Positions 1-64,000 of a stretch of 64,000 nt of DNA are shown here, piece after piece. The notes under the pieces were generated by a model. It saw only the letters and a list, made by a program, of their open reading frames with translations, searched no databases and was not told where the DNA came from. Numbering within the stretch: the stretch's first letter is position 1; the number at the start of each line of letters is the position of its first letter. The position numbers were made by a program, and so were the translations under genes. Source of the stretch: Schmidtea polychroa (lineage: Eukaryota); assembly GCA_044892525.1 (NCBI GenBank), contig CM097885.1, positions 18,726,001-18,790,000 on the forward strand, in the 5' to 3' direction.

Positions 1-241
1 AATTTATAAAATATTTCAATTATTTTCTATTATACTGTTTATACTCTCTTTATATGTTAAATAGTTGAATGTCAGTATATTAATTAATGTTAATAAAGTA
101 ATAAGATATTAAATTAATTTTGGCAAATTTTACCACCTCAACTCCATGACTAAGTGCCCGACGTCAAAATAGTCCATACTTGTCAATATTGATGTTATGA
201 TTTTGATGAATAAATCTTTTAATTAAATTCAACGATAATGA

Positions 242-1005
242 TTAAATTGCATCATTGATCTCATTCAAGGCTGGAGAATAATTCGGAAATGATTTAGTCT
301 TTGTAGGCTTCAGTTTAGTATTACCCTTTAGTTTCACATTAGGCTTCGGACAGGACTTTAAACAAAACGAGTCGATATTCGTCTTCTTGTGAATCGGATC
401 TTTAACTCGTTTGTCACTGAGAAATTTGACGATGTCTTCAACATTATCTTTAGCCTTCTGTGTCAGTTTTTGCACAAGGTTATGTGATTGAAAAACTACA
501 ACTTCCTTATGAAAAATGCGACATTGTTTGCAAAGGATTCTAGCACAGTCATGATATTTGTTTACTCTGACTTTATCTATTAAGAAGTTTGACTATGAAT
601 CAGTAAATATATCGATGTTTTTTTGATATATTTACTGATTCATAGTCAACCTTTTTAATAAATACAAAGAAAAAGAAATCAGTGGTGAAATTTGAAAAAA
701 TGAATTTATACAAAGTATGCATTTAGTATCAAATTCTTCTGATTCGTCTTTAAGTTTTGAATCTAGTTTTACGCAAAGATGATTCACAGTTAACGATTGA
801 GAATTTGAAAGAACTATTGTAAATTCACATTTCGGACATTTTATTTGACTGTAATCCAACAATTCCTTATTTATTTCAAGAATACAATTTTTATCAAAAA
901 CATGTAAACATGGTAATAATATTGACTCGCTCAAACGACTCCCATATATTTCACACAACGGTGAAATTCCTGGTGAATCTTCTAAATGAATCTTTTTTAG
1001 CAGCG
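242..1005 (-). pseudogene. TRIM-like (RING + B-box1 + B-box2) gene remnant, split by a repeat insertion at ~582-700
   Basis: Degenerate RING: LCEIY..LLPCLHVFDKNC..KCPKC. After the insert the frame of ORF 242-475 extends upstream as KCILC / IDKVRVNKYHDCARILCKQCRIFHKEVVVFQSHNLV (B-box1-like), then DPIHKKTNIDSFCLKSC (B-box2-like). Several Cys ligands are lost. Confidence 0.7.
582..700. repeat. Copy of a dispersed ~130-bp fold-back/MITE-like repeat, here forming a 25-bp perfect hairpin
   Basis: ttgactatgaatcagtaaatatatc ... gatatatttactgattcatagtcaa; related copies at ~2076-2208, ~23221-23380 and ~31222-31362. Confidence 0.8.
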
Positions 1006-1621
1006 GAACACTATTTTATATTCTTAGCAAATGCGGAGCTTCAATATTAAAAATTAGTTTAAAATAATAAATATTCACACTGCATACTTTTATCTTTTAT
1101 ACCAGGATAAACTGAATTTAAAAATAAAAGTTTAATAAAGAAAGAGAGCACTTCAATAAGAGCAATGAGTTTACCTTAAGAATTAAAGGTTTTCAATCTT
1201 TAAAAATCCTTAAAATTTAAATTATACATTGCTTGAAAATCTGGTGTTATTGGTGATAATTGCAATCTCAAATCATATTCAGAATTTAATCTGCTCCTGT
1301 ATTTTGTTTTTGCTTCACAGTATTACGAAAATCCTGATCCAAATTTTTAAGTGGCCCTTTCAAATTTGCCAGGAGCCCTTGAACATCGTCGAGTACACAT
1401 TGAAAACAACTGTTCTAAATTGTTTCCATTTATTATTAGCATTAAATCGAATATTTCCTTATAATTAATTATTTAAAAAAAAGCAATTTAGATTGAATTA
1501 GATTGAATTACAATTCTACCTGACTGTGCCATTGAGTCTGTCGAAATATATTGTAGTTAAATATACATATTGAATTTTTCGTTTTTACTTATATTTAAAT
1601 CGATACCATTATGTAGTGACT

Positions 1622-1688
1622 GTTATAATAATAATAATTATTATTATTACTTTAATTATTATTATTACTATTATTATTATTGTTATTA

Positions 1689-1776
<88 letters not shown>
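1622..1776. repeat. (TAT)n microsatellite
   Basis: Direct inspection. Confidence 0.98.
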
Positions 1777-1777
<1 letters not shown>

Positions 1778-2075
1778 AAGTGATGATTTCTTGGTAGTAG
1801 CATTAAAAAATGTTAAAAAATAAAAGGATAATTTAACTCTTTTGCTGCGAATTATATATTTAATAAAATAAAAGAATTTTCAACTATAAAATAATCCTTT
1901 TCAATTTCCTGGAATTTAGTTTTTTATTTTCCATTATTTTTAATTTTTTATTTCCTTTTTCTTCTTTGTCGTTGGTAAAAATAAATCTTTTTGAATAATT
2001 TAAAAATTAAATTTTTTAAATATCCTCTAAAATTCAAAAAAAAATAATGAAAAAATTATTTTGATTTCACTTAAA

Positions 2076-2208
2076 AAAGGCAGTGCCGAAAATTCGTAAA
2101 TATCAAAAAATCATTGATATATTTACTGATTCATAGTCAAGCTTTCTAACAAATACAGTGTCAATTGAAAAGAGATCAGTAGTGAAATTTGAAAAAGTTC
2201 TTATAATA
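2076..2208. repeat. Copy of the ~130-bp dispersed repeat
   Basis: ggcagtgccgaaaattcg...gatatatttactgattcatagtcaa...gtgaaatttgaaaaagttcttataata. Confidence 0.75.
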
Positions 2209-4589
2209 TTTTAAAAGATGTTTATATTCTGATTTTTATTCCTAATGATCTCTAAGAGTTTACTTCCTTAAAATTTGATATAATTTTTTTATATTATTTT
2301 TAAATTATTATTATGTTTTGATTAAATTACTTTTAAAAATTTTAGTTTTCAATTTTTTACCTTTATTTAAGTTATCAAAAAACTTTTTCAATATTAAAAG
2401 ACAAATAAAAATGAAAAAAAGGATATTAACTAAACTATTTCTGACACTAATTATTTTAAATATGAATTCACTACAAAAACTAGAAAATTTTTCATTGCGT
2501 TCTCCCAAGTCATTCAAAAATTCCCCCCTTTTCTGAAAATATGATACTGATAATAATTTATTGTTTCATAAAAATAATAAATAAAATTTTAAAAAGAATT
2601 GATTTTACATTTTTTATTTTATTTTTCAAACTCGATTTGATTGAAATCTCAAAAACTAGTTTACAAATCAAATATCAATTTAATTTCAGGGGAAATAAAA
2701 ATTCTGTCTACTAATACTCTTCAGAATCCGTCAATATAATCAGAAAAACACTTCAGTGAAGAAATAAATTTTGTTTAAATAAATAGATTAAGTTCTGCAA
2801 TGAATAAAAAGTAAAATTAAATAATTTCTTGTTTTTATATGGCTAAAAGCATTATTGCCTTCAGGCGCACATAATAAATAAAAATTAAAATTAAAATAAA
2901 TAAAATGCATTTGACAAATGAGACTGTCATCTTATAGGCACTTAAAAATCTGAGTTTCCTTCATAATTTTAACTTTAATGTAAAATAAAATTTAATAAAT
3001 TTAAATTGTCATTCGTACATCTATATATTTCACTATATATTTCGATAGCATCACTATCATCAGGTTACCTACATTCACGATGGATGAATAAATATACTAT
3101 ATTGATAATATATAAACAAATTATAAAATCTATAAATTTTAAATTATAAATAAAAATTTTAAACAATTATTTTTTAAAATAATTTTCAATAATCAATTAT
3201 ATTCAAACTTTTAAAATTATTTACAAATATTATTTTAATTATATTTTTAATTATTTAACATAACTATTATTAATATAAATTTAAATTTTCACTTTAAATT
3301 TTTAATTTTTCGAAGCAATTTAAAAATAAGTTTAAAATTAACAGTAGAATTAATGACAAGCCAAAATGACGGATTTCACATTTTTGGTGTAAATTATTAA
3401 TACCTTCTATTTTATCTTAAAATTTGTCAGTATTTATGATGATTTTTAATATGGCATTAAAGTAATAAATATAAATTTCTTTACTTCCGATTTAAGCACA
3501 TTAATTTCGATGATATGCTTTACGTATACCTAATTATACCTATCAACTCTGGTAGTTCAAATGTTGAATATGCATCTTCATACGTAGAACTGACTTGTTA
3601 CCAAACTAAACTATGTAGTTTTATTTCAGAATATTGACTATTTATATCATATCTGTTGTTACTTTTATATGGTTCGGTAAGATATTTGAGAATATAACGC
3701 CAACTTTCCTTTTCGATTTGGTTTCAATTTCTCCACTTCTTTCAATTTATTTATTTTTTTTGTCTTCGACCAGAAAGGCAATTTGCTTGAATCGAAAGCT
3801 CCTTTTATAGGAAACCCTTGTCTCATAAAAATCCGCATTAAATTATATTTTTACAATGAGCCTGGACCGATTTCGTCTTCAGTTTATTGGCGTTTTGTCT
3901 GTCAAGCTTGGAGTTTATAAGTTTATTAATTTATTAATTTTTTTACACTTAATTAATTAATTAGTTTGTATTCCTTTAAAAACTTTGTCTGGGAATCCTT
4001 AATTAATTTTTATATTACTATCTTTGTGTTCGTCTCATCATTTTCCATCCTGTCATATTCGTTTCACCCGAAAATCATTAATCTTTCCAACTTCAATTAT
4101 TATTTTTGATTTTTTTCTATAAACTTTTTTATTTTTTTGCACACAGATTTCTGTATATTTTACATTTTATTCTATGCTAATTTGGACAGCATCAACAAAA
4201 CAAAGAAAATTAAATAAAATTAATTAATTACATCAAAGACAAATAATTATAAGCTTTGGAAAAAGCAATGTAAACTAGTGAAAACTGAGAATAATAATTA
4301 TTTTTACTCAGCGGGGATTTCTTGAAGGTTTTATTACAATTAATTAATTAATTAAAAGTTGTTATGATCATAAATCATTGAAATTTAGTAAAAAAAATTA
4401 ATTTTCGAAAACAGAAATTATTCCATTGATTTTGTTCCATTGATTGCCAAGTTTCCGTCGGCCGTTGTTATTGATATTTATTTTAAAAGTTTCTTTAAAT
4501 AAATTAATAAAATAGTTTTTAATAAAATAATTAATTAATAAAATAATATAAAAATATAAAATTATGGTCTATCAAATTGTCTTTGGCTG

Positions 4590-4649
4590 TATTGGGGGCC
4601 CATTTTGAAAATTTTGCAAGGGGGCCCAGAATTTGAAGTTACACCACTG
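4590..4649 (-). mobile_element. Isolated terminus of a hAT-like DNA transposon
   Basis: Reverse complement starts CAGTGGTGTAAC, followed by GGGCCCC subterminal motifs; no partner end found. Confidence 0.4.
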
Positions 4650-6413
4650 TCTCCTAATCGACTATTTTTACCATAGTAGCAACTCTTATTTAGAAGTAAA
4701 ATCTTTATCTACATTTATGTAAATACGTTTTATAAATAAATTTTTAAGTTACATTGAAGCGTAAAATTTCCAATTTGGAAATTTACAATAGATTTCTAAT
4801 CAAAAAAATTTGACAAGTTTGAACAAGAAAACTTATGCATCAGAATCTTATAATTTTTACAAAAGGTTTTTATGTACAAGAAATAAAATTCATATATGTA
4901 ATAGCAAACAAATAAAAGTTTGATAAGCAAAAATAATTTCCCATTATACATATTAAAAAAATTAAATTTAAAATAATAATTATTGTTTAAAATTTTGGTT
5001 CCTACATACCTACTTGGAATATTGAAGTCATTGTGATTTTCTACACGTATTAAAACAAAAAAAATATTTTTTAATTTGCCAATTGTTTGTTGAAGAATGA
5101 AATAAAAAAACGAGCATGTAAATAATTATTAATTATTTCTTTAATACGGGCTAAAGAAACCGAAAACTATTTTAACTGAATTTAGTCTAGATATTTATCA
5201 TTAATTAAATTATGTAATTAAATGTAAATATGGACTCACAGAACCTTTTGTGGAATAATTAATTTTTTTATAAAATGCTTTTTGCAAAATATAAAAGTGG
5301 GGAAAAGTGAGTCATCTGGCACAAAGTGTTCTGATTAGCTGAATAGAATCTTGACTCGTCTAAATGATGGCCCATGTTGTTATGAATCGGCAGACATTTT
5401 GGTATGATTTAGCGAGTATTACAATGAGGAATCTCGAAAATATAACAAAGACAATGAATCATTGAAAACCTTTGTTTGGCCAGTCAGAAACCTTTTTTAC
5501 GATCGTAATCGTTTAATTTTTATATAGGGCTTTCTTTCAGAAATATAAATTTTAATTTTTTTAAACAAGAAAAGACATACATCTCTTTAAAGAGTAAAAG
5601 ATGTATCTTCATTTCTTACCCAAACGTTATTTTATGAATCAGCACCGCCAAAGAAAGCATGTTGGATCATGATGTCCAAGGTTACACGAGGGTCGAAGGT
5701 CACTAAATTAGGTATTTAGTGGCTCCCTGAAACACCTATCATTTTTATGAATTTCATGTTGATTGAAAGAATATTTAAAAATTTAAGGTTTTAATGTTAA
5801 TTCTAAGATAAATTTAATTAATTTCTTGATAATAACTGTATTTTTATTGACTTGTTTTTTAATTTAATTTTAAATAAAAATTATTTTTAATGACAGGTTA
5901 ATAATTAGAGTTTTTACAATAATCAAGTGATAGGATAAATTTTGATGATGATGATGACTTTGTAATGATATTGAATTTGACTAAATTATTTTTTCAATAA
6001 TTTTCTAAGAATATTTCCATTTACACATTGATAAACTTTTAAATATTAAAAATCATAAGCTAAAAAACCAGTTAACTTTATCAAGGACAGATAAAATATA
6101 TTTGAAATCTACTTGAAAATTATTGTAGGAAATACTGAAATTTGTGATTTAATTTGCTATAATTGCTTGAAAATGATTGGCTGATTCGTTTGAAAATTAT
6201 GTTCAAATCAAGTATTTGATGTGGTGAAATATTTGTTGAAAATAATGATTTAAGTGAATTTGATCTTTGATAGAGTTCTTATTATATAGCTACTAAATTA
6301 TTTCAATGGAAGAATGTTTGGAGTCTGTAACATTTAGATAAAATTCATATTTTTGAAGAATTTTCTATGGGTTTTAAGGGGATTAATATATATTAAAGGG
6401 ATATGACCTCAAG

Positions 6414-6901
6414 TGGATGGAATTAAGGGTTGGATTTAGCAAGGGATTGGTTAAGATGAGAATATATGATTTTTAAGAGGGATTTAGTTGGTTGGATGTT
6501 TAAAGTGGTAAAATTATTTCGTGATGGATTGGTTAATGTGGGAATCTTTTGAATATTTAAATGGGTATTGTTCTTGTTGGAAATTTTTTAAGGGAAATTA
6601 CATTAGGAGAAATAGTGAATCAATAATAGTTCCTGTGTGAAATTATATTGTTTTGTTAGAGTGTGACGAATGTTAGTGCACAGTAAATTAATTTAGATTT
6701 CTGGTTTAGTAATGTAATTTCCCTTAAAAAATTTCCAACAAGAACAATACCCATTTAAATATTCAAAAGATTCCCACATTAACCAATCCATCACGAAATA
6801 ATTTTACCACTTTAAACATCCAACCAACTAAATCCCTCTTAAAAATCATATATTCTCATCTTAACCAATCCCTTGCTAAATCCAACCCTTAATTCCATCC
6901 A
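6414..6901. repeat. Perfect 192-bp inverted repeat (6414-6605 / 6710-6901) with a 104-bp spacer
   Basis: Arms are base-for-base reverse complements on inspection. Confidence 0.95.
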
Positions 6902-7879
6902 TTTTTAAATTTTCTATTAATTATCCAGGGTTTCATTAAATCGTTTAGTGTTAATAATCAATTTACTTGGTTTTATGTTTTGACAATGAAATATTTAGAG
7001 ATAATTGGGATTGATATCAACTTTAAACTATTTTTAAAAGAAAGTTGATCTTTATTGGAGGAAATTTATGATTTATCATGTGATTTTAATTAGATTTTTA
7101 GAAATTAAATCGGTTGAATATCAGTTAAGGGTAAAATATGATCATTTGAAGAAATATAGAGATTTTATTGAATGGATAAATTTAATATTTCAATGGGACC
7201 TAGTTGATTATAAGGGAATTGTACAGTAATATTTATTTTGTTTTAAATTTTGAGTAGAGTGATTTAGAACAAAAATTTAATTATAACTGGTTTTATCAAT
7301 AGATTTTATAAATCATATTGGATTAATATTTTTAGATGTTTTATAGGGAAATATTTGTGATAATAGGAATTAAAGGTAAATTATAGTCATTTAAAAGTAT
7401 TTTAATGAATCTTATTGATATAACATTAAGAGGAAGAATATATGATCTTTTACGAGTACTTGTCGTTAAAATACCAATCTTTAAATATTGATAGATATTT
7501 CAGGGAAATTTGATGCTTTTTAGATGATTTTAATGGAGAATGACACTTGGATATAACAAATGGTAGAATATTGTCATTTAAATTAATTTACTAGTTTATT
7601 AGATGTTATCATTAGTGGGCTTATGTCAGTCTCCTTTGGAATTTAATGATAATTATTTTTAGTGTAAATTGACGACTTTGATAATTGTAATGAATTTATA
7701 CTGAATTTTCTGAATAATTTGACCAATCAGTCAATCAATTTTAGTATACATGTATTACTTTTTAAAAATCATTGCAATTAATTTATTTCAATTAATTTAT
7801 TCAATCTAAATCAATTATCTACCAGATCTTATTACAAAATTCTTATTAATTAATTAACAGTTAAAGAAAAGCAACACAA

Positions 7880-10800
7880 CAATGGATTTCGGAATGCTGA
7901 AGAAGGAATTATTGAAAACCTTCGGTATAAGCGAGCAAGAAGCCTTTACAAAACTTTTACAGAAAAAAGTTATTAATGGCTGATAACTTGAATGTTCATG
8001 TAAAAGCTTACCAAGTGATTTGTCAAATCAACTAAAAATGTCAACAGCGTCAACAATGAATGAGTTAGTCGCTCAAGCAAAGAAAATTTTATGACAATGA
8101 AACGGTTGCAGTAGTAGTACCGAGATCAGATAGAGGAAAACAAGCCAATCGAAAATGCTATATCTGCAATAGTGCTAATCATGTGGTAAGATACTGTCCA
8201 GAAAGACGCAACATCAGATGTGCAAAATACTGTATTATGGGACATATTTCAAGGTTTTGCAAGTCGGGAAAAGGTCAATGTGGAGTCGGGTGTGGCTCCA
8301 AGAATTGTGAATATATGAGACTCCTAAAAGTAAATTGTGATGTAAAAGCATGTTTAGTTGATTCGGGCAGCACTAACACTATAGTAAAAGGAAATCCACG
8401 AAAATCCAGGACTGCGGTGGCGATGCTTGATGGTTCAATCATATATGCTGAGAGAAGTAAAGTTGATATATTGGTTGAAGATAAGTTATTTAATATTAAT
8501 TGTTTAATATACCCGAAATTAGTATTCAATTATGATGTAATTTTAGGAGTGAATGCTATTTATAGGTTTGTTGGAGTTCGATTGAATAAAGAAGCCATAT
8601 TCGGTTGCGAAGAAACACCTTGTCACGTAGCATGCTCTAGTAGTAGTATGTCAGAAATATTGAAGGAAAATATCTCTGTGAGATTTGAAAACGAGAAATG
8701 GATTGTCAAATGGGATTAGAAGTCAGAGCCGCCGAAATTTCTACCTAATAGAAATTCAAACTTTTATGATAATTGTAGTAAGGATCAGGAGACGATGCGT
8801 ATCTTGAATTCTTGGATATCTAACAGCTATCTAGTTGATTACGACGAGAAAGCAATGGGCAAACAGATCGGATCAGTACCTATCTATGGTATAATTCAGT
8901 TAAATAAAGCAAAAGTGCGTCCAGTTTTTGACTTTAGGAGTATCACTAAATATATTGATGTATATAATGGGAATGCAGATATCTGTTATGAAAAATTACG
9001 ATCATGGAGATGTTTAAGTAAAGAATTTGCAATTTTAGATTTATCTGATGCATATATGGAAATACACGTGGATAAAACCATGTGGTGATATCAATCTTGT
9101 ATGGTTAATGGGAAGAAATATGCGCTTACGAGAATGGTATTTGGATTGAATATCGCGCCAATGATAATGACAGAGATTGTGAATAAAGTATTGAACAACA
9201 ATGAATTAATCAAGAATAGCACAAGTTCATACATAGACGATGTAAGGAGTTAGTAAACCTCTATATATAAAATTATTATGGTTAAATGGTAGAAGTGAGA
9301 TCAGTTAGTAGAAATAATTATTTCTGTTAAATTTTTATATTTAAATTCTATATTAAATTATATTAAATTAAATCAATTAAATGTATGACTAGTAATTACA
9401 TTAATATTAATAGTTATCACGCCTCGGTATTTAAATACGCTAGTAAACGACACAAGTTTGAAGTTGTTATAAAAATAAATGCTTGAAGAAGATTTGAATT
9501 TGATTGCATCTAACAGACGATATATTCTTAGATGAATCTAAAGTTAAAGCAAATGAAGTAAGTGCAGAAATGCGTAAATTTGGTCTGATATGTAAAGAAG
9601 AAGAAAAAGTCAAGGATACTTTCAGTGTAAGAGTATTAGGTATTGATGTATTCCGAAAGAATAACGAACTACATTGGAAAAGATTAAACGATATTGGGAT
9701 AAATGAATTAAATGAAGGGCTTTCAAGAAGAGAGTTTTATTTGTTATATGGCCAGTTAGTTGGAATTTATCCTGTGTCTGGGTGGTTGTGGCCAGCTTGC
9801 TCATATATCAAGAGGCTATCCAGAGGAAATTTGGATGATTCAATAGAAAATCATATCGTTGACAAAGTAAAATGGTTATTAGAAAAAGTGAATGCAAGAG
9901 ATCCATCGTCAGGTATTTGGAGTGTTCCCAGCAATCAGACAGGCATAATTTGGTGCGATGCAAGTTCGATCGCCATTGGAATTATATTAGAAATGGAAGG
10001 TTCAATGGTTGAAGATGCGTGTTGGTTGCAAAAACCTGATGGTTCAAGACATATTAATTTGGTGGAATTAGAAGCGATTGTGAAAGGTATTAATTTATGT
10101 ATTAAATAGAATCTAAAGTACATCAAAATTAAATCCGATAGTAAATCAGTTGTGTGTTGGGTTAAGAGCATATTATCAAGCGACAGAAAAATACATACAA
10201 AAGCAAATTCAGAGTTGTTAATATGACGAAGGCTGTAGCGATTGAATATAAACTTAAAATGGACATTGAGTTTGTATCTACAGAAAATAACAAGTCTGGT
10301 GTATTACCGAGAGTACCAGCAAACTGGATGATTATTAAAAAAGAAGTCGCAGCTCTAGACAATCAAGGAAGCTCGAAAATGTGTTATTAGAGATTCACAA
10401 GTACTCCCATGTAGGGAAAAATCGTATTCAATTCTTAGCATCGGAAGCGGGGCCACTAAATGTGGATAATAAGATCTCAGAAATAATTGCAAGTTGTAAT
10501 CAATGCCTATCAATTGACTCAGCGCCAGTAACGTGGGAAAAGGTGAACTAAGCTGTGATGAAAATTGGTGCTGGTTAGCAATTGATGTAGCTAAATTTGC
10601 TAAAGATAAATATTTGACAATTATTGATCGTGGACCATCGAGATATGCAATCTGGAAGAAAATTAAAAATGAAAATGTAGAAGAGATATGTAATGCCTTA
10701 AATGAAGTGCTATATGAAAGAGGAGCTCCAAGTGAAATATTATTAGATAATTACTTGTCTTTAAGATCTAGAACATTTCAAGAATTAGAGGATAAATGGA

Positions 10801-11248
10801 ATGCTGAGTTGGTATTCAGAACAGTGAACCGCCCAGCGGGAAACGGGATCATTGAATGCAGTCATCGGACAATCAAATCTCTAGCAGCTAGGTCCTCAGG
10901 AACGATCGCAAAAGCTGTGTACTGGTTCAACAATACGCCAAACAACAATAATATTTGTCCATCTAGAGCCATATTTAGATATAATCCAAAGCTGAATTTG
11001 CCAAGCTACAATAAAAAAGAAATAATAATCGAAGCAAAATATTCTTCTGGTGACCCAGTATGGATAAAATCGAATTTGAATCTAAAATGCACAGAAAGAT
11101 GGAAAGACGGGCATATCATCAAACCATTATCAAATACAAAATTTTAGTCAGGTGTAACGGATATAATATGCCGCGGCACGAGGGCGATATTAGAAAAAGA
11201 GTTTTTAAAGATTCAGATGAATCTGGTGTGGATGTAGGAATAGTGTAA
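7880..11248 (+). mobile_element. Decayed Gypsy-type LTR retrotransposon internal region (gag-PR-RT-RH-IN); no LTRs seen
   Basis: Zn knuckles CYICNSANHVVRYC / CAKYCIMGHISRFC; protease LVDSGS; RT VRPVFDFR, LDLSDAY and (S)YIDDI; RNase H WCDASS..HINLVELEA; integrase LAIDV..ILLDN..GNGIIECSHRTIK; multiple stops and frameshifts. Confidence 0.93.
9241..9515 (+). mobile_element. Solo LTR (same family as the element at 34690-39235)
   Basis: TGTAAG...CTAACA, 275 bp; 5-bp TSD GACGA (9236-9240 / 9516-9520); closely similar to the reverse complement of 34690-34973. Confidence 0.96.
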
Positions 11249-12360
11249 TATTAAACAATTAATGTTTGAAAAAACGTGTTTAGTCTTACAAATGCATTTT
11301 TACTTCGCAATGATAAGTCAGTAGTAATCAACTAAAATTTAAGCAGATCTTTTGTGAATTAGAATTCTATAGTCTTTCGTTGTAATTTTATTTTCAATTC
11401 CCCGTGATATTTTAAAGTGGTTGAGTTGACAATAGTTCTCATTCATTTTTGACGACAATCATCATTGTTAGTATCTAGTTAATAGGTAGGTGCGGAGTTG
11501 AGTGTAACCAATACCCTTACGACCAATACCTATAGAGGGACAAAACATCCTGTCGGATAAGCTCAGACTATATATAATAAAACGAATAAGTATTTATTGA
11601 ATAAGCATGCAATTTTTACTTTTCAATAATAAGTCAGCAGTAATCAATTAAAAGTTAAGCAGATCTTTTGTGAATAAAAATTAGAATTCTATAGTCTTTC
11701 GTTGTAATTTTATTTAAATATTTTTGAATTCCACGTGATGTTTTAAAGAGGTTGACAATTATTCATTTTTTGACGAAAATCATCATTTTTTGTTAAATTT
11801 AGACATTTATAAAAGGTTTTTCTATTGATTGTAATTAAAATTATTTTTGAATTCTAACACAAATAAAGAAATTTATTTATTTAAAAAGTATTTGATAAAA
11901 TACAATGAAGAATGCTTAGTTGGTTGTAAGTAGCTAGTTGTAAGTGATTAGTATCTAGTTGTTTGAGACCTAGTTAGTACTTGTTATTTGGTACCTAGTT
12001 CGTTGCTTGTTGTTGGGACCTAGTTATTAACACTAATCTGTTAGTTGCTAGTTTTAAGTACTTGGTATCTAGTTATTAGCCGGTTGTAAGTACTCAGTTG
12101 TAAGTATTTGGTACTTATTTGTTAGTACCTAGTAAAAATACTTAGTAGCTGGTAGTTGGTATCTGATTGTAAATAGTACCTAGATACTACCTAGTTGTTT
12201 GGTAACTAGTGGTTAGTTGTTTGTTAGAAGTACATTGTTGTAAGTATTTGGTATCTGGTTGACTTTCTAGATTTTGACAAGAATATAAGAAATATTCTAC
12301 TTGCTTAATTAAAAAGAGCTTATTATAAGCAAATACTTGATGAATAAATTTTATTAAGTA

Positions 12361-13336
12361 CACCTAACTGTGAAATATAACATTATCTATAATCTTAAAA
12401 AAAATCAATAAATATATATTATAGGAACACACAAACTTACCTGTGTGTAAAAATTTAATGCTACGAAATTTAACATATTTATTATAGGAATCTAAAAAGT
12501 GAGAGAAAATAATTAAGCATGCAAGCACAGCACACATAATGAAAAATACATACAAAATTAAGTAAAGTGTTTTTTATGCGAAATTAACATTGATTAACAT
12601 ATAATTAACATATCAATATTTTCAAATTATTTAAAAAGTTATGTACAAAAAAACTTTTGAATCAGATTCTGACTGCTCTACCTTGAGCTTTAGGGAAAAA
12701 GAAGAAAATACATCGTAAGATTTAATTATAAAATAATTTAGAATATAAAATTTCTTTAGATTTACAGATATTGAAGAAGGTCCTTCGACATCTTTGAATT
12801 TGCAGGAAAAAAATCGCAAATCGTAAATTTTAATAAATTATTTTAACAAATTAATATTTTCATAGAATTACAGAAATAGACAAAATTCGAAAGAAGATTA
12901 CAAAAACTTAAAAAATATTTTATCCATTCTTTTCTAAATGTCTTTAAAAAATAAATGTTTGGTGATTACTTTACTTATTTATAATTATAAAAATATCTAA
13001 CTTACATTTTTACGAAATAAATCCAAATAAATCCAAATAAAATACCATAAAATTCCTAAAAAACACCTGAAATTTAATTATCAATGTTATATATTATTAA
13101 TATTATAAATGCTGACTAACAGTAATATTTAAGAACTTGAATAATGATCTCATAATTATATAAAATCAAAATTCAAGTCCTAAAAATTACTTCAATTCAA
13201 AAACTTACCTTAAAACGATTTTTGAAAAATTGAAAAAATGAAATTAAGTTAACATTGTCATATAATTGGTGACTCACCTCAGGTGGTGTGCACACCAACG
13301 TATATTATAGACAATGTTAACTTTCGCAGTTAGGTG
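12361..13336. mobile_element. Non-autonomous TIR element (~0.97 kb), TA-flanked; copy 1
   Basis: TIR cacctaactgtgaaa.taacatt.tctataat / attatagacaatgttaactttcgcagttaggtg; TA on both sides; near-identical copy at 62702-63645. Confidence 0.93.
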
Positions 13337-14466
13337 TATTTAATTGTTATTATGTTGTGTGTAGGTATGTGGTTATTAGTACTTGTTTGTAAGTACTTGG
13401 TTATTGTTGGTATCTGATTGTTGAATTATTATTAATATTATTATTATTATTATCATTGAAATGTGTATCTAAATTTATCTTTAAAAATTATTTATATTAA
13501 AATTTTCAATAAAAATTTCATTTCTCAAAAGTTGGTGGATATTCAAATTTTAAATTATTACTTTAATTTACTTATTTAAAAATTTTTAACTTTAATTACT
13601 TTAATTTAAATATATTACTTTAAATTAAAAATATTACATTAATTTTTAAATTTAACCTTAATTTACCTAAATAACTTAGACCTTAATTTACTTTAATTTA
13701 CTTATTACTACCAATTCTCATCTTAATTCAAAATTTAATACTTAATTTTAAAATTTAGTGCTTCATTTGCTTATTTACCAAATATAACCCTAATTTACTA
13801 TTGTTATTATTAGTAGAAGTTAATTGAAATCTGTCTTTGAAATTAATTTAAAAAAAATCTGTATTTAATTTTGCCTTTGAAAATTATTTCATAAAACTTT
13901 CAGCTTAAATTGAAAATTATTTCATAAAATTTTCCATTTAAAATTTTTTTCTCAAAAGCTGGTGGTTATTTAAACTTTTTGATAATAAATTTAAAATTAT
14001 TACTTTAATTTACTTTACCATTGATTACTTAATTATCCTTAATTTACCTATTTATCATTGTATTGCTTAATTTAACATTTTGCACTATCATTTACTTATT
14101 TACCAAGTATATTTACATATTTAACCAATAATTTCACGTGGTCATTGATTAATTCACAAAGATTTGCATCTAAAATTAATATTGAAAAATATTTCATAGA
14201 AATTTCAATCTAAAATTGTAATTGAAAAATATTTCATAAAAAATTTCATTAAAAAATTTCATTTCTCAAAAGTTGGTGGTTATTCAAACGTGTTGATAAT
14301 AAATTTAAAATTCTTACTTTAATTTACTTATTACATTAATTATTTTAAATTTTAAATATTACTTTACTTTAAAATTGCAGATCATCGATTATTTAATTTA
14401 AAGATTTCGACCTTGTATTACTTGATTTAAAAATTTAGACTTTTGATTCCCAAATATATTCATTGA

Positions 14467-15213
14467 TTACTGTTTAAATTTAACAAGCATCAGATCATTT
14501 TTATTAACACTAAAAACATCCAAACTGTTTTTCATAAAGCAACACTTGATAACCGCTACAAAGCCACTGGGATCAGTTTTGAATAATAACGGTTTGTCCA
14601 TTTCAATATCATAAGATAATGCTATCATTGAACAACTTAATGGTCGCATCTCAGCCGATTGGGTGTAAAGCTGATTAATATCCGCAATACAACGACATAT
14701 TATGTCACGAGGCATTTCATATCCATTTTTATATTTAAATCGAGCTGCTTCCATTTGTGCACGACATACTTGAGATCGGCAATCAAGGATCATACCAGTC
14801 ATAACACCTCCAGTACTTTCAGTAATATTAAACAATCTTGTAGCTGAACTCTTCTCAATCATTTTATCTGGAACTTTTCTTTGTGTAGCTACTACATCAC
14901 AATTATTGCCTCGAATACCAACGGAAAGCAATCCACCAAATAAATTTGATATTAGTTGGCCAAAAACACCATTAACGTTATCAGGATCTCTTGGAGTCAT
15001 AAAAAAGGAACCATCAGTTTCGTTGGTAGTATTTCCCATTTCCATTGAGTTATCAGATTCAAAAGAACATTTGGTATTTCCCATTTCCATTGAGTTATCA
15101 GATTCAAAAGACCATTTGGTATTTCCCATTTCCATTGAGTTATCAGATTCAAAAGAACATTTATCCTCGATTATATTGCTTGATTCATAAATTTCTTCAT
15201 TAAAAGCAGCCAT
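14467..15213 (-). pseudogene. Chimeric ORF: RNF115/126-like N-terminal fragment (with 3x45-bp repeat) fused in frame to an internal fragment of 20S proteasome alpha subunit (PSMA6/alpha1 type)
   Basis: GGLLSVGIRG..TQRKVPDKMI..GVMTGMILDCRSQV.RAQMEAARFKYKNGYEMP..IADINQLYTQSAEMRPLSCSMI..KTDPSGF matches PSMA6; N-terminal ESDNSME..GNTTNETDGSFFMTPRDPD is shared with 45236-45480. Confidence 0.85.
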
Positions 15214-16112
15214 ATTTAATCGGAAGAAAAATAAATTCCAAAAAACCGAAATCGATAAGTAAAACTAACAATAATTCGAATTCAGCCAAATAAGACACAC
15301 AAAAACAAACCTTACACCCAATCACAGCTCCACACCACAAACCATCCCCACAATTTTTACGCGTCTGTGTGCGCACACAACCAAAACCAAAGAAAGTAAA
15401 AAGCGCACACAGACACGAGCATCGAATTAATCAGATTACTTTTAATTTTAAAATTTGAGACCTTAAGTTACTTTAATTCAATTTTAGACCCTTGACTTAC
15501 TTTAATTCAATTTTTAGACCCATAATTTACCTATATATTCTTAAATTATATTGAAAATCCCAGGACCAAGGAGAACCACCCTAATAATACTTAGAAATAT
15601 CCATGCTTTTTTAGTGATAGTCGGATTTTCTACTGAAAATCCCAGAATCAACCAAGACTCCCTCACTATAATCAGAAAAAACATAGCTTCTTTAGCGAGA
15701 ATTGAATTTTGTATTGAAAATCCAATGACCAAGGAGACCCCCCACTATAATCAGAAATTTTCAATTACATAATCGTAACTACCTACACACTAATGTCAAA
15801 AGTTTAAAATTTTATAAGTTTTTGTTTGTTTTAGTTTTTATAACATTTATAGTTCATATGTCGTTGGAAAGAAGAGAAAATTATCTATCTAATGATATAT
15901 ATTAATTGAATAGAAAGGTATCAAAAGCATTTTACATAAATTTACAAATGTTTCAACCCTTGTGTAGCCTTTGACTCTGTAGTATAACATATTCTCTATG
16001 ATAGTGCTAAATTGTTTATTTGTTGCAAATAGAGAAAATATGGCGAAAAGAGAATTGATTGTAAGTGGTTCGTTAGATATTTGTCAAGAAGGGGAAATAT
16101 TTGTGAGACTTA

Positions 16113-16329
16113 CCGTATATACTCGCGTATAAGTCCAGAAATTTACGTCAAATTTTCAAGTCAAAATAGCCACTTTGACTTATACGCGAGTCAAAAAACG
16201 TACAAATTAATTTTTAATGAAATCATTAAACCTTTTTTTATTTTTGTTACTTCGGCTTATACGCGGGTTTCCAATTTAGGACATAAAAACCTCTTAAAAT
16301 TTACTCGACTTATACCCGATTATATACCG
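16113..16329. mobile_element. Tc1/mariner (Tc2/pogo-like) MITE
   Basis: TA|CCGTATATACTCGCGTATAAGTC ... GACTTATACCCGATTATATACCG|TA. Confidence 0.8.
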
Positions 16330-17091
16330 TAGATTCAATGGTAGTAAATGAAGTTTTTGTTTACTGGAATTAAGCTATGTCATATTGAAGATGATTTCGA
16401 TATTGATATAGAATTAAACAGAAAAGCACTAGATGCGGGTCGTCTGGATTTAAACTAATGTCATTTAGGTTATGTGCTGCACCCGTAACTATTCATAACA
16501 TAATGACAATTATTTTGAAAAATGAGAGCTGGAAGTCCTGCGTAATGTATCTAGACGATGTTTTGATATTTGGTAAATCATCAGAAGAACATAACCAAAT
16601 ACTCCGTCAAGTTTTATCTAAAATAAAAGAAGAAAGATTAAAATTGGCACCGGATAAATGCATTTTTATCAAGAAAGAAGAGAAATATTTGGTACATATT
16701 ATAAGAAGTGTCGGTATCAAAGTAGACCAAGACAAAATTTTGACAACATATAAAATAAAACTTCCTACGAGCATTCAAGAGTTATAAATATTTCTTGGTT
16801 TGTGCATATATTACAGAATGTTTATAAAGGAGTATGCTAACAAGGCCAAATCCTTTCAATGATGTTGAGAAAAGAAAACGGGTTTGTATGAAATAAGCAA
16901 AGTCAAAAAGCATTTGACTTTCTAAAAGATTCTATAACAGATACATTATTTTTGTTATGAATAAAAAGTGGTGATTTTATTCTGGATACAGATAAATCAA
17001 ATGATTGTGTCGGAGCAGTACTTTCTCACATTTAAAATAAAGAAGAAAAGGTAATAGAAAGCGGCTCAAACCTTATGATAAATGTTCAGTG

Positions 17092-19352
17092 TAGGGTTTT
17101 ACACTACTGTTAAACAGCAACAGTAAAACAGCTGTTTTTTTGTCTTAATCGGAAAACATTAAACAGCTGTTTTTTCGAAGCTGTTTATACTGTTTTTTAA
17201 CGATCCTTTTTCAATTTTTTTAAAAAGAATTTTTAATATTATAATATAACTTACAAAAGTCAATATTTAATTGATATTGTTGATAAATATTTGTTTGATT
17301 ATTTATATACTAACAAACTTCTAAAAACATAATTTTATATTTCACCCATGTCTTCAGTTTGGGATTATGCTATAAAACGAAAAAATGTGTTAAAAAAGGT
17401 GCTTGAAGGTCAATGCAAGCGATGTAATAAAGTTATAACTTGTTCTGGCAATTCTACAACAACTTTAAAAAATCATCTCAAAACCCATGGCATCGACATG
17501 GAAAAGCCAACAGTTAGTGCATCGAAAGAAGATACAATATCAGAGAAGAGAACAAAATCAATTTCAGATTTTCTAGTTAAAAAATCTCTCAAAGAAATAG
17601 TATCAGATCTTGCTACTGATGGTATAACTATTAGAGCTATTACAAGAAATAATTACATCAGACAATCTATTACTCGCGATGGTCTTAAACTTCCTATCAA
17701 TGAACGCGATGTCATGAAACTGATTATTGAAGATTTTTTAGAGAAAAAAGCTAAAATGATAACACTTGTTAAACAAAAGATTGATTCTGGAACCAAATTT
17801 TCAATGACAGTTGATGAATACACAACAATTAGAGGTAGACGCTTTTTTGGTGTTAACATACATACTAGTGACGATAAAATGACAATGAAAACTGGCCTTG
17901 TTCGAATTTTTGGTTCTTGCACAGCAGAAGTTATGATAAATGCAATGAAAGAACATTTAGCCGATTTTGGAATTGATATGAATAAGGATATTGTTGGATC
18001 TACTCAAGACGGAGCAGCAATTAACAAGAAATTTATTCAATTGCTAGATATTATAGGTCAGTTTTGTTTAAATCATGCTATTCATTTGGGAGTTTGTGAT
18101 ACTTTGTATAAGAAAAAAAGTATTGATGAAGAAAAGTCGTATTGGAATAACGATGAGATTGAAGATACAGAATGCTATGATGATTGCCTTGGTTTATCAA
18201 ATGATATTGATATTGAGAATGTTGATTTGAACTATCACGATCTGCTTCAAACATCTCGAAAACTTGTCAAATTTATAAAGAACTCAACAGTTCGCAATAA
18301 TGTTTTCCTAACAAAAAACAAAGCTTTGACAGGCCGCAACAGTGAATTATATCTGGATATTAAGACACGTTGGAATTCAATTCCTACCATGTTGGATTCA
18401 ATTATAAAATCAGAATTGGCTATTCGAGAAACGTTAACTGAATTTAATGCAATATATCAAATAGATTCTGTTGATTTTGATGCTCTTAATAATCTTCTTT
18501 GTGCTATGGAACCGATTAAACTTGCTGTTGAACGCTTAAGTCAAGATGATGCGACATTAGTAAGTGCTGAAATAATTTTAGAGTTTATGTTCAAGAAACT
18601 TTCGATGATTAATAGTGAAATAAGTCAAGATCTGCATGATAACTTAAAGCAACGAATCGATGAAAGAATAAATAAAGATGTTATGAATCTTTTGAAAAGT
18701 CTCAAAGATTCATCAGTTGTTCCATCAGAAACAACATTAACATTTGCTAGACGTTTAGCTTCACGCATATTTGATTTTGATGATGGCGATGATATACGTG
18801 GTTCTACCCAAGAAGAATTTGAAAACACCAATCTTTCGCTAAAAGAAGAACTTAATATGCTTTTATATATGGATCAAACCCCGAAAGTACTTGGAGTAGA
18901 TTTTAAATGGCTTAAGTCAGAATTCACTTTGTATAAGAATACTGGACAACGAACGGAAAATCTTCAAAAACTTTACAATGCACTTCTTAGCATCAAACCA
19001 ACATCGACTGACATTGAGCGTGTATTCTCAATTTGCACAAATTTTTGCACTAAAATTAGATCACGCTTATCAGATGATGCTCTTAAAGCTTTGGTTTTCT
19101 TGAAATTTTACTATAAAAAATAAATAAGTTTTTTGATGTTATATGAATTAAGTTGTTATAAAAGATAATAAATATTTTCCAAGATATTAATAAATTGAAA
19201 AAAAATAAATATATACATTTTCAGTATTTTTTAAATATTAAAATTATGGGAAAATTGAAAAAACAGTAAAAACAGCTAATATCAGCTGTTTTTTCGAAAA
19301 TAAAAAACAGTAACAGCTGTTTTTTGAAAACCGCTGTTTTTGTAAAACCCTA
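17092..19352 (+). mobile_element. Complete autonomous hAT transposon (2261 bp)
   Basis: Perfect 12-bp TIR TAGGGTTTTACA / TGTAAAACCCTA; 8-bp TSD GTTCAGTG (17084-17091 / 19353-19360); subterminal AACAGCTGTT repeats at both ends. Confidence 0.97.
17348..19123 (+). CDS. hAT transposase with BED zinc finger, 591 aa, uninterrupted
   Basis: SSVWDY..CKRC..LKNHLKTH (BED); catalytic VDEYT, TQDGAA and STDIERVFS; CLNHAIHL (CxxH); TRWNS; C-terminal hATC region KIRSRLSDD. Confidence 0.96.
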   Translation: MSSVWDYAIKRKNVLKKVLEGQCKRCNKVITCSGNSTTTLKNHLKTHGIDMEKPTVSASKEDTISEKRTKSISDFLVKKSLKEIVSDLATDGITIRAITRNNYIRQSITRDGLKLPINERDVMKLIIEDFLEKKAKMITLVKQKIDSGTKFSMTVDEYTTIRGRRFFGVNIHTSDDKMTMKTGLVRIFGSCTAEVMINAMKEHLADFGIDMNKDIVGSTQDGAAINKKFIQLLDIIGQFCLNHAIHLGVCDTLYKKKSIDEEKSYWNNDEIEDTECYDDCLGLSNDIDIENVDLNYHDLLQTSRKLVKFIKNSTVRNNVFLTKNKALTGRNSELYLDIKTRWNSIPTMLDSIIKSELAIRETLTEFNAIYQIDSVDFDALNNLLCAMEPIKLAVERLSQDDATLVSAEIILEFMFKKLSMINSEISQDLHDNLKQRIDERINKDVMNLLKSLKDSSVVPSETTLTFARRLASRIFDFDDGDDIRGSTQEEFENTNLSLKEELNMLLYMDQTPKVLGVDFKWLKSEFTLYKNTGQRTENLQKLYNALLSIKPTSTDIERVFSICTNFCTKIRSRLSDDALKALVFLKFYYKK

Positions 19353-21566
19353 GTTCAGTGTAAATTTTGATTAACTTGATAAGAACTATTTACAATCTAT
19401 ATATTTGTTCTCAAATACAAAAGTTATCTTTTAGATAGAAAATTGGTTTTTCAAAATGATCATCAAGCATTAAAGTGGTTTTTCAAGTGCAATTCTTCAA
19501 ATACATCCGAATTTCAGAAAGCGGAATTAGAAGTTTTGTGGGGTATTTTGTATAAAACAGTATCACTAACTGACTCCTTGGTGTGCTTTTATTAATCAAA
19601 TCGAACCACCCAAAACAATAATATTTATTTCTAATTATCACAATTACACCACTTTATTTTATTACACACCTTACTGAAACAATCTCAATTTACACAATAT
19701 TATATGCGAAGCTTTCGATGGTATGTTCGTGTGTTTGTATGTATAATGTATGTATTATGTAGGCTGGTATATATATACATATTTTATATTTATGTTAGTA
19801 GATGAGTGTATGTCAAGAGATTTGAAGAACCCAGCCGAGTCACCAGTAAATAAACTGTCTCGGGACAGCTGGGGTGAATGTGTGTAATATGACTACAAAT
19901 AAAAATTCGAGATATATTACCAAATAAAATACAAAATAACTTAATTAAACAAATTTTATTAACAAATAGAACCAATTAAGTGACCAGAAATCTCAAATCG
20001 TAAGGACTTTGTAATATTCTTTTCTAATCTTCTTTTGATCTTATTTTATAATATTATTTTTGATCCTTTTCCTGAACTAGTTTTATAATATTCTTTTTAA
20101 TTTCCTTCTGAATTTGTTCTATGGTATTCTTTTTTTAATTCTGGTTGTCCAAATTTTTAATTCTTTTTTTAATTCTGGTTGTCCAAATTTTTATTCCATT
20201 TCTTTATTGATTTTTTTATTTTAAATTAAATTATCGCTTATAGTTTTTTTTTAATTTTTTTTCCACGTGTAACACGTGGTGGTTAAAATTAAAATCCACA
20301 TTGAATTATAATAAACAATAAAAAAATACAATATCACAGTACATTACACACAACTTTAAATAACTCGTTTTACTCGAACCTGAACCTTGCTCAGGTATAA
20401 AACTTCCTTTCTGGTACACTGGATTCAAAACTATTTGGTTATCACTAAGTTAAATTCCCTTTGCTTTCCTTTGCTATACTATAACTTTTCTTTCTTCGAC
20501 CTACTGGCGCTTTTGTTTACTTTCCGGTCGCTTTTATACCCATTTCGTAATTTTATTATTCTATAATTAAATTACTTTGGATACTTTTTCTCGAGGTTTT
20601 CTCTTACCGAACTAATTAGTTTGGGCAAATGGCTTATTTTTTGATGGCTTGACACAATTTAATTATTCTTATGCTGATTCAATTGCCTCTAGCTAATTTG
20701 ATTGACCACTCGAGTCTTCTCATACTGCTCAGGCTTCCCATTAGCTCGGGTTTTCTATTAGATAATTAATTTTTAATTAATTTTATTTTTTTGTAATTAT
20801 TTCCTTCTAGTTACCCCCATTGACTTTATTGTTATCATATTTGATATATTGTTCAGCATACGCCCATACTAGTTTCCCCAGAAAATATTCATTTAAAATT
20901 GGTTTTGATTTTTAATTAATATTTTTGTACTTTAAATTATTATTGTGAATTTGATGTCTTTATTGATTTTTCACCTCAATTTTTTGGGTCTCTTTTGTTG
21001 AATCTCAATAGTTTACTATATGGAAATTAAATACCAAATGAGAAAAGAACATTTAAACCCTGATACATTGTCAAGACTACTATATGGACTCAATGGAACA
21101 CAAAGTTTGGATGCCCAGAATACGTTCACTCAGATAACGGTTCGAATTTCAGGAGTAAGCTATTTGAGGTTTTCAGCATGATCATGGGAGTTAAACAAAG
21201 TTTTTCATCTTCGTATTATCCATAGTATAATGAATTAATTGAGAAATTATTTCGAACTGCAAAAGTGATCATTTTCAGCATTTCTAAAAGAAAGAAGATC
21301 TACCAGTTGGGATGAAATATTACCAATAATCGAAATGCGACTCAAATTTTCAGCACAAAAAACAACGGAATATTCACCTTGTGAGATTTTTTTCGAACTC
21401 CAAGCTTGAATTAATACACCGTTGTATTTTGTCAATTTTTACAGTGATTTATTTTTAAAACAGCTGAGATTTGATATGAAGGAAATCTATAAAGAAGTTT
21501 TATAAAACAATTAAAACAATAAGTATATTTAAAAGGTGTATTACGATAAAGGTTGAATATCTAAGG

Positions 21567-21923
21567 CAGAGCTTTCCAACTGGTGTGTCGGCAGCGCTGT
21601 ATAGGTGTGTTGCGTAAACATAATGAAAAGCCACAGAGTCCCTTAATTTTATAAACTTTTTAATGATTGTTAAACTAAAATACAATACACATATATAGTC
21701 CGTCGTGTTTTAGCTGCAAGAACGCTTGTTTACCCTATTTATTAGTTAATCGTTGGAATTCGATATTTATATTTAAATATGTTTCATTGTCTCTTCTATA
21801 ACGGTTTACCATAAGGCATAAGTTGTATGACGTCTGGTTTTCTGGTAAAACTGATTTGCTGTGTCGCGAAATGATGGAGGTCTAAAAAGTGTGTCACAAG
21901 CATGAAAAGGTTGGAAAGCACTG
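21567..21923. mobile_element. hAT (Charlie-like) MITE
   Basis: TIR CAGAGCTTTCCAAC / GTTGGAAAGCACTG; 8-bp TSD ATCTAAGG / ATCTAAAG (7 of 8 match). Confidence 0.85.
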
Positions 21924-22711
21924 ATCTAAAGAGATTCAAATTGCCAATATGGTATTAGTGCGAAAAGAAAATAATCAGAGTGCCATTTTCAAGTATTATA
22001 GCCCTTTTCAGATTGAAGATGGTGTTAATAAATGGACATATCTTCTACCAAGTAAAGAGGGAAAATGCTTCAGCGAAATTACAATCAAGTAAAAAATATA
22101 CCAAATGACTTGCGGAGTGTTAGATCACTCAAACACCTAGAAATTCTAATCCTGTTTACCGGTGATTCTTACAAGATGGGAATGTGATATATGAATAAAT
22201 ATTTTAAATTGATTATTTTTAAAATATTGTAGTAAAATAATGGATTTTTGAATATTGGTTAATTTATTTATTTAATTCTGTATATCTTATTTGTAAATAT
22301 AATACTGGTGTATTATAGAAGGCTCGAAGGCGCTCATTTAAGTACTTCGTTACATTTAGAGAAAACTTGGGATACAAGTGTCAAAATAACGATTTTGAAA
22401 AAGTACATTGGTTATCACTTTAGTTTTCACAACCTATGTACTAGAAAGTTTTGATTGTCAAACTGAGCTCACTTTCTAGTGAGATAAATCATATTTTTGT
22501 TATTATTTTCATGTCTAAATTTGTATAGTTTTGTAATTATTTCACAAATTTTTTTGAGGTTATCTAAAAAATAATAAAAAAATTAATTAATAATAAACAA
22601 AAGAAAGATGAAATAAAAAATTACCGTTAACTGCAATACGTTTTATATAATTTAAATTTTAAAAGATTCTCATACAAAAGAAATATTAATTTAATAATTA
22701 TTATTATTGTA

Positions 22712-23200
22712 CACCAATCCCTTGAATTACGCGGTACTCATTTTACAAGGTTTCACTTTTATGCGGTAATAAAAAATAATATCTTTTTAATGAAATCAAA
22801 CATATTTCGTGGCAAGTGTCTCTCAAATACATATATTTCATAAGATTACTCACATTTCAACGACCAGACGTCTGTAACCCACTACATCAGGCGAGCAGTA
22901 CGTCAAATATTGTATTGTGGAGGGCACGTGTTTCGCTCAAGATTTTGGTTGTTTATACACCCAATTCCAAATTTTTCATGCATTTTTCAAATTTATTTCT
23001 AAATAAAATTGTATTTTTTATGCCTCGTTTTACGCAAGTTTGTGGAACTTATCCCCTTACTTTATATGAACTCGAGTTGTAGATTTACGCAGATTTTTAT
23101 TTTCTGGAACCTATTTATCATTTTTGTATGAATTTGAAGTCTCGATTTACGCGGTTACGATTTGCGCGTTAGTTTCTTGGAACGTATCTATGTATTGGTG
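22712..23200. mobile_element. Tigger/pogo-like MITE
   Basis: TA|CACCAAT ... ATTGGTG|TA; internal repeated tttacgcgg / ggaac.tatc motifs. Confidence 0.65.
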
Positions 23201-23220
23201 TATTTAATAAAAAATTCAAT

Positions 23221-23380
23221 ATGAATTAGTAAAGATATCGATGCTTGTTTTATATTCACGAATTTTCGGCACTTTTAAAAAAATAACTTGATGAATTTAC
23301 TGATTCATAGTCAATTTTTTAAAAAATACAATGTCAATTGAAAATAAATCAAAGGTGAAGATTGAAAAAAATTCTTTTAA
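23221..23380. repeat. Head-to-head halves of the ~130-bp dispersed repeat
   Basis: Reverse half (..atatcgatg..tattcacgaattttcggcac) followed by forward half (tttactgattcatagtcaa..tgaaaaaaattctt). Confidence 0.7.
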
Positions 23381-23730
23381 TAATAATAATATTATTATTA
23401 TTATAGTAAAAATTATAAGGGTTCATTTGAAAGTCGCGTCAAATAGTATTTATTGTTTTAACAATATTACAAATAGTTTGAGACATATTGTTTTGATATT
23501 TTGAGCAATTCATCATAACTTATTCATTCATCACACTTTACAATCGTACATTGATAATTATAAATATACAAATTAAACATAATTAGTAATTAAATAGATT
23601 TACAAATATCCTCCTTAAAATTATTATCAATAAATGTAATTATTTAAAAGCTTTTTTACACTCCCATACATTCATACAAAGCTCATTAGATAATTATATT
23701 GAATAATAAATATTTAATTTTAAAAATTAT

Positions 23731-24308
23731 GGTTGTACGACAATCCGCCAAATAGTTCAAAGCGACAATATGCCAAAAAGTCGTTAAATTTTTGTTTCAA
23801 CATACATAAATTTTAAATTTATTATATTTTTAAAATTTTAATAACAAATTCTCCGCTGAAAGATGAGAATCAACTAGTAATTGTTTAATATAAAATTTTA
23901 ATTAAATATTTAAACAATTTAACTGGCTGAGAGGTAAACAAGATTTTTTATCAAAATTTGTGATAATTTGACTGATTCAATGATAAATTTGAATGAGTTA
24001 ATTCGTTTTATTATATATACTCTGAGTTAATCCGACAAGATGTATTGACCCTCTATGGGTATTGCTCACAAGAGTACTACTCACATTCAACATGTCGCAA
24101 TGATACTGATCATAAAGGTACTGGTATTTGATTTTAATGCTTTTATTTGAATGATTATTTAGGCAAATTTGTTGTACAAGTACATGTGAATTAATTTTAA
24201 TATGATGACCTACAAATAATTTTTTTATAAATGTCATCGTTGGCCAATTTTTTAGTGTTGGCGGATTGTCATTTGGCGGATTGTCGTTTGGTGAATTGTC
24301 GGAATACG
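23731..24308. mobile_element. Non-autonomous Mutator-like (MULE) element carrying a piece of the Maverick-like element interior
   Basis: 9-bp TSD AAAAATTAT (23722-23730 / 24309-24317); termini with repeated gacaatccgccaaa; 23950-24120 is the reverse complement of ~52375-52540. Confidence 0.8.
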
Positions 24309-24746
24309 AAAAATTATACCCAAAATTTCCATTTTTCAAATTAAGTTTATTGTTATCACTATCGTATTTAGGTTGAGTAAAACAATTATGTTACATTCCA
24401 GTAAAATTTCAAATTAATATCAAGATAAAATTAAATGAATCGTTTTTCATTTGTTTTCGATAAAAAAAATCGTAATTTAAACAGGATGTTATGGCAAATT
24501 CTTTCATGGAGCATGGACGTTATAATTGCAGGTTATTTTTACCACAAAATAAACAAGCATTGATAAAAATAAATTTCTTCTAAATAATTCTCAAAAATGA
24601 AATAATAGTCATTGATAGAGGGAAATGAGTAGAAAATGGGTTATTTAAATAAGTTTTATACAAATCCCATGATTAAAACAAATACAATCAAATTATTCAA
24701 TTTGACAGAAGCAGCTTTTTTGAAAAATATTTTTGTTTGATAAGTA

Positions 24747-25046
24747 CAGCACCATGCTGAAACTTTTGGGGGATTTGTGCAAAAGAACTTTTTTAAAAAT
24801 TTAAATTTCATTGAATTCATTTATATTGATTTTTTAGCTCTTTTTGTGGCAAATTCATCAATTATATCCTTGTAATCAATTGTTCTGACTGTTCCATTTT
24901 TAATCGACTGTATTGCTAATTCAGAAAGTCTTTCCTGTGACATTGTCTATCGTAGATAATTTTCAATTAATTTTAGTTTTGTAGTTTATTTAATATTTGG
25001 GGCCCAGTGCGATTGCCCTTGTTGCATACGCAATGCTACTGTTTTG
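24747..25046 (-). mobile_element. Internally deleted hAT (Tip100/ZMYM1-like) element keeping only the transposase C-terminus
   Basis: 8-bp direct repeat GATAAGTA (24739-24746 / 25047-25054); minus strand reads KLKLIENYLR*TMSQERLSELAIQSI..IDYKDIIDEFATKRAKK. Confidence 0.8.
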
Positions 25047-25399
25047 GATAAGTAATTCAATTATAATTTATATGAATTTTTCAAGCTATTGGTGATAAAA
25101 TTTTTAATGAGGGGGTTGCGAAATATTACAGTATATTTCTAAATTTAAATTAATTTCTAAAATGTTTTTCGCTTTAAAAATGTGAACATGACAAACCAAA
25201 ATTACTGTATTTAATTAAAATAAAATTTATTAGAATTAATAGGATTTACATATAAGTGTATGTTGAAAATTGTGGAAATAAAAATAGAAAATGATGCCTT
25301 AGGAAGAAACTATTATTTTCCCTAAACACAATTTTCAAAATTCCCCCGATAATTTTGATAATGACTATTATCTTATTTGTAAGATGTTTTCCTGTGTGA

Positions 25400-25860
25400 T
25401 TGTTTTATGATTTTTCTCTTGTCTCTGATTTCTAATATTTCTGTAATTTTTAGCTTCTTTATTTTCAAGGGCATTAAATAATAGAAACTGCATTAAAGTT
25501 ATTTAATAAATTTTTTTCAGTGTATTTTTTGGATTACTTTCAGAATCCCTTGACCGAATCTTCTCCTTGTTTATATGACAGGGCTTCCTATAATTCGTCA
25601 ATAATTGTTTGAGTTCTCATAAACGCTAATTTGAGTCTTCTGGTGAAGGTCTTCATATTGTCAGTTTCTTTGGATTTCCTGACTGTATTTAATTATCATA
25701 AACGCTTTGACAAAGTTTTCCTAGAAGCCTTCATCAAAGATTCAGCAGTTGAAAAAATCGCTTGATTTCTGAACTACAGAATGTGATCTCCAATGTCAAA
25801 AGTATATGGAGGTTTCACGAAATTAGCCAGACGAAATTTTAGACTGCGTGGACCAAAATA
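25400..25860 (-). pseudogene. Possible decayed Gypsy gag fragment
   Basis: FTRRLKLAFMRTQTIIDEL*EALSYKQGEDSVKGF; TGGTCCAC PBS-like sequence upstream; weak. Confidence 0.35.
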
Positions 25861-26111
25861 TTATTATATTACTATTATAGACAATATTGAAACAAGAGGA
25901 TTATTTTACGCCAACAATATCTTGAGCAAGAAAACATCAAACACTTCATTTTATATACACTTCATTTTATATACATTTTATATTACTTTAAATTACTGAT
26001 TTATATTATAATTATTTTTACATTTAAATTGTTAATATATTATTAACAATTATTATTTACATATAATACTCATTAAATGCTAAATTAATTAATATACAAT
26101 TTTTAGTATAC

Positions 26112-26209
<98 letters not shown>

Positions 26210-26213
26210 TTAT
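26112..26213. repeat. (AAT)n directly followed by (TTA)n, a self-complementary microsatellite
   Basis: Direct inspection. Confidence 0.95.
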
Positions 26214-29200
26214 CTAATTATATTTTTGTATCTAAAACGGTAATAGAAAATTTCTAAAAATTCAGTCAAAAAAATTCATTTTACCATGAAAATTTAGCCT
26301 AACTGTGATCATTGTATATTTCAGTTGACATTCTGTTTCAACAGTCAAATCTATCAAATTTGATATATTTTGATTAATTGACTAATTAGATTCATTTAGA
26401 AAATCTTAAGCAAATATTTTTCATATTTATTCGTCAATAAAAAATGTTTGGAGATTATCAAAATTCACTGTAAAAATATAATTATTTTTGGAAAATATAA
26501 AAATTCCCAATTTTGTTTGAATCAACTAAAACCCTTTACTAATATTTTTTTTGTTATTGATAAGGTTCCTTTGATGATTAGCGGCAAATTATTACCCATA
26601 AAACAAGAGGTAAAGCAATAATATCATTTATTTGATAAAGCTGATTTTATAGAACATCAGAAAGGTAATAATGAAACCCCGGTTCAAATGTATGAAAATA
26701 ATAAAATATTATTGAAAATTTTTTTCTTGTTAGAAATCAAAGTAATCATTTGTGAGTAATATTTCTTTAATGAATTCAGTGCATTGTCACAATTTCAGTC
26801 ACCTTGGTACCTTGAGCAAACCGGGGAAATATTTTACAAATTAAAATTCTAAAGGATTTATTATTTGTTATAATCTAAAAATTGGTTATGTACTCAATTC
26901 AATTTATACACCAAAGAGAAATAAAGGAAAATATAAGTGAAAATAATAATAAAATATAACAAATTTTGTTTTAAAGGATGAACGATTTTATTTCATGAAG
27001 GTCAGTAATTATTTTAAATGAATATTTATTTTTTTTTACTATATTTTTACTCTATTATTGCAGCTTCAAGGGGGGGGGGGGTAAAATATTTGTTCTTCTC
27101 ATGTTTTTTTAACCTTTCCAATAGCACATTCTTATATTTGGCCTTCAAACCGCAGTCTTTCTTACTTTTCTATGATGATATGATAGTATTTGTATTGTTG
27201 TAGATTTCTACACAAAATATTCTTGTAAATATTTTTCTGGACATTTCATGGGGATTTCATGCATTGTAATGACAGATTGTTATTGTTTTGTGTTTTGTTT
27301 TAAAGTGCGCAAAGAAAACTAGCCAATTTGGAGGATGAAAAGATTTTTCTTCCTTTTCCCGTAATCAGACGTGACATAAACACCACAAATGTGTGAATTG
27401 CGTTTGACGCAGCAACAAAAAGCAATGGAAAAGGGATAAACAACATTGTAGAAAGTGGACCAAAGCTGTAAAATGTTATTTTCGATATTTTGGTACGGTT
27501 TCAAGGTTTTCAGTCGCACTAGTCTGTTGTATTGCAGAAATGCACTTACAAGGTATGAATTGTACTGGAGGATAAGTCGTATAATTGATGATTTATGTTG
27601 GATAAAGATGTGAAGTTAATCAAGTATGAGTTCTGTCGCTTGATATTTAGTTAAATGTATCACCGTTTTTAAGCAACTAGTTAAGTCGAATTAATTGGAG
27701 AAAAGGGTGATAAAAGCGACATTGGTATTGAAGGTGAAAATGGACAATTAGTTGACAACGAATTAACAGGATTAAAAATAGAAACTAGTGAGGAAGGTTT
27801 AGTGGGTGATTAAGGAAATCTTGCTAAATGAGAAAAAGGTCCAAAAGGTTTTTAAGGTTTACCTGAAGTAAAGGGACATATAGAAGATATTGGGTAAATA
27901 GGTATGTCAGGCTTGTGAGGTAAAAAAAGAATGCGACGATCAAAAAGTTATAAAGATGTTCAATGCGTAAAAGGTATAAAAATAATTCTCGATAAAATGG
28001 AATCATTCGAAGATAAAAGAGACACTGGAGAAAATGGAAGTATTGTTGAGGATACCTAAATAATAATTTATAAAGAAATAAATAAAATTACCTGGGGGAA
28101 GATCGCCATGACAAACGGGACGATCTATAGAAACTCAGAAAAGAAATTGGAAGTGAAAAGAAATTAAAAATGAGAAAGAGAAAGGAAATAGAAGTTAGCA
28201 AAGAGGAAAATAAAAATCAAGGTCAATACTAATTAATTAGTACAAAAAGGAAAAGGAATTTTGAAATCGGGGAAAAAGGAAAACAACAAAATCCTTATCT
28301 CGACAGCTTGCCAGTGATAATAGAATTGATGGGAGAAGGCGGTCAAACAAAAAAGGGAAAAGGGAAAAACAACTTGACAGCTGTCAGATATAAAAATGGG
28401 ACAGTCGAGAAAAGCAGGAGAAGGAAAATGGAAAACCACTTGATTATCTGGAGTGCCACAAGAGAAGCAAACTATATAAGGGAAAACTGGTTAACATGAA
28501 ATTAGAACAAAGAGAGAAGGAAAATTAGAGACAAAGTGACGCGAAATTGAAAACGATTTGGAAGACGATTTGAGAGACAATTTGAGATACGATTTGAGAG
28601 ACGATTTGAGAGATAAATTATTGGAGAAAATTAGACGTTGGACGAAACTTTGTTGGACAAACGATTGTCAAAAATAATTGTAAAGGAAATAATTGTGGAA
28701 AATAATTATTGGAGAAGAGTTGAAGAAAAGAATTAGTTGAATAAATAAACGAAAAGAAGTTATTGATTATTTGAATAAAGTTGTGAAGAAAGTCAAAGAA
28801 AACAACCAGCTCAAACCCAATTTAGAAACCAATCAGTAATTTGTGATCTTTTAATCCGGTGTTATACAAAAGTGCTATTCCTCACTGAGTGTTGTAATAA
28901 GCATTGTATAGTCACCAAGCAGAGTGTTGAATTTATCGTCAGTGTCAAGTGAAAGTTTATTTGTGATTATCAATAAGGATTTCTGTTGTCAAGTGTTATT
29001 TGTGAATTATATAAAGACACGCTTGGAGTCAAAGTAACATTTAAAATTTATCACCAACTCAAAGTATTTATAACCCAACAGTATTAGTATGAAATGGTAT
29101 CAAGGTTAGAAAGAAAATCAAGGATTTTTGGGCCTGAAAGGACTTTTAGAAAATCAAAGAACAGTTGGGAATGCTATTAAAGGTATAAAAGATTTAATTG

Positions 29201-29579
29201 AACCTCAAGGCCGGAAAGACAAAAGTGGTTATAAAGGTATGGGAGAAATGCGGATGAAAGGATTTAAAGAAGATAAATACAACAAAAACCTAAGTGGCGA
29301 TTTTGGTGACGAGTGACAAAATGTTTATATAAATCAATTGAGAAAATTGATGGTTGAAAAGACGTTATTGACACTAAAGTGTCAAGGGGGAGGATGATTA
29401 ATTCCAAATAATCACCTCTGTGATATTTGTGATTGTTAGTTAGTTTGTTTTTGATCTTTTAATTCTTCAGTTCTGGAATTCTATCGAACGTGGTTTGTTT
29501 GGAACTTTGGTTTGTTCAAAAAAGTCAGATTTTGGAAGTCTTTCGATAAAAATAAACATTTTTCAAGTTTTTCCACTTA

Positions 29580-30365
29580 CAGGGTTATTCGTTATTATAA
29601 ATACTTTTATGCAAAATTATAAATACTTTTATTCATTATTATAAATACTTTTATGCAAAATTATAAATACTTTTATGCAAAATTATAAATACTTTTATTC
29701 ATTATTATAAATACTTTTATTTATTATTATAAATACTTTTTGTTTGAACCGCATGTCGCGCAAAATTAGAAAACCATTGACTTTGGATGGGTATAATTTC
29801 ATAATAAGGCTTTCCAATGATGTTTCAATGACACTGAAAAATATATCGGAAATTTCAGGGTATTCCATAACAACAATAAGAAGAGCTATTGATGATCATC
29901 GCCAACAACGAGTATTTGTTAGCTCGGGCACAAAATTAAGGAACAAAATTAAAGAAAGAAATGCGGTTTTTACTACAGAAGAGTTGGTGATTCATAATTT
30001 AGTTTCATGCAATAATCTTTTGACGCAATCAGAAATTTCAGAATCAGTAAAGATTAGTACAAATAAAAAATTGTCGCAGTCAACAGTCTGCAGGAAATTA
30101 AAAAAATGCAATATAACGAGAAAAAGAGTTTCTTTAATTTCTGAGGAAAGAAATAACCAGGATAAAATTGACGCACGATCGATTTATGCCTTTGAAATTT
30201 CTAGGTTTGAGCCTGAATCATTAATTTTCCTGGATGAAACGGGATTTAATCATCACACAACACGCACATACGGATATTCAATTAAAAACTCCCCATTTTA
30301 TACAAACGTTAGAGCGAATAAGGGAGTGAACAATAGTGTAATGTGTGCTATTTCTGTAAGAGGCC
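29580..30365 (+). mobile_element. 5' part of a Tc1/IS630-type transposon with truncated transposase
   Basis: TA|CAGGGTTATTC terminus; ~22-bp subterminal tandem repeats 29590-29740; ORF with HTH-like regions (LSQSTVCRKLKK..ITRKR) and first catalytic motif IFLDETGFN; later D and E absent. Confidence 0.88.
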
Positions 30366-30905
30366 CTGTAAGAGACCCTGTAATTTATGAATGTGTTTAT
30401 AATTATGCCAATAAATAGTTATGTTCGTGATGAAATACGCTCTAAGCGAGATTCCGGTGATGATGTAATGCACACAGTTAGTATTTACAAAGTGTATGCT
30501 CTACTTCATACAATTGGTAAAATTGATTTATATGAAAGAGAAATTGTTCGAAATATTAAAGAAAAATTATGTTCCATTGACCTGGATTTCGAACAACAAA
30601 TGCAAACTGCTGCTTTTCATCGGTACTTGAAAAGAGTTATAAACTACCAGATGATCAAGTTATTACAATTGGAAATGAAAGATTCATATGTCCAGAAGCT
30701 TTTTTTCAGTCATCATTCTTTAAATGGAAATTACTGGTATCCATGAGACGACTTATAACAGTATGATCAAATTCGATGTGGATATTCGTAAAGATTTATA
30801 TAGCAATACAGTTTTATCAGGTGGTTCGACAATGTATCATGGTATTGCTGATCGTATGCAAAATGAAACATCAACTTTGACTCCATCATCAATGTCAATT
30901 AAACA
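30366..30905 (+). pseudogene. Intronless, internally deleted actin pseudogene fragment
   Basis: [11 protein letters not shown] / [18 protein letters not shown] / [24 protein letters not shown] / (shift) [20 protein letters not shown] / [42 protein letters not shown]. Confidence 0.93.
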
Positions 30906-31221
30906 TTATTATTATTATTAATGTTATTATTATTGTTTTTATTATGAATTTTAAGAATATTGTCGTTATTATGATTATAATTTTGCTCAACATTTATTCT
31001 TAGTTAGCTAAACCGGATAAACCTGCCTATGACAACAGTTGGAATATAATGAAATCAAGGGCTAGGATGACATCAAAAAAATAGGGCAAAATAATCACCA
31101 TGATATTTGAAGCATTCCAAAATGACAGATAAAAATATTGTCATCATCTTTTGAATTTAGAAAAATAAAATATTTAAAAATTTTCTTATCTAATTTGTTA
31201 ACCATTTGTGAGCTGCTTTAT

Positions 31222-31362
31222 TAATATTATAAGAACTTTTTTTTCAAATTTCACCACTGATTTCTTTTCAATTAACATTGTTTTTATTAAAAAGCTTTAC
31301 TAGGAATCAGTAAATATATCGATGTCTTTTTGATATTCACGAATTTTCGGCACTGCCTTTAT
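31222..31362. repeat. Copy (reverse orientation) of the ~130-bp dispersed repeat
   Basis: Reverse complement of 2076-2208. Confidence 0.75.
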
Positions 31363-31532
31363 TAATATGTTATTCATTTTATTCATAACTTTTCGTTTTT
31401 TGTAATTTTTAAAGTCTATAAAATATGTATGTTTTTGATAAATTCATTGTATTATGATTATTTGATATTATTATAAATGGTAGTATCAATGTCAATAGCA
31501 CAAATAATTTATTCTTAATAATTTTATTACAG

Positions 31533-31978
31533 TGGACCCCATGAAGAAGTTCTGGTAGGACTTTGCGAAATACATAGCTGAAGCAGCTCGTCAAGCAAAA
31601 AGGGCAGAGTCACTCGTCCCACGATGCCGAAGAATGGAGGCAACGTGGTTCCGACTTGATCATGTCAAAAAAAGTTAAATAAGGGAATCGAAGCAATGGA
31701 GAAGAACTGAGCCGAAAATCAAGGGATCATTCATGATCGAAAAATCACAATGAATAATAAAACTCCTAGCTGGAATACACACATATATATGCAAATCTGG
31801 AGCGAGTTTCAAGCTATTCTGAAACATAATTGTTTCCAGCTTTCGACCCCCTTTTAACACGTCTGCCAATAGATTTTCCAGCAGTTAAGAAACCAGCCTA
31901 ACCGCGACCTGGAAAATTCGAAAGAAAACAAATCCGAAGTTGGAAGCATACCGAGAAACTAAATCCAGAAAATTCTAA
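31533..31978 (+). pseudogene. Decayed copy of the 'TWF' coiled-coil family
   Basis: After acceptor ttttattacAG|TG: DPMKKFW*DFAKYIAEAARQAKRAESLVPRCRRMEATWFRLDHVKK..KKPA*PRPGKFERKQIR; not in the ORF track because of stops. Confidence 0.6.
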
Positions 31979-32282
31979 CATTGATAAATTTTTCATGTTT
32001 TTTCTTTGCACACTTTGCATATTAATATTAATAAATATTTTGGTTTATCAAACTGTTTGAGTTTAAAAATTTGTAGTAATCATTTTAACTTAAATATGAA
32101 AGATTGTTAAATCAGGTATTAATAACAAGAAGAGTGAGTAAAATATGAGTCGTAAAAAATATTTCATCATCTTGAAGCCAAAGAAAGTGTGAGTTTCACA
32201 AAATAATTTAAATTAATAAGGAATACGACGAAACAATAAATTGAACGCGACTTTTTTAAACAAATAAATGTATAATATGAAT

Positions 32283-32479
32283 AATTTCGATTTATTTCGA
32301 TTTATTTCAATTTATTTCAATTTATTTCAATTTATTTCAATTTATTTCAATTTATTTCAATTTATTTCAATTTATTTCAATTTATTTCAATTTATTTCAA
32401 TTTATTTCAATTTATTTCAATTTATTTCAATTTATTTCAATTTATTTCAATTTATTTCAATTTATTTCAATTTATTTCG
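32283..32479. repeat. 10-bp tandem repeat (TTTATTTCAA)n
   Basis: About 19 units. Confidence 0.97.
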
Positions 32480-32521
32480 TTTACTTTTCGGTGTTTCAGA
32501 AGGTGGGTAAATTTCGAACAG

Positions 32522-32820
32522 CTACGTTGGCAGTGGTCGGATTTGTGCGGTTACCGCCGCGTCGATGACCCGCTGGTTCAGTTTGGTCTCCAATGCGCGT
32601 ACTTGAATCTTCAGAGCGTGGATTTCGATTTGATCTTGGTCTGCTTGGGACTGAAGCTGTTGGATTTGAGTCATTCGCTTTTTCATCTCGGCTGGACTGA
32701 ACCAAGTGCTTTCGAGCTCCCGACATCGCCCCTTAAATTTCGCGACTCTGGCCTGAAGGCCTTCCACTTGTTTTTGGACTTGCTCCCGGTCCTTCCTTAG
32801 GTTCTTGAATAATTTGAACA
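32522..32820 (-). CDS. Unknown coiled-coil protein exon, 'TWFSP' family (C-terminally shortened)
   Basis: RCRELESTWFSPAEMKK; strongly similar to 54011-54417; begins at acceptor ttgtAG|TG. Confidence 0.65.
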
Positions 32821-33160
32821 CTACAATTTAAAGAAATTATATATAGACACATGCAGATAATAATCATCTATTCGATATCAAACGTTCAATCTTATTCTAT
32901 ATCATTGGGTTCCCATCAAATAATAAAGTCCTCAAGACCAGTTTAAAACGAAAATCGTAAACGATTTTTTTAATATCCATCTAAAACCCAAGTACCATAA
33001 AAGGAATCAACGAAATAAACACAATATTGTTTTATTAATGGTAATCAATTCAAAACTCAAATATCCAAATGAAAATCAATGAAATGAATATAACAGAGAA
33101 AATCTCTCTGCGTAAAGAAACAGGAATCACCATCCATAGTCATAACAATCCTTGTGTGGC

Positions 33161-33452
33161 TCATAGGTCAGCCTTCCTAGGTCTTCCCCGTTTCTTAAAA
33201 GGGGTGGATCTGACTTCGGCCTCTTCGATCGGTGTTTCGGCTGCCTCTGCGCGAAGTTGGGCTTCGATCACCCGGAGCTTGTGTTGAGCGAACTCGATCG
33301 CCACGATGACCTGGTTGCGGGCCTTTATTAGCCAACCTCAGTTCACGACCTCAGTTCCACTCGTGGATCTTGTACTACACGTATCTGGTCCTGAGTCGGA
33401 TAATTGCTTCATCATACTGATCTTCCTCATTGCAGTTACTGAGTTGAGACAT
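33161..33452 (-). pseudogene. AT-hook protein paralog with stops and a frameshift/deletion
   Basis: MSQLSNCNEEDQYDEAIIRLRTRYV*YKIHEWN*G / IKARNQVIVAIEFAQHKLRVIEAQLRAE..TPFKKRGRPRKADL*; aligns with 54695-55060. Confidence 0.8.
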
Positions 33453-34968
33453 TTCTACATTGTTAAAGTTATAATTCCGTTTGTTGTCAGATTAATAATA
33501 ATTAAAACTCAATCTCAATTACGTCGAGTTCAAGTTAAATTAAAGTCGAGTTTAATTATCTATCTTTTTTTTCTTTTTGAAATTAATTTTCCCAATTAAT
33601 AATGAAAATAAAATTAATTTAAAACATTTAAATTATAGTAATTCATAAATCATTTCTAAAATTGCTATGTTAATTTATGTTTGTTCTACTGAGAGGTTTC
33701 AGCAAAATTATAAGCTCAACAATTTAAAATTATAAATTTTGGTTGTAAATAACTATTTTCAACAATTTACGAAATCAAACATACTTTTTCATGATGACCT
33801 AATGGTAGTGAAATTGCATGCATAAAACTATGGTTTTCACAAATTCAGAAGGAACACGGCAGGAAACCCTCGAGAATGATATCTATCCGCATGAGAGCTA
33901 TCGGTATCGCAGGAGTATCCAAGTTTGTGTATAATACAAAGGTAAAATTTTCTTTTCTTAAAACTTATAATGAGATGTCTAGGAAGAATTCCCTGTAGGA
34001 AGAATTCCGAATTAAAACTCTGGAATTGCCGATATGTATATCGAATTGTTTAGATGAACATTATTTCTATCAGTACTTTAAAATTCGAAAGGTTATTTAC
34101 GGAAAAGGACGACTGTCTTGTGAATTTAACATTTGTTTACCATAGTTAGAGATTTATTTAAGACCAATTACTAAATTATCAACTCATGAATTTGAGATAC
34201 CTATTAAGAATATCCACTTTGTTTGATTTACAATATTACACAACCAAATATTAGGGGAAATTTACCAATTATGATTTTTGTGATTCGAAATACCGATGGG
34301 CAATTACGAATATTAGTGTGATTTAGGCTACTATATAAACTTTGGAATAACCATCTACATTGAATGTTAATTAATTAAAGCACTGTGATCAGCTTACTTC
34401 TGGAGCTTTACTCCGTTTACTGAGCCTTAGTGTAGTGTGATGAGTTGATTTTGAGTTTATTATGTCGATTATTCATGTAACAAAAGTCAATTACGGAAAG
34501 TTGCTTGCTTTCGCGGCCACATTGTGTCCACTACGACGAGCCCTAGTGTTATGTAGGTTGATAATATACTATCGACATATAAATATTATGATAACTCAGT
34601 CAGTTCAGAGTGAGTTTACCGACTTAACTCCGTGGCAGATACCATGAAGTGGTGCGACCTCCACTGACACAAAAAAAAGAAATTATAATTGTTAGACGCA
34701 ATTAAATTCAAGTCTTCTTCAAGCATTTATTTTTATAACAACTTCAAAAATTGAGCCGTTTACTAGAATATTTAAACACCGAGGCATGATAATTATTAAT
34801 ATTAATGTAATTACTGGTCATACATTTAATTGATTTAATTTAATATAATATGATATAATTTAATATAGAATTTAAATATACAAATTTAACAGAAATAATT
34901 ATTTCTACTAACTGATCTCACTTCTACCATTTAACCATAATAATTTTATATAGAGATTTACTAACTCC

Positions 34969-37900
34969 TTACATCCCCCCTTCTTTAAAATGCTTTAACT
35001 TTTCTATATTCCTCGTTATTTTTCTCCCGTTTTCGTCTGTTAATAAATAACTTCTTTCATGATTTCGTTTTATTACTGTGTATGGTCCTTCATATCTCTC
35101 GTGATCTTTGTTTCTAATTTCTTGTTTCACCAATACTTTGTCCCCCACTTCTAAGTTCCTAGTTGTGCCAATTTCTTTCGCTTGCTGTCTTTTAGCCTCT
35201 AATTTCCGCATGATTTCATTTCTATTCACTTCATTATTACTATGCCATTGCGATCTATTAATCTTTCTTCCAAATATAATTTCTGCTGGACTCACTCCAG
35301 TAGTTTTTTGAGCTGTCGCATTTAAAACGTATTCTATATCAGGTATTAATTCTGCCCAGCTTTTTTTAACTCCTTCTCTAAGTGACGCGTTAATATAGTC
35401 TCTTATAATACGAAATTGTCTTTCAATTACACCATTAGTATTATGATGATACGGACTCGAAAATATCAACTCAATTCCTGCTGCCTTTGCTAGTTCTTTA
35501 ATGCTATTTGCTTCGAAATTTTTTCCACAATCAACATGTAGTTCCTTAGGGGCTCCAAATTTCAATATCCAATTATTTAACAAAACTGCCTTTATTGTAT
35601 TTTCATCTTGCTTTCTAATAGGAGTTAGAGATATGTATTTACTGTAATGATCGATTATTGCACAAATAAATTTTTCTCCTCTGAAGGTTTCTCTTAATGG
35701 ACCGCAAATATCCATGTATATTTTCTCCATAGGTTCTGAAGCTTGAATTACTTGGGTTTTTTCTTTTGACTTTGTAGTTAAAACTTTGTTTTTCTGGCAT
35801 GCTTCACATATTGAAATAGTCTCTTTTACTTCATTTAGCAAATCTTCCATATCAAAATTGTTCCTAATATATTTCATAACTTTTTCTACTCCTGCGTGGC
35901 ATAATAATAAATGTGTTTCCTTAATCGTTTCTCGTCTTTTTGTTTCTGGTATCCATATTTTGTTTTGATTGGTATAGATAATATTTCCTTTTAACATATA
36001 TTTATTATTTTTCCTTTCATGTATTTGATCTTTTATATCTTGTATTTCTGCATTATCTCTTTGCCATTCATTTCCATTATTTTCGGTCATCAATGTTAAC
36101 AATCTAGTTTTTAATCGCCCTGATTTGGGGTTATCATGGTCCATCAAACATTGTACACATTTGCCGCATGTGTTTCTAGACAGCATATCTGCATTCGTAT
36201 GCGCCGTACCTTTTCTGAACTCCATTTTTATGTCTAAACTGCTCAAGTAATTTATCCACGTTTGGAACTGTGCTGTTATCGGCTTCTTTGTCGTTAACAT
36301 AAAAGTTATTGCTTTATGATCAGTGCGCAAAACAAACCGTTTACCTTATAAATAATGGTTGAAATGGCGACAGAAATAATATATAGCCAAAAGCTCTTTT
36401 CGTGTTATACAATATCCTCTTTCATGGCTACTCATTGCATGGGATCCACATGCAATAACGTGTTCATGCCCCATTTCATCTCTTTGTGATAATACAGCTC
36501 CAATTGTATCAAAGCTTGCGTCTGTATCTAATATGAATTCTTTCTTGAAATCTGGAAATACGAGAATTGGCGCTGTAGTCAACGCCATTTTCATTTCTTC
36601 GAAAACTTTCTCACATTCCTCAGTCCAGATTATTTTTTCACTATTGCTTCCACATATGCTTTCTAGCGCTCTTGATTTTGTTGCATATTCCTTAATAAAT
36701 CTCCGATAATAGTTACATATACCTAAAAAGCTTCTCAAATTCTTTATACACTTAGGCCTCTGAAATGATTTAATAGCCTCAATTTTACTTTGATCTGTCC
36801 GAATCCCCTGACTGTTAATAATGTGCCCTAAAAACTTTACTTCGCTCTTTAATAACTGACATTTTTCTGGGTTGATTCTCAATTTAGCTTCCCTTATTTT
36901 CTCTAGAACTTTTCCAAACACATTGTAATGTTCTTCAATTGTTCTTGTAAAAATTAAAATATCGTCTAAATACACCATAACTCCTTCTTTCCATAGATCT
37001 TTCAATATTTTTGTCATTAATTCTTGGAATGTACCCGGTGCCGCCGCAATGCCAAAAGGCATTCTATTAAAACAAAATTGCCCTTCTTTAGTAGAAAATG
37101 CTGTCTTTTCTTGCGATTCTTTGTCCGATTTCACTTGATAATAAGCGTTCCCAAGGTCTATAGAACTAAAGTACTTAGATCCATGTAATGTATCTAGAAT
37201 TTCTTCTACATTCGGCATAGGAAAAGCTTGTCTTTCAGTAATCTTATTAAGCTGTCTAAAATCTAAACAAAGTCTGATATCTTTTTTGTCTTTTTTCCAC
37301 ACGCATACTAACGGCGTATTCCAAGGTGAATTACATCTTCTTATGATATCATTATTTTCTAAATTTTTTATAGCAGCATTTATTTTCTCCTCTAAATTGA
37401 TGGGTTGCCTTCTGGGTTTTATCATAATTGGCCCTTCTTTTGTGATGATTTTATGTGCAATTAAATCAGTACATCCGATATCCCAGTTATTAGCCATAAA
37501 AACACTTTTATTGTTTTTAACAATCTCTAACAGTCTTTTATTTTCGTTTAATCTTAGAATTTCTATTGCTTTTTGACTTCTCTCGTTATCTGTAATCTTT
37601 TCCCCAAATCTAGCTTCTATTTCACACACAAATTCATTATATCCTTCTTCATTTTGCTTGATGTAGTTTAATTCAATTCCAAACTCTTTCTGCAATTCCA
37701 CTCCGCCTATTTTATCTGGAACAATATTTTTAACTATTATAAATGTTATTTTTCTTTCCATATTACCAATTCTAACATCAATATATATTTTTCCGATTGT
37801 CTCTAATTTACTATCATTTGCACATCTTAACATCTCATCTGTTTTTATGATTTTCACATTCACTAATTTTTCCACAACTGCTTCTGCCATTACATTTACT

Positions 37901-37989
37901 CTTGCTCCTGTATCTAGTAAGCATTTCATTCTATACCACTGAATTTCAAGAGTTGTACTCGGTCTACCTTGCATTTTGTCATAACTCAA
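34969..37989 (-). pseudogene. Gypsy pol (PR-RT-RNase H-IN) split by one in-frame TAA at 36346-36348
   Basis: LLDTGA; RLCLDFRQLN; YLDD; DTDAS; HFNHYL*GKRFVLRTDHKA; integrase H..H..CEAC, MDICGP, HVDCG, GVIERQFR; GPY. Confidence 0.95.
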
Positions 37990-38360
37990 TTTCGGTCGTT
38001 TCCATTCATCTTTAGTGAAAATATTTTGCTCCTCTGATATTTCATTAATCTACCCAATTTCCTTTCTCTCTAATTTATCTTCTGCCTTCTTAATAAATTT
38101 ATAAACTTTTTCATTTACTATTTTATTATTATATTCTGCTTCTTCAATTTCATTATACTCTTCTTGATTCTTAGGATTATTATTATTATTTATTAAAGAT
38201 CGATCAGCATTAAAATAACTATAACATTTAAAATTATTTAAAGGAAACTTTTTAAAATTACAAATTTTATTACATAAAGGTTCTACATTATTATTTATAT
38301 AAGGATTATTTACATTATTAAAATTATTATGACCAATATTTACATCAATATCAAAATTAC

Positions 38361-38978
38361 CTAGTATATTGCTCCGATCATTGCCTCCCGTGTCGAAGCA
38401 TGTACTTTTGGGTGCTGAATATCCTCATATTTGTCTTCTGCATCATCTGAATACTCAAGTGGCATCGTCTCATCATTAGGTTCAATTGCTGCAATTGTTC
38501 TTCCTGGATTGTTGATCTTTTGTTGATAGCTTGTGGTTCGATGGGCATAATAATTATTGTTTCTCATGTTTGAATTAGTTTGAAACTTCCTTCTTTCCAA
38601 ATTTGTATAGCAGTCAATCTCCTTATGTCCACGTAAGTGACATCTCTGGCATTGAATCGTTGAACATTCTCGCCGTACGTGGCCTTCAACTCCGCATGCA
38701 AAACACGTCATTTTCTTTTTCATTTGGCATTCTCGACTCACATGACCAATTTTCTTGCATGTCCAGCATTCCAATTGTCGGTTACTGACGTTTTGCTGCT
38801 TGAAATTATTATTTCCGTTTACCATTCCTCTTTGAGCAACATCTCTGTAGCTTCTGTAGTTTTGAACAACCGGTGAAGTCTTCACAACCTTAATATGGCC
38901 CATAATTTTGTTTACCTTTTCTAATTTCTTTATTGTCGCTTTTATTTCTTCTGATGTTTTCAAGTCTTTTTCAAGCAT
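38361..38978 (-). CDS. C-terminal part of Gypsy gag with three CCHC zinc knuckles
   Basis: CWTCKKIGHVSREC, CFACGVEGHVRREC, CQRCHLRGHKEIDC; the ATG lies at the LTR/gag deletion junction. Confidence 0.9.
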   Translation of the reverse strand: MLEKDLKTSEEIKATIKKLEKVNKIMGHIKVVKTSPVVQNYRSYRDVAQRGMVNGNNNFKQQNVSNRQLECWTCKKIGHVSRECQMKKKMTCFACGVEGHVRRECSTIQCQRCHLRGHKEIDCYTNLERRKFQTNSNMRNNNYYAHRTTSYQQKINNPGRTIAAIEPNDETMPLEYSDDAEDKYEDIQHPKVHASTREAMIGAIY

Positions 38979-40928
38979 TTATTTTTATAACAACTTCAAA
39001 AATTGAGCCGTTTACTAGAATATTTAAACACCGAGGCGTGATAATTATTAATATTAATGTAATTACTGGTCATACATTTAATTGATTTAATTTAATATAA
39101 TTTAATATAATATGATATAATTTAATATAGAATTTAAATATACAAATTTAACAGAAATAATTATTTCTACTAACTGATCTCACTTCTACCATTTAACCAT
39201 AATAATTTTATATAGAGATTTACTAACTCCTTACAATAATATTGATAAATGCATGTCAGGCAGTGACCTGCAGTTGTCAAGGCTGTGGGCTCTATGACAA
39301 TGATGATTTTACTTTCAAATAAGACTCAAGACTGGCTTAGTTCGTGTATCAGAATACGAGCACTACGACCTGAGTCACTCTTGTGGAAAGGAAAAGAAAA
39401 AAAACATCGCAATATTAATGTATTAGAATTATAATAATACAAACATAATCGACAAATATCCTTTAACTTGGATTTTAACTTAGATTTAACTTGGATTCAC
39501 AATCGACAAATATGGTTCAAAACTTTTTGGCATAAAGAGAATAAGTTTGTGACGAAAATGTGGCGGTATATATACCTATTCTTGTGTGTTCGAGTACGTG
39601 TGTATGTATTGTTGCATAAAACAAACTCGAAATCTTTTTAATTCTAGAACATTTTATTTTTGATTTGTGATGATTTTAATGGCAATTCTTGTGCCATAAT
39701 TTTTGTTTTTATTTTTAAAATTTTATTTTTTAATTAGTTTTCGTTAAATTTGCCTCCATGATGGATTTAGGCATTTCCAGAACATTCCATATTAAATTAA
39801 AGTTAATTTTTATTTTAGAATCGTTTTTCTGAATTTTTTTCTTGAATTTTTATTTTTTAAACTAATTTATTTATTTTTATTAACTTTATTGTATTGAATG
39901 GCTTCCATGATGGATTTCGCCATTTTTATGAATTGTTCTGGATTTTTGGCTAGAATTTAGTATTTCTACAGTTTTTCTACATTATTCAAGTTTGTTTTTG
40001 TATTTTTATGTTTCTCTGTTATGTTTGAGTTAATTTCCTGTGATACATCTTGCATTTATTTGATTTTATTTGTAATTTAAATGTTTTTATTTTCTGTTAT
40101 TTTTCTACTAATTATTATTGTTTATTTGATGTTGTCTATTTTTATTTACGTAAACTTACTGCTGGGTGTGCATGTTATGTACCACCACATTTCATCACTT
40201 TTTCCAAGATTTTGGGTCTAGAATGCAGTTCTAGCCCAACACATGCTTATTAAATTACTAACTTAGAGGGTGTACGAATTTTTTTCGCCGAAGCTTTCCA
40301 CATATAGACACCCGAGTGTTAGGGCATGTTTCCTTCACTAGCTATCATCCACAGTGGGCACAAGGTGCAACAGTGTGAAATGTGCAGATAAACTGCTTAC
40401 AACTCCTCGTAAGTCCCAATGTAATGTTTTACTGACTTCCAGTTTAGCTTGGTGACTTGAGACAAAAAATTTTATGATTTTATTCATTGAAAGTATTGTC
40501 GTCTAGTGAAACTAGAAAACAAAAATCAAATTAGTGGTATGTCATAAAACTAATAAAAAGATTCTTACTTTCAAAGTCAAAGCGCCTTATTACAAAATTT
40601 AGAAATTTTGGTATACCAAAAAATTCTGCACTAAATTGTGACCGTTTATATACTCTAATTTTTGTTTGCAAGTATGTGTGCGTGCATTGATGCAGTAAAT
40701 TAAATTCGAATTATTTTAATTATATTTAATTTTGACTCTAATTTTTATCAATTTTTTATTATTTATGATTTTATTTAATTCGTTTTGCTTTCTTTGATTT
40801 TACTTCACTTAGGACTATATCTGTGTGCATTTCGATCGCAACCCACGTTTACACGAGTAACAAATCAGCTTTTGCAAAAAATACGAAAGGTATAAATGGT
40901 AAGATGATGAGGGTACAGTAAGAAAATA

Positions 40929-41133
40929 GGGCGCTACACCTTTTACGGTAACTCATAAACCCCAGGGAATGTTAGGCCATTGGAAATTCTTATGTTAGGG
41001 CTCACATTTTATTGACCCCATGGCGCTTGCGACGGACGTTTAGTGATTAAATAAAATAATTATGCTCAGTTATCAGGGGAATGTAGGTATTACCAAAGCA
41101 TTGTCAAGGTTTCCTATACACGAACCCACCAGT
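40929..41133 (+). ncRNA. Degenerate copy C of a putative structured non-coding element
   Basis: acaccttttacggta ... gctcac ... aacccacca in the same order as in 53617-53822(-). Confidence 0.4.
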
Positions 41134-41734
41134 TTTCAGGTTGAGTCTCATCGCTCCTTGTGAGCGGGGGATTTTGATGTCGGAAACATTGAGCAGAGAA
41201 ACACAGAGACTCCAATTAGATGAGTGGGAAGAAAGGTCTTTCGAATCCGGATCCGGTCTCTACTCCATGCGCTTTGACAAACGTACAATGATAATTTTAA
41301 AAAATCCGTATTTTAAGAACCAGTTCTTCATACCAAAATTATTTTAGCAACAGGCTTGACAGGACAGTGCGAATCCATAGCAGCACATTACTATATGCAA
41401 ATAGCCATTACTAAAGTTAAACTTAATAACGATTTTAGTTAAATGGATGAAAGCTTTTGAAGAAATTGTTTATAATAGAAAATTTAAAATAGAATTTATA
41501 TTTCTAACTCTTAATAATAATTTCCAAATTTCTGATTGTAAGTAAATTCTTAATAAATCTAAAATATATATTAATATATTAAGATAATTTTATTTCTAAA
41601 TTAAATTACGATAAATTAAATTTCTAAATTTGAAACATCATCAATTTAAAATTATTTTATTTTATTAATTTTTATTATTTTCGTTTGTTTAAAAATTAAT
41701 ATTGAAGTATAAAATTAAAATATATAAATTAAAT

Positions 41735-42922
41735 ATGACTGCCGACTGGAATTATGACTCTGATGATGATCAAAAGAAAAATAATTTATCTAGTACTTCA
41801 CGGAAAAAGTCAGGTTCAAGTAAATCACCTGAGTCAAAAGTTTTTTCAGATACTGATGGTGCAAACAATTTATCTAAGGGAATTAGCAATCGTTCCAAAA
41901 CTAATCCAACTCCTGATCCATCAACTTGTATTGGAATATTCGGATTATCGAAAAAAACTAGCGAGCGTACATTATGGAAGACTTTTGGGAATTTTGGTAA
42001 GATTAAAAGTGTATCACTTATTGTAGATAAGTTCACGAAGGAATCACTTGGATTTGCATTTATTAATTACGAAGTGCTAGATTCCGCATCAAATGCTATT
42101 AAAGAAACAAATGGAATGACTTTGGATTCTAAAGTTGTTCGGGTTGATTATAGCATAACAAAAAAGGCTTATACGCCAACTCCTGGCAGTGGTTATAAAG
42201 GAAAAATTATCAGCCGGGGAGCTAGAGATATGAAAAAAAATTTTAAAAGAAAATATTCACCGAGGTCCCGATCAAGAAGTACAAGCAGAAAGCGGTCAGC
42301 AATGAAATATTTAAGTTCAAGACATTCACCCGTTGCTCCAATGTATATTTCAGATAAGAAAGATTCATTTAGAAGATATGAATCTAGAAGGCATTCTCCA
42401 GAACCTCGCTTCGAAATGCACTATTCCTCACATAGAAATGTCAGAGACTACTCTCCAATAAATAGAGAACAAAGAGGCTTCTCTCCTAGTAGAGATGATG
42501 CAAGAAATTATTACTCTGATAGACCGATTTATCCAACAAGGAATTATTCTCCTCCAAGAGATTTCCGTCGAGGTTATTCTCCAAGAAATGATTTAAGAGG
42601 TAACTCGCCATTCAAAACAAAATACAGTGAGTTTTGTCCCAGTGAAGATATGAGAATCGGTTTTCAGCCTATGCCTAATGATATAAATGACTACTCTATT
42701 AGGCAAGTGAGGGAGTTTTCTCCTGCAAGAAATGGTGGACATGTTTATTCCTCAGTTAAAAACTTTAGGAATATCAGCCCTATGAGGAAAGGTGTTAGAG
42801 TTTATTCTCCAACCAGGGAGTTAACCCCGGTTAGGTATGGGTACAGACAATATTCTCCCGTTAGAGTTGAAAAATATAAAGATCGCATCGCGGTTGACGA
42901 TAATCAGCAATTTTTTTACTGA
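41735..42922 (+). CDS. tra2: Transformer-2-like RRM / RS-rich splicing regulator, intronless, 395 aa from first ATG
   Basis: PDPSTCIGIFGLS..TSER.L..F..FGKI..V.LIVD..SLGFAFINY..NGMTLDSKVVRVDYSITKKAYTPTPG is the Tra2-specific RRM plus linker; RS tract follows. Confidence 0.9.
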   Translation: MTADWNYDSDDDQKKNNLSSTSRKKSGSSKSPESKVFSDTDGANNLSKGISNRSKTNPTPDPSTCIGIFGLSKKTSERTLWKTFGNFGKIKSVSLIVDKFTKESLGFAFINYEVLDSASNAIKETNGMTLDSKVVRVDYSITKKAYTPTPGSGYKGKIISRGARDMKKNFKRKYSPRSRSRSTSRKRSAMKYLSSRHSPVAPMYISDKKDSFRRYESRRHSPEPRFEMHYSSHRNVRDYSPINREQRGFSPSRDDARNYYSDRPIYPTRNYSPPRDFRRGYSPRNDLRGNSPFKTKYSEFCPSEDMRIGFQPMPNDINDYSIRQVREFSPARNGGHVYSSVKNFRNISPMRKGVRVYSPTRELTPVRYGYRQYSPVRVEKYKDRIAVDDNQQFFY

Positions 42923-44288
42923 GTTTGATTTTAAATTGTTAATTTGACAATTGTAATTTAAAGTTGTGGTGGAGAATATAAATTAAAATATGATGCTCAA
43001 TAAATATTAGTTGTATGTTTCGATGTAATTAGTTTTCTAATATTAACAAGATAATCGATGAAAAATTTTAATCCAAAACTTCTGGAAGACTGGAAAATTT
43101 TGGTTTATATTTATTTTGAATTTTATGAACATTTGTTTGCTTGTCCGGAGTTATAAGTGCAAGAAATTGTAAAGGTCAAAAATGAAGAAATTAATGTTGG
43201 AATGATAAATCAAGAAATAAGTCTTAAGCAATTCTTAATTTTGTTCAATTTATTTTTAATTAGAAGCAAATGTATTTTATATGATATTGAATTGCAGTTC
43301 TGATGAATTTTGTTTATAGTTAAATAAATGGCAGTATTTTTAGTAAACGTTTTTAAACTAATTTAAATTAACAACTTGCTTTACCAGATTTTTGCTTAAA
43401 GTTTGTTTTTACGTACTTTATTTCATCTTTAATTGGGAAATGAAATTAATATCATCGTTATTGTGTTAAGTATTAACTGTTGCAACTTTGGCGCCATTTT
43501 TGTTTTTGAAAATACATTTGTTTAAAATTTCACATTAATATGACCTTGAAATCTTTATAATTTTAATAATGCTAATAAATTAAAACCCCTAATATATTTT
43601 TGGAATTTTTACTATACTTTACAAAATTATTATTGTTTTTTTGATAAAAAATTGTAGTGTTTAAATTATAAGTCAATTATTTGCTCTGATGTTTTCTAAG
43701 ACTTTAGACTAGCAACTTTAACCGATGAATCTCGACCTAACAGATTAATTTATCGTTTTATAGGCTGATAAAATCTTTAAAAACAACAAATCACTTTCAG
43801 CCAGATTAATAATTCGTTCTTATAACTGCAAATTTCCCCCTCTCTAAAAATCATGTTATAAAGTAGAAATTGAAAGTAAACTAATTTTTAAGCGAATAAA
43901 TTTCATTTCTCTCGCAACAGCGTCATCTGATGTGTAATTTTCCACCTGGTTTGTGTCCCGTATGATACACCAACCGGCATTTGATTATCATCAAATGGCC
44001 ATTGATTTGCATATTTAATAATATAAATATTAACTTACCTATAATAAATGTGTGTGTGTCATAGCCAGAAGGGCCATTGATTTATCATGCGGACATTCAA
44101 TTAGCTCTTACACTATAGAAAGATAGAAAAAATCGCTGTTGGAAGAAAAATAAATAAATACATACAAACACGGTTCTATAATAAAAAATACACACTATAG
44201 GACATTGATTTATCATGCGGACATTCAATTAGCGAAAAATTTTCCATTTAAAATTAATTAATTATAAAAAAATATACAAGAATATGTC

Positions 44289-44720
44289 AGAAACTTCATC
44301 AGAATCGTCTATTTCATTTCAAGAAATACATAGATGAATTCTCTTCAATACATGGACGAACAAGAGCTTCGGTAGATCACGAGTAGGCAATAGAATTTAT
44401 AACAATATACCAACAAATCGAGGTCTCAATTTTCAAAGATGAGCTAATCCATTTACAATAATATATCTTCATTGACTATTCAAATAGAAAGGTTGCCATA
44501 TAATCCATTTTTGAACCCCATCGAAAGTGTTGAGCAAAATTAAAAATGGGGTAAGAACTAAAGTTTCTTCGGTTGATGGATTTTCCAGACAGATTTACCT
44601 TCGATGAATGATTTACTGCAATATTCCAAGCAGTTAACGAGGAACTTCGGAAACCAGATCATAATAATTTCAAAAATCATATTAATAATCATATTAAAGA
44701 TGCTTCCCTAAATTCTTGAT
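44289..44720 (+). pseudogene. Internally deleted Tc1/IS630 transposase relic
   Basis: IDE / FNTWTNKSFGRSRVGNRIYNNIPTNRGLNF ... RLPYNPFLNPIE, with frameshifts. Confidence 0.7.
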
Positions 44721-45235
44721 ATTTTAATAAAACTATGAAAAATTTAATGTATATTATAATAAATAAATAAATATCTTACTTCTTTATTCATTATTTTTAA
44801 AAAAATCTTAAAATTAACTAAAATCCAGAACAAAGCTTATTTGACAAAGCTAAATGAATGTCTCATTTATGATAATTAAATGCGCTTTGGTGTAGTGTCG
44901 AACGAAATCGTCAGTTTTTTGGGGAAATATATGCCGTCTACCAATTGGTCAGTTAATGAACGGTGATTAATTGTCGATTCTCGCGTCTGTGTGCGCTTTT
45001 TACTTGGTTGATTTGAATTGTGTGCGCACACAGACGCGGACTATTGTGAGTATTATTTTTAAGTTTATTTGATCGAGGTCAGAGTTTTTGATGGTATCGA
45101 GTTTTGGGTGGATGTTTCGAATGGTTTTTAAAAAGATATTTCTGATCGAGTTGAATCTTGAGTCTTCGAATTTTTGAAATTCCTGTGCTTTTGGCCAAAT
45201 ATATGATTTCAAATCAAGTTTTTGAGATTTCTTCA

Positions 45236-45660
45236 ATGGATTTAATTAACGAATCAAATGATCATGCTATTCAACGCAACAGGGGCGTTCACATATCTCA
45301 GAATGGTAAATGTGTGACGTGCAAGGATGGATTTATTGAAAGACTTGAATCTGATAACTCAATGGAAGGTAATGATGATGCCTTGAATGTTTTTCATATT
45401 ATTCGTCATGTTCCTGTTGGAAATACTACAAACGAAACTGATGGTTTCTTTTTTATGACTCCAAAAGATCCTGATGTTTTCAGATCAAAGTTTTGACAAG
45501 TGTGTAACGAGTATTAAGAATCAATTTGAACAAAATGGTCCTCCACTAGCAAATGAGGCAGATATTGAGAAATTACAAGTCAAGAAAATCACCGCAGCTA
45601 ATGATACAGGTTTCAGTTGTCTGTCAGATTATGAGGTGGCCGATGAAGTGTACGAGTTTC
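45236..45660 (+). pseudogene. RNF115/RNF126-like E3 ligase remnant (Zn ribbon + start of RING-H2), frameshifted at ~45480
   Basis: GKCVTCKDGFIERLE resembles CPRCESGFIEEL; IKNQFEQNGPPLANEADIEKLQVKKIT..SCLSDYEVADEVYE resembles [34 protein letters not shown]; RING truncated. Confidence 0.72.
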
Positions 45661-48179
45661 TCCGTCGAGAAACGCAGACGATTACTAAGACGATACTAAG
45701 GACCAATCTTCAAAGGACAATTAAACAAACGCAATGTGAACTTACATTCACTTTACTAGGCAATGATGCATATACGTCAAGAGGATAGTTTTCGACAAAA
45801 GGTGATCTCCGCTTCTCAGAACTACTAGTTCTCAGACACTTCTTGGTTTCATAGACCACCGTTATGTCTGTTTCAAGTGTGTGTGGTTCCTAATTTATTT
45901 CTTTAACAAACTTCACCCATAGGACATTTCTCTTAATTTCACGTAATTGTAACGTATCAATCTTTTATTAACCTGGTAATGATCAATCGACAATTAAATT
46001 TATTAAAAAGGAAACTAACTAAAAAATGAATTCCCTATTGTTAAAGCTTAGGGTTGAACTACTTGCTATCTCTAAGGAGATGACGTGGTCTATAGCGATT
46101 ATTAGGATACCCTTAGAATAACCTTATTGTACCCTTGTAAACTGTATACAACTCTCACTTTAGTACTATATGATGTGGTTAAAATTCAAAATTGGAACTA
46201 CTACTCGATTGATCTACTCTTTTTATCTCAGACTGCCAATAGAAGTGTTTGGCAAAAATTGATTTTAGACCCAAGTATAGGCATAAAGACAAAATACATA
46301 GGAACACACTAACATAGCACTAAGTTAAGCTAAATAAAAAACATGTGAAAGCATCAAATAAACAAAATTAATAGAATTCACATCAGACAAGTAATAAATC
46401 AAAATTTAAAGATAAAAATCAAACAAAAGCAAGAAGTATTACATAAAATCCACAACAGAAGTAAACAAATTTTAATTAACGTTGATAAAGAGAAAAAAGG
46501 AACTGAAATCAGAAAGATTTCCATAAAATGATATCAAAAAGCAAATTAGAAATAAAATTTATGACAAAAACAAATGAGAAATCAAAACATTTGCAAAAAT
46601 CCATCATGGCCGCCAAACACCTTAACAAATTTAACAAAAAATAAACATTTGGAAATTAAAATTAATAAAAAGTAAAAATAAGTAACACAAAATTACCAGA
46701 AAATAAGTATTGCATATTAAATATACTGAAAACAACATAGAATAATCTGGGGAAACGCTCATATACATCATGGCGGCAAATCTAATTAAAAATAAATAAA
46801 ATTTGGAATATAAATACAAGTAGATTTTAAAAGTTAACCTTGATGTGTTCAGAGCATGCAGAAAAGAGAGAAACAATATTCAACCAATATGGATGCAGAG
46901 GCTGGCACATCATCTACAGACTGCTATAGGGCGTCTCAACGCGAACAGGATGTTGTGGTTTGGCTCATTCTAAGAGCAATTTTCAATAGCCATGTAGAGG
47001 CTAGGACATAAATAATAATAAGAATAAGTATAAATAATTAATAATTACTAAAATTAGAATAAATTAATATAAATAGTTTAGATAAATAAATAATTACTAT
47101 ATATGGAATAATTAATTACTATAAATAATAAAGACAAGTAGAATACTATAATAAGTAATTCATAAATAAATATATGTATAAATAGTAATATATAATTACT
47201 AAAATTAGTATTTACAATTATTAAATTAATATAAATAAGTCAGAATTTCTTAGTTAAGGGAGAAATAAATATTGTACGGTGCTGACAAAATCGATAACGA
47301 TTAAGCAGTGATTTACAGGAAAATTCTTTTCTACCAGTTTGTGAAGTTTATCATTGCAGAGAAAATAGCAGCAGTTACCAAGGCAATTAACCAGTCACAG
47401 TAGGTAGTTAGGAGCCCACTGCCGCAACCCCCCCCCCCCCTGCGGCAACTTTTTTTTTGCGGTAACTTTTTTATTACGCAATTGTTCCACACTATAGTGA
47501 GAGGGTCTCGATGGTCCTGGGATTTTCAATACAAAAAAAATTTTTTTCAATACAAAAACGATGGTCCTGGGATTTTCAATACAAAAAAATTTTTTCAATA
47601 CAAAAATCCGACTATCACTAAAAAAGCATGGAATTTTCAGACTATAGTGAGGGGGTCTCGATGGTCCTGGGATTTTCAATACAAAAAAAAATTTTTCTAT
47701 ACAAAAATCCGACTACCACTAAAAAAGCATAGAATTTTCACACTATAGTGAGGGGGTCTCCTTGGTCCTGAGTATTTCAATACAAAAATCCGACTACCAC
47801 TAAAAAAGTATGGAATTTTTCGCACTATAGTGAGGTGGGTCTCCTTGGTCTTGAGAACTTCAATAAAAAAAGGTGGTCTACACTAAAAAAGCCACGGATT
47901 TTTCAGACTATAGTGAGGTGGGTCTCCTTGGTCCTGAGAATTTCAATAGAAAAAGGCGGTCTTCAATAAAGAAGCATGGTAATTTAAGGTCTCAGGATTT
48001 TTTCAATACAAAAAGGCGGTCTTCAATAAAAAAGCATGGTAATTTAAGGTCTCAGGATATTTTCAATACAAAAATCCGACTATCAATAAAAAAGCATGGA
48101 TTTTTCGAATTAAATTAAGGTGGGTCTCCCTGGTCCTGAGAAAAAGGTGGTCTACACTAAAAAACGTGGTAAATTTTTC

Positions 48180-48760
48180 AATTAAAGTAAATTATGGCTC
48201 AAATTTTTGAATTACAGTAAATTATGGTCCAAATTTTTCAATTACAGTAAGTAATGGGTCTAAAAATTAAATTACAGTTAATTATGGTCCTAAAAAATTA
48301 AATTACAGTAAATTATGGTTCTAAAAAATTAAATTACAGTAAATTATGGCTCAAATTTTTAAATTACAGTAAATTATGGCTCAAATTTTTCAATTACAGT
48401 AAATTATGGTTCTTAAAAATTAAATATACAGTAAATAATGGTTCTAAAAAATTAAATTACAGTAAATTAAGGTCAAAAATTTTGAATTACAGTAAATTAT
48501 GGTTCAAATTTTTCAATTACAGTAAGTAATGGGTCTAAAAATTAAATTACAGTTAATTATGGTCCTAAAAAATTAAATTACAGTAAATTATGGTTCTAAA
48601 AAATTAAATTACAGTAAATTATGGCTCAAATTTTTCAATTACAGTAAATTATGGTTCTTAAAAATTAAATATACAGTAAATAATGGTCCAAATTTTTAAA
48701 TTAAAGTAAATTAAGGTTCTAAAAATTAAATTAAAGTTAATTAAGGTCCAAATTTTAAAT
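48180..48760. repeat. ~29-30-bp tandem array (aattacagtaaattatggt(c/t)c(t)aaaaaatta)
   Basis: About 20 degenerate units just inside the left TIR. Confidence 0.9.
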
Positions 48761-49074
48761 TAAGTAATCAATGGTAAAAAATTTTAAATAAGTAAATTAA
48801 AGTAAATTAAAGTAAATTAAAGTAAGATTTTAAAATTTAATTACAAAATAATAGAAGGTGTTTGAGAATTGAAATTTTTTAATGAAATTTTTTATGAAAT
48901 AATTTTTAAGTAATTTTTAATAGAAATTTTAATGAATTATTTTTCAATGGTAATTTTTAATGGAAATTTTTATGAAATATTTTTCAATGATAATTTTAGA
49001 TGGAAATTTTTAAGATAATTTTTAATGAAAATTTTTATGAAATATTTTTCAAAGATAAATTTTAATAATAATTC

Positions 49075-49745
49075 AACAACAAACCAACAACTTAGTACCA
49101 ACAACCAGTAACTTACGAACATGTATTAACAACCAGATACCTACAACTAGTTACTAACAACCAGTTACCTGATACCAAGTACCTACAACTAGATACTAAC
49201 AATATGTTACCAGATACCAAACACTTACATCTAGTTACTAACAATCAGTTACCTGCTACCTAGTACTTACAACTAGTTACTAACAACCAGATACCTGATA
49301 CCAAGTACTTATAACTAGTTACTAACAACCAACTACTTACAACTAGTTACTAACAACCAGTTACCTGCTACCAAGTACTTACAACAAGATACCAAGTACT
49401 AAGCACTGTCAACTAGATACCAAGCACTGACAACCAACATCAACCAGGTACTAAGCATTAATTACCAACTACTAAGTACCTACCAAGTACATACAACCAA
49501 CATCAACCAGATACCTACAACTAGATACTAACAACCAGTTACCAAGTACCTACAACCACCTACCCATTAACTAGCTACAACCAGCTAACAACTAGCTACC
49601 AACTACCAAGTACTAACAACCAACAACCAGCTAACAACTAACTACCAGATACCAACTACTTACAACCAACAACTAAGTACTAACAACCAGCTAACAACTA
49701 CATACCTAGTACTAAGCATTGTCAACTAGATACCAACCAGATGAC
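49075..49745. repeat. Strand-biased degenerate array (caactagttactaacaaccag / taccaagtac)
   Basis: Direct inspection; related tracts at 50260-51100 and, reversed, 11915-12270. Confidence 0.85.
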
Positions 49746-50129
49746 CACATGAAATTATTGGTTAAATAAGTAAATTAATATTTAATTTTTAAATTAACTA
49801 ATCAATGGTCTAAAATATTAAAGTCAATTTAAGATGAAAGTTTTCTGGGATTTTCAATGTTAATTTTAGATGCAAATCTTCGTCAATTAATCAATGACCA
49901 CATGAAATTATTAGTTAAATATGAAAATAAGGATTATATTTAGTTGTTAAATTAAGAAATAAAGGATAAATAGGTAAATTAAGGATAAGTAAATTAAAGA
50001 AAACAATGGTTTAAATTTTAAATTAAAGCTAAATGAGTAAATTAAAGTAAGATTTTTAAATTTATTATCAAAAGATTGAATAACCACCAACTTTTTTGAG
50101 AAATGTAATTTTTAATGAAAATTTAAATG

Positions 50130-50131
<2 letters not shown>

Positions 50132-50200
<69 letters not shown>
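50132..50200. repeat. (AAT)n microsatellite
   Basis: Direct inspection. Confidence 0.97.
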
Positions 50201-50203
<3 letters not shown>

Positions 50204-53200
50204 TTAATAATAATTATAATAATAATTAAACATTTACCAACAATCGGTTACTAAATATTTTTAACTAGGTGCTAACAAATAAGTACCAAATACTTACAAC
50301 TAGATACCAAGTACTAACTAACTCTCAAACAACCACATACTTACAACTAACTACTTACAATCAACTAAATATTCTTTATTATATTTTATGAAATGTATTT
50401 TTTAAAATTAATTTTTTATCTATATTCAAAAATATATTTAATTACAATCAGTAGAAAAACCTTTTCAAAATGTCTAAATTTAGCAAAAATGTTGATTTTC
50501 ATCAAAAAACCACAACTCAACCACTTTAAAACACCACGTGAAATTCAAAATAATTTAAATTACAATGAAAGACTAATGAATTCTAATTTACAAAACATTC
50601 TTCTTTTAAATGATAACTACTGAATTATTATGACAAAGTAAAAATCACATTCAATAAATACTTATTGTTGATCAGTTTTATTATATATACTCTGAGTTTA
50701 TCCGACAGGATGTTTTGACCCCCCTAAGGGTACAGGTCGTAAGGGTATTAGTCGTAAGGTTGCTGGTCGTAAGGATATTGTTAACTCTCAACCCCCACCT
50801 ACCCATTAACTACCTAACAAGTACTAACAACCAAGTCTCAAACAACTAAATACTAAACACTTACAATCAACTAACAACCAGGTACTAAGCATTATCAACC
50901 TACAACTATATAACAACAATCAGTAAACAACACTGTACCAACTACCAAATACAAGATACCAACAACTTAGTACCAACAATCAACTAACAACACATAAAAA
51001 TAATAGCAATTAAATACAAAATATTCTTCATCACATACAATATCTTCTTATCAAAATCTAAAAAGTCGACCAACTACTTACAACCAACAACTATGTACTA
51101 ACAAATTAATCTTTAAAAGAAAAATACTCATCACTTGAAAATTAGATGGAAAATTAATTGAACTCAAGGCATCAATAACTAGGTAAAAATTGATTAAATT
51201 ATTGTAAAAATTTAAATTATTCAAAATATACCAAATAATTATTATAAAAATTAAATTAATGGACAAGAAAAAATTCTAGTCATTAATCATCCAGTAAATA
51301 AAAAAAAATATTGATCATTCAAGTTAATATGAATCAACTAAGATAATAAATTAATAAAAATTTTGAAATAAGATCTAGTAGATAATTGATTTAGATTGAA
51401 TAAATTAATTGAAATAAAATTAATTTTAAGTATTTTTTTTAAAAGTACTCAAATTGATTGACTTATTTCTCAATATATTCAAAAAATCAGTATAAATTCA
51501 TTACAATTATCAAAGTCAGCAATCTACAATAAAAATAATTATCATTAAATTCCAAAAGAGACTAGATAGCTAATGATAACATCTAACAAACCAGTATTCA
51601 AAAGATTCCCATCGAAACCCTTCCCTCATTAAAAGCAACCGACTATATCTTTCTTAAAATGAAATATTTCCCATATTAACCGACTATATCCCTTTAAAAA
51701 TCATATATTCCCATCTTAACCCATCCCTCATTAAATTTAACCGACAATATCCCATCTTATCCGATCTCTCAGCAAATAATTCTACCCTTTTAAACATCTA
51801 TCCGATTATATCCCTTATTTTCCCTAAAGATTTCACCCACTTGAGCCCTTTAATATATATCAATCCTCTTAAAAACCTCAGAGAACTTCAAAAATATGAC
51901 TTTTAATTAATTGTTATAAAACCAGACAAATAGTAAGAGCCCATTAAAAGATCAAAATTCACTAAATTTTCTACAAATATTTACCATCAAATAAAAATAC
52001 ATCCAATTATCAAGAAATTAATTAAATTTATCTTAGAATTAGCATTAAATTATTAAATATTCATTCAATAAACATGAAATTTGCAAAAATGTTAGAAATC
52101 CACAAAAATAATAGAAATTTACAAAAATCAAAGAAATTCACAAAAATGATAAAAATTCATGAAAATGATAGATATCTACAAAAAATTAAGGAAATCCGCA
52201 AAAATAATAGAAATTCACAAAAATGATGGAAATTAATGAAAATGATAGAAATTCATAAAAATGATAGAAATTCATAAAAATGATAGAAATTTACTTGAAT
52301 AAAACCATCAACTTTAAAAATTATCAATACCTTAAACATCAAATTTGCCTAAATAATCATTCAAATAAAAGCATTAAATGATCAGTACCCTTGCGACATG
52401 TTGAATGTGAGTAGTACCCTTGTGAGCAATACCCATAGGGGGACAGAATATTTTGTCGGATAAACTCAGAGTATATATTAATTAACTCATTCAAATTTAT
52501 CATTGAATTAGTCAAATTATCGTAAATTTCGATAAAAAATCTAAAGTGGTAAGCAATGTAAAGAGAAATATTCTTTAAACTTTGATAGGACCAAGGAGAC
52601 ACCCTCACTATAGTCAGAATAATCCATGCTTTTTTATTGAAGACCGCCTTTTTCTATTGAAATTCTCAGGACCAAGGAGACCCACCTCACTATAGTCTGA
52701 AAAATCCTTGGCTTTTTTAGTGTAGACCACCTTTTTCTATTGAAGTTCTCAAGACCAAGGAGACCAACCTCACTATAGTGCGAAAAATTCCATACTTTTT
52801 TAGTGGTAGTCGGATTTTTGTATTGAAATTCTCAGGACCAAGGAGACCCCCTCACTATAGTGTGAAAATTCTATGCTTTTTTAGTGGTAGTCGGACTTTT
52901 GTATAGAAAAAAATTTTTTTGTATTGAAAATCCCAGGACCATCGAGACCCCCTCACTATAGTCTGAAAATTCCATGCTTTTTTAGTGGTAGTCGGATTTT
53001 TGTATTGAAAAAAATTTTTTTTGTATTGAAAATCCCAGGACCATCGAGACCCTCTCACTATAGTGTGGAACAATTGCGTAATAAAAAAGTTGCCGCAAAA
53101 AAAAAGTTGCCGCAGGGGGGTTTGCGGCAGTGGGCTCCTAACTACCTACTAGTCACTGCCACAGAAATTTACTATAAAAGCGAGAAGCAAAATTCATTTA

Positions 53201-53616
53201 GCAGAAACATTTGTTCAAGCAATTTTGCTTAGAATAAAATATCAAATTCAAAGAGAGATTAAAAGCTATAAAGCTTCTTGGTGAATTGATCACAGAAAAG
53301 GGAATCCAACCAATATTTTGAACCGTGAAGTTATTTGAATATATTTAATTTTCAATAAAAAATTTAATTGCACAACCCGGCCACAAGAACCAGCATTTCT
53401 GCCTATCCTACTCGTTGGAGATTAAATTTTCAGAGGGTTTAGTATAGGTAACGCTAGATCAAACTTGATCTAGTCGATCGCGCAAACTTCGGGAAATCCC
53501 TCCTTCTTGTCCCAAACTTTAAATACAGTGCTATGAGCAATTAGAGGGGATTCTGTAGGGACTCAGAACATTACTACCAGTGGTCTCAAGAAGTAATTTA
53601 TTTTATAATCTATATT

Positions 53617-53822
53617 GGTGGGTTACTGGTGGTCGAGTGTTTAAGTGCTGTTACCAGCGTAACCCAGGATACAACATTATTTTTCCGCTTGGTACCCGTT
53701 GAGTAATCAACGTTGGTACTGTACCAAGGGGTGAGTACTCGCAAAAAGTGAGCGCATCAAGGCACTATAATTGTCGAGTACTCTATGGGTTCACGGACTA
53801 CCGTTAGAAGGTGTGTGTCCGA
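53617..53822 (-). ncRNA. Putative structured non-coding element, copy A
   Basis: Stems GAGTACTCG/CGAGTACTC; GTACC-AA-CGTTGA(ttac)TCAACG-GGTAC; TGGGTTA..CTGGT/ACCAG-TAACCCA; motifs shared with 59984-60250. Confidence 0.55.
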
Positions 53823-54010
53823 TTTATCAGGTCCCTTATCAAAATTGTTTTCCCAACCTTACGCACAAACTCTCACTTCTCAGGCAATCACAAAAGGTAT
53901 TGGATATTATTTTAATATTACAAAATCTGTGTTATTTTAATGCTACAACAAGGTACAAGACACACTACCAAATGTACACAAAACAACATCTCGTAACAGT
54001 TCAGATCGGC

Positions 54011-54417
54011 TTATTGGCGGAGCCTGGCCTTTAGTTTCTTTAGTTTCTCCCGAATGTTCCGTCCAAGCCGCTTTCGTTTAGGCTTACTTTCAACTACTGG
54101 GGGATATATTGTTGCGAGCTCCACGGCCAGTGGCCGTATTTGTCTTGCCACGGGCTCCTGCACCAACTGCTCATTTCGCGCAGTTTCGAGCGCCCGCACC
54201 TGTAGTTTCAGGGCGCGGATCTCCATTTGGTCTTGTGCGGCCTGTGCCTGCAGCTGGAGGATCTGGGTTGTTTTCTTCTTCATTGCTTCGGGACTAAACC
54301 AGGTCCCCTCAAACTCCCGACATTTTCCTTTCAACTTGTCCACCCGGATTCGGAGTTCATCGGTTTGCTGCTGGGCCTGCTCACGATCCTTGCGTAGGTT
54401 CTCCATCAATTTATACA
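54011..54417 (-). CDS. Unknown coiled-coil protein exon, 'TWFSP' family, basic NLS-like C-terminus
   Basis: Open frame KCREFEGTWFSPEAMKK...SKPKRKRLGRNIREKLKK; preceded by ctaat + polypyrimidine + AG|TG acceptor; GC-rich island. Confidence 0.72.
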
Positions 54418-54694
54418 CTAAAAAGAGAGAAAAAAAATTAGTTTCCATTACATCCAAAAAGAAAGTTAAAACCAATGACTAGTAAAATTAATGAATCGAT
54501 ATTAGCATTTCTACTGAGGTATCTTCATACTCTTCCATCTATCAAGTAATGCACAGAACAAAAGAAAACACTTTATTCGAGAATAAACACCCGACGTCTA
54601 TTGGTATACAAAACGAAATTAAATTAAACACAACGACTGCTAATAGTTCATTCATATAAACGTGAGTTGTCTAAGTTAAATGAATTGTCCACAA

Positions 54695-55060
54695 TCACAA
54701 TGGTTGCTTGCGGGGCCTCCCCCTCTTCCGCGGAGTTACCTCGGCATTTTCGAGCTCCTCTAGGGATACCCCTTCTCTCTGGACCCGAAGTTGCAGTTCC
54801 AATCTCTTCAGCCGGCTCTGAGCGATTTCCACATCAACGGCCGCTTGATCTCTGGCCTCTCGGAGTGCGTTGTTCTCCGGCTCCGTCTTCACCCATGCCG
54901 GGGCATCCGGTTCTGGACCACTTCTGATAACTGGACCAAAGTTGTCAAGGTCCAATCCACGATTCCAGTCATGGATGCGGTACCAAATATACCGCGTACG
55001 GAGCCGGGTAATCATTTGTCGGTGGTTCTCTTCATCGCTGGAGTTACTTGATTGTGACAT
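54695..55060 (-). CDS. 121-aa unknown protein with C-terminal AT-hook (KRGRPRK)
   Basis: Intact ATG-stop ORF; canonical AT-hook core; paralog at 33161-33452. Confidence 0.75.
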   Translation of the reverse strand: MSQSSNSSDEENHRQMITRLRTRYIWYRIHDWNRGLDLDNFGPVIRSGPEPDAPAWVKTEPENNALREARDQAAVDVEIAQSRLKRLELQLRVQREGVSLEELENAEVTPRKRGRPRKQPL

Positions 55061-56099
55061 ATCTATGATTATCCAAAATATAAGACTGTTGATTATTACA
55101 TAGAAAAAAAATTGTTGAAACTCTAGGCTTAAGATTAAATTTCTACTAGCAATCCATAGCCAGGGAGTTCACCTAAGGGACTTTACTACAACATCTATCT
55201 TATCAAAGGCATAACCCGTTGATACCTGCCTCAGTGGTGACTTAGCCGACAACAGTCAAACAGAACAGACAACCCCCAGAGAAAAAATCTAAAATTTTGT
55301 ATTTTCGTCTGCGGTTTATTTATATTCATTATAATATTCGACCTGACGACGTAGTTTCTTCTTAAAATTGGAATTAAGAAGCAAATTCGATTGTTTTAAT
55401 GGTTCAAAACCATTAATTGATGGTTTACATTATAGTATACTATTTAAAATTTCTAAATTATCTAATTTAGATTTTTAATTTATTATTAACCCAATTGGCT
55501 TCAAAGAAAATCTTCGTCGACGGAGAGATTCGTTGTTGAATCGTATTCCAACGCCTCTTCGTCAGCGAAGCCGTTCATAATAGTCTAATCCGCTTTTTCA
55601 TATATTACTCCTCCTTCTTTAGCTTGTTCAGAATCTACTCCATCAACCACATTCCGTCGGAAATAATTGCTTTATCTGTGACTGGCTCCTCAGCATTACG
55701 GAAGATTTCGTTGTTGGTTGGTACGAAGAATGATCGATCTGAGAGATCTCCCTTCACGGTAGATTATTTTAAGATATGGTAACTCAGGTCTAGTTTAAAA
55801 TTTAACATTCTTTGTCAAGATTAGCAACAGTGATTATAATGATGGTATTTATGATTAATAATGATTATAGGGCACGAGTCCCAATATTAACTAGCATGCC
55901 AGGGTTCATGGCAATTCTACTTATAAAGCGCATTATGTAGTCCTACTTTGAATCACCTATTATAATTTTTAAAACCCAAACAAAAAATTTTTAGATATAC
56001 TTTGTGGATGGATAATTTCGAATTTTATTTTGATCCTAAGAATCAACTATGCTGTATGAGTAGGTGTTTATGGATTATGTTGCGGAGATTGGGAGTAGG

Positions 56100-57490
56100 T
56101 ATACTTTATATTTGTATGCTTATAAATTATGTTTTAGTAGATAATGATAATGGATGAGTATATCGTTATAGATTATATTTCCAACTTGAAATTAATAAAT
56201 TGTGTTCCTGAACATGAAAATAGTGGCAATTTCTGGTTATGTGTAAAATATATTTTAACTTGTTGTTCGTGCTTTGGAGTGGGGTGGTTACAAATTGTAC
56301 TTATACTTAATATATAGCCATGGTTTATAGTTGTATTTTAGAAAATTATAATCTTAACATTTCAACTTAATTATACTTTATAAATAGTTTAAATTCTTTA
56401 CACTTATAAGTTACGTTTTCAACTTGGAAGTTATTTGTATTTTATAGTGGGGAATTATACATTATATGTTGTACTTCATCTATGATCATAGTTTATAGTT
56501 ATATATAAATTATAATTTTAGCCTTAAACTTTAGTTATACTCTATAAATAGATTATAATCTTTACACTTATAAATTATGTTTTTAACTTGAAATTTATCT
56601 ACATTTCATAGTGGGGTGATCATAAATTAGATTTTCTATTTAATATATAGTTATTATAGTTATACATTTATAAATTAAAATTTTAACATTAAAATTTAAG
56701 TATACTTTAGGAATAAATTATATCTTTTACGCTTGATAAATAGTTATAGTATTAGTTATGGGCTTATAAATTTTATTTCAACTTAAGATTTAATTGTACT
56801 TTACGAATGGATTATATTTTATAATTATGATTTTATAAATTATATTTTTAACATCGAAATCCAATTACATTTCCTAATTAGAGGCCTATAACTATATTTC
56901 GAACTTCGAAATGATTATATTTTTGTAATTCTTGGGTTTAAAATTTATATTTCTATACTTAGTAAATAATTATAATTTATGATTATGGATTTGTAAGCCA
57001 TATTTCTACCATTAACGCTTAATTATACTCTATACTTAGATGCTTTATATTTATATTTCCACACTCAGGAATGACCATACTTCATAATTATGGGTCTAAA
57101 GATTATATTTTTACTCTCAATGAATAATTTTAGTTCCAATTACCAACTTGTATATTATATGTTTAACATCAAAGGTTTGGTTACACTTTACATTTACATG
57201 TATATAGATTACATTTCTAAATTCGAAAGTGATTATAATTATGAGATTATAAATTATATTTTTTACATCAAAGATTTAATTATACTCTATAATTAGAGGT
57301 TGGTAAATTATATTTTCGAACTTAAAAATGATTATATCTCATAATTAAAGGTTTATAAATTATACTTTTACGTTTAATAAATACTTATAGGTTATAATCG
57401 TGGATTTATCAATTATATTTTCAACACCAAGAATTTGGTAATACTCTATAGTTAGCCGTTTATAGATTACATTTCGGAATTTAAAAGGAG
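56100..57490. repeat. Degenerate AT-rich tandem array (tataaattatattt..aactt..aattatact motifs, ~40/80-bp period)
   Basis: Recurrent motifs by eye; period not measured. Confidence 0.6.
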
Positions 57491-58992
57491 TTATATACTA
57501 CAATTAGGGGTTGCTTCCATGGCCCCACTGTGACCACTTCCACAAACCTTAATGTTATGTGCTAAGTCAACCCTTTACGGCTGACCTTTAATAAATACAA
57601 AGAGTCAGACGGAGGTTTTCCTCGACCTAACTCCATGGCAGGACCATGAAGTAGTTCGACCTCCGAAGGACCCGAACAAAAAAGGGACGGTATAATAATA
57701 GATCGATATAATATTAATAATGCATGTCTGCATGTCCTATGAATTTAAATTTTAATAAATTGGATGCAGGACCGAACAACGACGCAGTAATACCAGTACG
57801 CCATTGAACATTCGTATATCATGGAAAAAATCAAAAGCAAGAGACATCAAAATATGCAATTACTTTAATTTTAACCTGAATAAATCATCACTACAATAAA
57901 AATGAAAAATAGATCCTCAGCCCAATAAAAATGAAAAAATAAATTATCAATATTATAAAAATGAAAAAATAAATCATCACTACTCACTATTTGTGTTGAC
58001 AAGATTTTTCTCAAAAATTGGCATAAAATGGTGATTGAATTATGCCCGAACTGTATACTGTGAACATAGCACCTGAAAATCCAACGTAGTGAGAAAACGC
58101 CAGATCGATTTTGATTTTCATGGAATAGGCAAACACAAGTGAACAGATTGTGGGTTCGAGTGTCAACACTACATGCAGATACATACCAACGATAACGTAA
58201 TAGTAAGCCCGTGACAGTTCTACACAAATCCATCGATGAGAAACCATTGGGTTATCTACTGCAAATCACCCGCAGTAGCACTCGCCAGGGAATCGTTCCA
58301 TATGCCATGCTCAACATTTTGTCATAATTTTCCGTTATCTGCCATAACAGTAGGTGAGTTCACCAGCCGATAATCTTGGGTTAGCAAAATCATCCCGTCA
58401 TACTAATATGTTAATTTCCGATTTCTGATACAATTCTCTGTAAATAATGGAGCTTGATGCATGCGACAGATAGTTAATAGCGTACGATCAAAAATCTTGA
58501 GTACACATTTTGGAATTACGGAATTTTAGCATTATAAGAGTTTATTATTAAAATTGATTAAATTTGTGAATTTGTTAAATTTTCATGTCTAATAATTGTC
58601 TAGAAAGGGTGAAAAGAGAGTTTACGAGACAAACCCGACTAATTTTCCTTCTAACTAACAAGTCTTTAAACATATTTGTAATGTTTCCGAGAAAATATTT
58701 AAATATTATTGTATTCACATAACAACAGGGCCTCTTTTTCGATAATAAATCACTATACCTAATGAGGCGATGCCCTATGTTACTGACCCGTTTTCTGTTA
58801 TTAAATTAGACAGAATGGTAAAGCTCGATTGTCTGGGGGGAATTTCTCTTGTCCGCCGACCTGTTTTTCTTTTCTTGTCTGAATAGTATAAGCAAATGGT
58901 ATGAAATTCGAGACAGTTAATGACTGGTTAATTCGAAATGATGGCTTTGTAAATCTAGTCTTCTTGTGATTATCTTTATTTCTTCTTTGCAG

Positions 58993-59605
58993 TTACCAGA
59001 TATGCTACCAGGTACAAAGACCACTCTCAGACCCTGCTTTTCTTGCGCAGACAAGAATGCTATAATCAAAGACCTACAAGCCCAGATCGGTCGATATAAG
59101 AGAAAGATCGACGAGTTGGAAGGTACATGGTTTAGCCCAGTACAGATGAAGGAGGTACAAAAGAAACTGTACCGTAGCGAACACTGTCGCGACGCTCTAA
59201 TCACGGAAAGCAGATCTCAACGCAGCCTAATAAAAGAGCAATCGGAGGCTCTCCACAAAGTCTATCTACAGGCAGCTACCACCCGAAAAATCGTCCGCAT
59301 CCCAATTCATGGAGCGGACAACTTCTTTCGATCCGTCACCTCCAGCCAAGAAGCCTTGTCGCGAGTGTGTGGAAGCCGACCTTTCATCCAAGCCTACTGA
59401 TGTGATCTTCACCGGAACCAGCAAGGTGTTGCCACCTATCGCGTCTACGCCTGCGGCGCAACCAAATACACTGCTTGCTTCAAAACCCAAGCGACGGCAA
59501 CTATCGAGAGCCGAGCGCAAGAAGAAACAACGAGAGCGAGTAGCTGCTAAGGAGAGAAAACAATCGGCAAATGCTCCTGTTAACGCAAACAGTCTGCCAC
59601 TATAA
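58993..59605 (+). pseudogene. Divergent 'TWFSP' family gene split over two overlapping frames
   Basis: Acceptor ttctttgcAG; KIDELEGTWFSPVQMK; second frame ends ASKPKRRQLSRAERKKKQRER, like the tail of 54011-54417. Confidence 0.65.
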
Positions 59606-59983
59606 TCGATTTGACGACAGGGATCCCAGGGCGTATCATCTCCGCTGCTGGCGTTACCTGGGATGAAAATGCGTCGGAATTTTTCGACTTGGAGGAACTT
59701 TTAGCCGACACCGAATGGGAAAAGTGATGACCCCTCGGCGGTGTGACAGTTTTGTTAGTGGACATCCGCAACGGGCTATTGATCTTTCGATGTCGTTGTA
59801 TACATCTTGTGTGTAAATCTGTTTTGTGTTTATTATCATCTAATAAATCATATTTTTATTCTCGAATAATTCCTTTGCGTGATGTTTTGATGTGAATTTC
59901 CTATAATTATATGATGAAACTCCTGAGACTCGATGATGTACTAAACCCTTGTATCCAGCTTAGACACGGCGAAAGTATTAGTT

Positions 59984-60250
59984 GGACGTAAGCCCTTCTA
60001 ACGGCAGTCGGGAGAAGGAAGTCGAGGCCTCAGAAAGGAGTAGTCCTAAGGCAGGGGCTCACCTGCTTTCTGGCGTCTCGCCGGCATAGTGCATTACCAA
60101 CGTGAAGTGATTCACGGGTACTATGTTGGAGTATAGATTGTGCAGGGTTCTACCCCGAGTTGACGAAAGAGTAAACGAGGTATGTGGAATGGGCAATCAT
60201 CCCTTAGACGAGAACGTAAAGTGGTTTAGGTCAACCGAGTAGTACCCCAG
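59984..60250 (+). ncRNA. Putative structured non-coding element, copy B
   Basis: CCTTCT/AGAAGG; CAGAAAG/CTTTCTG; CCGGCATAG..TACC-AA-CGTGAA(gtga)TTCACG-GGTA-CTATGTTGG; GTTGAC/GTCAAC. Confidence 0.55.
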
Positions 60251-60539
60251 CATTATAAATTCTTTATCATTTGGAGTAAATTTGTTTGAGGCAAAAATAA
60301 TTAAAGGAGTCATAATAGAAATATGGTTATCATTTAACCAATTAAGGGGCTTATTAGTTAGAAATATATAAAATAAAGTAACAATTATTTTCTAATTTAA
60401 TGAGATGATCATTGGGCGTAGTATATCTTTGCGAGAAATACATAGGTTAAGATGTTTGAGTAACCAAAACATGGATATTTTGTGCGATCAATTTATGAAT
60501 ATTGGTTAATTTAGTCATATAAAATAATAATAATAATAT

Positions 60540-60900
60540 AATAATGTAATTTAGGAAAATACCATTGAAAGATTTATCCATTCGATAACAATATTCCTTT
60601 AATAGATTAACTGATATTCAACCTATTTAATTTCTAGAAATCTAATTAAAATCATAAATTTCCTTCAATAAAGATCACTTTTCTTTATTTGTTTTAAGTC
60701 AATATTTCTCAAGTTTTGTCACTGATATCCACACAATGAATAAAATAACTTCTTAAATAAAATAATTTAAAGCAATAACTATTGATATCAATTAATTTTA
60801 AAGATTTCAAATATCTCATTGTCAAAACTAAGTAAATTGATCATTAACCATTAATAAAACAGTGGATAATTAATAAAAACTGGTTCTATAACATAAATTT
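60540..60900. repeat. Fragment homologous (reverse) to ~6920-7190 of the Maverick-like derivative
   Basis: aactgatattcaacc.atttaatttct..aatctaattaaaatca and aaatttcc..caataaagatca match the reverse complement of 7045-7130. Confidence 0.6.
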
Positions 60901-60916
60901 ATTTGCAATAATTTGC

Positions 60917-60967
<51 letters not shown>

Positions 60968-61107
60968 TCCCGCGCGTGTTACTTTGAAATAATACTTTGA
61001 AAGAAAATATTGAAAATTCAAAAAATAATAATAATAATATTAAAAATATTTATGCAAAGCATGTGCAATAATTTTTTATGTCTTTGTTAAATAAGTAAAC
61101 TTAAGTG

Positions 61108-61497
61108 TCAAAATAAGTTTTTAAACTTTATTTTGTGCTCGTCGATTTCCTTGGTATTTCGGTCGAGTTGATTTAATACACCCCATCCGCCATTGGCTTC
61201 TATCCACGGAGTAAATTTGGATTTGATTATCTAAAAAATGAATATTATTAAAATATAGATTATAAAATAAATTACTTCTTGAGACCACTGGTAGTAATGT
61301 TCTGAGTCCCATAAACTTTTTTCGATGATAATTTTCATATAAGTGAATCCTACAATTATTCGGGTCCACTTCATTTCTTCGTCGAATAGGCAATTGAAGA
61401 TTCGATTAAAATAAAACTTATGTTCCGATTCATTTACCGTTCCCATTGAGAATTTGTTACTGCTTATTAATTGCCATTGCAGTTTACTATATGTCAA
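61108..61497 (-). pseudogene. Bcl-2 family gene (BH1 + BH2) with a 45-bp intron at 61231-61275; 5' part disrupted or not resolved
   Basis: IFNCLFDEEMKWTRIIVGF (BH1-like); removing the GT-AG intron gives ..QWSQE|IIKSKFTPWIEANGGWGVL (BH2 WIxxNGGW); in-frame TAA two codons upstream of 61497. Confidence 0.8.
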
Positions 61498-61839
61498 ACC
61501 TTATCGTTCACTGCTGCAAAGTTTCGGAGGGAGCTATGTGTATATTTTCCTTAACAGTTATGTCGAATTATTCATTAGTTCCCTTGAGATCGACTTACGT
61601 TATTTTATATTTTATAATACTCACAAATATTCTTTATAATAAATCTACAAAATTCTAATCCATATTTTCCCATAAATACCCCCCCCCCCTAGGTTATATA
61701 ATGATAGGAAACAATGTTATACTCAGCTAAATTATATATATTAAACTTACAAAATTTAAATTACTATTATTATGATTATTACTATTATCAAGATTATTAT
61801 TATTAGGATCATGACTATCACTACCCTAGTTAGTACTGC

Positions 61840-62025
61840 AACCATTCCAACTACTCCAACCATTCCAACTACTCCAACCATTCCAACTACTCCAACCATT
61901 CAAAATACTCCAACCATTCCAACTACTCCAACCATTCCAACTACTCCAACCATTCCAACTACTTCAACCATTCCAACTACTCCAACCATTCCAACTACTC
62001 CAACCATTCCAACTAATCCAACCAA
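61840..62025. repeat. 18-bp tandem repeat (ccattccaactactccaa) ~10x
   Basis: Direct inspection. Confidence 0.95.
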
Positions 62026-62648
62026 TCACGTACAATTGCGGGAGTTTTTAACTCTAGCAATAGAAGAATAAAGAAATAAAAGCTGCAGAATTATTAAGGG
62101 TGAGAATTGAATAAAATAAAATTTGACTTTTATTCCATCACTGGAACTATAAATAATATCATTATTCATAACGTAATTATTATTATTTTTATTATTATCA
62201 TTGTTAGTATTGGTATTATTATCAATATAGCTAGTATCATCCTTCGTATTATCATTAATAACCCATCTTCCTGGTTACTAAACTTCTCAAAACAGAGTCG
62301 TAAGGAACATTATTATTAGGGCTATCATCTTAGTATTATTATTAATCATTATTATTTACCCTATTGTTAATTCATTGTTAATTAGTTAATGCGTAATATA
62401 ATATTAATATTAACGATTAAGGATTACCTCTAATACTAAATTTAGTTATATCCTTTTTCATTAACATCCTACCACCAGATAAGAACTAAGTCATAGTAAG
62501 TCCCACCCACACACACACATTTAATCCCCAACTACCACCATTTTCGTTTCCTTTCGAACCTTGAAGGTGCTGAGGCATAAATTGAATAGCTACCCTTTGC
62601 GGAAAATAGTCGACCTGAATGGTTCACATCTATTAGCAAAAGGTATAT

Positions 62649-62701
<53 letters not shown>

Positions 62702-62704
<3 letters not shown>

Positions 62705-63645
62705 CTAACTGCGAAATATAACATTATCTATAATCTAAAAAAAAATCAATAAATATATATATTATTGGAACACACCAACTTACATTATTATTATAGGAAT
62801 CTAAAAAGTGAGAGAAAATAATTAAGCATACAAACACAGCATACATAATGAAAAATACATACAAAATTAAGTAAAGTGTTTTTCATGCGAAATATACATT
62901 GATTAACATATAATTAACATATCAATATTTTCAAATTATTTAAAAAGTTATGTACAAAAAAACTTTTGAATCAGATTCTGACTGCTCTACCTTGAGCTTT
63001 AGGGGAAAAGAAGTAAATACATCGTAAGATTTAATTATAAAATAATTGAGAATATAAAATTTCTTTAGATTTACAGATATTGAAGAAGATCCTTCGACAT
63101 CTTTGAATTTGCAGGAAAAAAATCGCAAATCGTAAATTTTAATAAATTATTTTAACAAATTAATATTTTCATAGAATTACAGAAAAAGACAAAATTCGAT
63201 AGAAGATTACAAAAACTTAAAAAATATTTTATCCATTCTTTACTAAATGTCTTTAAAAAATAAATGTTTGGTGATTACTTTACTTATTTATAATTATAAA
63301 AATATCTAACTTACATTTTTACGAAATAAATCCAAATAAATCCAAATAAAATACCATAAAATTCCTAAAAAACACCTGAAATTTAACTATCAATGTTATA
63401 TATTATCAATATTATAAATGCTGACTAACAGTAATATTTAAGAACTTGAATAATGATCTCATAATTATATAAAATCAAAATTCAAGTCCTAAAAATTACC
63501 TCAATTCAAAAACTTACCTTAAAACGATTTTTGAAAAATTGAAAAAATGAAATTAAGTTAACATTGTCATATAATTGGTGACTCACCTCAGGTGGTGTGC
63601 ACACCAACGTATATTATAGACAATGTTAACTTTCGCGGTTAGGTG
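62702..63645. mobile_element. Non-autonomous TIR element, copy 2, inserted in a (TA)n tract
   Basis: Near-identical to 12361-13336 apart from a ~32-bp deletion; (TA)n on both sides. Confidence 0.93.
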
Positions 63646-64000
63646 TATATATATATATATATATACGTTCACCCAAACGAGTGATGCAATAAACTTACAC
63701 CTCGAAGAATAGCTTCCTTGCTTTTATCAAAAATTTAGTTAGATCGTATTTAATTTTAACATTATTAGATGTTAATGGTCATCGAGGAAATGATAAAATT
63801 TGGATTAACCACTATTTACGAGGTAAAGACGTATTACTATATAAATTCAAAATATAATTTTTACCGATTATTGAAAATTCACAACAAATATAAGATTTTA
63901 TTATAGGAAACATTTTAATCGAAACTCATTGTCTTGATCATCTTCCCAAAACATGACTAAACAGTTTCTTTGGTAATTTCCCCATCGACAACTAAATCGT

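Follow-up and report, generated by a model that had tools for sequence, protein, structure and literature searches.

The window, a stretch of 64,000 nucleotides from Schmidtea polychroa, holds four exons of a coiled-coil gene marked by a TWF motif, all of them broken relics. The motif lies where the sequence-only reading had placed it, as RMEATWFRL at 31637 (+), RELESTWFSP at 32713 (-), REFEGTWFSP at 54310 (-) and DELEGTWFSP at 59119 (+), and a scan of the window with E.TWF, TWF[SR], RGRP and [ST]WF.P returned eight matches: these four, two AT-hook-like RGRP motifs and two that are unrelated. Several features described earlier were found again, namely a T-rich AG directly before all four exons (starts at 31533, 32820, 54417 and 58993), an AG/TG acceptor (slash, splice site) in copies 1-3, and a GC content of 0.45-0.53 against 0.29 for the window. 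The basic tail ascribed to three copies is clear in copies 3 and 4 and decayed in copy 1, while that of copy 2 has been removed by a satellite.

Four relic exons and their surroundings

Copy 1 (31533..31960, +) is a decayed exon of an old family, C, with stops, frame breaks and an AG/TG acceptor at 31531-31532. Its likeness to other family-C loci covers 31452-32298, and no LTR ends of its own were found at the locus. Taken alone the copy gives a weak match (E 0.06), yet of 150 candidates scored across the genome 113 match it. It meets copy 2 tail to tail at a 10-bp satellite (32281..32487). Copy 2 (32500..32820, -) belongs to an older subfamily of family A, has an AG/TG acceptor, lacks a Met of its own ahead of the motif and is truncated at its 3' end. 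Its host is a family-A LTR remnant (32500..40241, -) that starts with TGTTGGG at 40241, loses its 3' end at the satellite and is split by an unrelated 4.5-kb Gypsy (34690..39235, -) with 277-bp LTRs 95.7% alike, a 5-bp target duplication and a reverse transcriptase 39% identical to that of Burro. The same LTR (locus L253) retains a TATA-like promoter box (39565..39576, -), with a degenerate leader donor downstream of it, and an AT-hook gene (ORF1; 33161..33452, -) that carries stops and a frame break and has its acceptor AG 2 bases before the ATG.

Copy 3 (54011..54417, -), also of family A and with an AG/TG acceptor, is shorter at its end than its relatives. Its host LTR remnant (53616..58029, -) has its right end, ...CCCACCA, at 53616 and lacks the first ~680 bp including the TATA box; what remains of the leader exon (57988..58029, -) ends in A and is followed by the donor GTGAGT from 57987. 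ORF1 is here an open frame of 121 aa (54695..55060, -), again with the acceptor 2 bases before the ATG and with AATAAA ~120 nt past the stop. The AT-hook exon upstream of copies 2 and 3 had been missed in the first reading. A 16-nt motif common to family A and B LTRs (53796..53811, -) stands 180-260 bp before the LTR end. This LTR adjoins that of copy 4 head to head near 58030-58055. The latter, a family-B remnant (58056..60252, +), keeps its right end at 60252 and has lost its 5' part including the promoter. Copy 4 itself (58993..59727, +) has two tandem acceptors, its own ATG at 59002, a CxxC, a basic segment and an acidic-aromatic tail. It had been thought to end at 59605; coding homology in fact extends as far as 59727, where there is a stop, with the frame broken near 59320 and again near 59593. 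The relationship of copy 2 to relatives of copy 3 (E 1e-36 to 1e-63) is beyond chance, and family A and family B proteins match each other pairwise at E 2e-6.

The carrier, a Burro-type giant Gypsy

Far from the four copies first counted, the family runs to thousands, with 1,742 exact matches to the motif codons genome-wide against none in the control. Nor are these host orphan genes: copies 2-4 are LTR remnants of Gypsy elements with the Burro domain set, and copy 1 probably is as well. Wherever a Burro-type element was examined with its pair of LTRs (E1-E4, G1, F1, F3, D1), each of the two contains a TWF exon, the LTR pairs being 97.6-100% alike. Element lengths are 29.3, 30.6, 34.7 and 35.1 kb (F3, D1, E1 and G1, respectively), with LTRs of 3.8-5.6 kb that are paired and bounded by TG...CA, and a 4-bp target duplication accompanies all four elements for which both flanks were in hand. 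Junctions between LTR and primer-binding site numbered 401, against 0 in the control, and the site presumably resembles that for tRNA-Pro. By Pfam, families A, B and D encode a gag with CCHC knuckles and the order PR-RT-RH-IN, and in 4/4 elements scanned a viral fusion glycoprotein (PF24664, E 1e-63 to 1e-72) lies upstream of the protease. All three families have ankyrin and MATH domains; BIR and RING occur in A, and a weak RING in D; no BIR was found among the B and D ORFs scanned. An Rfam search of 36 kb returned no matches. Family C is the least well anchored in Burro LTRs, with no intact element among those examined, LTR-type ends on both sides of the exon at one locus (L192) and a right end only at two others (L190, L191).

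The carrier, proposed earlier to be unannotated, matches Burro/GYPSM1, the published giant Gypsy LTR retrotransposons of planarians (Jurka 2007; Grohme et al. 2018, via PMC6431247). Shared features in the review's text are the length of 29-35 kb, long LTRs, a CCHC gag, a fusion-glycoprotein env between gag and pol, a cargo of MATH/TRAF, BIR, RING and ankyrin domains, and a very high copy number (PMC6431247). For the BCL2-like and dUTPase-like motifs of Burro, Pfam gave no entry at E 1e-3 and 1e-4; part of the annotation in the review comes from HHpred. We regard it as practically certain that the TWF coiled-coil gene is a gene of the Burro LTR, an assignment based on domain set and anatomy. 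The text of the review differs in being silent on protein genes in the LTR, a leader exon or splicing (PMC6431247). Burro itself is already known, and knock-down of smedwi-2 releases it from repression (PMC8532177). We found no description of its LTR-borne spliced genes in the literature searched, which did not cover the primary papers; figures or supplements of Grohme et al. 2018 and Jurka 2007 may already show such ORFs.

Leader, intron and split start codon

The missing upstream exon lies within the same LTR, 2.7 kb upstream of the TWF exon, as a short leader that follows just past a TATA box and ends A/GT. The TATA promoter probably sits at about +660 in family A and at +340 to +510 in B and D, with a predicted start site. 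A donor GT[AG]AG is present in 26/32 promoter contexts, as against 8% in shuffles, and 25 of these 26 have an A before it (31% in shuffles). On the other side, an acceptor AG stands in 45/50 distinct family-A contexts, 44 of them reading AG/TG, and AG/TG recurs in 9/14 anchored rows of family C (the window copy counted twice). Families B and D have an ATG of their own and no fixed phase, and a common phase 1 for all acceptors was rejected, since phases 0, 1 and 2 all occur. A start codon that spans the intron, rather than a coding upstream exon, accounts for the common AG/TG phase. The leader's own ATG has no conserved frame (16, 6 and 4 of 26 in phases 1, 2 and 0), and subfamilies whose internal Met is replaced by Leu or Phe retain the upstream protein sequence.

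Natural copies without the intron give the joins directly. Two 1,561-bp LTRs of a single insertion (L263/L264; 1,560/1,561 identical, with a target duplication) lack exactly the 2,663-nt GT...AG intron of their relative L187 and carry an ATG at the join; this is the one join verified to the base, as read in the two LTRs of the insertion. A second join of leader to TWF exon (L273) and a solo LTR with the leader joined to the AT-hook exon (L282) come without a near-identical unspliced relative. In all, three of 19 matches to the join pattern are leader joins (two events) and 16 are not, and no intron-less copies of families B, C or D were seen among the loci examined. Two further candidates were set aside, one (L206) as a microhomology deletion and the other (L176) because it mapped only as a deletion. 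A reading of GGTATAT at +655 as a donor with an upstream ATG was likewise rejected, since a stop interrupts that frame in E4 and G1, and a TATA box is the better reading of the site. We are highly confident that family A uses cis-splicing with a split ATG. The same leader would serve the AT-hook gene and the internal accessory ORFs too, and solo LTRs would be able to express the TWF gene alone.

Some side observations concern the transcripts. A second donor-like site lies 230-640 nt upstream of ORF1, for which the join pattern gave three matches against one in the control. Contigs from runs presumed to be RNA showed no GT..AG joint among those listed (15 of 27 for X1, X6 and X7 with X2, and 13 in a second set of X1, X6, X8 and X9), which has no bearing on expression. 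A-rich loose ends at LTR +355 and +394 in one such run (X6) are perhaps the poly(A) site of the last internal ORF; run X2 has a genomic A-run there.

LTRs are generally taken for control regions that encode nothing, and solo LTRs are regarded as inert. The LTRs of this very abundant element hold one or two conserved protein genes, for which a promoter, an intron and a poly(A) signal of their own are predicted. Among retroviruses, MMTV sag, HIV nef and the foamy-virus 3' ORFs overlap the LTR, and these resemble the TWF gene as splicing-expressed coding ORFs in LTR sequence; they differ in lying in U3 and depending on the upstream LTR promoter. The TWF gene, unlike sag and nef, stands downstream of its LTR's own predicted promoter and leader, so that one LTR comprises promoter, intron, ORF and poly(A) signal; a U3-type ORF, upstream of the LTR transcription start, does not fit a leader in the same LTR upstream of the exon, the start being predicted. 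A parallel for the start codon is Drosophila gypsy, in which splicing of the subgenomic env RNA creates the ATG from AT on the donor side and G on the acceptor side, according to the text available (PMC2585583). The present case differs in its split of A + TG, in having both exons inside the LTR and in yielding a small coiled-coil protein rather than Env. Plant LTR retrotransposons likewise carry conserved additional ORFs of unknown role, proposed in the available text to be akin to retroviral accessory proteins (PMC7264820).

Constraint and possible function of the TWF protein

The TWF gene is under purifying selection. The dN/dS check suggested in the sequence-only reading gave 0.03-0.17, far below 1: 0.04-0.17 in the 12 of 36 family-A pairs with unsaturated silent sites and 0.03-0.12 in 6/28 family-B pairs, with pN/pS of 0.05-0.34 in the remaining, saturated pairs of both families. 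Variants common to several copies have pN/pS of 0.08-0.14, and private ones 0.34-0.42. Together with the intron-less joins, this selection bears out the earlier proposal that the gene encodes an accessory protein, made by splicing and diversified into subfamilies, which belongs to a mobile element or an endogenous virus. ORF1 is constrained as well (dN/dS 0.04-0.28 in 10 pairs, after five rows with E4 were dropped because a stop had thrown off the codon alignment; L007 is not included). It was found only in family A (2/2 elements, against 0/3 of B and D), while the TWF gene occurs in A, B and D. ORF1 contains an AT-hook-like RGRPRK, its model is of low confidence (pLDDT 68), and the ESM Atlas gave no usable match for it.

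AlphaFold predicts for the TWF protein helices at 2-38 and 42-92, kinked at the motif, and a basic helix at 119-138 (mean pLDDT 79, pTM 0.32). The basic segment suggests a nuclear location. In families B and D the protein closes with a conserved tail, acidic-aromatic and rich in Phe and Leu, which family A lacks and which could be a nuclear export signal. No likeness to a characterized protein emerged from Pfam (sub-threshold coiled-coil families only), a PDB sequence search (best E 0.1), Foldseek (no match at E 0.001) or a VIA fold search (generic coiled coils only, Z at most 6.8, rmsd 7-23), though families outside these listings are possible. A homologue search with one family-A protein gave 38 candidates, none at E 0.01.

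We postulate that the copies are broken relics of an LTR-borne Burro accessory gene, expressed by split-ATG splicing in family A, whose protein acts on the element's unspliced RNA, a model to which we give a probability of about 55%. The predicted TATA promoter of the LTR would direct transcription of the short leader exon in the same LTR; in family A the leader would be spliced to the AG/TG acceptor, its final A and the TG forming the start codon; and the coiled-coil protein with its basic helix would then act in the nucleus on unspliced RNA of its own element, as do Rev and CERV. CERV, of the C. elegans element Cer1, has a predicted leucine zipper and a nuclear localization signal and is required for export of unspliced RNA, in the text available (PMC10309623). 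The TWF protein would resemble CERV and HIV-1 Rev as an accessory product of splicing in a Gypsy element or a retrovirus (PMC10309623, available text); those two are encoded in the internal region, and the TWF gene in the LTR. Library searches found no homology to CERV or Rev. For an RNA-export role speak the very Arg-rich segments of distant TWF homologues, the occurrence of the TWF gene in A, B and D when ORF1 was found in A only, and the exact intron-less joins, which indicate a spliced mRNA of this LTR element; the predicted coiled coil and basic helix may correspond to the oligomerization helix and the RNA-binding or localization segment of such a factor. With its strong 5' donor and its many acceptors, the element must export unspliced RNA, and CERV is a precedent for this among Gypsy elements. 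Against it, the basic segment is possibly a localization signal only, and family A has no tail to serve as a possible export signal. The Rev/CERV-like function, our best guess, is put forward as tentative. More ambitious, and rather unlikely in our estimate, is the view of Burro as a complex retrovirus-like element in which the LTR is a full spliced locus, its leader alternatively joined to up to eight accessory ORFs; the start codon of a Rev-like master regulator would arise by splicing, and numerous solo LTRs, as a dispersed and self-sufficient gene family, could still furnish it in trans, tuning the activity of Burro in planarian tissues. The window's own copies are ordinary relics; the main model is the first concrete one for expression of the Burro cargo, is sharply testable through named junctions and the split ATG, and points to one gene whose knock-down could show how an unspliced RNA of 30 kb exits the nucleus.

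The same gene and splicing could instead yield a protein that regulates transcription from the LTR promoter, Tas/Tax-like or bZIP-like and perhaps working with the AT-hook protein in family A. The predicted coiled coil plus basic helix would suit such a protein, as would the acidic-aromatic tail of B and D, a feature typical of activation domains, and the neighbouring LTR gene with its constrained AT-hook-like motif. The basic helix, however, lies C-terminal to the coil and 25-80 residues away from it, an arrangement different from that of bZIP proteins; family A has no such tail, and Pfam, PDB sequence and fold searches yielded no transcription-factor match. We consider this reading doubtful, if worth keeping in view.

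Less probable again is a protein directed at the host (silencing, apoptosis or ubiquitin), like the TRAF, IAP and RING cargo of Burro, or a particle or nuclear-import factor. The element does bear several host-modulating domains (Pfam; PMC6431247, review text), and between families the TWF protein is only ~24% identical, against 88% for the reverse transcriptase, as in host-conflict genes. Set against this are the strong purifying selection within families, the lack of any host-derived domain and a motif invariant across families, which suggests a partner encoded by the element.

As to expression, spliced-leader trans-splicing of a polycistronic RNA could replace the cis leader, since flatworms trans-splice and resolve operons (PMC12582326, available text) and the accessory ORFs are in tandem, 18/20 starts having an AG 0-3 nt ahead of the ATG. 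However, the flatworm leaders end in ATG (PMC12582326) and would be out of frame at AG/TG, and the conserved cis donor and exact cis joins render this very improbable for the TWF exon; trans-splicing may still apply to the internal ORFs. A profile search of a large protein library found the motif in 14/15 matches, most of them unnamed gene models that join it to host domains, which would speak for a host orphan family or for neutral GC-rich LTR sequence resembling coding sequence. Both readings are hardly credible: for families A, B and D they are ruled out by the sharp ends and the pairing of the LTRs and by a dN/dS far below 1, and the fusions, with their unrelated partners, look like annotation artefacts. 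Such gene models carry a warning for annotation, in that the strong acceptor is drawn into chimeric host genes.

Giant Gypsy elements that carry the exon

Genome searches with copies 3, 4 and 2 returned 6,420, 6,105 and 6,282 first-look candidates, 150 of which were scored each; for copy 1 there were 459 candidates, of which 150 were scored and 113 matched. The motif's codon pattern has 1,742 exact genome matches (control 0), contradicting the 'four-copy' family of the sequence-only reading. Similarity among copy 3 relatives ends abruptly at 53616, with the same terminal letters in 26 of 30 loci and mostly unrelated flanks beyond. More distant TWF families also occur in this genome (L221-L231); 4 of the 5 rows shown have an LTR-like end downstream, at a distance of 550-1270 nt.

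Candidate elements were hit pairs 25-37 kb apart, whose regions were fetched. The exon is found in both LTRs of E1-E4 and G1 (family A, as copies 2 and 3), F1 and F3 (family B, as copy 4) and D1 (family D), the LTR pairs being 97.6-100% alike. E1, G1, D1 and F3, for which both flanks are available, are 29.3-35.1 kb long, and a 4-bp target duplication is present at each. Candidates E5 and F2 were rejected as tandem or segmental duplications; a 15.8-kb tandem array (L048-L050) and a 36-kb duplicated segment (L121-L125) both contain TWF-bearing LTRs, and such pairs look like LTR pairs in match lists.

We identify the repeat as the LTR of a giant Gypsy element. The TE domains around the gene in families A, B and D are gag knuckles, a viral fusion glycoprotein, PR-RT-RH-IN, ankyrin and MATH, with BIR and RING in the family-A interior, and the available text on Burro/GYPSM1 describes the same anatomy (PMC6431247). 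By that published description we assign the three host families to the Burro kind, five tested features being present; Pfam listed no BCL2-like or dUTPase-like motif at E 1e-3 and 1e-4, a part of the published annotation having been made with HHpred. The earlier proposal of a spliced accessory protein of a mobile element or endogenous virus is upheld by the LTR location and exact splice joins, while 'unannotated' is not, given the match to Burro. RT identity between A and B/D is 88%, and that of the TWF protein between families about 24%. LTR-PBS junctions number 401 against 1,659 family-A promoter motifs (genome pattern counts), and solo LTRs therefore probably account for many of the copies.

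In E1, G1, F3 and D1 the PBS begins 7-8 nt past the LTR, and a short stretch partly complementary to it lies upstream of the 3' LTR, where no purine-rich polypurine tract was seen. Internal accessory ORFs of G1, D1 and F3 are arranged in tandem; AG lies 0-3 nt ahead of ATG in 18 of 20 starts (5 picked by homology), compared with 28-31% of all ATGs, and before the first Met in 8/8 for G1 alone. AATAAA or ATTAAA follows the stop within 260 nt in 17 of the 20, a raw count without control.

Burro itself is known; what appears to be new is the presence of conserved spliced protein genes within the LTR. The available portions of PMC6431247, PMC11410931, PMC8532177, PMC10558129, PMC7264820, PMC12582326, PMC2585583 and PMC10309623 make no mention of LTR genes, leader or split ATG, nor do the listings of literature searches. 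The ORFs may already be annotated elsewhere, for instance in Grohme et al. 2018 or Jurka 2007.

Coding constraint and splicing of the LTR genes

On sequence grounds, the TWF gene is a real gene. Between copies, dN/dS is not near 1 but 0.03-0.17 in pairs unsaturated at silent sites (family A, 0.04-0.17 in 12 of 36 pairs; family B, 0.03-0.12 in 6 of 28), with pN/pS of 0.05-0.34 in saturated pairs. Variants common to several copies have pN/pS of 0.08-0.14 versus 0.34-0.42 for private ones (usable loci 24/30, 25/30 and 14/20). ORF1, the AT-hook gene upstream in the family-A LTR, gives dN/dS of 0.04-0.28 in 10 pairs, five misaligned E4 rows being excluded. Among 50 distinct family-A contexts (five anchorless loci omitted), 45 retain the acceptor AG, and intron positions -30 to -12 are kept in only 34-66%.

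In several A subfamilies the first Met is replaced by Leu or Phe, yet the protein sequence preceding the motif is conserved, so the start codon must lie elsewhere. Family-A LTRs carry two sites near +660, one E-box-like and the other TATA-like. Of 32 distinct promoter contexts, 26 have a GT(A/G)AG donor 81-93 nt past the search motif (shuffles 8%), and three more have GTAGGT; the exon ends in A in 25 of the 26 (shuffles 31%). Since the leader's own ATG is spread over all three phases, often meeting a stop, and the leader ends in A, we predicted a join of A + TG. This pattern has 19 genome matches (control 1), with a promoter 86-93 nt upstream in 3 and none in 16.

L263 and L264, the two LTRs of a single insertion with PBS and target duplication (1,561 bp, 1,560 identical), align to their relative L187 on both sides, minus exactly its 2,663-nt GT...AG intron. 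Plain deletion at a shared TAG was rejected as the source, as the G would remain. L273 is a second leader-join event in a different subfamily, and L282, a solo LTR flanked by a target duplication, carries a leader-ORF1 join. We read these as reverse-transcribed spliced RNAs; their leader-exon joins, that of L263/L264 exact to the base, bear out the expected splicing and show apparent cis-splicing of one leader to two alternative exons (TWF and ORF1), placing both genes downstream of the LTR's own predicted promoter. The start codon of Drosophila gypsy env is likewise created by splicing, according to the available text of PMC2585583.

A CCAAT-type box and TATATAA occur in 8/9 B LTR starts and 2/2 D, with a donor 54-57 nt past the TATA box in 7/9 and 2/2. 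Both families rely on an ATG of their own (28 of 29 B contexts), and no intron-less B or D copy was present among the loci examined.

The TWF protein and its possible role

In the AlphaFold model, two long helices meet in a kink at the motif and a further helix is basic; B and D proteins add CxxC and an acidic-aromatic tail. Pfam, homologue, PDB-sequence and fold searches gave no match to a characterised protein. Of the 15 matches in a profile search over 1.84 billion representatives, 14 have the motif; most contain an Arg-rich segment and belong to gene models that fuse them to unrelated host domains. Models P0002-P0015, which join a distant TW-x-P exon to such domains, may come from another species, because the best matches to P0015 in the present genome are at most 42% identical.

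The LTR promoter would yield RNA with a strong 5' donor followed by successive ORFs whose start codons each lie close to an acceptor, and spliced forms would encode accessory proteins. The unspliced 30-kb RNA would still need export, and the TWF protein may provide it as a Rev/CERV-like factor for Burro RNA. Rev-type factors combine an oligomerising helix with an Arg/Lys-rich segment. We tentatively favour this role (probability about 0.4) because the gene is an LTR gene in all families examined and its product has a predicted helix and segment of this kind. CERV has a predicted leucine zipper and NLS and is required for exporting unspliced RNA, according to the available text of PMC10309623. 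That the protein regulates transcription instead seems rather unlikely, and a host-directed role improbable.

Window copies and their surroundings

A window scan (GC 29%) confirmed the positions of the four motifs, acceptors and GC-rich islands, and the common phase in three copies: copies 1-3 (31533, +; 32820, -; 54417, -) all start with acceptor AG then TG. Copy 4 (58993, +) carries a tandem pair of acceptors and an ATG of its own; the sequence-only reading located this exon correctly but ended it at 59605, and homology extends to 59727, with the frame broken near 59320 and 59593. Upstream of copies 2 and 3 there is a second exon, which contains the AT-hook-like RGRPRK. None of the four looks capable of making a full-length protein.

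The family-A LTR of copy 2 runs from 40241 to a satellite and is interrupted by a 4.5-kb Gypsy element nested within it; the family-A LTR of copy 3 (53616 to about 58029) has lost its promoter, and the family-B LTR of copy 4 (about 58056 to 60252) is without one. Remnants of the two families meet head to head at 58030-58055, each lacking its 5' end. Copy 1 belongs to an old family (C) with no intact element among those examined; at L192, LTR-type ends flank the exon on both sides.

Copy 3 is a mosaic, its ORF1 nearer G1 (dN 0.18 vs 0.28 to E1) and its TWF exon nearer E1 (0.06 vs 0.15 to G1). L160/L194 (G000:C3:56824300-56827300) is a natural in-frame chimera of a family-A N-half with a family-B tail and LTR end; families therefore recombine within the TWF gene. 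The copy-3 and copy-4 block lies between the arms of a 59-bp perfect inverted repeat (53558-53616 and 61252-61310), which may be a DNA transposon's ends; no target duplication was seen there.

Elsewhere the window holds an open 596-aa hAT transposase frame with BED finger and dimerisation domain (17333-19123, +), an uninterrupted 409-aa RRM and RS-rich frame that we take to be TRA2-like (41693-42922, +), a proteasome-subunit fragment (14467-15264, -), a Tc1-like transposase fragment (29711-30418, +), a presumably actin-like fragment (30384-30900, +) and other decayed LTR-retrotransposon pol fragments (8069-11147, +; 16407-16859, +).

Follow-up and report, generated by a model that had tools for sequence, protein, structure and literature searches.

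Two decayed copies of a highly abundant Schmidtea polychroa mobile element share a core of two small genes and a non-coding block

The window, by which we mean the whole stretch of DNA analysed here, comprises 64,000 nt of the Schmidtea polychroa genome (GCA_044892525.1, CM097885.1 positions 18,726,001-18,790,000, forward strand) and contains two loci in which a coiled-coil gene (TWFSP), an AT-hook gene and a conserved non-coding block follow each other in identical order and orientation and with similar spacing. The features of these loci and of their surroundings are:

31533..~31940, plus strand: third TWFSP-type copy, decayed, behind a 3' splice-site-like TTACAG and convergent with the locus-1 copy
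32284..32478, no strand: 10-bp microsatellite that takes the place of the locus-1 TWFSP tail, with no RNA module downstream
32522..32820, minus strand: TWFSP coiled-coil exon of locus 1, with a premature stop and its tail out of frame
33161..33452, minus strand: AT-hook gene of locus 1, with an in-frame stop and a frameshift; AATAAA 125 nt past the stop
34232..34440, plus strand: claimed RT-like relic, statistically unsupported
34489..34689, no strand: conserved non-coding block of locus 1, first part, a sequence match to locus 2
34690..39235, minus strand: young Gypsy insertion with gag, PR-RT-RH and IN, ~280-bp LTRs that are 96% identical, and TSD ATAAT
39236..39435, no strand: continuation of the locus-1 block beyond the young Gypsy, including a purine tract at 39385-39404
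39525..40810, plus strand: gene-less right arm of locus 1, a direct repeat (M1, 39525-39750; M1', 40606-40810) flanking a T-rich block
40885..41110, plus strand: RNA C, a weak, decayed relative of RNA A
45758..45939, minus strand: RNA D, an RNA-module copy downstream of a T-rich gene-less block, its P3 hairpin lost
47399-53150: gene-less passenger, separate from both loci, that ends in AGTAG-type sequence and is flanked by a 6-bp TSD
53558..53616, no strand: 59-bp piece, a 100% inverted copy of 61252-61310
53617..53850, minus strand: RNA A, an outward-facing structured module behind the TWFSP 3' UTR
54011..54417, minus strand: TWFSP exon of locus 2, open, encoding two long helices, separated at the TWFSP motif, and then a basic tail
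54695..55060, minus strand: AT-hook gene of locus 2, intact (121 aa, C-terminus PRKRGRPRKQPL); AATAAA 118 nt past the stop
55186..57489, no strand: low-copy spacer of locus 2, with a degenerate ~160-bp tandem array at about 56000-57500
57493..57875, no strand: conserved non-coding block of locus 2 (~400 bp), a sequence match to locus 1 and a depth island
58993..59727, plus strand: TWFSP' gene in two frames, encoding a first CxxC, a TWFSP-containing coiled coil, a second CxxC, a basic stretch and an acidic-aromatic tail
59950..60251, plus strand: RNA B, a structured module facing outwards, truncated at 60252 by a different repeat family

The two TWFSP exons, 32820-32522(-) and 54417-54011(-), are identical at 64% of nucleotides and at 62% of amino acids over 98 aa, and the AT-hook genes, 33452-33161(-) and 55060-54695(-), share 43-48% amino acid identity; the Pfam AT_hook match of the locus-2 protein (E 0.14) lies below the cut-off. 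The first part of the block was matched by nhmmer (34489-34689 against 57493-57696, E 5e-14), and its continuation beyond the young Gypsy, which is not part of the parent element, was matched to 57708-57875 at z 4.3, a score reached by 1 of 300 shuffles. A preliminary description of this DNA had treated 'DLTPWQ' within the block as a peptide, a reading that is ruled out by a 1-nt indel directly behind the motif, so we consider the block to be non-coding. Past ~200 bp after the block the right arms of locus 1 and locus 2 are unrelated (z 0.1). The earlier proposal of two syntenic loci thus holds for TWFSP, AT-hook and block, and the shared part is smaller than was claimed.

Over the 98 TWFSP codons, a pS of 0.835 against a pN of 0.222, with 23, 20 and 63 differences at the first, second and third codon positions, indicates that this gene diverged under purifying selection, so the loci would represent two old subfamilies from active lineages and not a local duplication. 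Selection on the C-terminus of the AT-hook protein appears weaker than on TWFSP (pN 0.435; differences 31/23/34), and the variant sites listed have no third-position bias (1/4 and 3/9). In addition, contig joints from other genomic copies connect RNA A with TWFSP (53888-54036) and TWFSP with AT-hook (54425-54692). Colinearity, purifying selection and these linking contigs support the derivation of the shared core (TWFSP, AT-hook and the non-coding block) from a common mobile parent.

The parent of both loci is a very abundant mobile element, and both copies are worn. In sequencing run X1, islands of depth lie over every locus-2 module, at levels which are not copy numbers: 4.5e4-1.1e5 for RNA A, 5.0e4 for RNA B, 2.4e4 for the block, 1.0e4 for TWFSP, 5.8-7.3e3 for AT-hook and 6.5e3 for TWFSP', as compared to 23-25 for contigs without differences. 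Depth is at least 41 in all bins of 53170-60081, and is lowest in the right spacer, where X1 and X2 show roughly 2-6 times single-copy depth. Contigs from paralogous copies extend over parts of both spacers, those with 12-17% differences covering the right spacer and the start of TWFSP'; none of the contigs listed spans 57865-58095, or locus 2 as a whole.

Poly(A) signals lie behind five of the six gene copies examined, on both strands, including ATTAAA at 70 and 95 nt past the stop of the locus-2 TWFSP gene and AATAAA 115 nt past the end of TWFSP'. Part of the latter gene, 58993-59400(+), is a paralogue of TWFSP with 26-28% amino acid identity. The preliminary description overlooked two further copies, RNA D and the third TWFSP-type copy; the latter was matched by blastp at E 0.044, and its C-terminal tail aligns with that of the locus-2 protein at a score reached by 1 of 300 shuffles.

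RNA A and RNA B, which are inverted to each other and about half identical, match at z 10, a score that none of 100 shuffles attained, and both fold more stably than shuffled sequences (z -3.9 for a 181-nt core and -1.9 for 284 nt of RNA A; z -2.6 for RNA B). In their common fold all 40 of 40 cells are paired, against 25-46% in slid controls, and 5 of 20 pairs are compensatory, with both sides changed, next to one G-U change; this covariation comes from two sequences from which the structure was also chosen, and was attained by 21 of 500 shuffles. RNA D resembles RNA A (z 13) and RNA B (z 4.1), and RNA C, which the preliminary description had placed at the right end of locus 1 as a further copy, turned out to be a weak relative of RNA A (z 3.6) that matches neither RNA B (z -0.6) nor RNA D (z -0.8) and folds no better than shuffles (z +0.6). 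The covariance model built from RNA A and RNA B (R1) missed both RNA C and RNA D, an alignment of the four sequences had almost no consensus fold, and Rfam scans of the modules found no matching family.

The left RNA module is absent from locus 1 (z -0.6 and -1.1). The back-to-back arms with structured ends that had been proposed for both loci are therefore found in locus 2 only, where RNA A, TWFSP, AT-hook, block, TWFSP' and RNA B are all present as described, the DLTPWQ peptide excepted; in locus 1, where TWFSP, AT-hook and block match their counterparts, the right arm is non-homologous and an extra TWFSP copy lies on the opposite strand. Nor do the data establish the modules as termini: RNA A and RNA B are each cut by unrelated sequence, for RNA B with a loose contig end and a changed depth ratio at 60252, and no TSD brackets either.

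Several other readings of the modules were rejected. The 59-bp inverted repeat beside RNA A lacks a TSD, and its right copy lies within a different repeat, contigs of other copies crossing both borders of this right copy. We read the 59-bp piece as the product of local templated copying at the site where RNA A is interrupted, and not as a TIR. RNA A is also not a solo LTR (TG...CA, 53554-53999), since the left part of that candidate is the 59-bp copy and its flanks match at only 3 of 4 positions. The ORFs behind RNA A and RNA C look alike by eye, and 776 of 1000 shuffles attained their score. Rfam detected no hammerhead, and three loose core matches all lie outside the RNA modules, with a stem II of 0-2 bp. 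There was no strict Pol III B box in the scanned regions and no A or B box within the block or RNA A and RNA B, and ARAGORN found 0 tRNA genes.

In the right arm of locus 1, M1 and M1' match each other (z 11), and the T-rich block between them is homologous to 46245-46820(-) (z 15). M1 also matches the 3' UTR preceding RNA B (z 4.4), to which M1' shows no likeness (z -0.3).

Our preferred reading, which we hold tentatively, is that both loci derive from a single large mobile DNA element, of which they represent two old subfamilies, now decayed and devoid of replication genes. That element would most likely be of the Maverick/Polinton type or a non-autonomous derivative, and what survives of it would be an accessory (regulatory) cassette. 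Each small gene would form a separate Pol II unit, spliced and polyadenylated, with transcription directed outwards from a central control region that may correspond to the conserved block. The AT-hook protein is predicted to bind AT-rich DNA, and TWFSP and TWFSP' to be coiled-coil dimerising nuclear proteins; with its basic stretch and transactivation-type acidic tail, TWFSP' would act with TWFSP to switch on or package the element. A single ancient duplication of gene, 3' UTR and RNA module could have produced the mirror-oriented second arm of locus 2, and the RNA module may act in cis as a single-stranded structure of the outward strand, one that the gene-less arms (RNA C and RNA D) would carry too. 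Autonomous partners would have supplied the integrase and polymerase by which copies spread, and insertions and deletions would later have broken these copies.

The presence of several ORFs on both strands at these loci is compatible with such an element, as Polintons gain 5-10 ORFs regardless of orientation according to the excerpted text of PMC6431247. Neither locus 1 nor locus 2 yielded an AGTAG or AGAGAG end accompanied by a 6-bp TSD, and there are no long near-identical TIRs; RNA A and RNA B are too different to be TIRs of one element. Both loci are truncated, so absent ends say little. Pfam matches to pPolB, integrase, protease, ATPase or capsid were likewise absent from 24 ORFs and 10 read-through frames. 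The differing right arms, and for locus 1 the missing left RNA and the extra convergent TWFSP copy, also weigh against this reading. The passenger at 47399-53150, with its 6-bp TSD and AGTAG-type ends, an end signature of Maverick/Polinton elements, illustrates that gene-less passengers exist in this window.

A less probable explanation is that only RNA A, TWFSP, AT-hook and block form one mobile unit, and that the right-hand parts (TWFSP' and RNA B in locus 2, the T-rich arm and RNA C in locus 1) stem from related but distinct elements that either inserted or recombined in a head-to-head orientation. The unrelated right arms and the low depth of the right spacer are consistent with this possibility, as are the extra convergent TWFSP copy in locus 1, the recurrence of the T-rich arm and its RNA alone at 45758-46820, and the presence of four RNA-like copies inside 20 kb, which makes such neighbours common. 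However, the block extends ~200 bp rightwards in both loci, an outward RNA-like module lies 1.5-2.1 kb beyond its end in both, paralogous contigs cover the right spacer and the start of TWFSP', and no TSD or end signature was found at any junction.

It is unlikely that the cassette represents the long LTR or the 3' accessory portion of a giant Gypsy element like Burro. In that case U3-R-U5 would be made up of TWFSP', its poly(A) signal and RNA B, the AT-hook and TWFSP genes would run antisense, and the surplus RNA modules would be solo LTRs. In favour of this idea are the RNA modules, 5-10x deeper than the genes, and the properties of Burro itself, whose internal sequence can reach 25 kb, compared with an ORF1 of 4,873 aa, and which has accessory ORFs, tandem repeats and thousands of copies (PMC6431247, section 7). 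The faint RT-like motif that the preliminary description had cited at ~34270-34330 of the plus strand does exist, but its score of 30 against the intact RT of the window was attained by 199 of 1000 shuffles, its best tblastn match had E 0.16, it gave 0 PDB matches at E<=10, and the covering frames had 0 Pfam matches. The purine tract of that description is likewise present, but is followed by CA and not TG, sits inside the shared block and has its counterpart inside the locus-2 block, and so was rejected as a PPT. No direct terminal repeat (a TG...CA LTR pair with TSD) brackets either locus, no PBS was recognised at the loci by eye against known tRNA ends, and RNA A and RNA B are inverted rather than direct repeats. 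The loci also hold no RT-RH-IN coding region of a parent element, and the GC3 of the cassette genes (0.52-0.59) differs from that of the window's Gypsy RT, hAT and RRM ORFs (0.22-0.26; Gypsy RT 0.26). Together with the genes on both strands that have their own poly(A) signals, these results leave the earlier suggestion of a Gypsy-derived parent unsupported.

It is improbable that the parent belongs to a class of element not yet described, or is an endogenised DNA virus, with divergent spliced regulators and a structured RNA, for example self-cleaving or 3'-end-forming, at each transcript end: the empty Rfam scans, the want of a terminal signature of any known class and the sole homologue of the cassette proteins, one unnamed protein in a two-member ENA cluster (42%), would fit, but missing ends weigh little in truncated loci, and large mobile elements usually carry orphan accessory genes. 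We consider it just as doubtful that a new abundant planarian element or endogenous DNA virus of bidirectional build sends spliced orphan regulators (AT-hook; coiled-coil, basic and acidic proteins) outward from the central block and ends each arm with an Rfam-unknown RNA, which would form transcript ends or act as a replication or packaging signal and would have been borrowed by thousands of gene-less passengers. Other sequence searches and collection scans with the cassette proteins were empty. A phage ORF match (L001) proved to be an 8-residue coincidence in an unrelated ORF, and BFVD gave 0 of 46 matches at E<=0.001. In the ESM Atlas the top scores (0.90 and 0.80) were to hypothetical proteins, with delta antigen at rank 12 (0.77), and recognition values were all low. 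A literature search on the layout found no paper that describes it; the primary Burro paper may describe these ORFs.

Planarian genomes are shaped by giant mobile elements with poorly annotated cargo. If the cassette belongs to a Maverick, the accessory set would gain two families of orphan proteins and a small, abundant RNA module with covariation, and these would provide a handle on passenger mobilisation; if it is a catalogued repeat, the value of these observations falls to annotation.

Several known systems resemble parts of this arrangement. Geminivirus TrAP, HTLV-1 HBZ and similar small viral transactivators resemble TWFSP' in their basic stretch, Cys pairs, coiled coil, acidic tail and short, probably spliced gene; no sequence or fold match was found, and the likeness is functional only. 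In Terminons the ORFs are co-oriented, whereas here they are divergent and occur with no hammerhead, telomeric repeat or RT. Nevertheless, these Athena Penelope-like elements of bdelloid rotifers are alike in having coiled-coil ORFs followed by a structured RNA module (PMC6431247, in excerpt). Burro/GYPSM1 likewise occurs in a planarian-type host at very high copy number and carries accessory ORFs and tandem repeats (PMC6431247, section 7), and differs in that the loci described here have no LTR pair, gag-pol-env polyprotein, PBS or PPT, carry an inverted RNA module repeat, and have separate poly(A) signals on both strands. Unlike Maverick/Polinton elements, the present loci lack paired TIRs, AG-type ends, a 6-bp TSD and any core gene, and an AT-hook gene, splicing and a structured RNA module go unmentioned for Mavericks, Polintons or adintoviruses in the excerpts of PMC6431247 and PMC8502044, the strings 'AT-hook' and 'splic' having 0 occurrences in that of PMC8502044. 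What they have in common with Maverick/Polinton elements and animal adintoviruses are small accessory ORFs on both strands that encode conserved proteins of unassigned role (PMC6431247; PMC8502044; both in excerpt) and, for Maverick/Polinton elements, gene-less passengers within the same window.

Self-BLAST and all-frame protein comparison place the TWFSP coiled-coil exon, the AT-hook gene and a non-coding block in the same order and orientation at locus 1 (~31-42 kb) and locus 2 (~53-61 kb), as the preliminary description had proposed for the common core. Between the loci, the TWFSP exon agrees at 64% (nucleotides) and 62% (amino acids) and the AT-hook gene at 43-48% (amino acids). The AT-hook stop lies ~340 bp (locus 1) or ~280 bp (locus 2) from the TWFSP acceptor, and the AT-hook gene ~1.0 kb or 2.4 kb from the block; a degenerate tandem array makes up ~1.5 kb of the latter distance, and the two AT-hook-to-block spacers do not align (z 0.3). 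The block had been recognized by a supposed peptide, 'DLTPWQ', which is a chance reading of DNA, since the alignment contains a 1-nt indel directly after the motif. At locus 1 the block is interrupted by a young Gypsy element (34690-39235, TSD ATAAT), behind which the homology returns for ~200 bp (1/300 shuffles reached the score). A short stretch upstream of the locus-2 AT-hook gene (55182-55232) resembles one left of locus 1 (30982-31030; 2/300 shuffles) and may serve as a promoter word in this family.

A Gypsy origin of the cassette, suggested earlier from an RT-like relic and a purine tract, is unsupported. The relic resembles a Gypsy motif by eye, and its score is reached by 199 of 1000 shuffles; tblastn with eight Gypsy ORFs of the window gave no hit better than E 0.16, and neither Pfam nor PDB had a match to it. 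The purine tract lies inside the resumed block homology and is ruled out as a PPT because the next bases are CA.

The features outside the core are as follows.

53617-53850, minus strand: RNA A, copy of a folded RNA-like module
59950-60251, plus strand: RNA B, copy of the same module
40885-41110, plus strand: RNA C, proposed copy
45758-45939, minus strand: RNA D, copy (z 13 against RNA A)
39525-39750 and 40606-40810: M1 and M1', direct repeat around a T-rich block in the right arm of locus 1
45758-46820, minus strand: third locus, a T-rich block homologous to the locus-1 right arm, then RNA D

The two-arm picture breaks down past the block, where the right arms of the two loci fail to align (z 0.1), and that of locus 1 is gene-less and T-rich. 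This T-rich arm recurs ahead of RNA D (z 15, against 0.4 for a control on the wrong strand), at a third locus parted from locus 2 mainly by a passenger insertion. M1 resembles the 3' UTR ahead of RNA B (0/300 shuffles; one of 10 pairs tested), and M1', the copy adjoining RNA C, has no likeness to that UTR. A structured module at the left end is present at locus 2, as RNA A, but not at locus 1, whose left end holds a microsatellite and, in opposite orientation, another TWFSP-type copy, the third. Neither locus shows the two-arm parent in full. With the failed alignment and the recurrence of the T-rich arm in its favour, a core unit flanked on the right by independent neighbours is the second, less likely reading.

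Other genomic copies were judged from contigs of four public sequencing runs matched to 53170-61800. In run X1, depth, which is a sum over overlapping contigs and not a copy number, forms islands over RNA A (up to 1.1e5 per bin), the block (2.4e4), TWFSP (1.0e4), the AT-hook gene (5.8-7.3e3), TWFSP', the right-arm paralogue of locus 2 (6.5e3), and RNA B (5.0e4); it is 66-361 in spacers and 23-25 for difference-free contigs. The modules likely have hundreds to thousands of genomic relatives. Joints at 53888-54036 (depth 365-390) and 54425-54692 (depth ~305) link RNA A to TWFSP and TWFSP to the AT-hook gene in other copies, so the left arm shows the consistent module order that the preliminary description asked of other copies. 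Paralogous contigs that differ by 12-17% also reach into parts of the right spacer and the start of TWFSP'; none of the 32 pieces listed, from a far longer set (15,608 further), spans 57865-58095 or all of locus 2.

RNA A lies behind TWFSP on the minus strand and RNA B behind TWFSP' on the plus strand, and the two align (z 10). Compared with shuffles, their cores fold at z -3.9 (A) and -2.1 (B), and longer windows at -1.9 and -2.6. In a 20-pair structure derived from the folds of A and B themselves, 40/40 cells are paired, five pairs changed on both sides and one changed from A-U to G-U; this last change speaks for the outward strand. Controls with the structure slid along pair 25-46%, and 21/500 shuffles attain the score. 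This covariation between two sequences is suggestive of a common fold, and the module, which matched no family in an Rfam search, is a candidate new RNA fold. The assignment of RNA C to the module is partly sustained by a weak likeness to RNA A (z 3.6), but it resembles neither B nor D; RNA C and RNA D retain sequence words without the fold.

Both RNA A and RNA B lack a natural end. RNA B is broken at 60252 by a repeat whose depth ratio between runs differs, and RNA A at 53617 by a 59-bp piece (53558-53616) that forms a perfect inverted pair with 61252-61310. This piece is probably a local templated copy from a neighbouring repeat family, because it has no TSD, both borders of its right copy are crossed by contigs of other copies, and just 29 of the X1 contigs match at two places. 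The stretch 60252-61800 is a different high-copy repeat with depth in run X5 far above that in X1 or X2, and a joint, 61771-60383, hints at a ~1.4-kb tandem unit.

Codon comparison indicates that the cassette genes were under selection within the mobile lineage: TWFSP (98 codons) has pS 0.835 and pN 0.222, with differences by codon position of 23/20/63, and selection is weaker in the AT-hook C-terminus (56 codons; pN 0.435, positions 31/23/34). The listed variant sites in contigs lack third-position bias (1/4 in TWFSP, 3/9 in AT-hook), the pattern that decay of the locus-2 copy would give. The cassette genes have a GC3 of 0.52-0.59, and the ORFs for Gypsy RT, hAT and RRM one of 0.22-0.26. A pyrimidine-rich YAG precedes 4/4 TWFSP-family copies, and a putative upstream exon is suggested because the TWFSP type does not conserve the N-terminal Met. 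Of the six gene copies examined, five are followed by a poly(A) signal, which lies 118 and 125 nt behind the two AT-hook genes. The AlphaFold model of TWFSP (6-row alignment; pLDDT 79.9, pTM 0.33) has helices at 2-40, 44-105 and 121-135 with a break at TWFSP, and it found no match in BFVD. TWFSP', read over two frames, has one CxxC on either side of a coiled coil, then a basic stretch, and ends in an acidic-aromatic tail; it may be a transactivator. With 42% identity, an unnamed ENA cluster of two members (contigs <640 bp) is the sole outside homologue.

The window consists of AT-rich animal DNA (19-47% GC per kb), is crowded with transposon pieces and contains further features.

9239-9529: solo LTR, 87-89% to LTRs of the young Gypsy family, interrupting the RT part of a different and older Gypsy-like element (about 8069-11147)
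13126-13186 and 63435-63495: mir-753-like hairpins (Rfam, 61.8 bits each; gathering score 62)
12344-13342 and 62685-63651: 1-kb repeat (93%) holding these hairpins
14467-15264 (minus strand) and 44964-45500: pair of related proteasome-subunit-like fragments, of which one contains internal repeats
17333-19123, plus strand: uninterrupted hAT transposase frame, 596 aa, with BED finger and dimerisation domain
29711-30418, plus strand: DDE_3 (Tc1/mariner-like) transposase frame, truncated, with actin-like fragments behind it
41693-42922, plus strand: intronless RRM-domain frame with RS-rich repeats, 409 aa, presumably Tra2-like and possibly a retrocopy
47399-53150: element of 5.75 kb, gene-less, with AGTAG-type ends, 6-bp TSD AGTCAC and ~590-bp inverted arms with subterminal repeats; partial relative at 15434-15773

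mir-753 is a planarian microRNA; a literature search on it gave no match, and the hairpin may be transposon-borne because it sits inside the twice-present repeat. The element at 47399-53150 is likely a Maverick passenger.

The cassette is real, selected, high-copy and orphan. A DNA element accounts better than an LTR element for separate, polyadenylated genes on the two strands, for a terminal module that is inverted and has diverged, and for gene-less arms that carry this module. Our tentative preference is for a Maverick-type parent in which a mirror duplication took place long ago. Burro elements are LTR-bounded and combine a single giant polyprotein with accessory ORFs and tandem repeats (PMC6431247); a Burro-like LTR cargo is unlikely. 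A new kind of element is more improbable still. A literature search that covered neither repeat libraries nor supplements found no description of the cassette layout, and the family may already be catalogued. Under the preferred Maverick-type reading the cassette is still not filed as a Polinton member, because the defining Polinton features were not found at loci 1 and 2; Polintons acquire ORFs in either orientation (PMC6431247).

Follow-up and report, generated by a model that had tools for sequence, protein, structure and literature searches.

AT-hook and TWFSP exons of Schmidtea polychroa are repeated pieces of an abundant mobile element, probably alternative last exons of a GLT2-type transposon

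In a stretch of 64,000 nucleotides from Schmidtea polychroa (contig CM097885.1; the window), an AT-hook gene and a gene named after its TWFSP motif (TW) both belong to a mobile element of very high abundance, of which they are repeated parts. The two do not form a fixed pair, because the TW exon is twice present without an AT-hook gene; moreover, one of the two pair copies is broken. Probably, these exons are alternative last exons joined by splicing to one upstream leader in a partial GLT2-type (likely LTR) transposon, and encode two predicted nuclear regulators. A first-pass annotation had described a fixed two-gene cassette, AT-hook then TW, present twice. A homologous pair does occur twice on the minus strand with its order kept, but "fixed" and "twice" were wrong, since the window holds four TW copies, in both orientations, two of which lack the AT-hook gene (Table 1); in particular, no AT-hook exon lies upstream of TW copy 3. 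The idea that the two genes travel together as a module of a mobile element finds support, but this module is part of a larger transposon unit and belongs to one subfamily only (2 of the 4 TW copies in the window). Exon content varies among the copies of the repeated unit.

The spacing within the pair is similar, as previously noted, with 341 nt (copy 1) and 278 nt (copy 2) between the AT-hook stop and the TW acceptor. However, the genes of copy 1 are not intact: the AT-hook frame is interrupted by stops and by a frameshift, which puts the hook out of frame with the ATG, and the TW frame stops early. Only pair copy 2 has both frames open. Both copy 1 stops fall inside the motif of the AT-hook proteins quoted at first pass. 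The AT-hook proteins of copies 1 and 2 are 45% identical in their N-part and 43% in their C-part (combined E 7.5e-17), and their gene shows only a weak codon-position bias (overall p 0.02; C-part p 0.17). The TW1 and TW2 proteins are 59% identical (E 1.8e-41), with differences distributed 23/20/64 over codon positions 1/2/3 in 97 codons (binomial p 2e-8). An AT-hook profile search of the window recovered the two known copies only, and RGRP occurs at these two places only in all six frames. Outside the exons, similarity was borderline for the middle regions of copies 1 and 2 (1/50 shuffles), and not significant between the sequence upstream of the gypsy insertion in copy 1 and copy 2 (57/200 shuffles) or for the two flanks of copy 4 (168/200 and 81/200 shuffles).

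Table 1. Exons, conserved blocks and related features in the window.
Feature	Position	Strand	Remarks
TW remnant, copy 4	31533..31680	+	AG/TG acceptor; stops; without AT-hook exon; by eye closest to GLT2 probe
10-nt microsatellite	32284-32478		interrupts TW copy 1
TW exon, copy 1	32479..32820	-	AG/TG acceptor-like site; without own start codon; early stop 32524
AT-hook exon, copy 1, broken	33161..33454	-	stops 33377, 33353; frameshift near 33335
AT-hook exon, copy 1, signals		-	acceptor-like AG before 33454; ATG 33452; RGRP 33190; AATAAA 33036
Upstream block, copy 1	34505..34689	-	66% identical to copy 2, E 8e-15
Piece of Bcl-2-like gene, 59 bp	53558..53616		identical, inverted, to 61252-61310
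Downstream block, copy 2	53665..53825	-	bulged hairpin 53728-53688; most repeated part of unit
TW exon, copy 2, open	54011..54417	-	134 codons past AG/TG acceptor; ATTAAA 53941 and 53916
AT-hook exon, copy 2, open, 121 aa	54695..55062	-	AATAAA 54577
Third exon-like stretch, decayed, acidic	55501..55789	-	upstream of copy 2 AT-hook exon; in-phase acceptor-like AG; AATAAA 55484
Upstream block, copy 2	57511..57696	-	fold z -2.7, sense strand; highly repeated in DNA runs
TW exon, copy 3	58993..59729	+	divergent subfamily, frameshifted; candidate acceptors 58993 and 59000; AATAAA 59842
Downstream block, copy 3	59955..60165	+	same bulged hairpin at 60085-60125

The repeat family is highly repeated and dispersed. 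In sequencing run X2, summed depth reached 130,000 for TW2, 31,000-39,000 for the AT-hook exon, 368,000 for the upstream block and 1.09 million for the downstream block, against a baseline of 200-330 for three difference-free contigs, all these depths being qualitative and not copy numbers. In both X2 and X5, depth exceeds the level of difference-free contigs by a factor of hundreds to thousands, in the same qualitative sense. The exon array is flanked upstream by a conserved structured block and downstream by a bulged hairpin, in which 14 of 14 pairs are kept and 4 are changed on both sides (compensatory). On the sense strand, the copy 1 upstream block folds no better than shuffles (z -0.2). 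Rfam scans gave no family for either block and no ribozyme family, and hammerhead, tRNA or Polinton-end readings found no support. Six metagenome loci fitting the upstream-block pattern have 61-64% GC and no similarity to the window, and are considered chance matches. The 59-bp Bcl-2-like piece probably represents filler where copy 2 is truncated. Finally, a gypsy element (34690-39235) is inserted at the upstream edge of the copy 1 upstream block; it is a separate insertion, because it has its own LTRs and an ATTAT duplication.

The repeated unit is likely a partial copy of a GLT2-type transposon, and the GLT2-type element is likely an LTR retrotransposon; GLT2 itself is, we assume, classed under Gypsy in Repbase. 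The name GLT2 is Repbase-based and used in PMC8532177 and PMC10954484, whose accessible parts describe the RNA and not proteins, exons or hairpins; there, GLT2 is a Repbase-based transposon, repressed by SMEDWI-2 and neuronally enriched (PMC8532177), and planarian work already uses it to mark the desilencing of transposons in particular tissues. The GLT2 probe of Schmidtea mediterranea (Table S1 of PMC8532177) was read by eye on the reverse strand, over 400 of 485 letters. Read in this way, it shows an AT-rich intron, an AG/TG acceptor in the same phase and then a TW protein that shares 19 of 42 aligned residues with window copy 4 and, around the W..P motif, 8 of 13 with copy 2. The likeness, again by eye, thus comprises a coiled-coil exon with the W..P motif, the intron, the in-phase acceptor and a GC-rich exon in an AT-rich genome. 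The AT-hook exon is absent from the visible part of the probe. A related probe, GLT, encodes, by eye, a different small protein, like the tail of P0020, and this protein has no measurable similarity to the AT-hook protein. Neither BLAST nor HMM comparison bore out a by-eye likeness of the AT-hook coil to that tail of P0020.

As for the class of the element, an LTR pair with TG...CA ends, a 4-6-bp target-site duplication and a PPT followed by TG were found for no copy, all copies being truncated or interrupted; both upstream blocks show CA then TGG as a candidate primer-binding site. The 48 read-through frames around the copies contain no gag or pol domain, and the linked gag-pol of Ty3/gypsy elements was not found, the adjoining gypsy being a separate insertion. 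As for Penelope-like elements or Terminons, Rfam scans gave no hammerhead ribozyme and no RT lies next to the copies. The extra ORFs of some LTR retrotransposons (Grande gene23, Retand, RIRE2, PvRetro13) offer a parallel, since they are small conserved ORFs of unknown function in multi-copy elements, known in sense or antisense orientation; some are nuclear and a regulatory role has been proposed (PMC7264820). In contrast with Grande-type ORFs, the present element, likely of LTR class, combines multiple exons, which have acceptor-like sites and poly(A) signals of their own, with an AT-hook and conserved hairpins. The giant gypsy-like elements Burro/GYPSM1 are also planarian, with very high copy number, accessory ORFs and internal tandem repeats (PMC6431247). 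However, Burro cargo is mostly carried in one polyprotein, whereas here the gag-pol link was not found.

The acceptor-like sites have the same phase at 6 of 6 clear ones, plus one of the two candidates in copy 3, a count that covers three independent exon types only. Both exon types and the third decayed exon, for which there is no Pfam match, have their own poly(A) signals. The AG/TG acceptor-like sites of TW, the poly(A) signals of each exon, the third decayed exon and the flanking conserved non-coding blocks were absent from the first-pass annotation. That both AT-hook ATGs lie 2 nt past a TAG, as it had pointed out, is correct; YAG occupies that spot for 51 of the 2051 ATGs in the window (2.5%). 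Its suggestion of alternative splicing from one leader fits the same-phase acceptors and separate poly(A) signals, but a spliced joint was not seen, none being present among the joints listed (15 of 69). Contigs of X8 (record 28) and X7 (record 20) cross from exon into intron; that these two runs are RNA is a guess, and neither their coverage nor their gaps served as evidence of expression. For the donor or leader exon, there are candidates only.

It can be proposed that an upstream leader is cis-spliced to each acceptor and supplies one base. TW exons begin with TG, and the leader base would create a start codon. A splice-made start codon in the env gene of insect gypsy would be a precedent, which a literature search did not recover. 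Early Met codons of their own are found in TW2, TW4 and the AT-hook exons. The two products, both predicted to be nuclear, would each have a coiled coil, combined in one with an AT-hook and in the other with a basic tail. A dimer of the AT-hook protein may bind DNA at the AT-rich promoter region of the element, and the basic TW tail may bind element RNA, with the conserved bulged hairpin as a candidate site. Prediction of a complex between TW and the AT-hook protein gave a score of 0.06, which is used neither for nor against their interaction. No evidence pointed for or against the roles suggested at first pass, in directing integration or in countering silencing. If the products are regulators, they would make it possible to test directly in what way a planarian transposon governs its neuron-enriched expression, and whether Rev/response-element logic exists outside retroviruses.

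It is rather unlikely that the exons are instead accessory genes in antisense orientation, located towards the 3' end of a giant LTR element of Burro-like or Grande/Retand-like type. Its genome RNA would then run opposite to them, so that introns and internal poly(A) signals would survive retrotransposition, features that would be hard to square with a genome RNA of the same sense. ORFs of that kind are known between pol and the 3' LTR (PMC7264820), and the antisense strand carries purine tracts at the edge of each upstream block. However, TG does not follow these tracts, and the hairpin G-U pairs work on the exon-sense strand, a weak pointer to sense RNA. Moreover, a pol remnant is found beside no copy and, against a Burro-like element, the RNA tissue patterns of GLT2 and BURRO1 differ.

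A bolder variant, which we hold to be quite unlikely, is that a planarian LTR retrotransposon family has independently evolved a regulatory module in the style of complex retroviruses. Splicing of one leader to the different last exons would yield an AT-hook transactivator and an Arg-rich Rev-like coiled-coil protein with a splice-made start codon. By binding the conserved bulged hairpin, which lies behind the internal poly(A) sites, the Rev-like protein would switch the element to full-length RNA. Regulators of complex retroviruses (Rev/Rex with their response element, Tat/Tas, HTLV HBZ) are small spliced proteins, and Rev and Rex have an arginine-rich patch beside oligomerising helices. Here, the proteins are small and likely spliced, their helices are predicted, a basic patch (at least 6 Arg/Lys in 12 residues) follows the coil in 11 of the 16 TW representatives with a located motif, and a conserved stem-loop would likewise be excluded from short mRNAs. 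However, no sequence or fold match was found, and the host element is not a retrovirus.

A DNA element of the Polinton or Helitron-like kind, with a common leader spliced to several late-type exons, is very unlikely. Introns and separate poly(A) sites would be normal in such an element, whose intron-bearing exons need no special explanation, and a Polinton-type remnant (47399-53150) and an intron-bearing Bcl-2-like gene adjoin copies 2 and 3. However, AG...CT ends with a 6-bp duplication bound the remnant and leave the cassette outside, pPolB and integrase domains were not found near the cassette, and Table S1 of PMC8532177 lists GLT2 apart from Polinton-1. In addition, inverted repeats between the upstream and downstream blocks were not found, and the Bcl-2 piece is 77 nt from the hairpin in copy 2, but more than 1 kb from it in copy 3.

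Most improbable is that the two genes are distinct cistrons, separated through spliced-leader trans-splicing, or members of a host orphan gene family that segmental duplication has multiplied. Trans-splicing occurs in Schmidtea, the exons lie about 300 nt apart, each with an acceptor-like site and a poly(A) signal, and the AT-hook exon has its own ATG. However, trans-splicing, also raised at first pass, fits poorly: at all 5 acceptors tested, the AUG that ends flatworm spliced leaders (PMC12582326) would not be in frame, and TW1 has no in-frame Met before residue 45. The highly repeated non-coding blocks, the decay of copies and the likeness to GLT2 speak for a transposon.

The AT-hook protein of copy 2 is predicted to form a helix, a linker, a coiled-coil helix and a single C-terminal AT-hook. 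The tail of the AT-hook protein carries the RGRP core with basic flanks. When 22-residue tails were compared with Pfam AT_hook (PF02178), copy 1 scored 18.7 bits, above the cut-off of 17.4, and copy 2 15.9 bits, below it; against the whole protein, the profile was undetected at E 0.1. The K/R-R-G-R-P core at the C-terminus resembles that of AT-hook proteins of the HMGA type, but one hook only is present, after a predicted coiled coil, and other HMGA features are absent. A single-protein search returned 0 of 14 candidates, and protein, ESM Atlas, viral-contig and profile searches found no homolog outside the window. The AT-hook protein is therefore tied to GLT2 by position only.

TW2 is predicted to have two long helices broken at W-F-S-P, a Pro-rich linker and a basic C-terminal helix; the basic patch of TW could equally be a nuclear localisation signal. 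TW has no PDB sequence match, no BFVD fold match below E 0.001 and no Pfam family above cut-off, and a single-protein search with TW2 returned 0 of 57 candidates. For TW2 and the AT-hook protein, the ESM Atlas gave nothing at 0.9 or above, a delta-antigen row at 0.77 being treated as chance. Viral contigs, metagenome contigs and phages yielded no relative. Of 11 search matches, P0003 and P0010 were discarded as coiled-coil/repeat noise, since neither has the motif. The exons define two protein families lacking a Pfam family, and a conserved RNA hairpin comes with them; many gene models of the host are contaminated by these exons. Indeed, 16 of the 17 TW-bearing cluster representatives are MetaClust gene models, and 13 of these 16 have an unrelated host domain fused to TW, which is the expected picture when gene prediction picks up a dispersed exon.

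The AT-hook and TW exons of this AT-rich, transposon-laden eukaryotic window are real; they likely form an array of variable composition that belongs to a known family of planarian transposons and includes a conserved hairpin. The first-pass annotation had described a fixed cassette, present twice, in which an AT-hook gene precedes a gene (TW) for a protein with a TWFSP motif. The two pairs are indeed homologous and share one gene order; 341 and 278 nt separate the AT-hook stop from the next acceptor-like site. Copy 1, however, is dead: its AT-hook gene carries two stops and a frameshift, and its TW gene has an early stop and is cut by a microsatellite. Nor is the pairing fixed, since profile searches of the window returned four TW copies (at 32820, 54417 and 58993, with a remnant at 31533) versus two AT-hook copies. 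Copy 2 additionally contains, upstream of its AT-hook exon, a third exon-like stretch that is acidic and decayed. Thus, the unit is a variable array, in which the AT-hook/TW order is constant within one subfamily. Differences between TW copies are distributed 23/20/64 over codon positions 1/2/3 (p 2e-8), which shows past coding constraint on TW; the corresponding bias of the AT-hook gene is weak (p 0.02). The isolated AT-hook tails are a fair match to the Pfam AT-hook (18.7 and 15.9 bits, cut-off 17.4). At third codon positions, GC is 0.50-0.59 in the exons of all copies, compared with 0.22-0.28 for the gypsy, hAT, Tc1 and RRM ORFs nearby.

Array copies, shared blocks and neighbouring elements in the window
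Feature	Position	Strand	Remarks
Copy 1, AT-hook; TW	33161-33454; 32479-32820	-	
Copy 2, AT-hook; TW	54695-55062; 54011-54417	-	
Copy 3, TW	58993-59729	+	no AT-hook exon
Copy 4, TW remnant	31533-31680	+	no AT-hook exon
Upstream block	34505-34689 (copy 1); 57511-57696 (copy 2)		
Downstream block	53665-53825 (copy 2); 59955-60165 (copy 3)		
41-nt hairpin	53688-53728; 60085-60125		
5.75-kb element	47399-53150		long inverted ends starting AGTAG, 6-bp duplication, internal tandem repeats, no long ORF
Bcl-2-like gene	61105-61460	-	PF00452, E 2.6e-6, below cut-off; 45-nt intron 61275-61231
Ty3/gypsy element	34690-39235	-	two LTRs 96% alike, ATTAT duplication, 5' LTR shortened
Two identical mir-753-like hairpins	13126-13186; 63435-63495		61.8 bits, cut-off 62
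RRM/RS ORF	41735-42922	+	intronless, 395 aa, TRA2-like by eye
hAT transposase	17348-19123	+	open, BED finger, 591 aa
Proteasome-subunit fragment fused to short repeat	14467-15213; 45203-45496	-; +	

Each exon is preceded by an AT-rich stretch and then AG. The TAG reported 2 nt before both AT-hook ATGs is present; the same arrangement occurs at 51 of the 2051 ATGs of the window. At all six clear acceptor-like sites two bases precede the first full codon, and one of the two candidate sites of copy 3 matches this phase. By itself this agreement is weak evidence, because the sites represent three independent exon types. TG is the first dinucleotide of three TW exons; in one of them (TW1), no methionine occurs before residue 45, so that this exon needs another one upstream. 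A poly(A) signal lies 3' of the stop in the five exons checked. Among the 15 joints listed for contigs of four public sequencing runs over 53200-60400, none is of the GT-AG type, and contigs of the runs guessed to be RNA extend across exon edges into the putative introns.

Contigs from these four runs were placed on 53200-60400 at 80% likeness, copy 1 being left out. In run X2, the summed contig depth, which is not equivalent to copy number, reached 1.09 million in the downstream block, 368,000 in the upstream block, 130,000 in the TW core, 40,000 in the TW C-terminal part and 31,000-39,000 in the AT-hook exon. The middle had 1,000-2,700, and three difference-free contigs gave 200-330 as a reference. 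The profile of run X5 has the same shape. These profiles show that the family is large and that its members vary internally but are conserved at their ends.

The upstream, non-coding block is common to copies 1 and 2 (66%, E 8e-15) and the downstream block to copies 2 and 3 (score reached by none of 200 shuffles, for a region picked by eye); Rfam contains no family for either. The hairpin of the downstream block has an identical fold in copies 2 and 3: an 8-nt bulge on the 5' side separates its lower from its upper stem, and a single base is left unpaired. All 14 pairs are kept, four being altered on both sides and one on one side; for these two sequences, picked after inspection, all pairs were retained in 12 of 200,000 random-change trials. 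The layout is reminiscent of priming-signal stem-loops in reverse-transcribing elements. The bulge appears complementary to a TGG-starting motif of the upstream block.

A three-sequence TW profile retrieved 11 hits among 1.84 billion proteins, nine with the TW motif; a wider profile gave 11 among 8000 scored, eight of them new. One relative, of 157 aa, is free-standing and encoded on a short ENA contig. Sixteen are unnamed gene models, 13 of which carry an unrelated host domain (e.g. MCM6, SNF, actin, PTP, furin), as is expected of a dispersed exon entering gene predictions. No search returned a relative of the AT-hook protein, a blank that is weaker in that the deep profile search covered TW only. 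The GLT2 transposon probe, excerpted from Table S1 of PMC8532177, contains on its reverse strand, as read by eye over 400 of 485 letters, an AT-rich intron, an AG|TG acceptor of matching phase and a TW protein. By eye, the latter shares 19 of 42 aligned residues with copy 4 and, near the W..P motif, 8 of 13 with copy 2. The GLT2 match and the two mir-753-like hairpins suggest a planarian source for the window. According to excerpts of the same paper, transposon names come from the Repbase consensus, and GLT2 RNA is neuronally enriched and desilenced without SMEDWI-2 (PMC8532177). The protein encoded by the GLT probe resembles, by eye, P0020 in its C-terminal part, and this gene model from the protein search itself bears a TW exon; GLT and GLT2 are apparently related but differ in their partner exons. 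GLT2 is presumably classed by Repbase as a Gypsy LTR element. No description of TW or the AT-hook protein was found in the literature searched, which included neither the first publications on Burro nor Repbase Reports.

In the likeliest scheme, transcription would start at a promoter close to the upstream block, and the resulting leader would be joined by cis-splicing to any of several terminal exons that each end at a separate poly(A) site; in the case of TW, the start codon would be completed at the splice junction. As an alternative, the exons could be antisense accessory genes carried by a giant LTR element (cf. PMC7264820), which would account for the retained introns and internal poly(A) signals. 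However, neither pol nor an LTR end was found around the copies. Membership of a DNA element would likewise account for both features, but the cassette lies outside the ends of the nearby 5.75-kb element, whose AGTAG inverted ends and 6-bp duplication we take to be a Polinton-type signature. Spliced-leader trans-splicing fits poorly, because the AUG that ends flatworm leaders (excerpts of PMC12582326) would be out of frame at five of five acceptors.

The AT-hook protein is predicted from its single sequence (pLDDT 69) as a helix connected by a linker to a coiled-coil helix that ends in one hook, and could thus bind AT-rich DNA as a dimer, the simplest target being DNA of the element itself. 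For TW, the prediction (pLDDT 81) is two long helices with a break at W-F-S-P and a basic tail (at least six Arg/Lys in 12 residues in 11 of 16 homologs). Since the hairpin sits 3' of the TW poly(A) signal, it would be present in read-through RNA only, which would make it a candidate site for TW. That TW is a Rev-like regulator acting on the element RNA is improbable, and its basic tail may equally be merely a nuclear import signal.

The insertion point of the gypsy element coincides with the edge of the copy 1 upstream block, and a third copy of its LTR lies at 9239-9515. The RRM/RS ORF is possibly a retrocopy. The two proteasome-fragment ORFs have 57 bp in common, inverted, which suggests captured gene pieces. 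A 59-bp portion of the Bcl-2-like gene is repeated identically at 53558-53616. Finally, the two mir-753-like hairpins, which resemble a planarian microRNA family, are housed by a dispersed repeat, both lying within a 1-kb unit (12359-13342 and 62700-63651, 94%).

Follow-up and report, generated by a model that had tools for sequence, protein, structure and literature searches.

The 5752-nt element at positions 47399–53150 of the analyzed window, a 64,000-nt stretch of the Schmidtea polychroa genome, is non-autonomous and lacks coding capacity. It is a member of a repeated family and probably a passenger of Maverick/Polinton transposons. The assignment to Mavericks is based on its 6-bp target site duplication (TSD), AG..CT ends, and terminal inverted repeats (TIRs) of 527–581 nt, which all fall inside the description of Mavericks.

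Both boundaries of the element are precise (Table 1). Its ends read 5'-AGTAGGTAGTTAGG and CCTAACTACCTACT-3', and the first 29 nt match perfectly between them. The duplication AGTCAC is exact, and when TSD lengths of 2–12 were tried at the two boundaries, only the length of six produced a match. The probability that such a six-mer is duplicated by chance is about 1.4 × 10−4 to 7 × 10−4, depending on the flank composition. The alignment of the two TIRs contains 516 matches, 11 substitutions, and two indels of 6 and 48 nt, and the substitution divergence is 2.1%. In the left TIR, 48 nt are duplicated in tandem and a run of C is longer, both in contrast to the right TIR. The intact ends, perfect TSD, and near-identical TIRs of more than 500 bp proposed in the initial annotation were therefore confirmed. 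It had also described AG..CT ends with AGT-like repeats. The AG..CT termini are present as the inverted motif AGTAGG..CCTACT, but AGTAGG agrees with (AGT)2, the motif of vertebrate Mavericks, at only five of six bases. The G at the sixth base breaks the repeat, so that a 3-nt jump-back, as inferred from PMC3480470, would mismatch one base. A derivative of an LTR retrotransposon was rejected, since the terminal repeats are inverted with AG..CT ends, and not direct with TG..CA ends. The flanks of the element read AVIYRK..KAINQS and SLPQKF..SYKASW, in frames consistent with the duplication of one six-mer. They may resemble the tail of a non-LTR reverse transcriptase, but Pfam found nothing in the flank frames, and the resemblance was not taken as evidence.

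Table 1 Features of the element and of its older relative (positions in the window)
Feature	Positions	Strand	Basis
Left TSD, AGTCAC	47393..47398	.	Flank comparison
Left TIR, 581 nt, begins with AGTAGGTAGTTAGG	47399..47979	+	TIR alignment
7-bp G+C-rich stem TGCCGCA..TGCGGCA, within a 60-nt spacer absent from the older relative	47420..47447	+	Folding and comparison
Subterminal array of 83–101-bp units, core CACTATAGTGAGGGGGTCTC..GGTCCTG	47485..48142	+	Repeat analysis
30-bp minisatellite, 20.5 copies, 80% matches	48180..48799	+	Repeat analysis
13-bp A/T array, about 15 copies	48870..49066	+	Repeat analysis
A/C-rich minisatellite with terminus-like words	49070..49750	+	Word search
(AAT)32 microsatellite	50131..50226	.	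Repeat analysis
A/T-rich non-coding interior, mostly non-repetitive, colinear with the older relative	50369..52075	.	Self-match and alignment to relative
19-bp array, 11 copies	52076..52294	+	Repeat analysis
Segment 81% identical to 23941–24175, which sits in another small element	52336..52542	-	Self-comparison of window
Right TIR, 527 nt, terminates in CCTAACTACCTACT	52624..53150	-	TIR alignment and contig depth step at about 53150
Right TSD, AGTCAC	53151..53156	.	Flank comparison
Older, interrupted relative, starts with TGTAGGTAGTTACG, without the 60-nt spacer	5736..15787	-	Alignment to element

Contigs of four sequencing runs from two studies were placed on the right end of the element and its flank only. 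Summed contig depth, which does not equal copy number, was 50.5-, 29.8-, 20.2-, and 15.5-fold higher at positions 53125–53144 than at 53165–53184 in the four runs. The end of the element is common to many genomic copies, and the element belongs to a repeated, old family. The same multi-copy boundary in four runs enabled us to reject a chance combination of TIRs and TSD, or an assembly artefact. The right flank is itself multi-copy, with variants among the placed contigs. The depth step was estimated at 53149.9–53150.1, which is 5.9–6.1 nt into its bin, and positions 53150 and 53151 are inseparable if the depth drops by 15–20% near the end. The sequence also permits the true ends to be placed one base outward, at CAG..CTA. 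The duplication would then be the 4-bp GTCA, similar to the Academ-like groups with YAG/TAG ends and 3–4-bp TSDs, and the step is compatible with 53151. Nevertheless, this placement is highly improbable: two positions would have to match by chance (probability of about 0.054 from the flank composition) and the terminal base pair would have to be mismatched, at a TIR substitution rate of 0.021, and the apparent step is closer to 53150.

The longest stop-to-stop frame in the element encodes 114 residues and is located within a TIR. No Pfam family was found at cut-off in 15 open reading frames of the element or in its six frames read through with X, the same six frames contained no PHROG families, and there were no matches to Rfam families across the window. 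The element is thus gene-less, as had been suggested, and the gene set of autonomous Mavericks/Polintons (protein-primed PolB, retrovirus-like integrase, ATPase, protease, and capsids) is missing. Pfam/PHROG read-through detected no remnants of Maverick genes inside the element and nothing at cut-off in positions 5701–7883 of the older relative. A sub-threshold Pfam match to ORC5_C (E 3 × 10−4), which spans the AAT run together with sequence rich in A/T, was rejected as low-complexity.

The interior of the element had been thought to be made only of satellite-like arrays. This is an overstatement, since tandem arrays identified by TRF cover 2124 of the 4644 nucleotides of the non-palindromic interior (46%), and 3036 of 5752 nt over the whole element. 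Four runs of 126–500 nt (1264 nt in total) lack an internal self-match; the shortest overlaps the AAT run, and positions 50369–50682, 51105–51604, and 51752–52075 are unique runs within the A/T-rich interior. Positions 52409–52478 are an 80% inverted copy of 50683–50753. The subterminal array extends about 160 nt beyond the inner end of the TIR. The A/C-rich minisatellite contains 25 words with at most two mismatches from the terminal 10-mer ACTACCTACT (pattern ACTA-NN-TACT), every one of them in the right-end orientation, and smaller patches of such words are located at 50230–50370 and 50780–51105. Judged from this pattern, which was noticed post hoc, the minisatellite appears to consist of degenerate versions of this 10-mer in a single orientation, a detail that is new. 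A terminal hairpin was not clearly favored, as the folding of the first 100 nt was at most weakly better than that of shuffled sequences (z of −2.15 in one of four end folds and −0.45 to −0.90 in the rest).

The older relative aligns to the element in 13 colinear blocks with 70–86% identity, which cover 1974 of its 5752 nt, and shares its terminal motif and module order. The second end and TSD of the relative were not found in the window. Because a diverged relative has the same order of modules, the interior of the element is inherited family sequence rather than a demonstrated minimal set of cis signals, and the proposal that the retained sequence defines the cis needs is unsupported. Among the contig joints listed, eight of 14 connect a subterminal unit to the last 20–35 nt and skip 69–134 nt, which parallels the 60-nt gap of the older relative. 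No junction at 53150 was present among the loose ends listed.

The element had been regarded as recently mobilized, and its TSD is intact, yet its TIRs differ by 2.1% and two indels. It may be Maverick-derived but have an extinct helper, or one with different ends; the family would then be immobile now and persist as dispersed repeats and a source of satellite units. This explanation concerns timing and overlaps with that of a Maverick passenger; we regard it as a minority possibility. It agrees with the TIR divergence, with the old and broken state of the sole other copy in the window, with the similarity of the placed contigs, mostly 90–99% and not above 99%, and with the contig depth of the subterminal unit, which reaches about 100 times that of the terminus. 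The perfect TSD and first 29 nt argue against it, as does the lack of recognizable nested insertions in the element, whereas the older relative carries three.

The hallmarks of Mavericks include a 6-bp TSD, TIRs of 46–1447 bp, and the end motifs (AGT)2, (AG)3, and (AC)3A, with vertebrate elements bearing 5'-(AGT)2//(ACT)2-3' (PMC8097293). Among TSD lengths of the integrase type, 6 bp is also the value given for Polintons (PMC10045372). The element resembles Mavericks in its TSD, ends, and TIR length, but differs from those described in PMC8097293 in its lack of pPolB, integrase, ATPase, protease, and capsid genes, and its size of 5.75 kb is under half of that of intact vertebrate Mavericks (12,723–24,620 bp). 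Furthermore, the 6-bp TSD is known from a single site, and no autonomous element with matching ends was found in IMG/VR or JGI metagenomes. The terminal 28-mer had no matches in IMG/VR, and the terminal 22-mer and the core of the subterminal unit had none in JGI metagenomes. The terminal 16-mer had three IMG/VR matches, which were rejected as chance, as just 8–9 of the following 44 nt agree. Of the suggested non-autonomous parasite of an active Polinton, the non-autonomous part is supported and the active Polinton is putative. The main text of the Schmidtea genome paper (PMC11410931) does not mention Polintons or Mavericks; a preprint describes an expansion of Mavericks within a single planarian genus (10.64898/2025.12.11.693146). 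A proteasome fragment of the host is most similar to flatworm proteins, at 61–68% identity for those named among its ten best matches, which is in line with a flatworm host.

Alternatively, the element could be non-autonomous, of the foldback type, and mobilized by a DDE transposase of the cut-and-paste kind that generates 6-bp TSDs, from hAT6 or an unclassified group, with the subterminal units and terminus-like words as transposase binding sites. The reiteration of the words would suit such binding; however, the AG..CT ends and their AGT-like repeat agree with Mavericks, and we consider the DDE origin unlikely. The ends and TSD length of Galileo/Foldback elements differ from those of the element, and TSDs of the P superfamily are 7–8 bp long. 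Drosophila Galileo/Foldback elements share with the element long, internally repetitive TIRs, arms that vary in length through unequal unit numbers, and gene-less copies, but belong to a P-superfamily transposase system (PMC3573991). Families of hAT6 with 6-bp TSDs are on record (PMC12730594) and share this TSD length with the element; a narrow literature search found no printed hAT6 end sequences for comparison. The window contains an intact-looking 596-aa hAT transposase frame at 17333–19123, which nothing ties to the element. IS3EU/GingerRoot elements share the 6-bp TSD but are ruled out by their TA..TA or TG..CA ends (PMC10045372, PMC12730594). Among 6-bp-TSD groups with checkable ends, Mavericks/Polintons, as described in PMC8097293 and PMC10748475, provide the better fit to the combination of TSD, AG..CT ends, and 0.5-kb TIRs.

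Maverick derivatives with missing core genes have been described. In Pieris mannii, there are polinton-related insertions that lack polB (10.1101/2025.02.07.637071). Two Maverick families of Drosophila amaguana have been listed as non-autonomous (PMC12694884), and Tlr1 has at times been considered a non-autonomous polinton (PMC5499653). Like the element, all of these are bounded by TIRs, and, as is probable for the element, they are Polinton-dependent or -derived. The Pieris mannii elements and Tlr1 retain genes, whereas the element has none and its interior is rich in minisatellites.

Based on the assignment to Mavericks, a mechanism of propagation can be proposed. A Maverick would provide two enzymes in trans: a protein-primed polymerase, with initiation at the AG(T)AG terminus, and a retrovirus-type integrase that makes the 6-bp staggered cut. 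The cis signals would be the terminal 13–30 nt and the array of subterminal units, since variants of the family retain both and drop the intervening spacer. The remaining interior sequence would be filler that was inherited and expanded by slippage. We speculate, with considerable doubt, that a flatworm Maverick has this family as a long-lived satellite of the defective-interfering type. About 35 internal, same-direction, degenerate origin words (AGTA-NN-TAGT), also present in the 20–30% diverged relative, would recruit or titrate the terminal-protein polymerase or integrase of the helper and thereby confer a replication advantage.

The element represents one more non-autonomous family, which may already be included in the transposable element libraries in supplements of planarian genome papers. 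The constant terminal 13–30 nt and subterminal units, separated by variable spacers, are candidate cis signals of this family. If the internal terminus-like words are binding sites for helper enzymes, the origin word would be defined by them, and if the family is a satellite of the defective-interfering type, they would mark the recognition word of the Maverick replication origin.

The gene-less element with AG..CT ends at window positions 47399–53150 is real and correctly delimited. Both boundaries proposed in the initial annotation were borne out, giving a length of 5752 nt, and so was its 6-bp target-site duplication (TSD), AGTCAC at 47393–47398 and 53151–53156. Read inward, each end is AGTAGGTAGTTAGGAGCCCACTGCCGCAA, and 29 nt are identical. 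Among the TSD lengths of 2–12 tried at these boundaries only 6 fits, with a chance probability of 1.4e-4 to 7e-4. Placing the true ends one base further out, with a 4-bp TSD, would require two chance matches (0.054) and a mismatch at the terminal base (0.021). The terminal inverted repeats (TIRs) are long and near-identical, as had been claimed: 47399–47979 matches the right copy at 516 positions, with 11 substitutions, one 6-nt indel and one 48-nt indel. The element may still be mobile, its TSD being perfect, but the TIRs are 2.1% apart.

The absence of genes was confirmed. The longest stop-to-stop frame has 114 residues and lies within the TIR, and searches of Pfam and PHROG with 15 ORFs of the element and with each of the six frames, stops being read as X, gave no family at cut-off. 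Rfam had no match anywhere in the window. The interior had been described as made only of satellite arrays, which is overstated: tandem arrays make up 2124 of its 4644 nt, and four runs in the element, together 1264 nt, have no internal self-match.

Parts of the element, from left to right, followed by neighbouring features in window coordinates
Feature	Position	Remarks
Terminal motif	left end	
G+C-rich spacer	after terminal motif	7-bp stem
Array of 83–101-bp units	after spacer, ends 48142	
30-bp minisatellite	after unit array	20.5 copies
13-bp A/T array	after 30-bp minisatellite	
A/C-rich minisatellite	49070–49750	
(AAT)32	after A/C-rich minisatellite	
A/T-rich, mostly unique sequence	after (AAT)32	about 1.7 kb
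19-bp array	between A/T-rich part and right TIR	
Right TIR	52624–53150	
Older relative	15787 to 5736	minus strand
Second gypsy-type LTR retroelement	about 7880–11290	broken, inside older relative; LTR-like copy at 9239–9515
1-kb element, presumably piggyBac-like	12359–13342; 62700–63651	copies 94% identical; TIRs about 40 nt; first copy has TTAA at ends, inserted in older relative
Proteasome alpha-6 fragment fused to 45-bp-repeat N-terminus	14467–15433	intron-less, within older relative; preceded by hairpin CGCGTCTGTGTGCGC..GCGCACACAGACGCG
Same hairpin and part of leader	44964–45475	without proteasome part
hAT transposase frame	17333–19123	596 aa, uninterrupted; BED finger and dimerisation domain
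Small element	23730–24310	GGCGGATTGTC-type subterminal repeats; interior (23941–24175) 81% identical to 52336–52542
Gypsy-type LTR retroelement	34707–39235	LTRs 96% identical; long protease/RT and integrase frames
RRM/RS gene, which we take to resemble Tra2	41735–42922	intron-less; Pfam RRM_1; C-terminal SP-rich repeat region
Perfect 59-nt inverted repeat	53558–53616; 61252–61310	delimits 7.75-kb stretch right of the element
Two related, opposed ORF modules of that stretch	54011–55168 minus; 58942–59605 plus	G+C-richer; both with EGTWFSP; one ORF ends in AT-hook-like RKRGRPRK

The fusion with its hairpin, together with the partial copy at 44964–45475, represents a gene-capturing element. Among the ten best matches of the proteasome alpha-6 fragment proper (14467–15264), all nine that are named are flatworm proteins, which makes a flatworm the likely host. 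The stretch at 53558–61310 has no Pfam family at cut-off and no clear TSD.

The element is a member of an old family. Its older relative, a diverged copy broken up by later insertions, starts TGTAGGTAGTTACG and is 60 nt short in the spacer before it enters a matching unit array. The two align in 13 blocks of conserved order and 70–86% identity, which cover 1974 of the 5752 nt; the far end of the relative was looked for in the window and not found. Contigs from four public runs, which come from two studies, were aligned to 52965–53560. Their summed depth is 50.5, 29.8, 20.2 and 15.5 times higher at 53125–53144 than at 53165–53184, and the terminus is common to many copies; only "many" is claimed, because the flank, too, is repeated and depth sums do not measure copy number. 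The step was placed at 53149.9–53150.1 from a mixed bin, assuming flat depth over the last 26 nt, and a 15–20% fall near the end would also permit 53151. In the contig sums, depth over the subterminal unit (52965–53064) exceeds that at the terminus up to about 100-fold, and the unit may therefore be present in other subfamilies too, or as free satellite. Among the joints listed, 8 of 14 connect this unit to the last 20–35 nt and skip 69–134 nt, in agreement with the spacer missing from the older relative, and short sides of 18–27 nt make any single joint weak. Such variants keep the terminal 13–30 nt and the unit array and drop the spacer. No junction at the terminus was found among the loose ends listed.

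The A/C-rich minisatellite contains 25 words within two mismatches of the outermost 10-mer of the element, all in right-end orientation and prevailingly of the form ACTA-NN-TACT; none is within one mismatch. This count was reached by 3 of 3000 letter permutations, by 1 of 3000 10-mers taken elsewhere in the window, and by 2 of 572 TIR 10-mers, both at the terminus, for a region picked post hoc, once its likeness to the terminus had been noticed. Besides this choice of region and the lack of any closer word, the second-order Markov shuffles speak against the likeness: 1 of 200 equalled the 10-mer count, and 28 of 200 equalled that for the 14-mer. Over the whole element, terminus aside, the two strands hold 35 and 3 such words, compared with 17 and 6 across the span of the older relative, its insertions included. 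The array may have grown from an internalised end, nothing more; we hypothesize that the words are putative binding sites.

In vertebrate Mavericks the TSD is 6 bp long, the TIRs measure 46–1447 bp and the end motif is (AGT)2, (AG)3 or (AC)3A (PMC8097293), and the accessible part of a nematode-focused work gives 5–8 bp and 100–1500 bp for Polintons in general (PMC10748475). Protein-primed polymerases restore ends by sliding or jumping back across a short terminal repeat, according to the portion available of PMC3480470. AGTAGG repeats AG at a 3-nt step with the third base broken, which counts against a textbook (AGT)2 origin. The main rival is hAT6, together with a Galileo/Foldback-like TIR build: hAT6 is an existing 6-bp-TSD group (PMC12730594, in part), and the TIRs of the element are built in that manner (PMC3573991, in part). 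It is kept because hAT6 end sequences, sought in print for comparison, were not found. IS3EU/GingerRoot was excluded, as its ends are TA..TA or TG..CA in the text available (PMC10045372). The data demonstrate a precise, gene-free insertion between 6-bp duplicates of its target; the element is probably a non-autonomous Maverick passenger or derivative, which a Maverick would mobilise in trans.

Non-autonomous families are reportedly listed in the 2006 Polinton paper and in Repbase. In the accessible portions of other sources, Tlr1 is sometimes regarded as a non-autonomous Polinton (PMC5499653), Polinton-N1A_NV carries a capsid gene (PMC11296320), Pieris mannii has Polinton-related insertions without polB (10.1101/2025.02.07.637071), two Maverick families of Drosophila amaguana are given as non-autonomous (PMC12694884), and an anole survey notes that non-autonomous copies are apparently lacking (PMC3014272). 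The available parts of PMC6431247, PMC2836005 and PMC11410931 contain no end sequence for the present family. We count the element as a new family of an already known kind, most likely a non-autonomous Maverick derivative.

Follow-up and report, generated by a model that had tools for sequence, protein, structure and literature searches.

Two look-alike folded copies, A and B, lie in the window (the whole 64-kb stretch of DNA that was analysed). Each forms the U5-side end (the final 200-280 bases) of an LTR, and these LTRs belong to giant LTR retroelements of two families. Their fold is common to thousands of copies in many diverged families, with helix sequences replaced and pairing kept. By analogy with known systems, it is most likely a cis-acting leader RNA domain that would serve the start of reverse transcription, packaging, or both, and we think the whole reading (U5-side LTR ends of giant elements, carrying a folded domain with a leader role) is probably correct. 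An apparent RNA gene and odd 'TWFSP genes' come together in one picture, that of the 5-kb LTRs of 36-kb retroelements filling this genome. The fold would mark LTR ends precisely and aid solo-LTR annotation, and it offers a way into the question of how retroelements of such size use tRNA-Pro for priming and choose their own RNA.

That the two copies belong to a mobile element had been suggested in the original prediction, and LTR pairs, TG...CA ends, target duplications and a tRNA-Pro site all bear this out. The A-type unit has sharp ends (5'-TGTTGGG...CCCACCA-3'), and 3' termini of CCCACCA, CCCAACA or CCCAGCA mirror the 5' TGTTGGG, giving TG...CA plus a short inverted repeat. Target duplications of 4 bp surround two solo LTRs (CTTC and CTAG) and one full-length element of 35.8 kb (ATAA), whose 5.2-kb LTRs agree at 1404 of 1410 positions over their last 1.4 kb (99.6%). 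Same-strand LTR pairs occur at two places, with approximately 25.1 and 25.5 kb between them: the first pair has 5' ends at C1:10228972 and 10259633 and U5 hairpins at 10234036 and 10264702, and the second lies at 10680369 / 10711048. Copy number is high, with 2569 and 2138 first-look candidates for the two LTR ends and 3372 occurrences of TGTTGGGCTAGAAC.

The same downstream sequence follows the LTR end at 7 of 35 A-type loci (5 independent places). After an 8-nt spacer, 23/23 nt are complementary to the 3' end of tRNA-Pro(UGG)+CCA, the tRNA gene used in the comparison being from the same genome; outside this PBS, complementarity to tRNA-Pro reaches at most 11 nt, G-U pairs included. A second LTR family, ending ..AACCAACA, has a primer site of the same kind. 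Reading the first 1.4 kb of the internal region revealed a RING-finger frame approximately 700 nt past the PBS. A canonical polypurine tract next to the 3' LTR is lacking: the sequence before two 3' LTRs is ...TATGGGCCCCCGAGTGTTTTA, and just 8 of 3372 LTR starts directly follow 10 purines in a row. Both this absence and the protein-coding nature of the LTR are peripheral here but deserve specialist attention.

The planarian element 'Burro' (GYPSM1) is described as a giant Gypsy-like element that exceeds 30 kb in all, ~25 kb of it internal, exists in thousands of copies and has RING accessory frames (PMC6431247). Compared by description, the elements reported here resemble it in size, copy number and RING accessory frame, with the internal lengths given above, a total of 35.8 kb in one element and a RING-finger frame after the PBS. 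The passages of that paper which describe Burro make no mention of a U5 fold, LTR-borne frames or a primer tRNA.

In the window, A and B are both solo, 5'-truncated LTR fragments, arranged head-to-head, and the first ~670 nt of the A LTR are missing. The relevant pieces are as follows.

53616..55064, minus strand: A, the last 1.45 kb of a solo LTR truncated at its 5' end (82-90% identical to complete LTR copies of 4.5-5 kb)
57511..58050, minus strand: A, another part of this LTR, from farther upstream (~669-1195 in a full copy)
58052..60252, plus strand: B, part of an LTR from a different family (80-89% identical to other copies)
53616..53829, minus strand: copy A, whole structured U5-side domain (covariance model match 53668-53829, 64.9 bits, E 3.7e-15)
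59975..60252, plus strand: copy B, whole structured U5-side domain (covariance model match 59975-60146, 152.4 bits)
54011..54406, minus strand: A, frame of 131 aa with the EGTWFSP motif, coiled-coil-like, inside the LTR
54695..55060, minus strand: A, 121-aa frame whose C-terminus weakly resembles an AT-hook, inside the LTR

Comparison of copies placed the domains where they had been predicted, with limits slightly wider than first drawn. Both 3' ends are sharp: copy A stops with ...CCCACCA at 53616 (alignment of 6 copies), and copy B stops with ...CCCCAGCA at 60252 (alignment of 8 copies). Rather than a free-standing RNA gene, the domain is the U5-side end of an LTR, and it stops exactly at the terminus. 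The ordered motifs listed earlier are present in both copies, and CCTTCTAACGGYAGTC occurs exactly twice in the 64-kb window at 0 mismatches, and 4 times at up to 3 mismatches against 0.26 expected. A and B have in common a core of five helices and, in addition, a closing helix.

53796..53819, minus strand: A, helix P1 (GGAC..ACC-UUCUAAC-GGU..GUCC), from column mapping of alignment A4
53733..53783, minus strand: A, helix P2 (GAGUACUCG/CGAGUACUC), enclosing hairpin P3, from the MFE fold
53751-53766, minus strand: A, hairpin P3, within P2, from the MFE fold
53685..53730, minus strand: A, helix P4 (CCCUUGGUAC/GUACCAAG.GG), from the MFE fold
53713-53720, minus strand: A, 8-nt internal loop AGUACCAA of P4, register from alignment rows
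53697-53712, minus strand: A, inner hairpin P5, inside P4, from the MFE fold
53619..53666, minus strand: A, terminal closing helix P6 (GGGUUAC.. / ..GUAACCC), from the MFE fold
53616-53618, minus strand: A, 3-nt tail CCA, after P6
59985..60009, plus strand: B, helix P1, from column mapping of alignment A4
60030..60073, plus strand: B, helix P2, enclosing hairpin P3
60042-60059, plus strand: B, hairpin P3 (AGUCCU/GGGGCU, with conserved U-G pairs)
60081..60129, plus strand: B, helix P4, 12 bp with three G-U pairs
60093-60100, plus strand: B, internal loop AUUACCAA of P4
60101-60116, plus strand: B, hairpin P5
60145..60247, plus strand: B, 3' sub-domain with proposed closing helix P6, read from sequence

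Shuffled controls, a check named with the original prediction, favour real stems: the MFE is -62.4 kcal/mol for A (z -3.7) and -101.3 kcal/mol for B (z -4.1), and in each case 0 of 200 shuffles folded as well. For covariation in a larger alignment, a second such check, we used a covariance model built on 29 diverged copies; run over 334,619 bases, it gave 102 matches, 91 of them distinct. In the resulting alignment A4, which is fitted to the model's own structure, 88.7% of cells were paired compared with 70.3% after shuffling, 33 of 40 pairs had changes on both sides, and covariation was 0.448 versus 0.176, a value reached by 0 of 500 shuffles (slid controls gave 0.05-0.08). A plain MAFFT alignment, fitted to no structure, gave 86.0% versus 75.2% paired and covariation of 0.362 versus 0.178 (0/500). 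Forty diverse copies were hand-picked for differing hairpin sequences, and the search motif fixes ACCAACG...CGGGT; the model alone, without that motif, recovered 11 rows, CAUGGU/GCCAUG versions of P5 among them. Identity within families is 95-99% for the domain, compared with 82-90% for the rest of the LTR.

Among the 91 distinct copies, P1 pairs are 84-94% paired with GC/AU exchanges, P3 is 96% paired, and changes on both sides occur in 9/10 pairs of P2, 11/12 of P4 and 4/6 of P5. A closing helix of the P6 kind is found in 51 of the 63 copies with a recognisable terminus. In B, the proposed P6 would pair GGGUUCUAC..UUGAC (60145-60164) with GUCAA..GUAGUACCC (60230-60247), and the tail CAGCA after it runs to 60252. 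B-like relatives form the closing helix in MFE folds of the 3' sub-domain, whereas in the whole-domain MFE fold of B the first and last 45 nt pair with each other instead.

The central hairpin covaries as originally described (CGTTGA/TCAACG in A, CGTGAA/TTCACG in B), and the outer stem is swapped completely between the copies. The hairpin part of the proposed central stem stands, but its TACC/GGTA extension with an AA bulge has a better-supported competitor, in which the outer helix is extended via UAC/GUA and ANUACCAA becomes an 8-base internal loop. An A->G change on the 3' side distinguishes the two: across 90 rows, the outer-helix partner shifts U->C in 17, while the TACC partner follows in 5 and mismatches in 13. 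The ANUACCAA internal loop looks invariant across copies.

Structured stretches next to the PBS have precedents: U5-IR, U5-leader and U5-PBS stems adjoin it in retroviruses and LTR retrotransposons (PMC3601003, citing Miller et al. 1997 and Lin & Levin 1997). As described there, the Rous sarcoma virus U5-IR and the Tf1 leader share with our domain a structured U5 stretch directly 5' of the PBS, in which an inverted repeat closing U5 forms a helix (here P6, in A and in the copies counted above). A further likeness is predicted when the fold takes in the leader, namely an alternative stem between U5 and sequence past the PBS. The present domain is larger (200-280 nt and six helices), has its own 8-nt loop and lacks sequence likeness to those systems, and any functional parallel would be one of analogy.

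Because the domain ends the LTR, full-length RNA should carry it within the 5' leader, 8 nt upstream of the PBS for tRNA-Pro. In the mechanism we propose, the 5' LTR transcript of a full-length element would carry the 200-280-nt domain immediately before the PBS, and the domain would give the leader a shape from which reverse transcriptase can begin minus-strand synthesis on the tRNA-Pro primer. Alternatively or additionally, it may be a packaging handle for Gag. The last bases, ..CCCANCA, also serve, as DNA, as the integrase end. The domain is presumably U5 rather than R-U5. In the stretch 40-200 nt upstream, 57 of 86 copies have AATAAA or ATTAAA, compared with 46 of 86 on reversed sequence.

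A possible, if unlikely, alternative places the domain in R or ahead of the poly(A) site, hence at the 3' end both of the element's RNAs and of the mRNAs for the TWFSP and AT-hook-like frames. There it would be a 3' stability, export or translation element, a role that could hold alongside one in the leader. On the same strand, the domain trails the TWFSP frame by 180-370 nt in both A and B (stops at 54011 and 59605), as originally reported, and splice-acceptor-like sequence (...ag|ATATG) precedes the 121-aa frame, which would fit 3' accessory genes reaching into U3. HIV nef and MMTV sag are such genes. Like them, the frames here lie within the LTR upstream of the U5-side domain with acceptor-like sequence before them, but they have no detectable relatives in Pfam and homologue searches, and their expression and splicing are putative. 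The TWFSP frame matched no Pfam family above cut-off and the homologue search found none; for the 121-aa frame, Pfam AT_hook fell below cut-off (E 0.14, 12.6 bits versus 17.4).

Against a 3' element, the LTR terminus is exactly where the domain stops, the place that U5 occupies, and ATTAAA/AATAAA signals lie 90-140 nt upstream of it in A and B, although across families such signals are no better than chance. A TWFSP-like frame was also seen in a minority of other copies: tblastn found a TWFSP-like frame upstream in just 36 of the 88 copies with at least 400 nt of upstream sequence, many of which have only ~580 nt on hand. The 'TWFSP' genes are located inside the LTR, and what defines the element is the LTR terminus rather than a gene's 3' end. 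Of the earlier suggestions of packaging or a 3' element in a mobile element, the mobile element is supported, while presence at RNA 3' ends would depend on where the poly(A) site lies.

A distinctly improbable reading is that conservation acts on DNA, through integrase or transcription-factor sites with palindromic arms or through a fold of strong-stop ssDNA. The TG...CA ends, with CCCANCA mirrored by TGTTGGG, are certainly DNA-level integrase ends, and in copy A alone, raw energy favours the antisense strand (-73.0 versus -62.4 kcal/mol). However, the helices are long-range (40-120 nt), and their sequence is fully swapped between families while pairing is kept. Strand also matters: among the 91 distinct copies, G-U/U-G cells number 286 and A-C/C-A cells 88, an excess that points to the gene-sense strand, and P3 has conserved U-G pairs in 74/91 and 35/91 rows. 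For B, the antisense strand reaches -80.3 kcal/mol (z -2.1), compared with the sense values above. Plus-strand DNA of the same sense might fit the same evidence. Covariation, paired fraction and G-U excess support the original proposal that an RNA-type fold is under selection and that it is read on the gene-sense strand.

That the domain is a self-cleaving ribozyme or another known class, e.g., a tRNA-like 3' end with CCA, is extremely unlikely: although copy A ends ...ACCCACCA after a 7-bp GGGUUAC/GUAACCC stem that resembles an acceptor stem, the CCA end is restricted to the A type among the families compared (others end AGCA, AACA or AAUA), and ARAGORN found 0 tRNA-like genes in 53000-61000. 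The suggested ribozyme finds no support: no self-cleaving Rfam family appeared even at E <=10. Rfam 15 gave 0 matches in the 64-kb window at gathering score, nothing relevant in 53000-61000 at E <=10 (only a chance snoRNA match elsewhere) and none in 6 other copies at E <=1. In line with the original supposition, the fold has no Rfam counterpart, and judged from sequence it is a well-supported candidate for a new RNA family.

Returning to the leader role, a two-state switch specific to giant retroelements is a long shot that may be modelled as follows. The GGGUAC strand would pair with either upstream UAC(C), i.e., in the outer-helix or the TACC/GGTA register, and GGGUU(AC) would pair with either the U5 end (P6) or AACCC past the PBS. 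Once bound by tRNA-Pro or by a protein that the element encodes (perhaps the TWFSP or AT-hook-like one), the leader would switch between a form for translation or splicing and one for priming or packaging.

This structured element forms the U5-side end of a long terminal repeat (LTR). As the original prediction had stated, its two copies in the window, A (53616-53829, minus) and B (59975-60252, plus), share the same ordered motifs in a largely diverged primary sequence; a direct reading confirmed this observation, and the 16-mer CCTTCTAACGGYAGTC has exact (0-mismatch) occurrences in the window in A and B only. Both copies are more stable than shuffled controls, at -62.4 kcal/mol for A (z -3.7) and -101.3 kcal/mol for B (z -4.1), energies equalled by 0/200 shuffles in either case. 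Searches of the host assembly (781 Mb, eukaryotic, ~27% G+C) gave 2569 first-look candidates for copy A and 1650 for copy B, and the 40 scored for each were 94-100% and 83-100% identical, respectively. Comparison of copies places sharp 3' ends at window 53616 for A (...CCCACCA) and 60252 for B (...CCCCAGCA), and within a family the terminal stretch is much better kept than the remainder of the LTR. For the LTR family of copy A (hereafter A-type), identity is 98-99% over the terminal 206 nt vs 82-90% over ~1.5 kb.

A full A-type unit spans 4.5-5 kb, starts with TGTTGGG..., ends with ...CCCACCA and is bordered by 4-bp duplications (CTTC, CTAG); it contains two short frames only, with neither a reverse transcriptase nor a transposase. 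A reading of these units as a Ginger-like DNA transposon, with short inverted termini and a duplication of 4 bp, was dropped in view of the primer binding site, the paired LTRs and the internal flanks that loci have in common. Sequence past the LTR terminus is common to 7/35 A-type loci, which count as five independent places because three of them (L006-L008) sit in one tandem array. It opens with an 8-nt spacer and then the 23-mer TGGGGGCTCAGCCGGGATTTGAA, which perfectly complements the 3' terminus, with CCA added, of a tRNA-Pro(UGG) gene found in this genome, and a second LTR family (end ...AACCAACA) has the same kind of primer site.

When LTR starts and the central hairpin were located across the genome, LTR pairs on the same strand emerged, their members separated by 25.5 and 25.1 kb. 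The first pair belongs to a whole element of 35.8 kb, bordered by an ATAA duplication, whose LTRs are identical at 1404/1410 positions across the last 1.4 kb, and the sequence immediately before both 3' LTRs is 95% shared. A polypurine tract, an expected feature before the 3' LTR, was not found there; the adjoining sequence is ...TATGGGCCCCCGAGTGTTTTA (L100, C1:10259563-10259652; L101, C1:10710978-10711067). The internal region begins its coding content ~700 nt past the primer site with a frame of 160 aa ending in a C3HC4 RING finger (loci L006, L032, L034, L039 and L041); in L032 this frame is truncated by another LTR fragment, and the 4-kb piece L097 is another LTR start.

The central hairpin pattern, TACCAACG-N8-16-CGGGTA, occurs 2493 times vs 3 times in a reversed control, and with the A-type stem excluded it occurs 227 times vs 5. 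Stems in the latter set include CGTGAA/TTCACG, CGTGAT/ATCACG, CGTGAG/CTCACG, CGTGAC/GTCACG and CGTCA/TGACG. For structural work, 40 copies were hand-picked for differing hairpin sequences from the first 100 listed, and this sample was widened by 30 loci from an exact-pattern hairpin scan and earlier loci. Minimum-free-energy (MFE) folds, made independently on diverse copies, return the same modules: P1 with the loop UUCUAWC, a long P2 with hairpin P3 inside it, and P4, which has an internal loop of 8 nt (ANUACCAA) and an inner hairpin, P5. Many families also have a recurrent GAACCC motif in the stretch from P1 to P2. A closing helix, P6, pairs the last bases ahead of a 3-5-nt tail with the start of the 3' sub-domain, and it is present in 51/63 copies with a recognisable terminus (90 rows examined).

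Misaligned stems limited RNAalifold to 8 pairs when the full set of 59 diverse copies was aligned with MAFFT. A covariance model was therefore built from a narrower seed, 29 sequences aligned with MAFFT and carrying the modular structure. Applied to 334,619 bases, the model returned 102 matches (91 distinct) at E <= 0.01, and 11 of the matched rows lack the search motif. In the model alignment, 88.7% of 3329 cells are paired vs 70.3% in shuffles, 33/40 pairs change on both sides, and the covariation score is 0.448 vs 0.176, a value reached by 0/500 shuffles, in line with the covariation proposed in the original prediction. Sliding the partners by 1-3 columns gave control scores of 0.05-0.08. 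Since this larger alignment was fitted to the model, the count was redone on the plain MAFFT seed, where 86.0% of cells are paired vs 75.2% and covariation is 0.362 vs 0.178 (0/500); the seed's 22 double-change pairs are not significant, as 31/500 shuffles reach that count.

The pairing register differs from the one first proposed, in which the 3' strand GGGUAC pairs with UACC and leaves an AA bulge. That pairing is possible, but the informative column favours UAC continuing the outer helix: the outer-helix register gives UA 63, CG 17, UG 3 and 6 mismatches, vs UA 60, UG 12, CG 5 and 13 mismatches for the proposed register. The ACC/GGU part is invariant, and the search motif fixed ACC/GGU in most rows. 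The two registers are mutually exclusive, and switching between them would be possible.

The sense strand is favoured overall. Paired columns hold 286 G-U/U-G cells vs 88 A-C/C-A cells, P3 contains conserved U-G pairs, and B is 21 kcal/mol more stable in the sense orientation; copy A by itself reaches a lower raw energy on the antisense strand, but with a weaker z-score. This preference fits an RNA, and same-sense single-stranded DNA is less likely.

No family in Rfam 15 matched the whole window at gathering scores, and nothing relevant appeared at E up to 10 in the region around A and B; six related copies gave nothing relevant either, with E allowed up to 1. No known Rfam family fits, in keeping with the proposed novelty. 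The suggestion of a ribozyme, such as one carried by a non-LTR or Penelope-type element, found no support in Rfam at E up to 10, and a tRNA-like CCA end was dropped after ARAGORN reported no tRNA-like gene. Outside the genome, the model scored 80 each of 117 and 120 listed motif-bearing stretches from viral and metagenome contigs, with 0 matches (best E 0.51), a result of little weight given that these collections are largely microbial; the bare motif turns up in such contigs by chance.

The original interpretation holds in part, in that a mobile element carries a selected RNA fold that belongs to no known family, but it needs re-framing as a U5/leader domain of giant LTR retroelements. In RNA started from the 5' LTR, the domain would sit in the leader, directly ahead of the tRNA-Pro primer site. 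We consider it most likely a cis-acting leader structure because of this position and by analogy to stems of the U5-IR and U5-leader type in retroviruses and Tf1, as presented in excerpts of PMC3601003. Such a structure would arrange the primer site so that tRNA-Pro and reverse transcriptase can use it, or act in RNA packaging, or do both; the extreme end of the domain doubles as the integrase end in DNA. With 83 nt of leader added (L034, L039), MFE folding pairs U5 UAUUCUGGGUU with post-PBS AACCCGAGAAUA, ~45 nt past the primer site, which encloses that site and competes with P6; as a single-sequence prediction, this would give a picture like the U5-leader stem. Extra complementarity to tRNA-Pro in U5 is limited to short matches. 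An 8-nt identity between GGGGCUCA of B and the start of the PBS was set aside, as it is not kept in A.

As a guide to the R/U5 border, the placement of poly(A) signals does no better than a reversed-sequence control (57 vs 46 of 86 copies), so the domain may also occur at RNA 3' ends. If true, this would keep alive part of the original idea of a 3' element. The evidence is solid enough to regard the domain as an uncatalogued cis-acting retroelement RNA, of a kind itself known, and as worth proposing as an RNA family.

Both A and B are solo LTR fragments truncated at the 5' end; in the window they meet head to head at 58050/58052, and they are the only covariance model matches there. The frames upstream of the domain are LTR-borne, and a third big-LTR copy hosts a nested element.

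LTR-borne frames and related elements in the window
54011-54406: 'TWFSP' frame (EGTWFSP motif), inside the LTR, upstream of the domain
54695-55060: LTR-internal frame upstream of the domain, weak AT-hook-like match
32520-40241, minus: third big-LTR copy, start TGTTGGGCTAGAAC at 40241, TWFSP-like frame at 32520-32826
34707-39235, minus: compact Gypsy-type element nested in the third big-LTR copy
38364-38978, minus: its gag with zinc knuckles
36349-38049, minus: its protease-RT-RNase H
34972-36345, minus: its integrase
34707-34973 and 38959-39235, minus: its ~270-bp LTRs, 96-97% alike

After the third copy comes a 10-bp microsatellite (about 32284-32480), and the U5 domain is absent. Neither LTR-borne frame has detectable relatives. 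The TWFSP frame has none at E <= 0.001 in a word-index search of proteins of 72-230 aa, sub-threshold matches only in Pfam, and nothing at 0.9 or above in the Atlas. A TWFSP-like frame is detectable upstream in 36/88 other copies, many of which have only ~580 nt of upstream sequence. Other window frames with Pfam matches (8069-11144, 14470-15264, 17333-19120, 29711-30415 and 41693-42919) hold Gypsy remnants (zinc knuckle, DUF7047, integrase), a proteasome-subunit exon, a DDE_3 transposase piece, an RRM protein and a hAT-type transposase (BED finger and dimerisation domain).

In size, copy number and accessory motifs the elements agree with what passages of PMC6431247 describe for planarian giant Gypsy-like 'Burro' elements, a likeness of description and a lead only. 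BURRO1 is abundant and active, according to an excerpt from PMC8532177.

Directly after TGTT, the A-type LTR start carries a near-perfect hairpin, GGGCTAGAA...TTCTAGACCC (L017/L025, L019/L026; window 40241). In the tandem array at C1:39.32-39.47 Mb (L006-L008), A-type 5' LTR ends with the primer site recur every ~15.8 kb, which suggests segmental duplication of part of an element. A long tandem array at C1:130.90-130.94 Mb repeats the tRNA-Pro(UGG) 3' end at intervals of ~475 bp, and ARAGORN identified the one unit examined (L099) as a tRNA-Pro gene.
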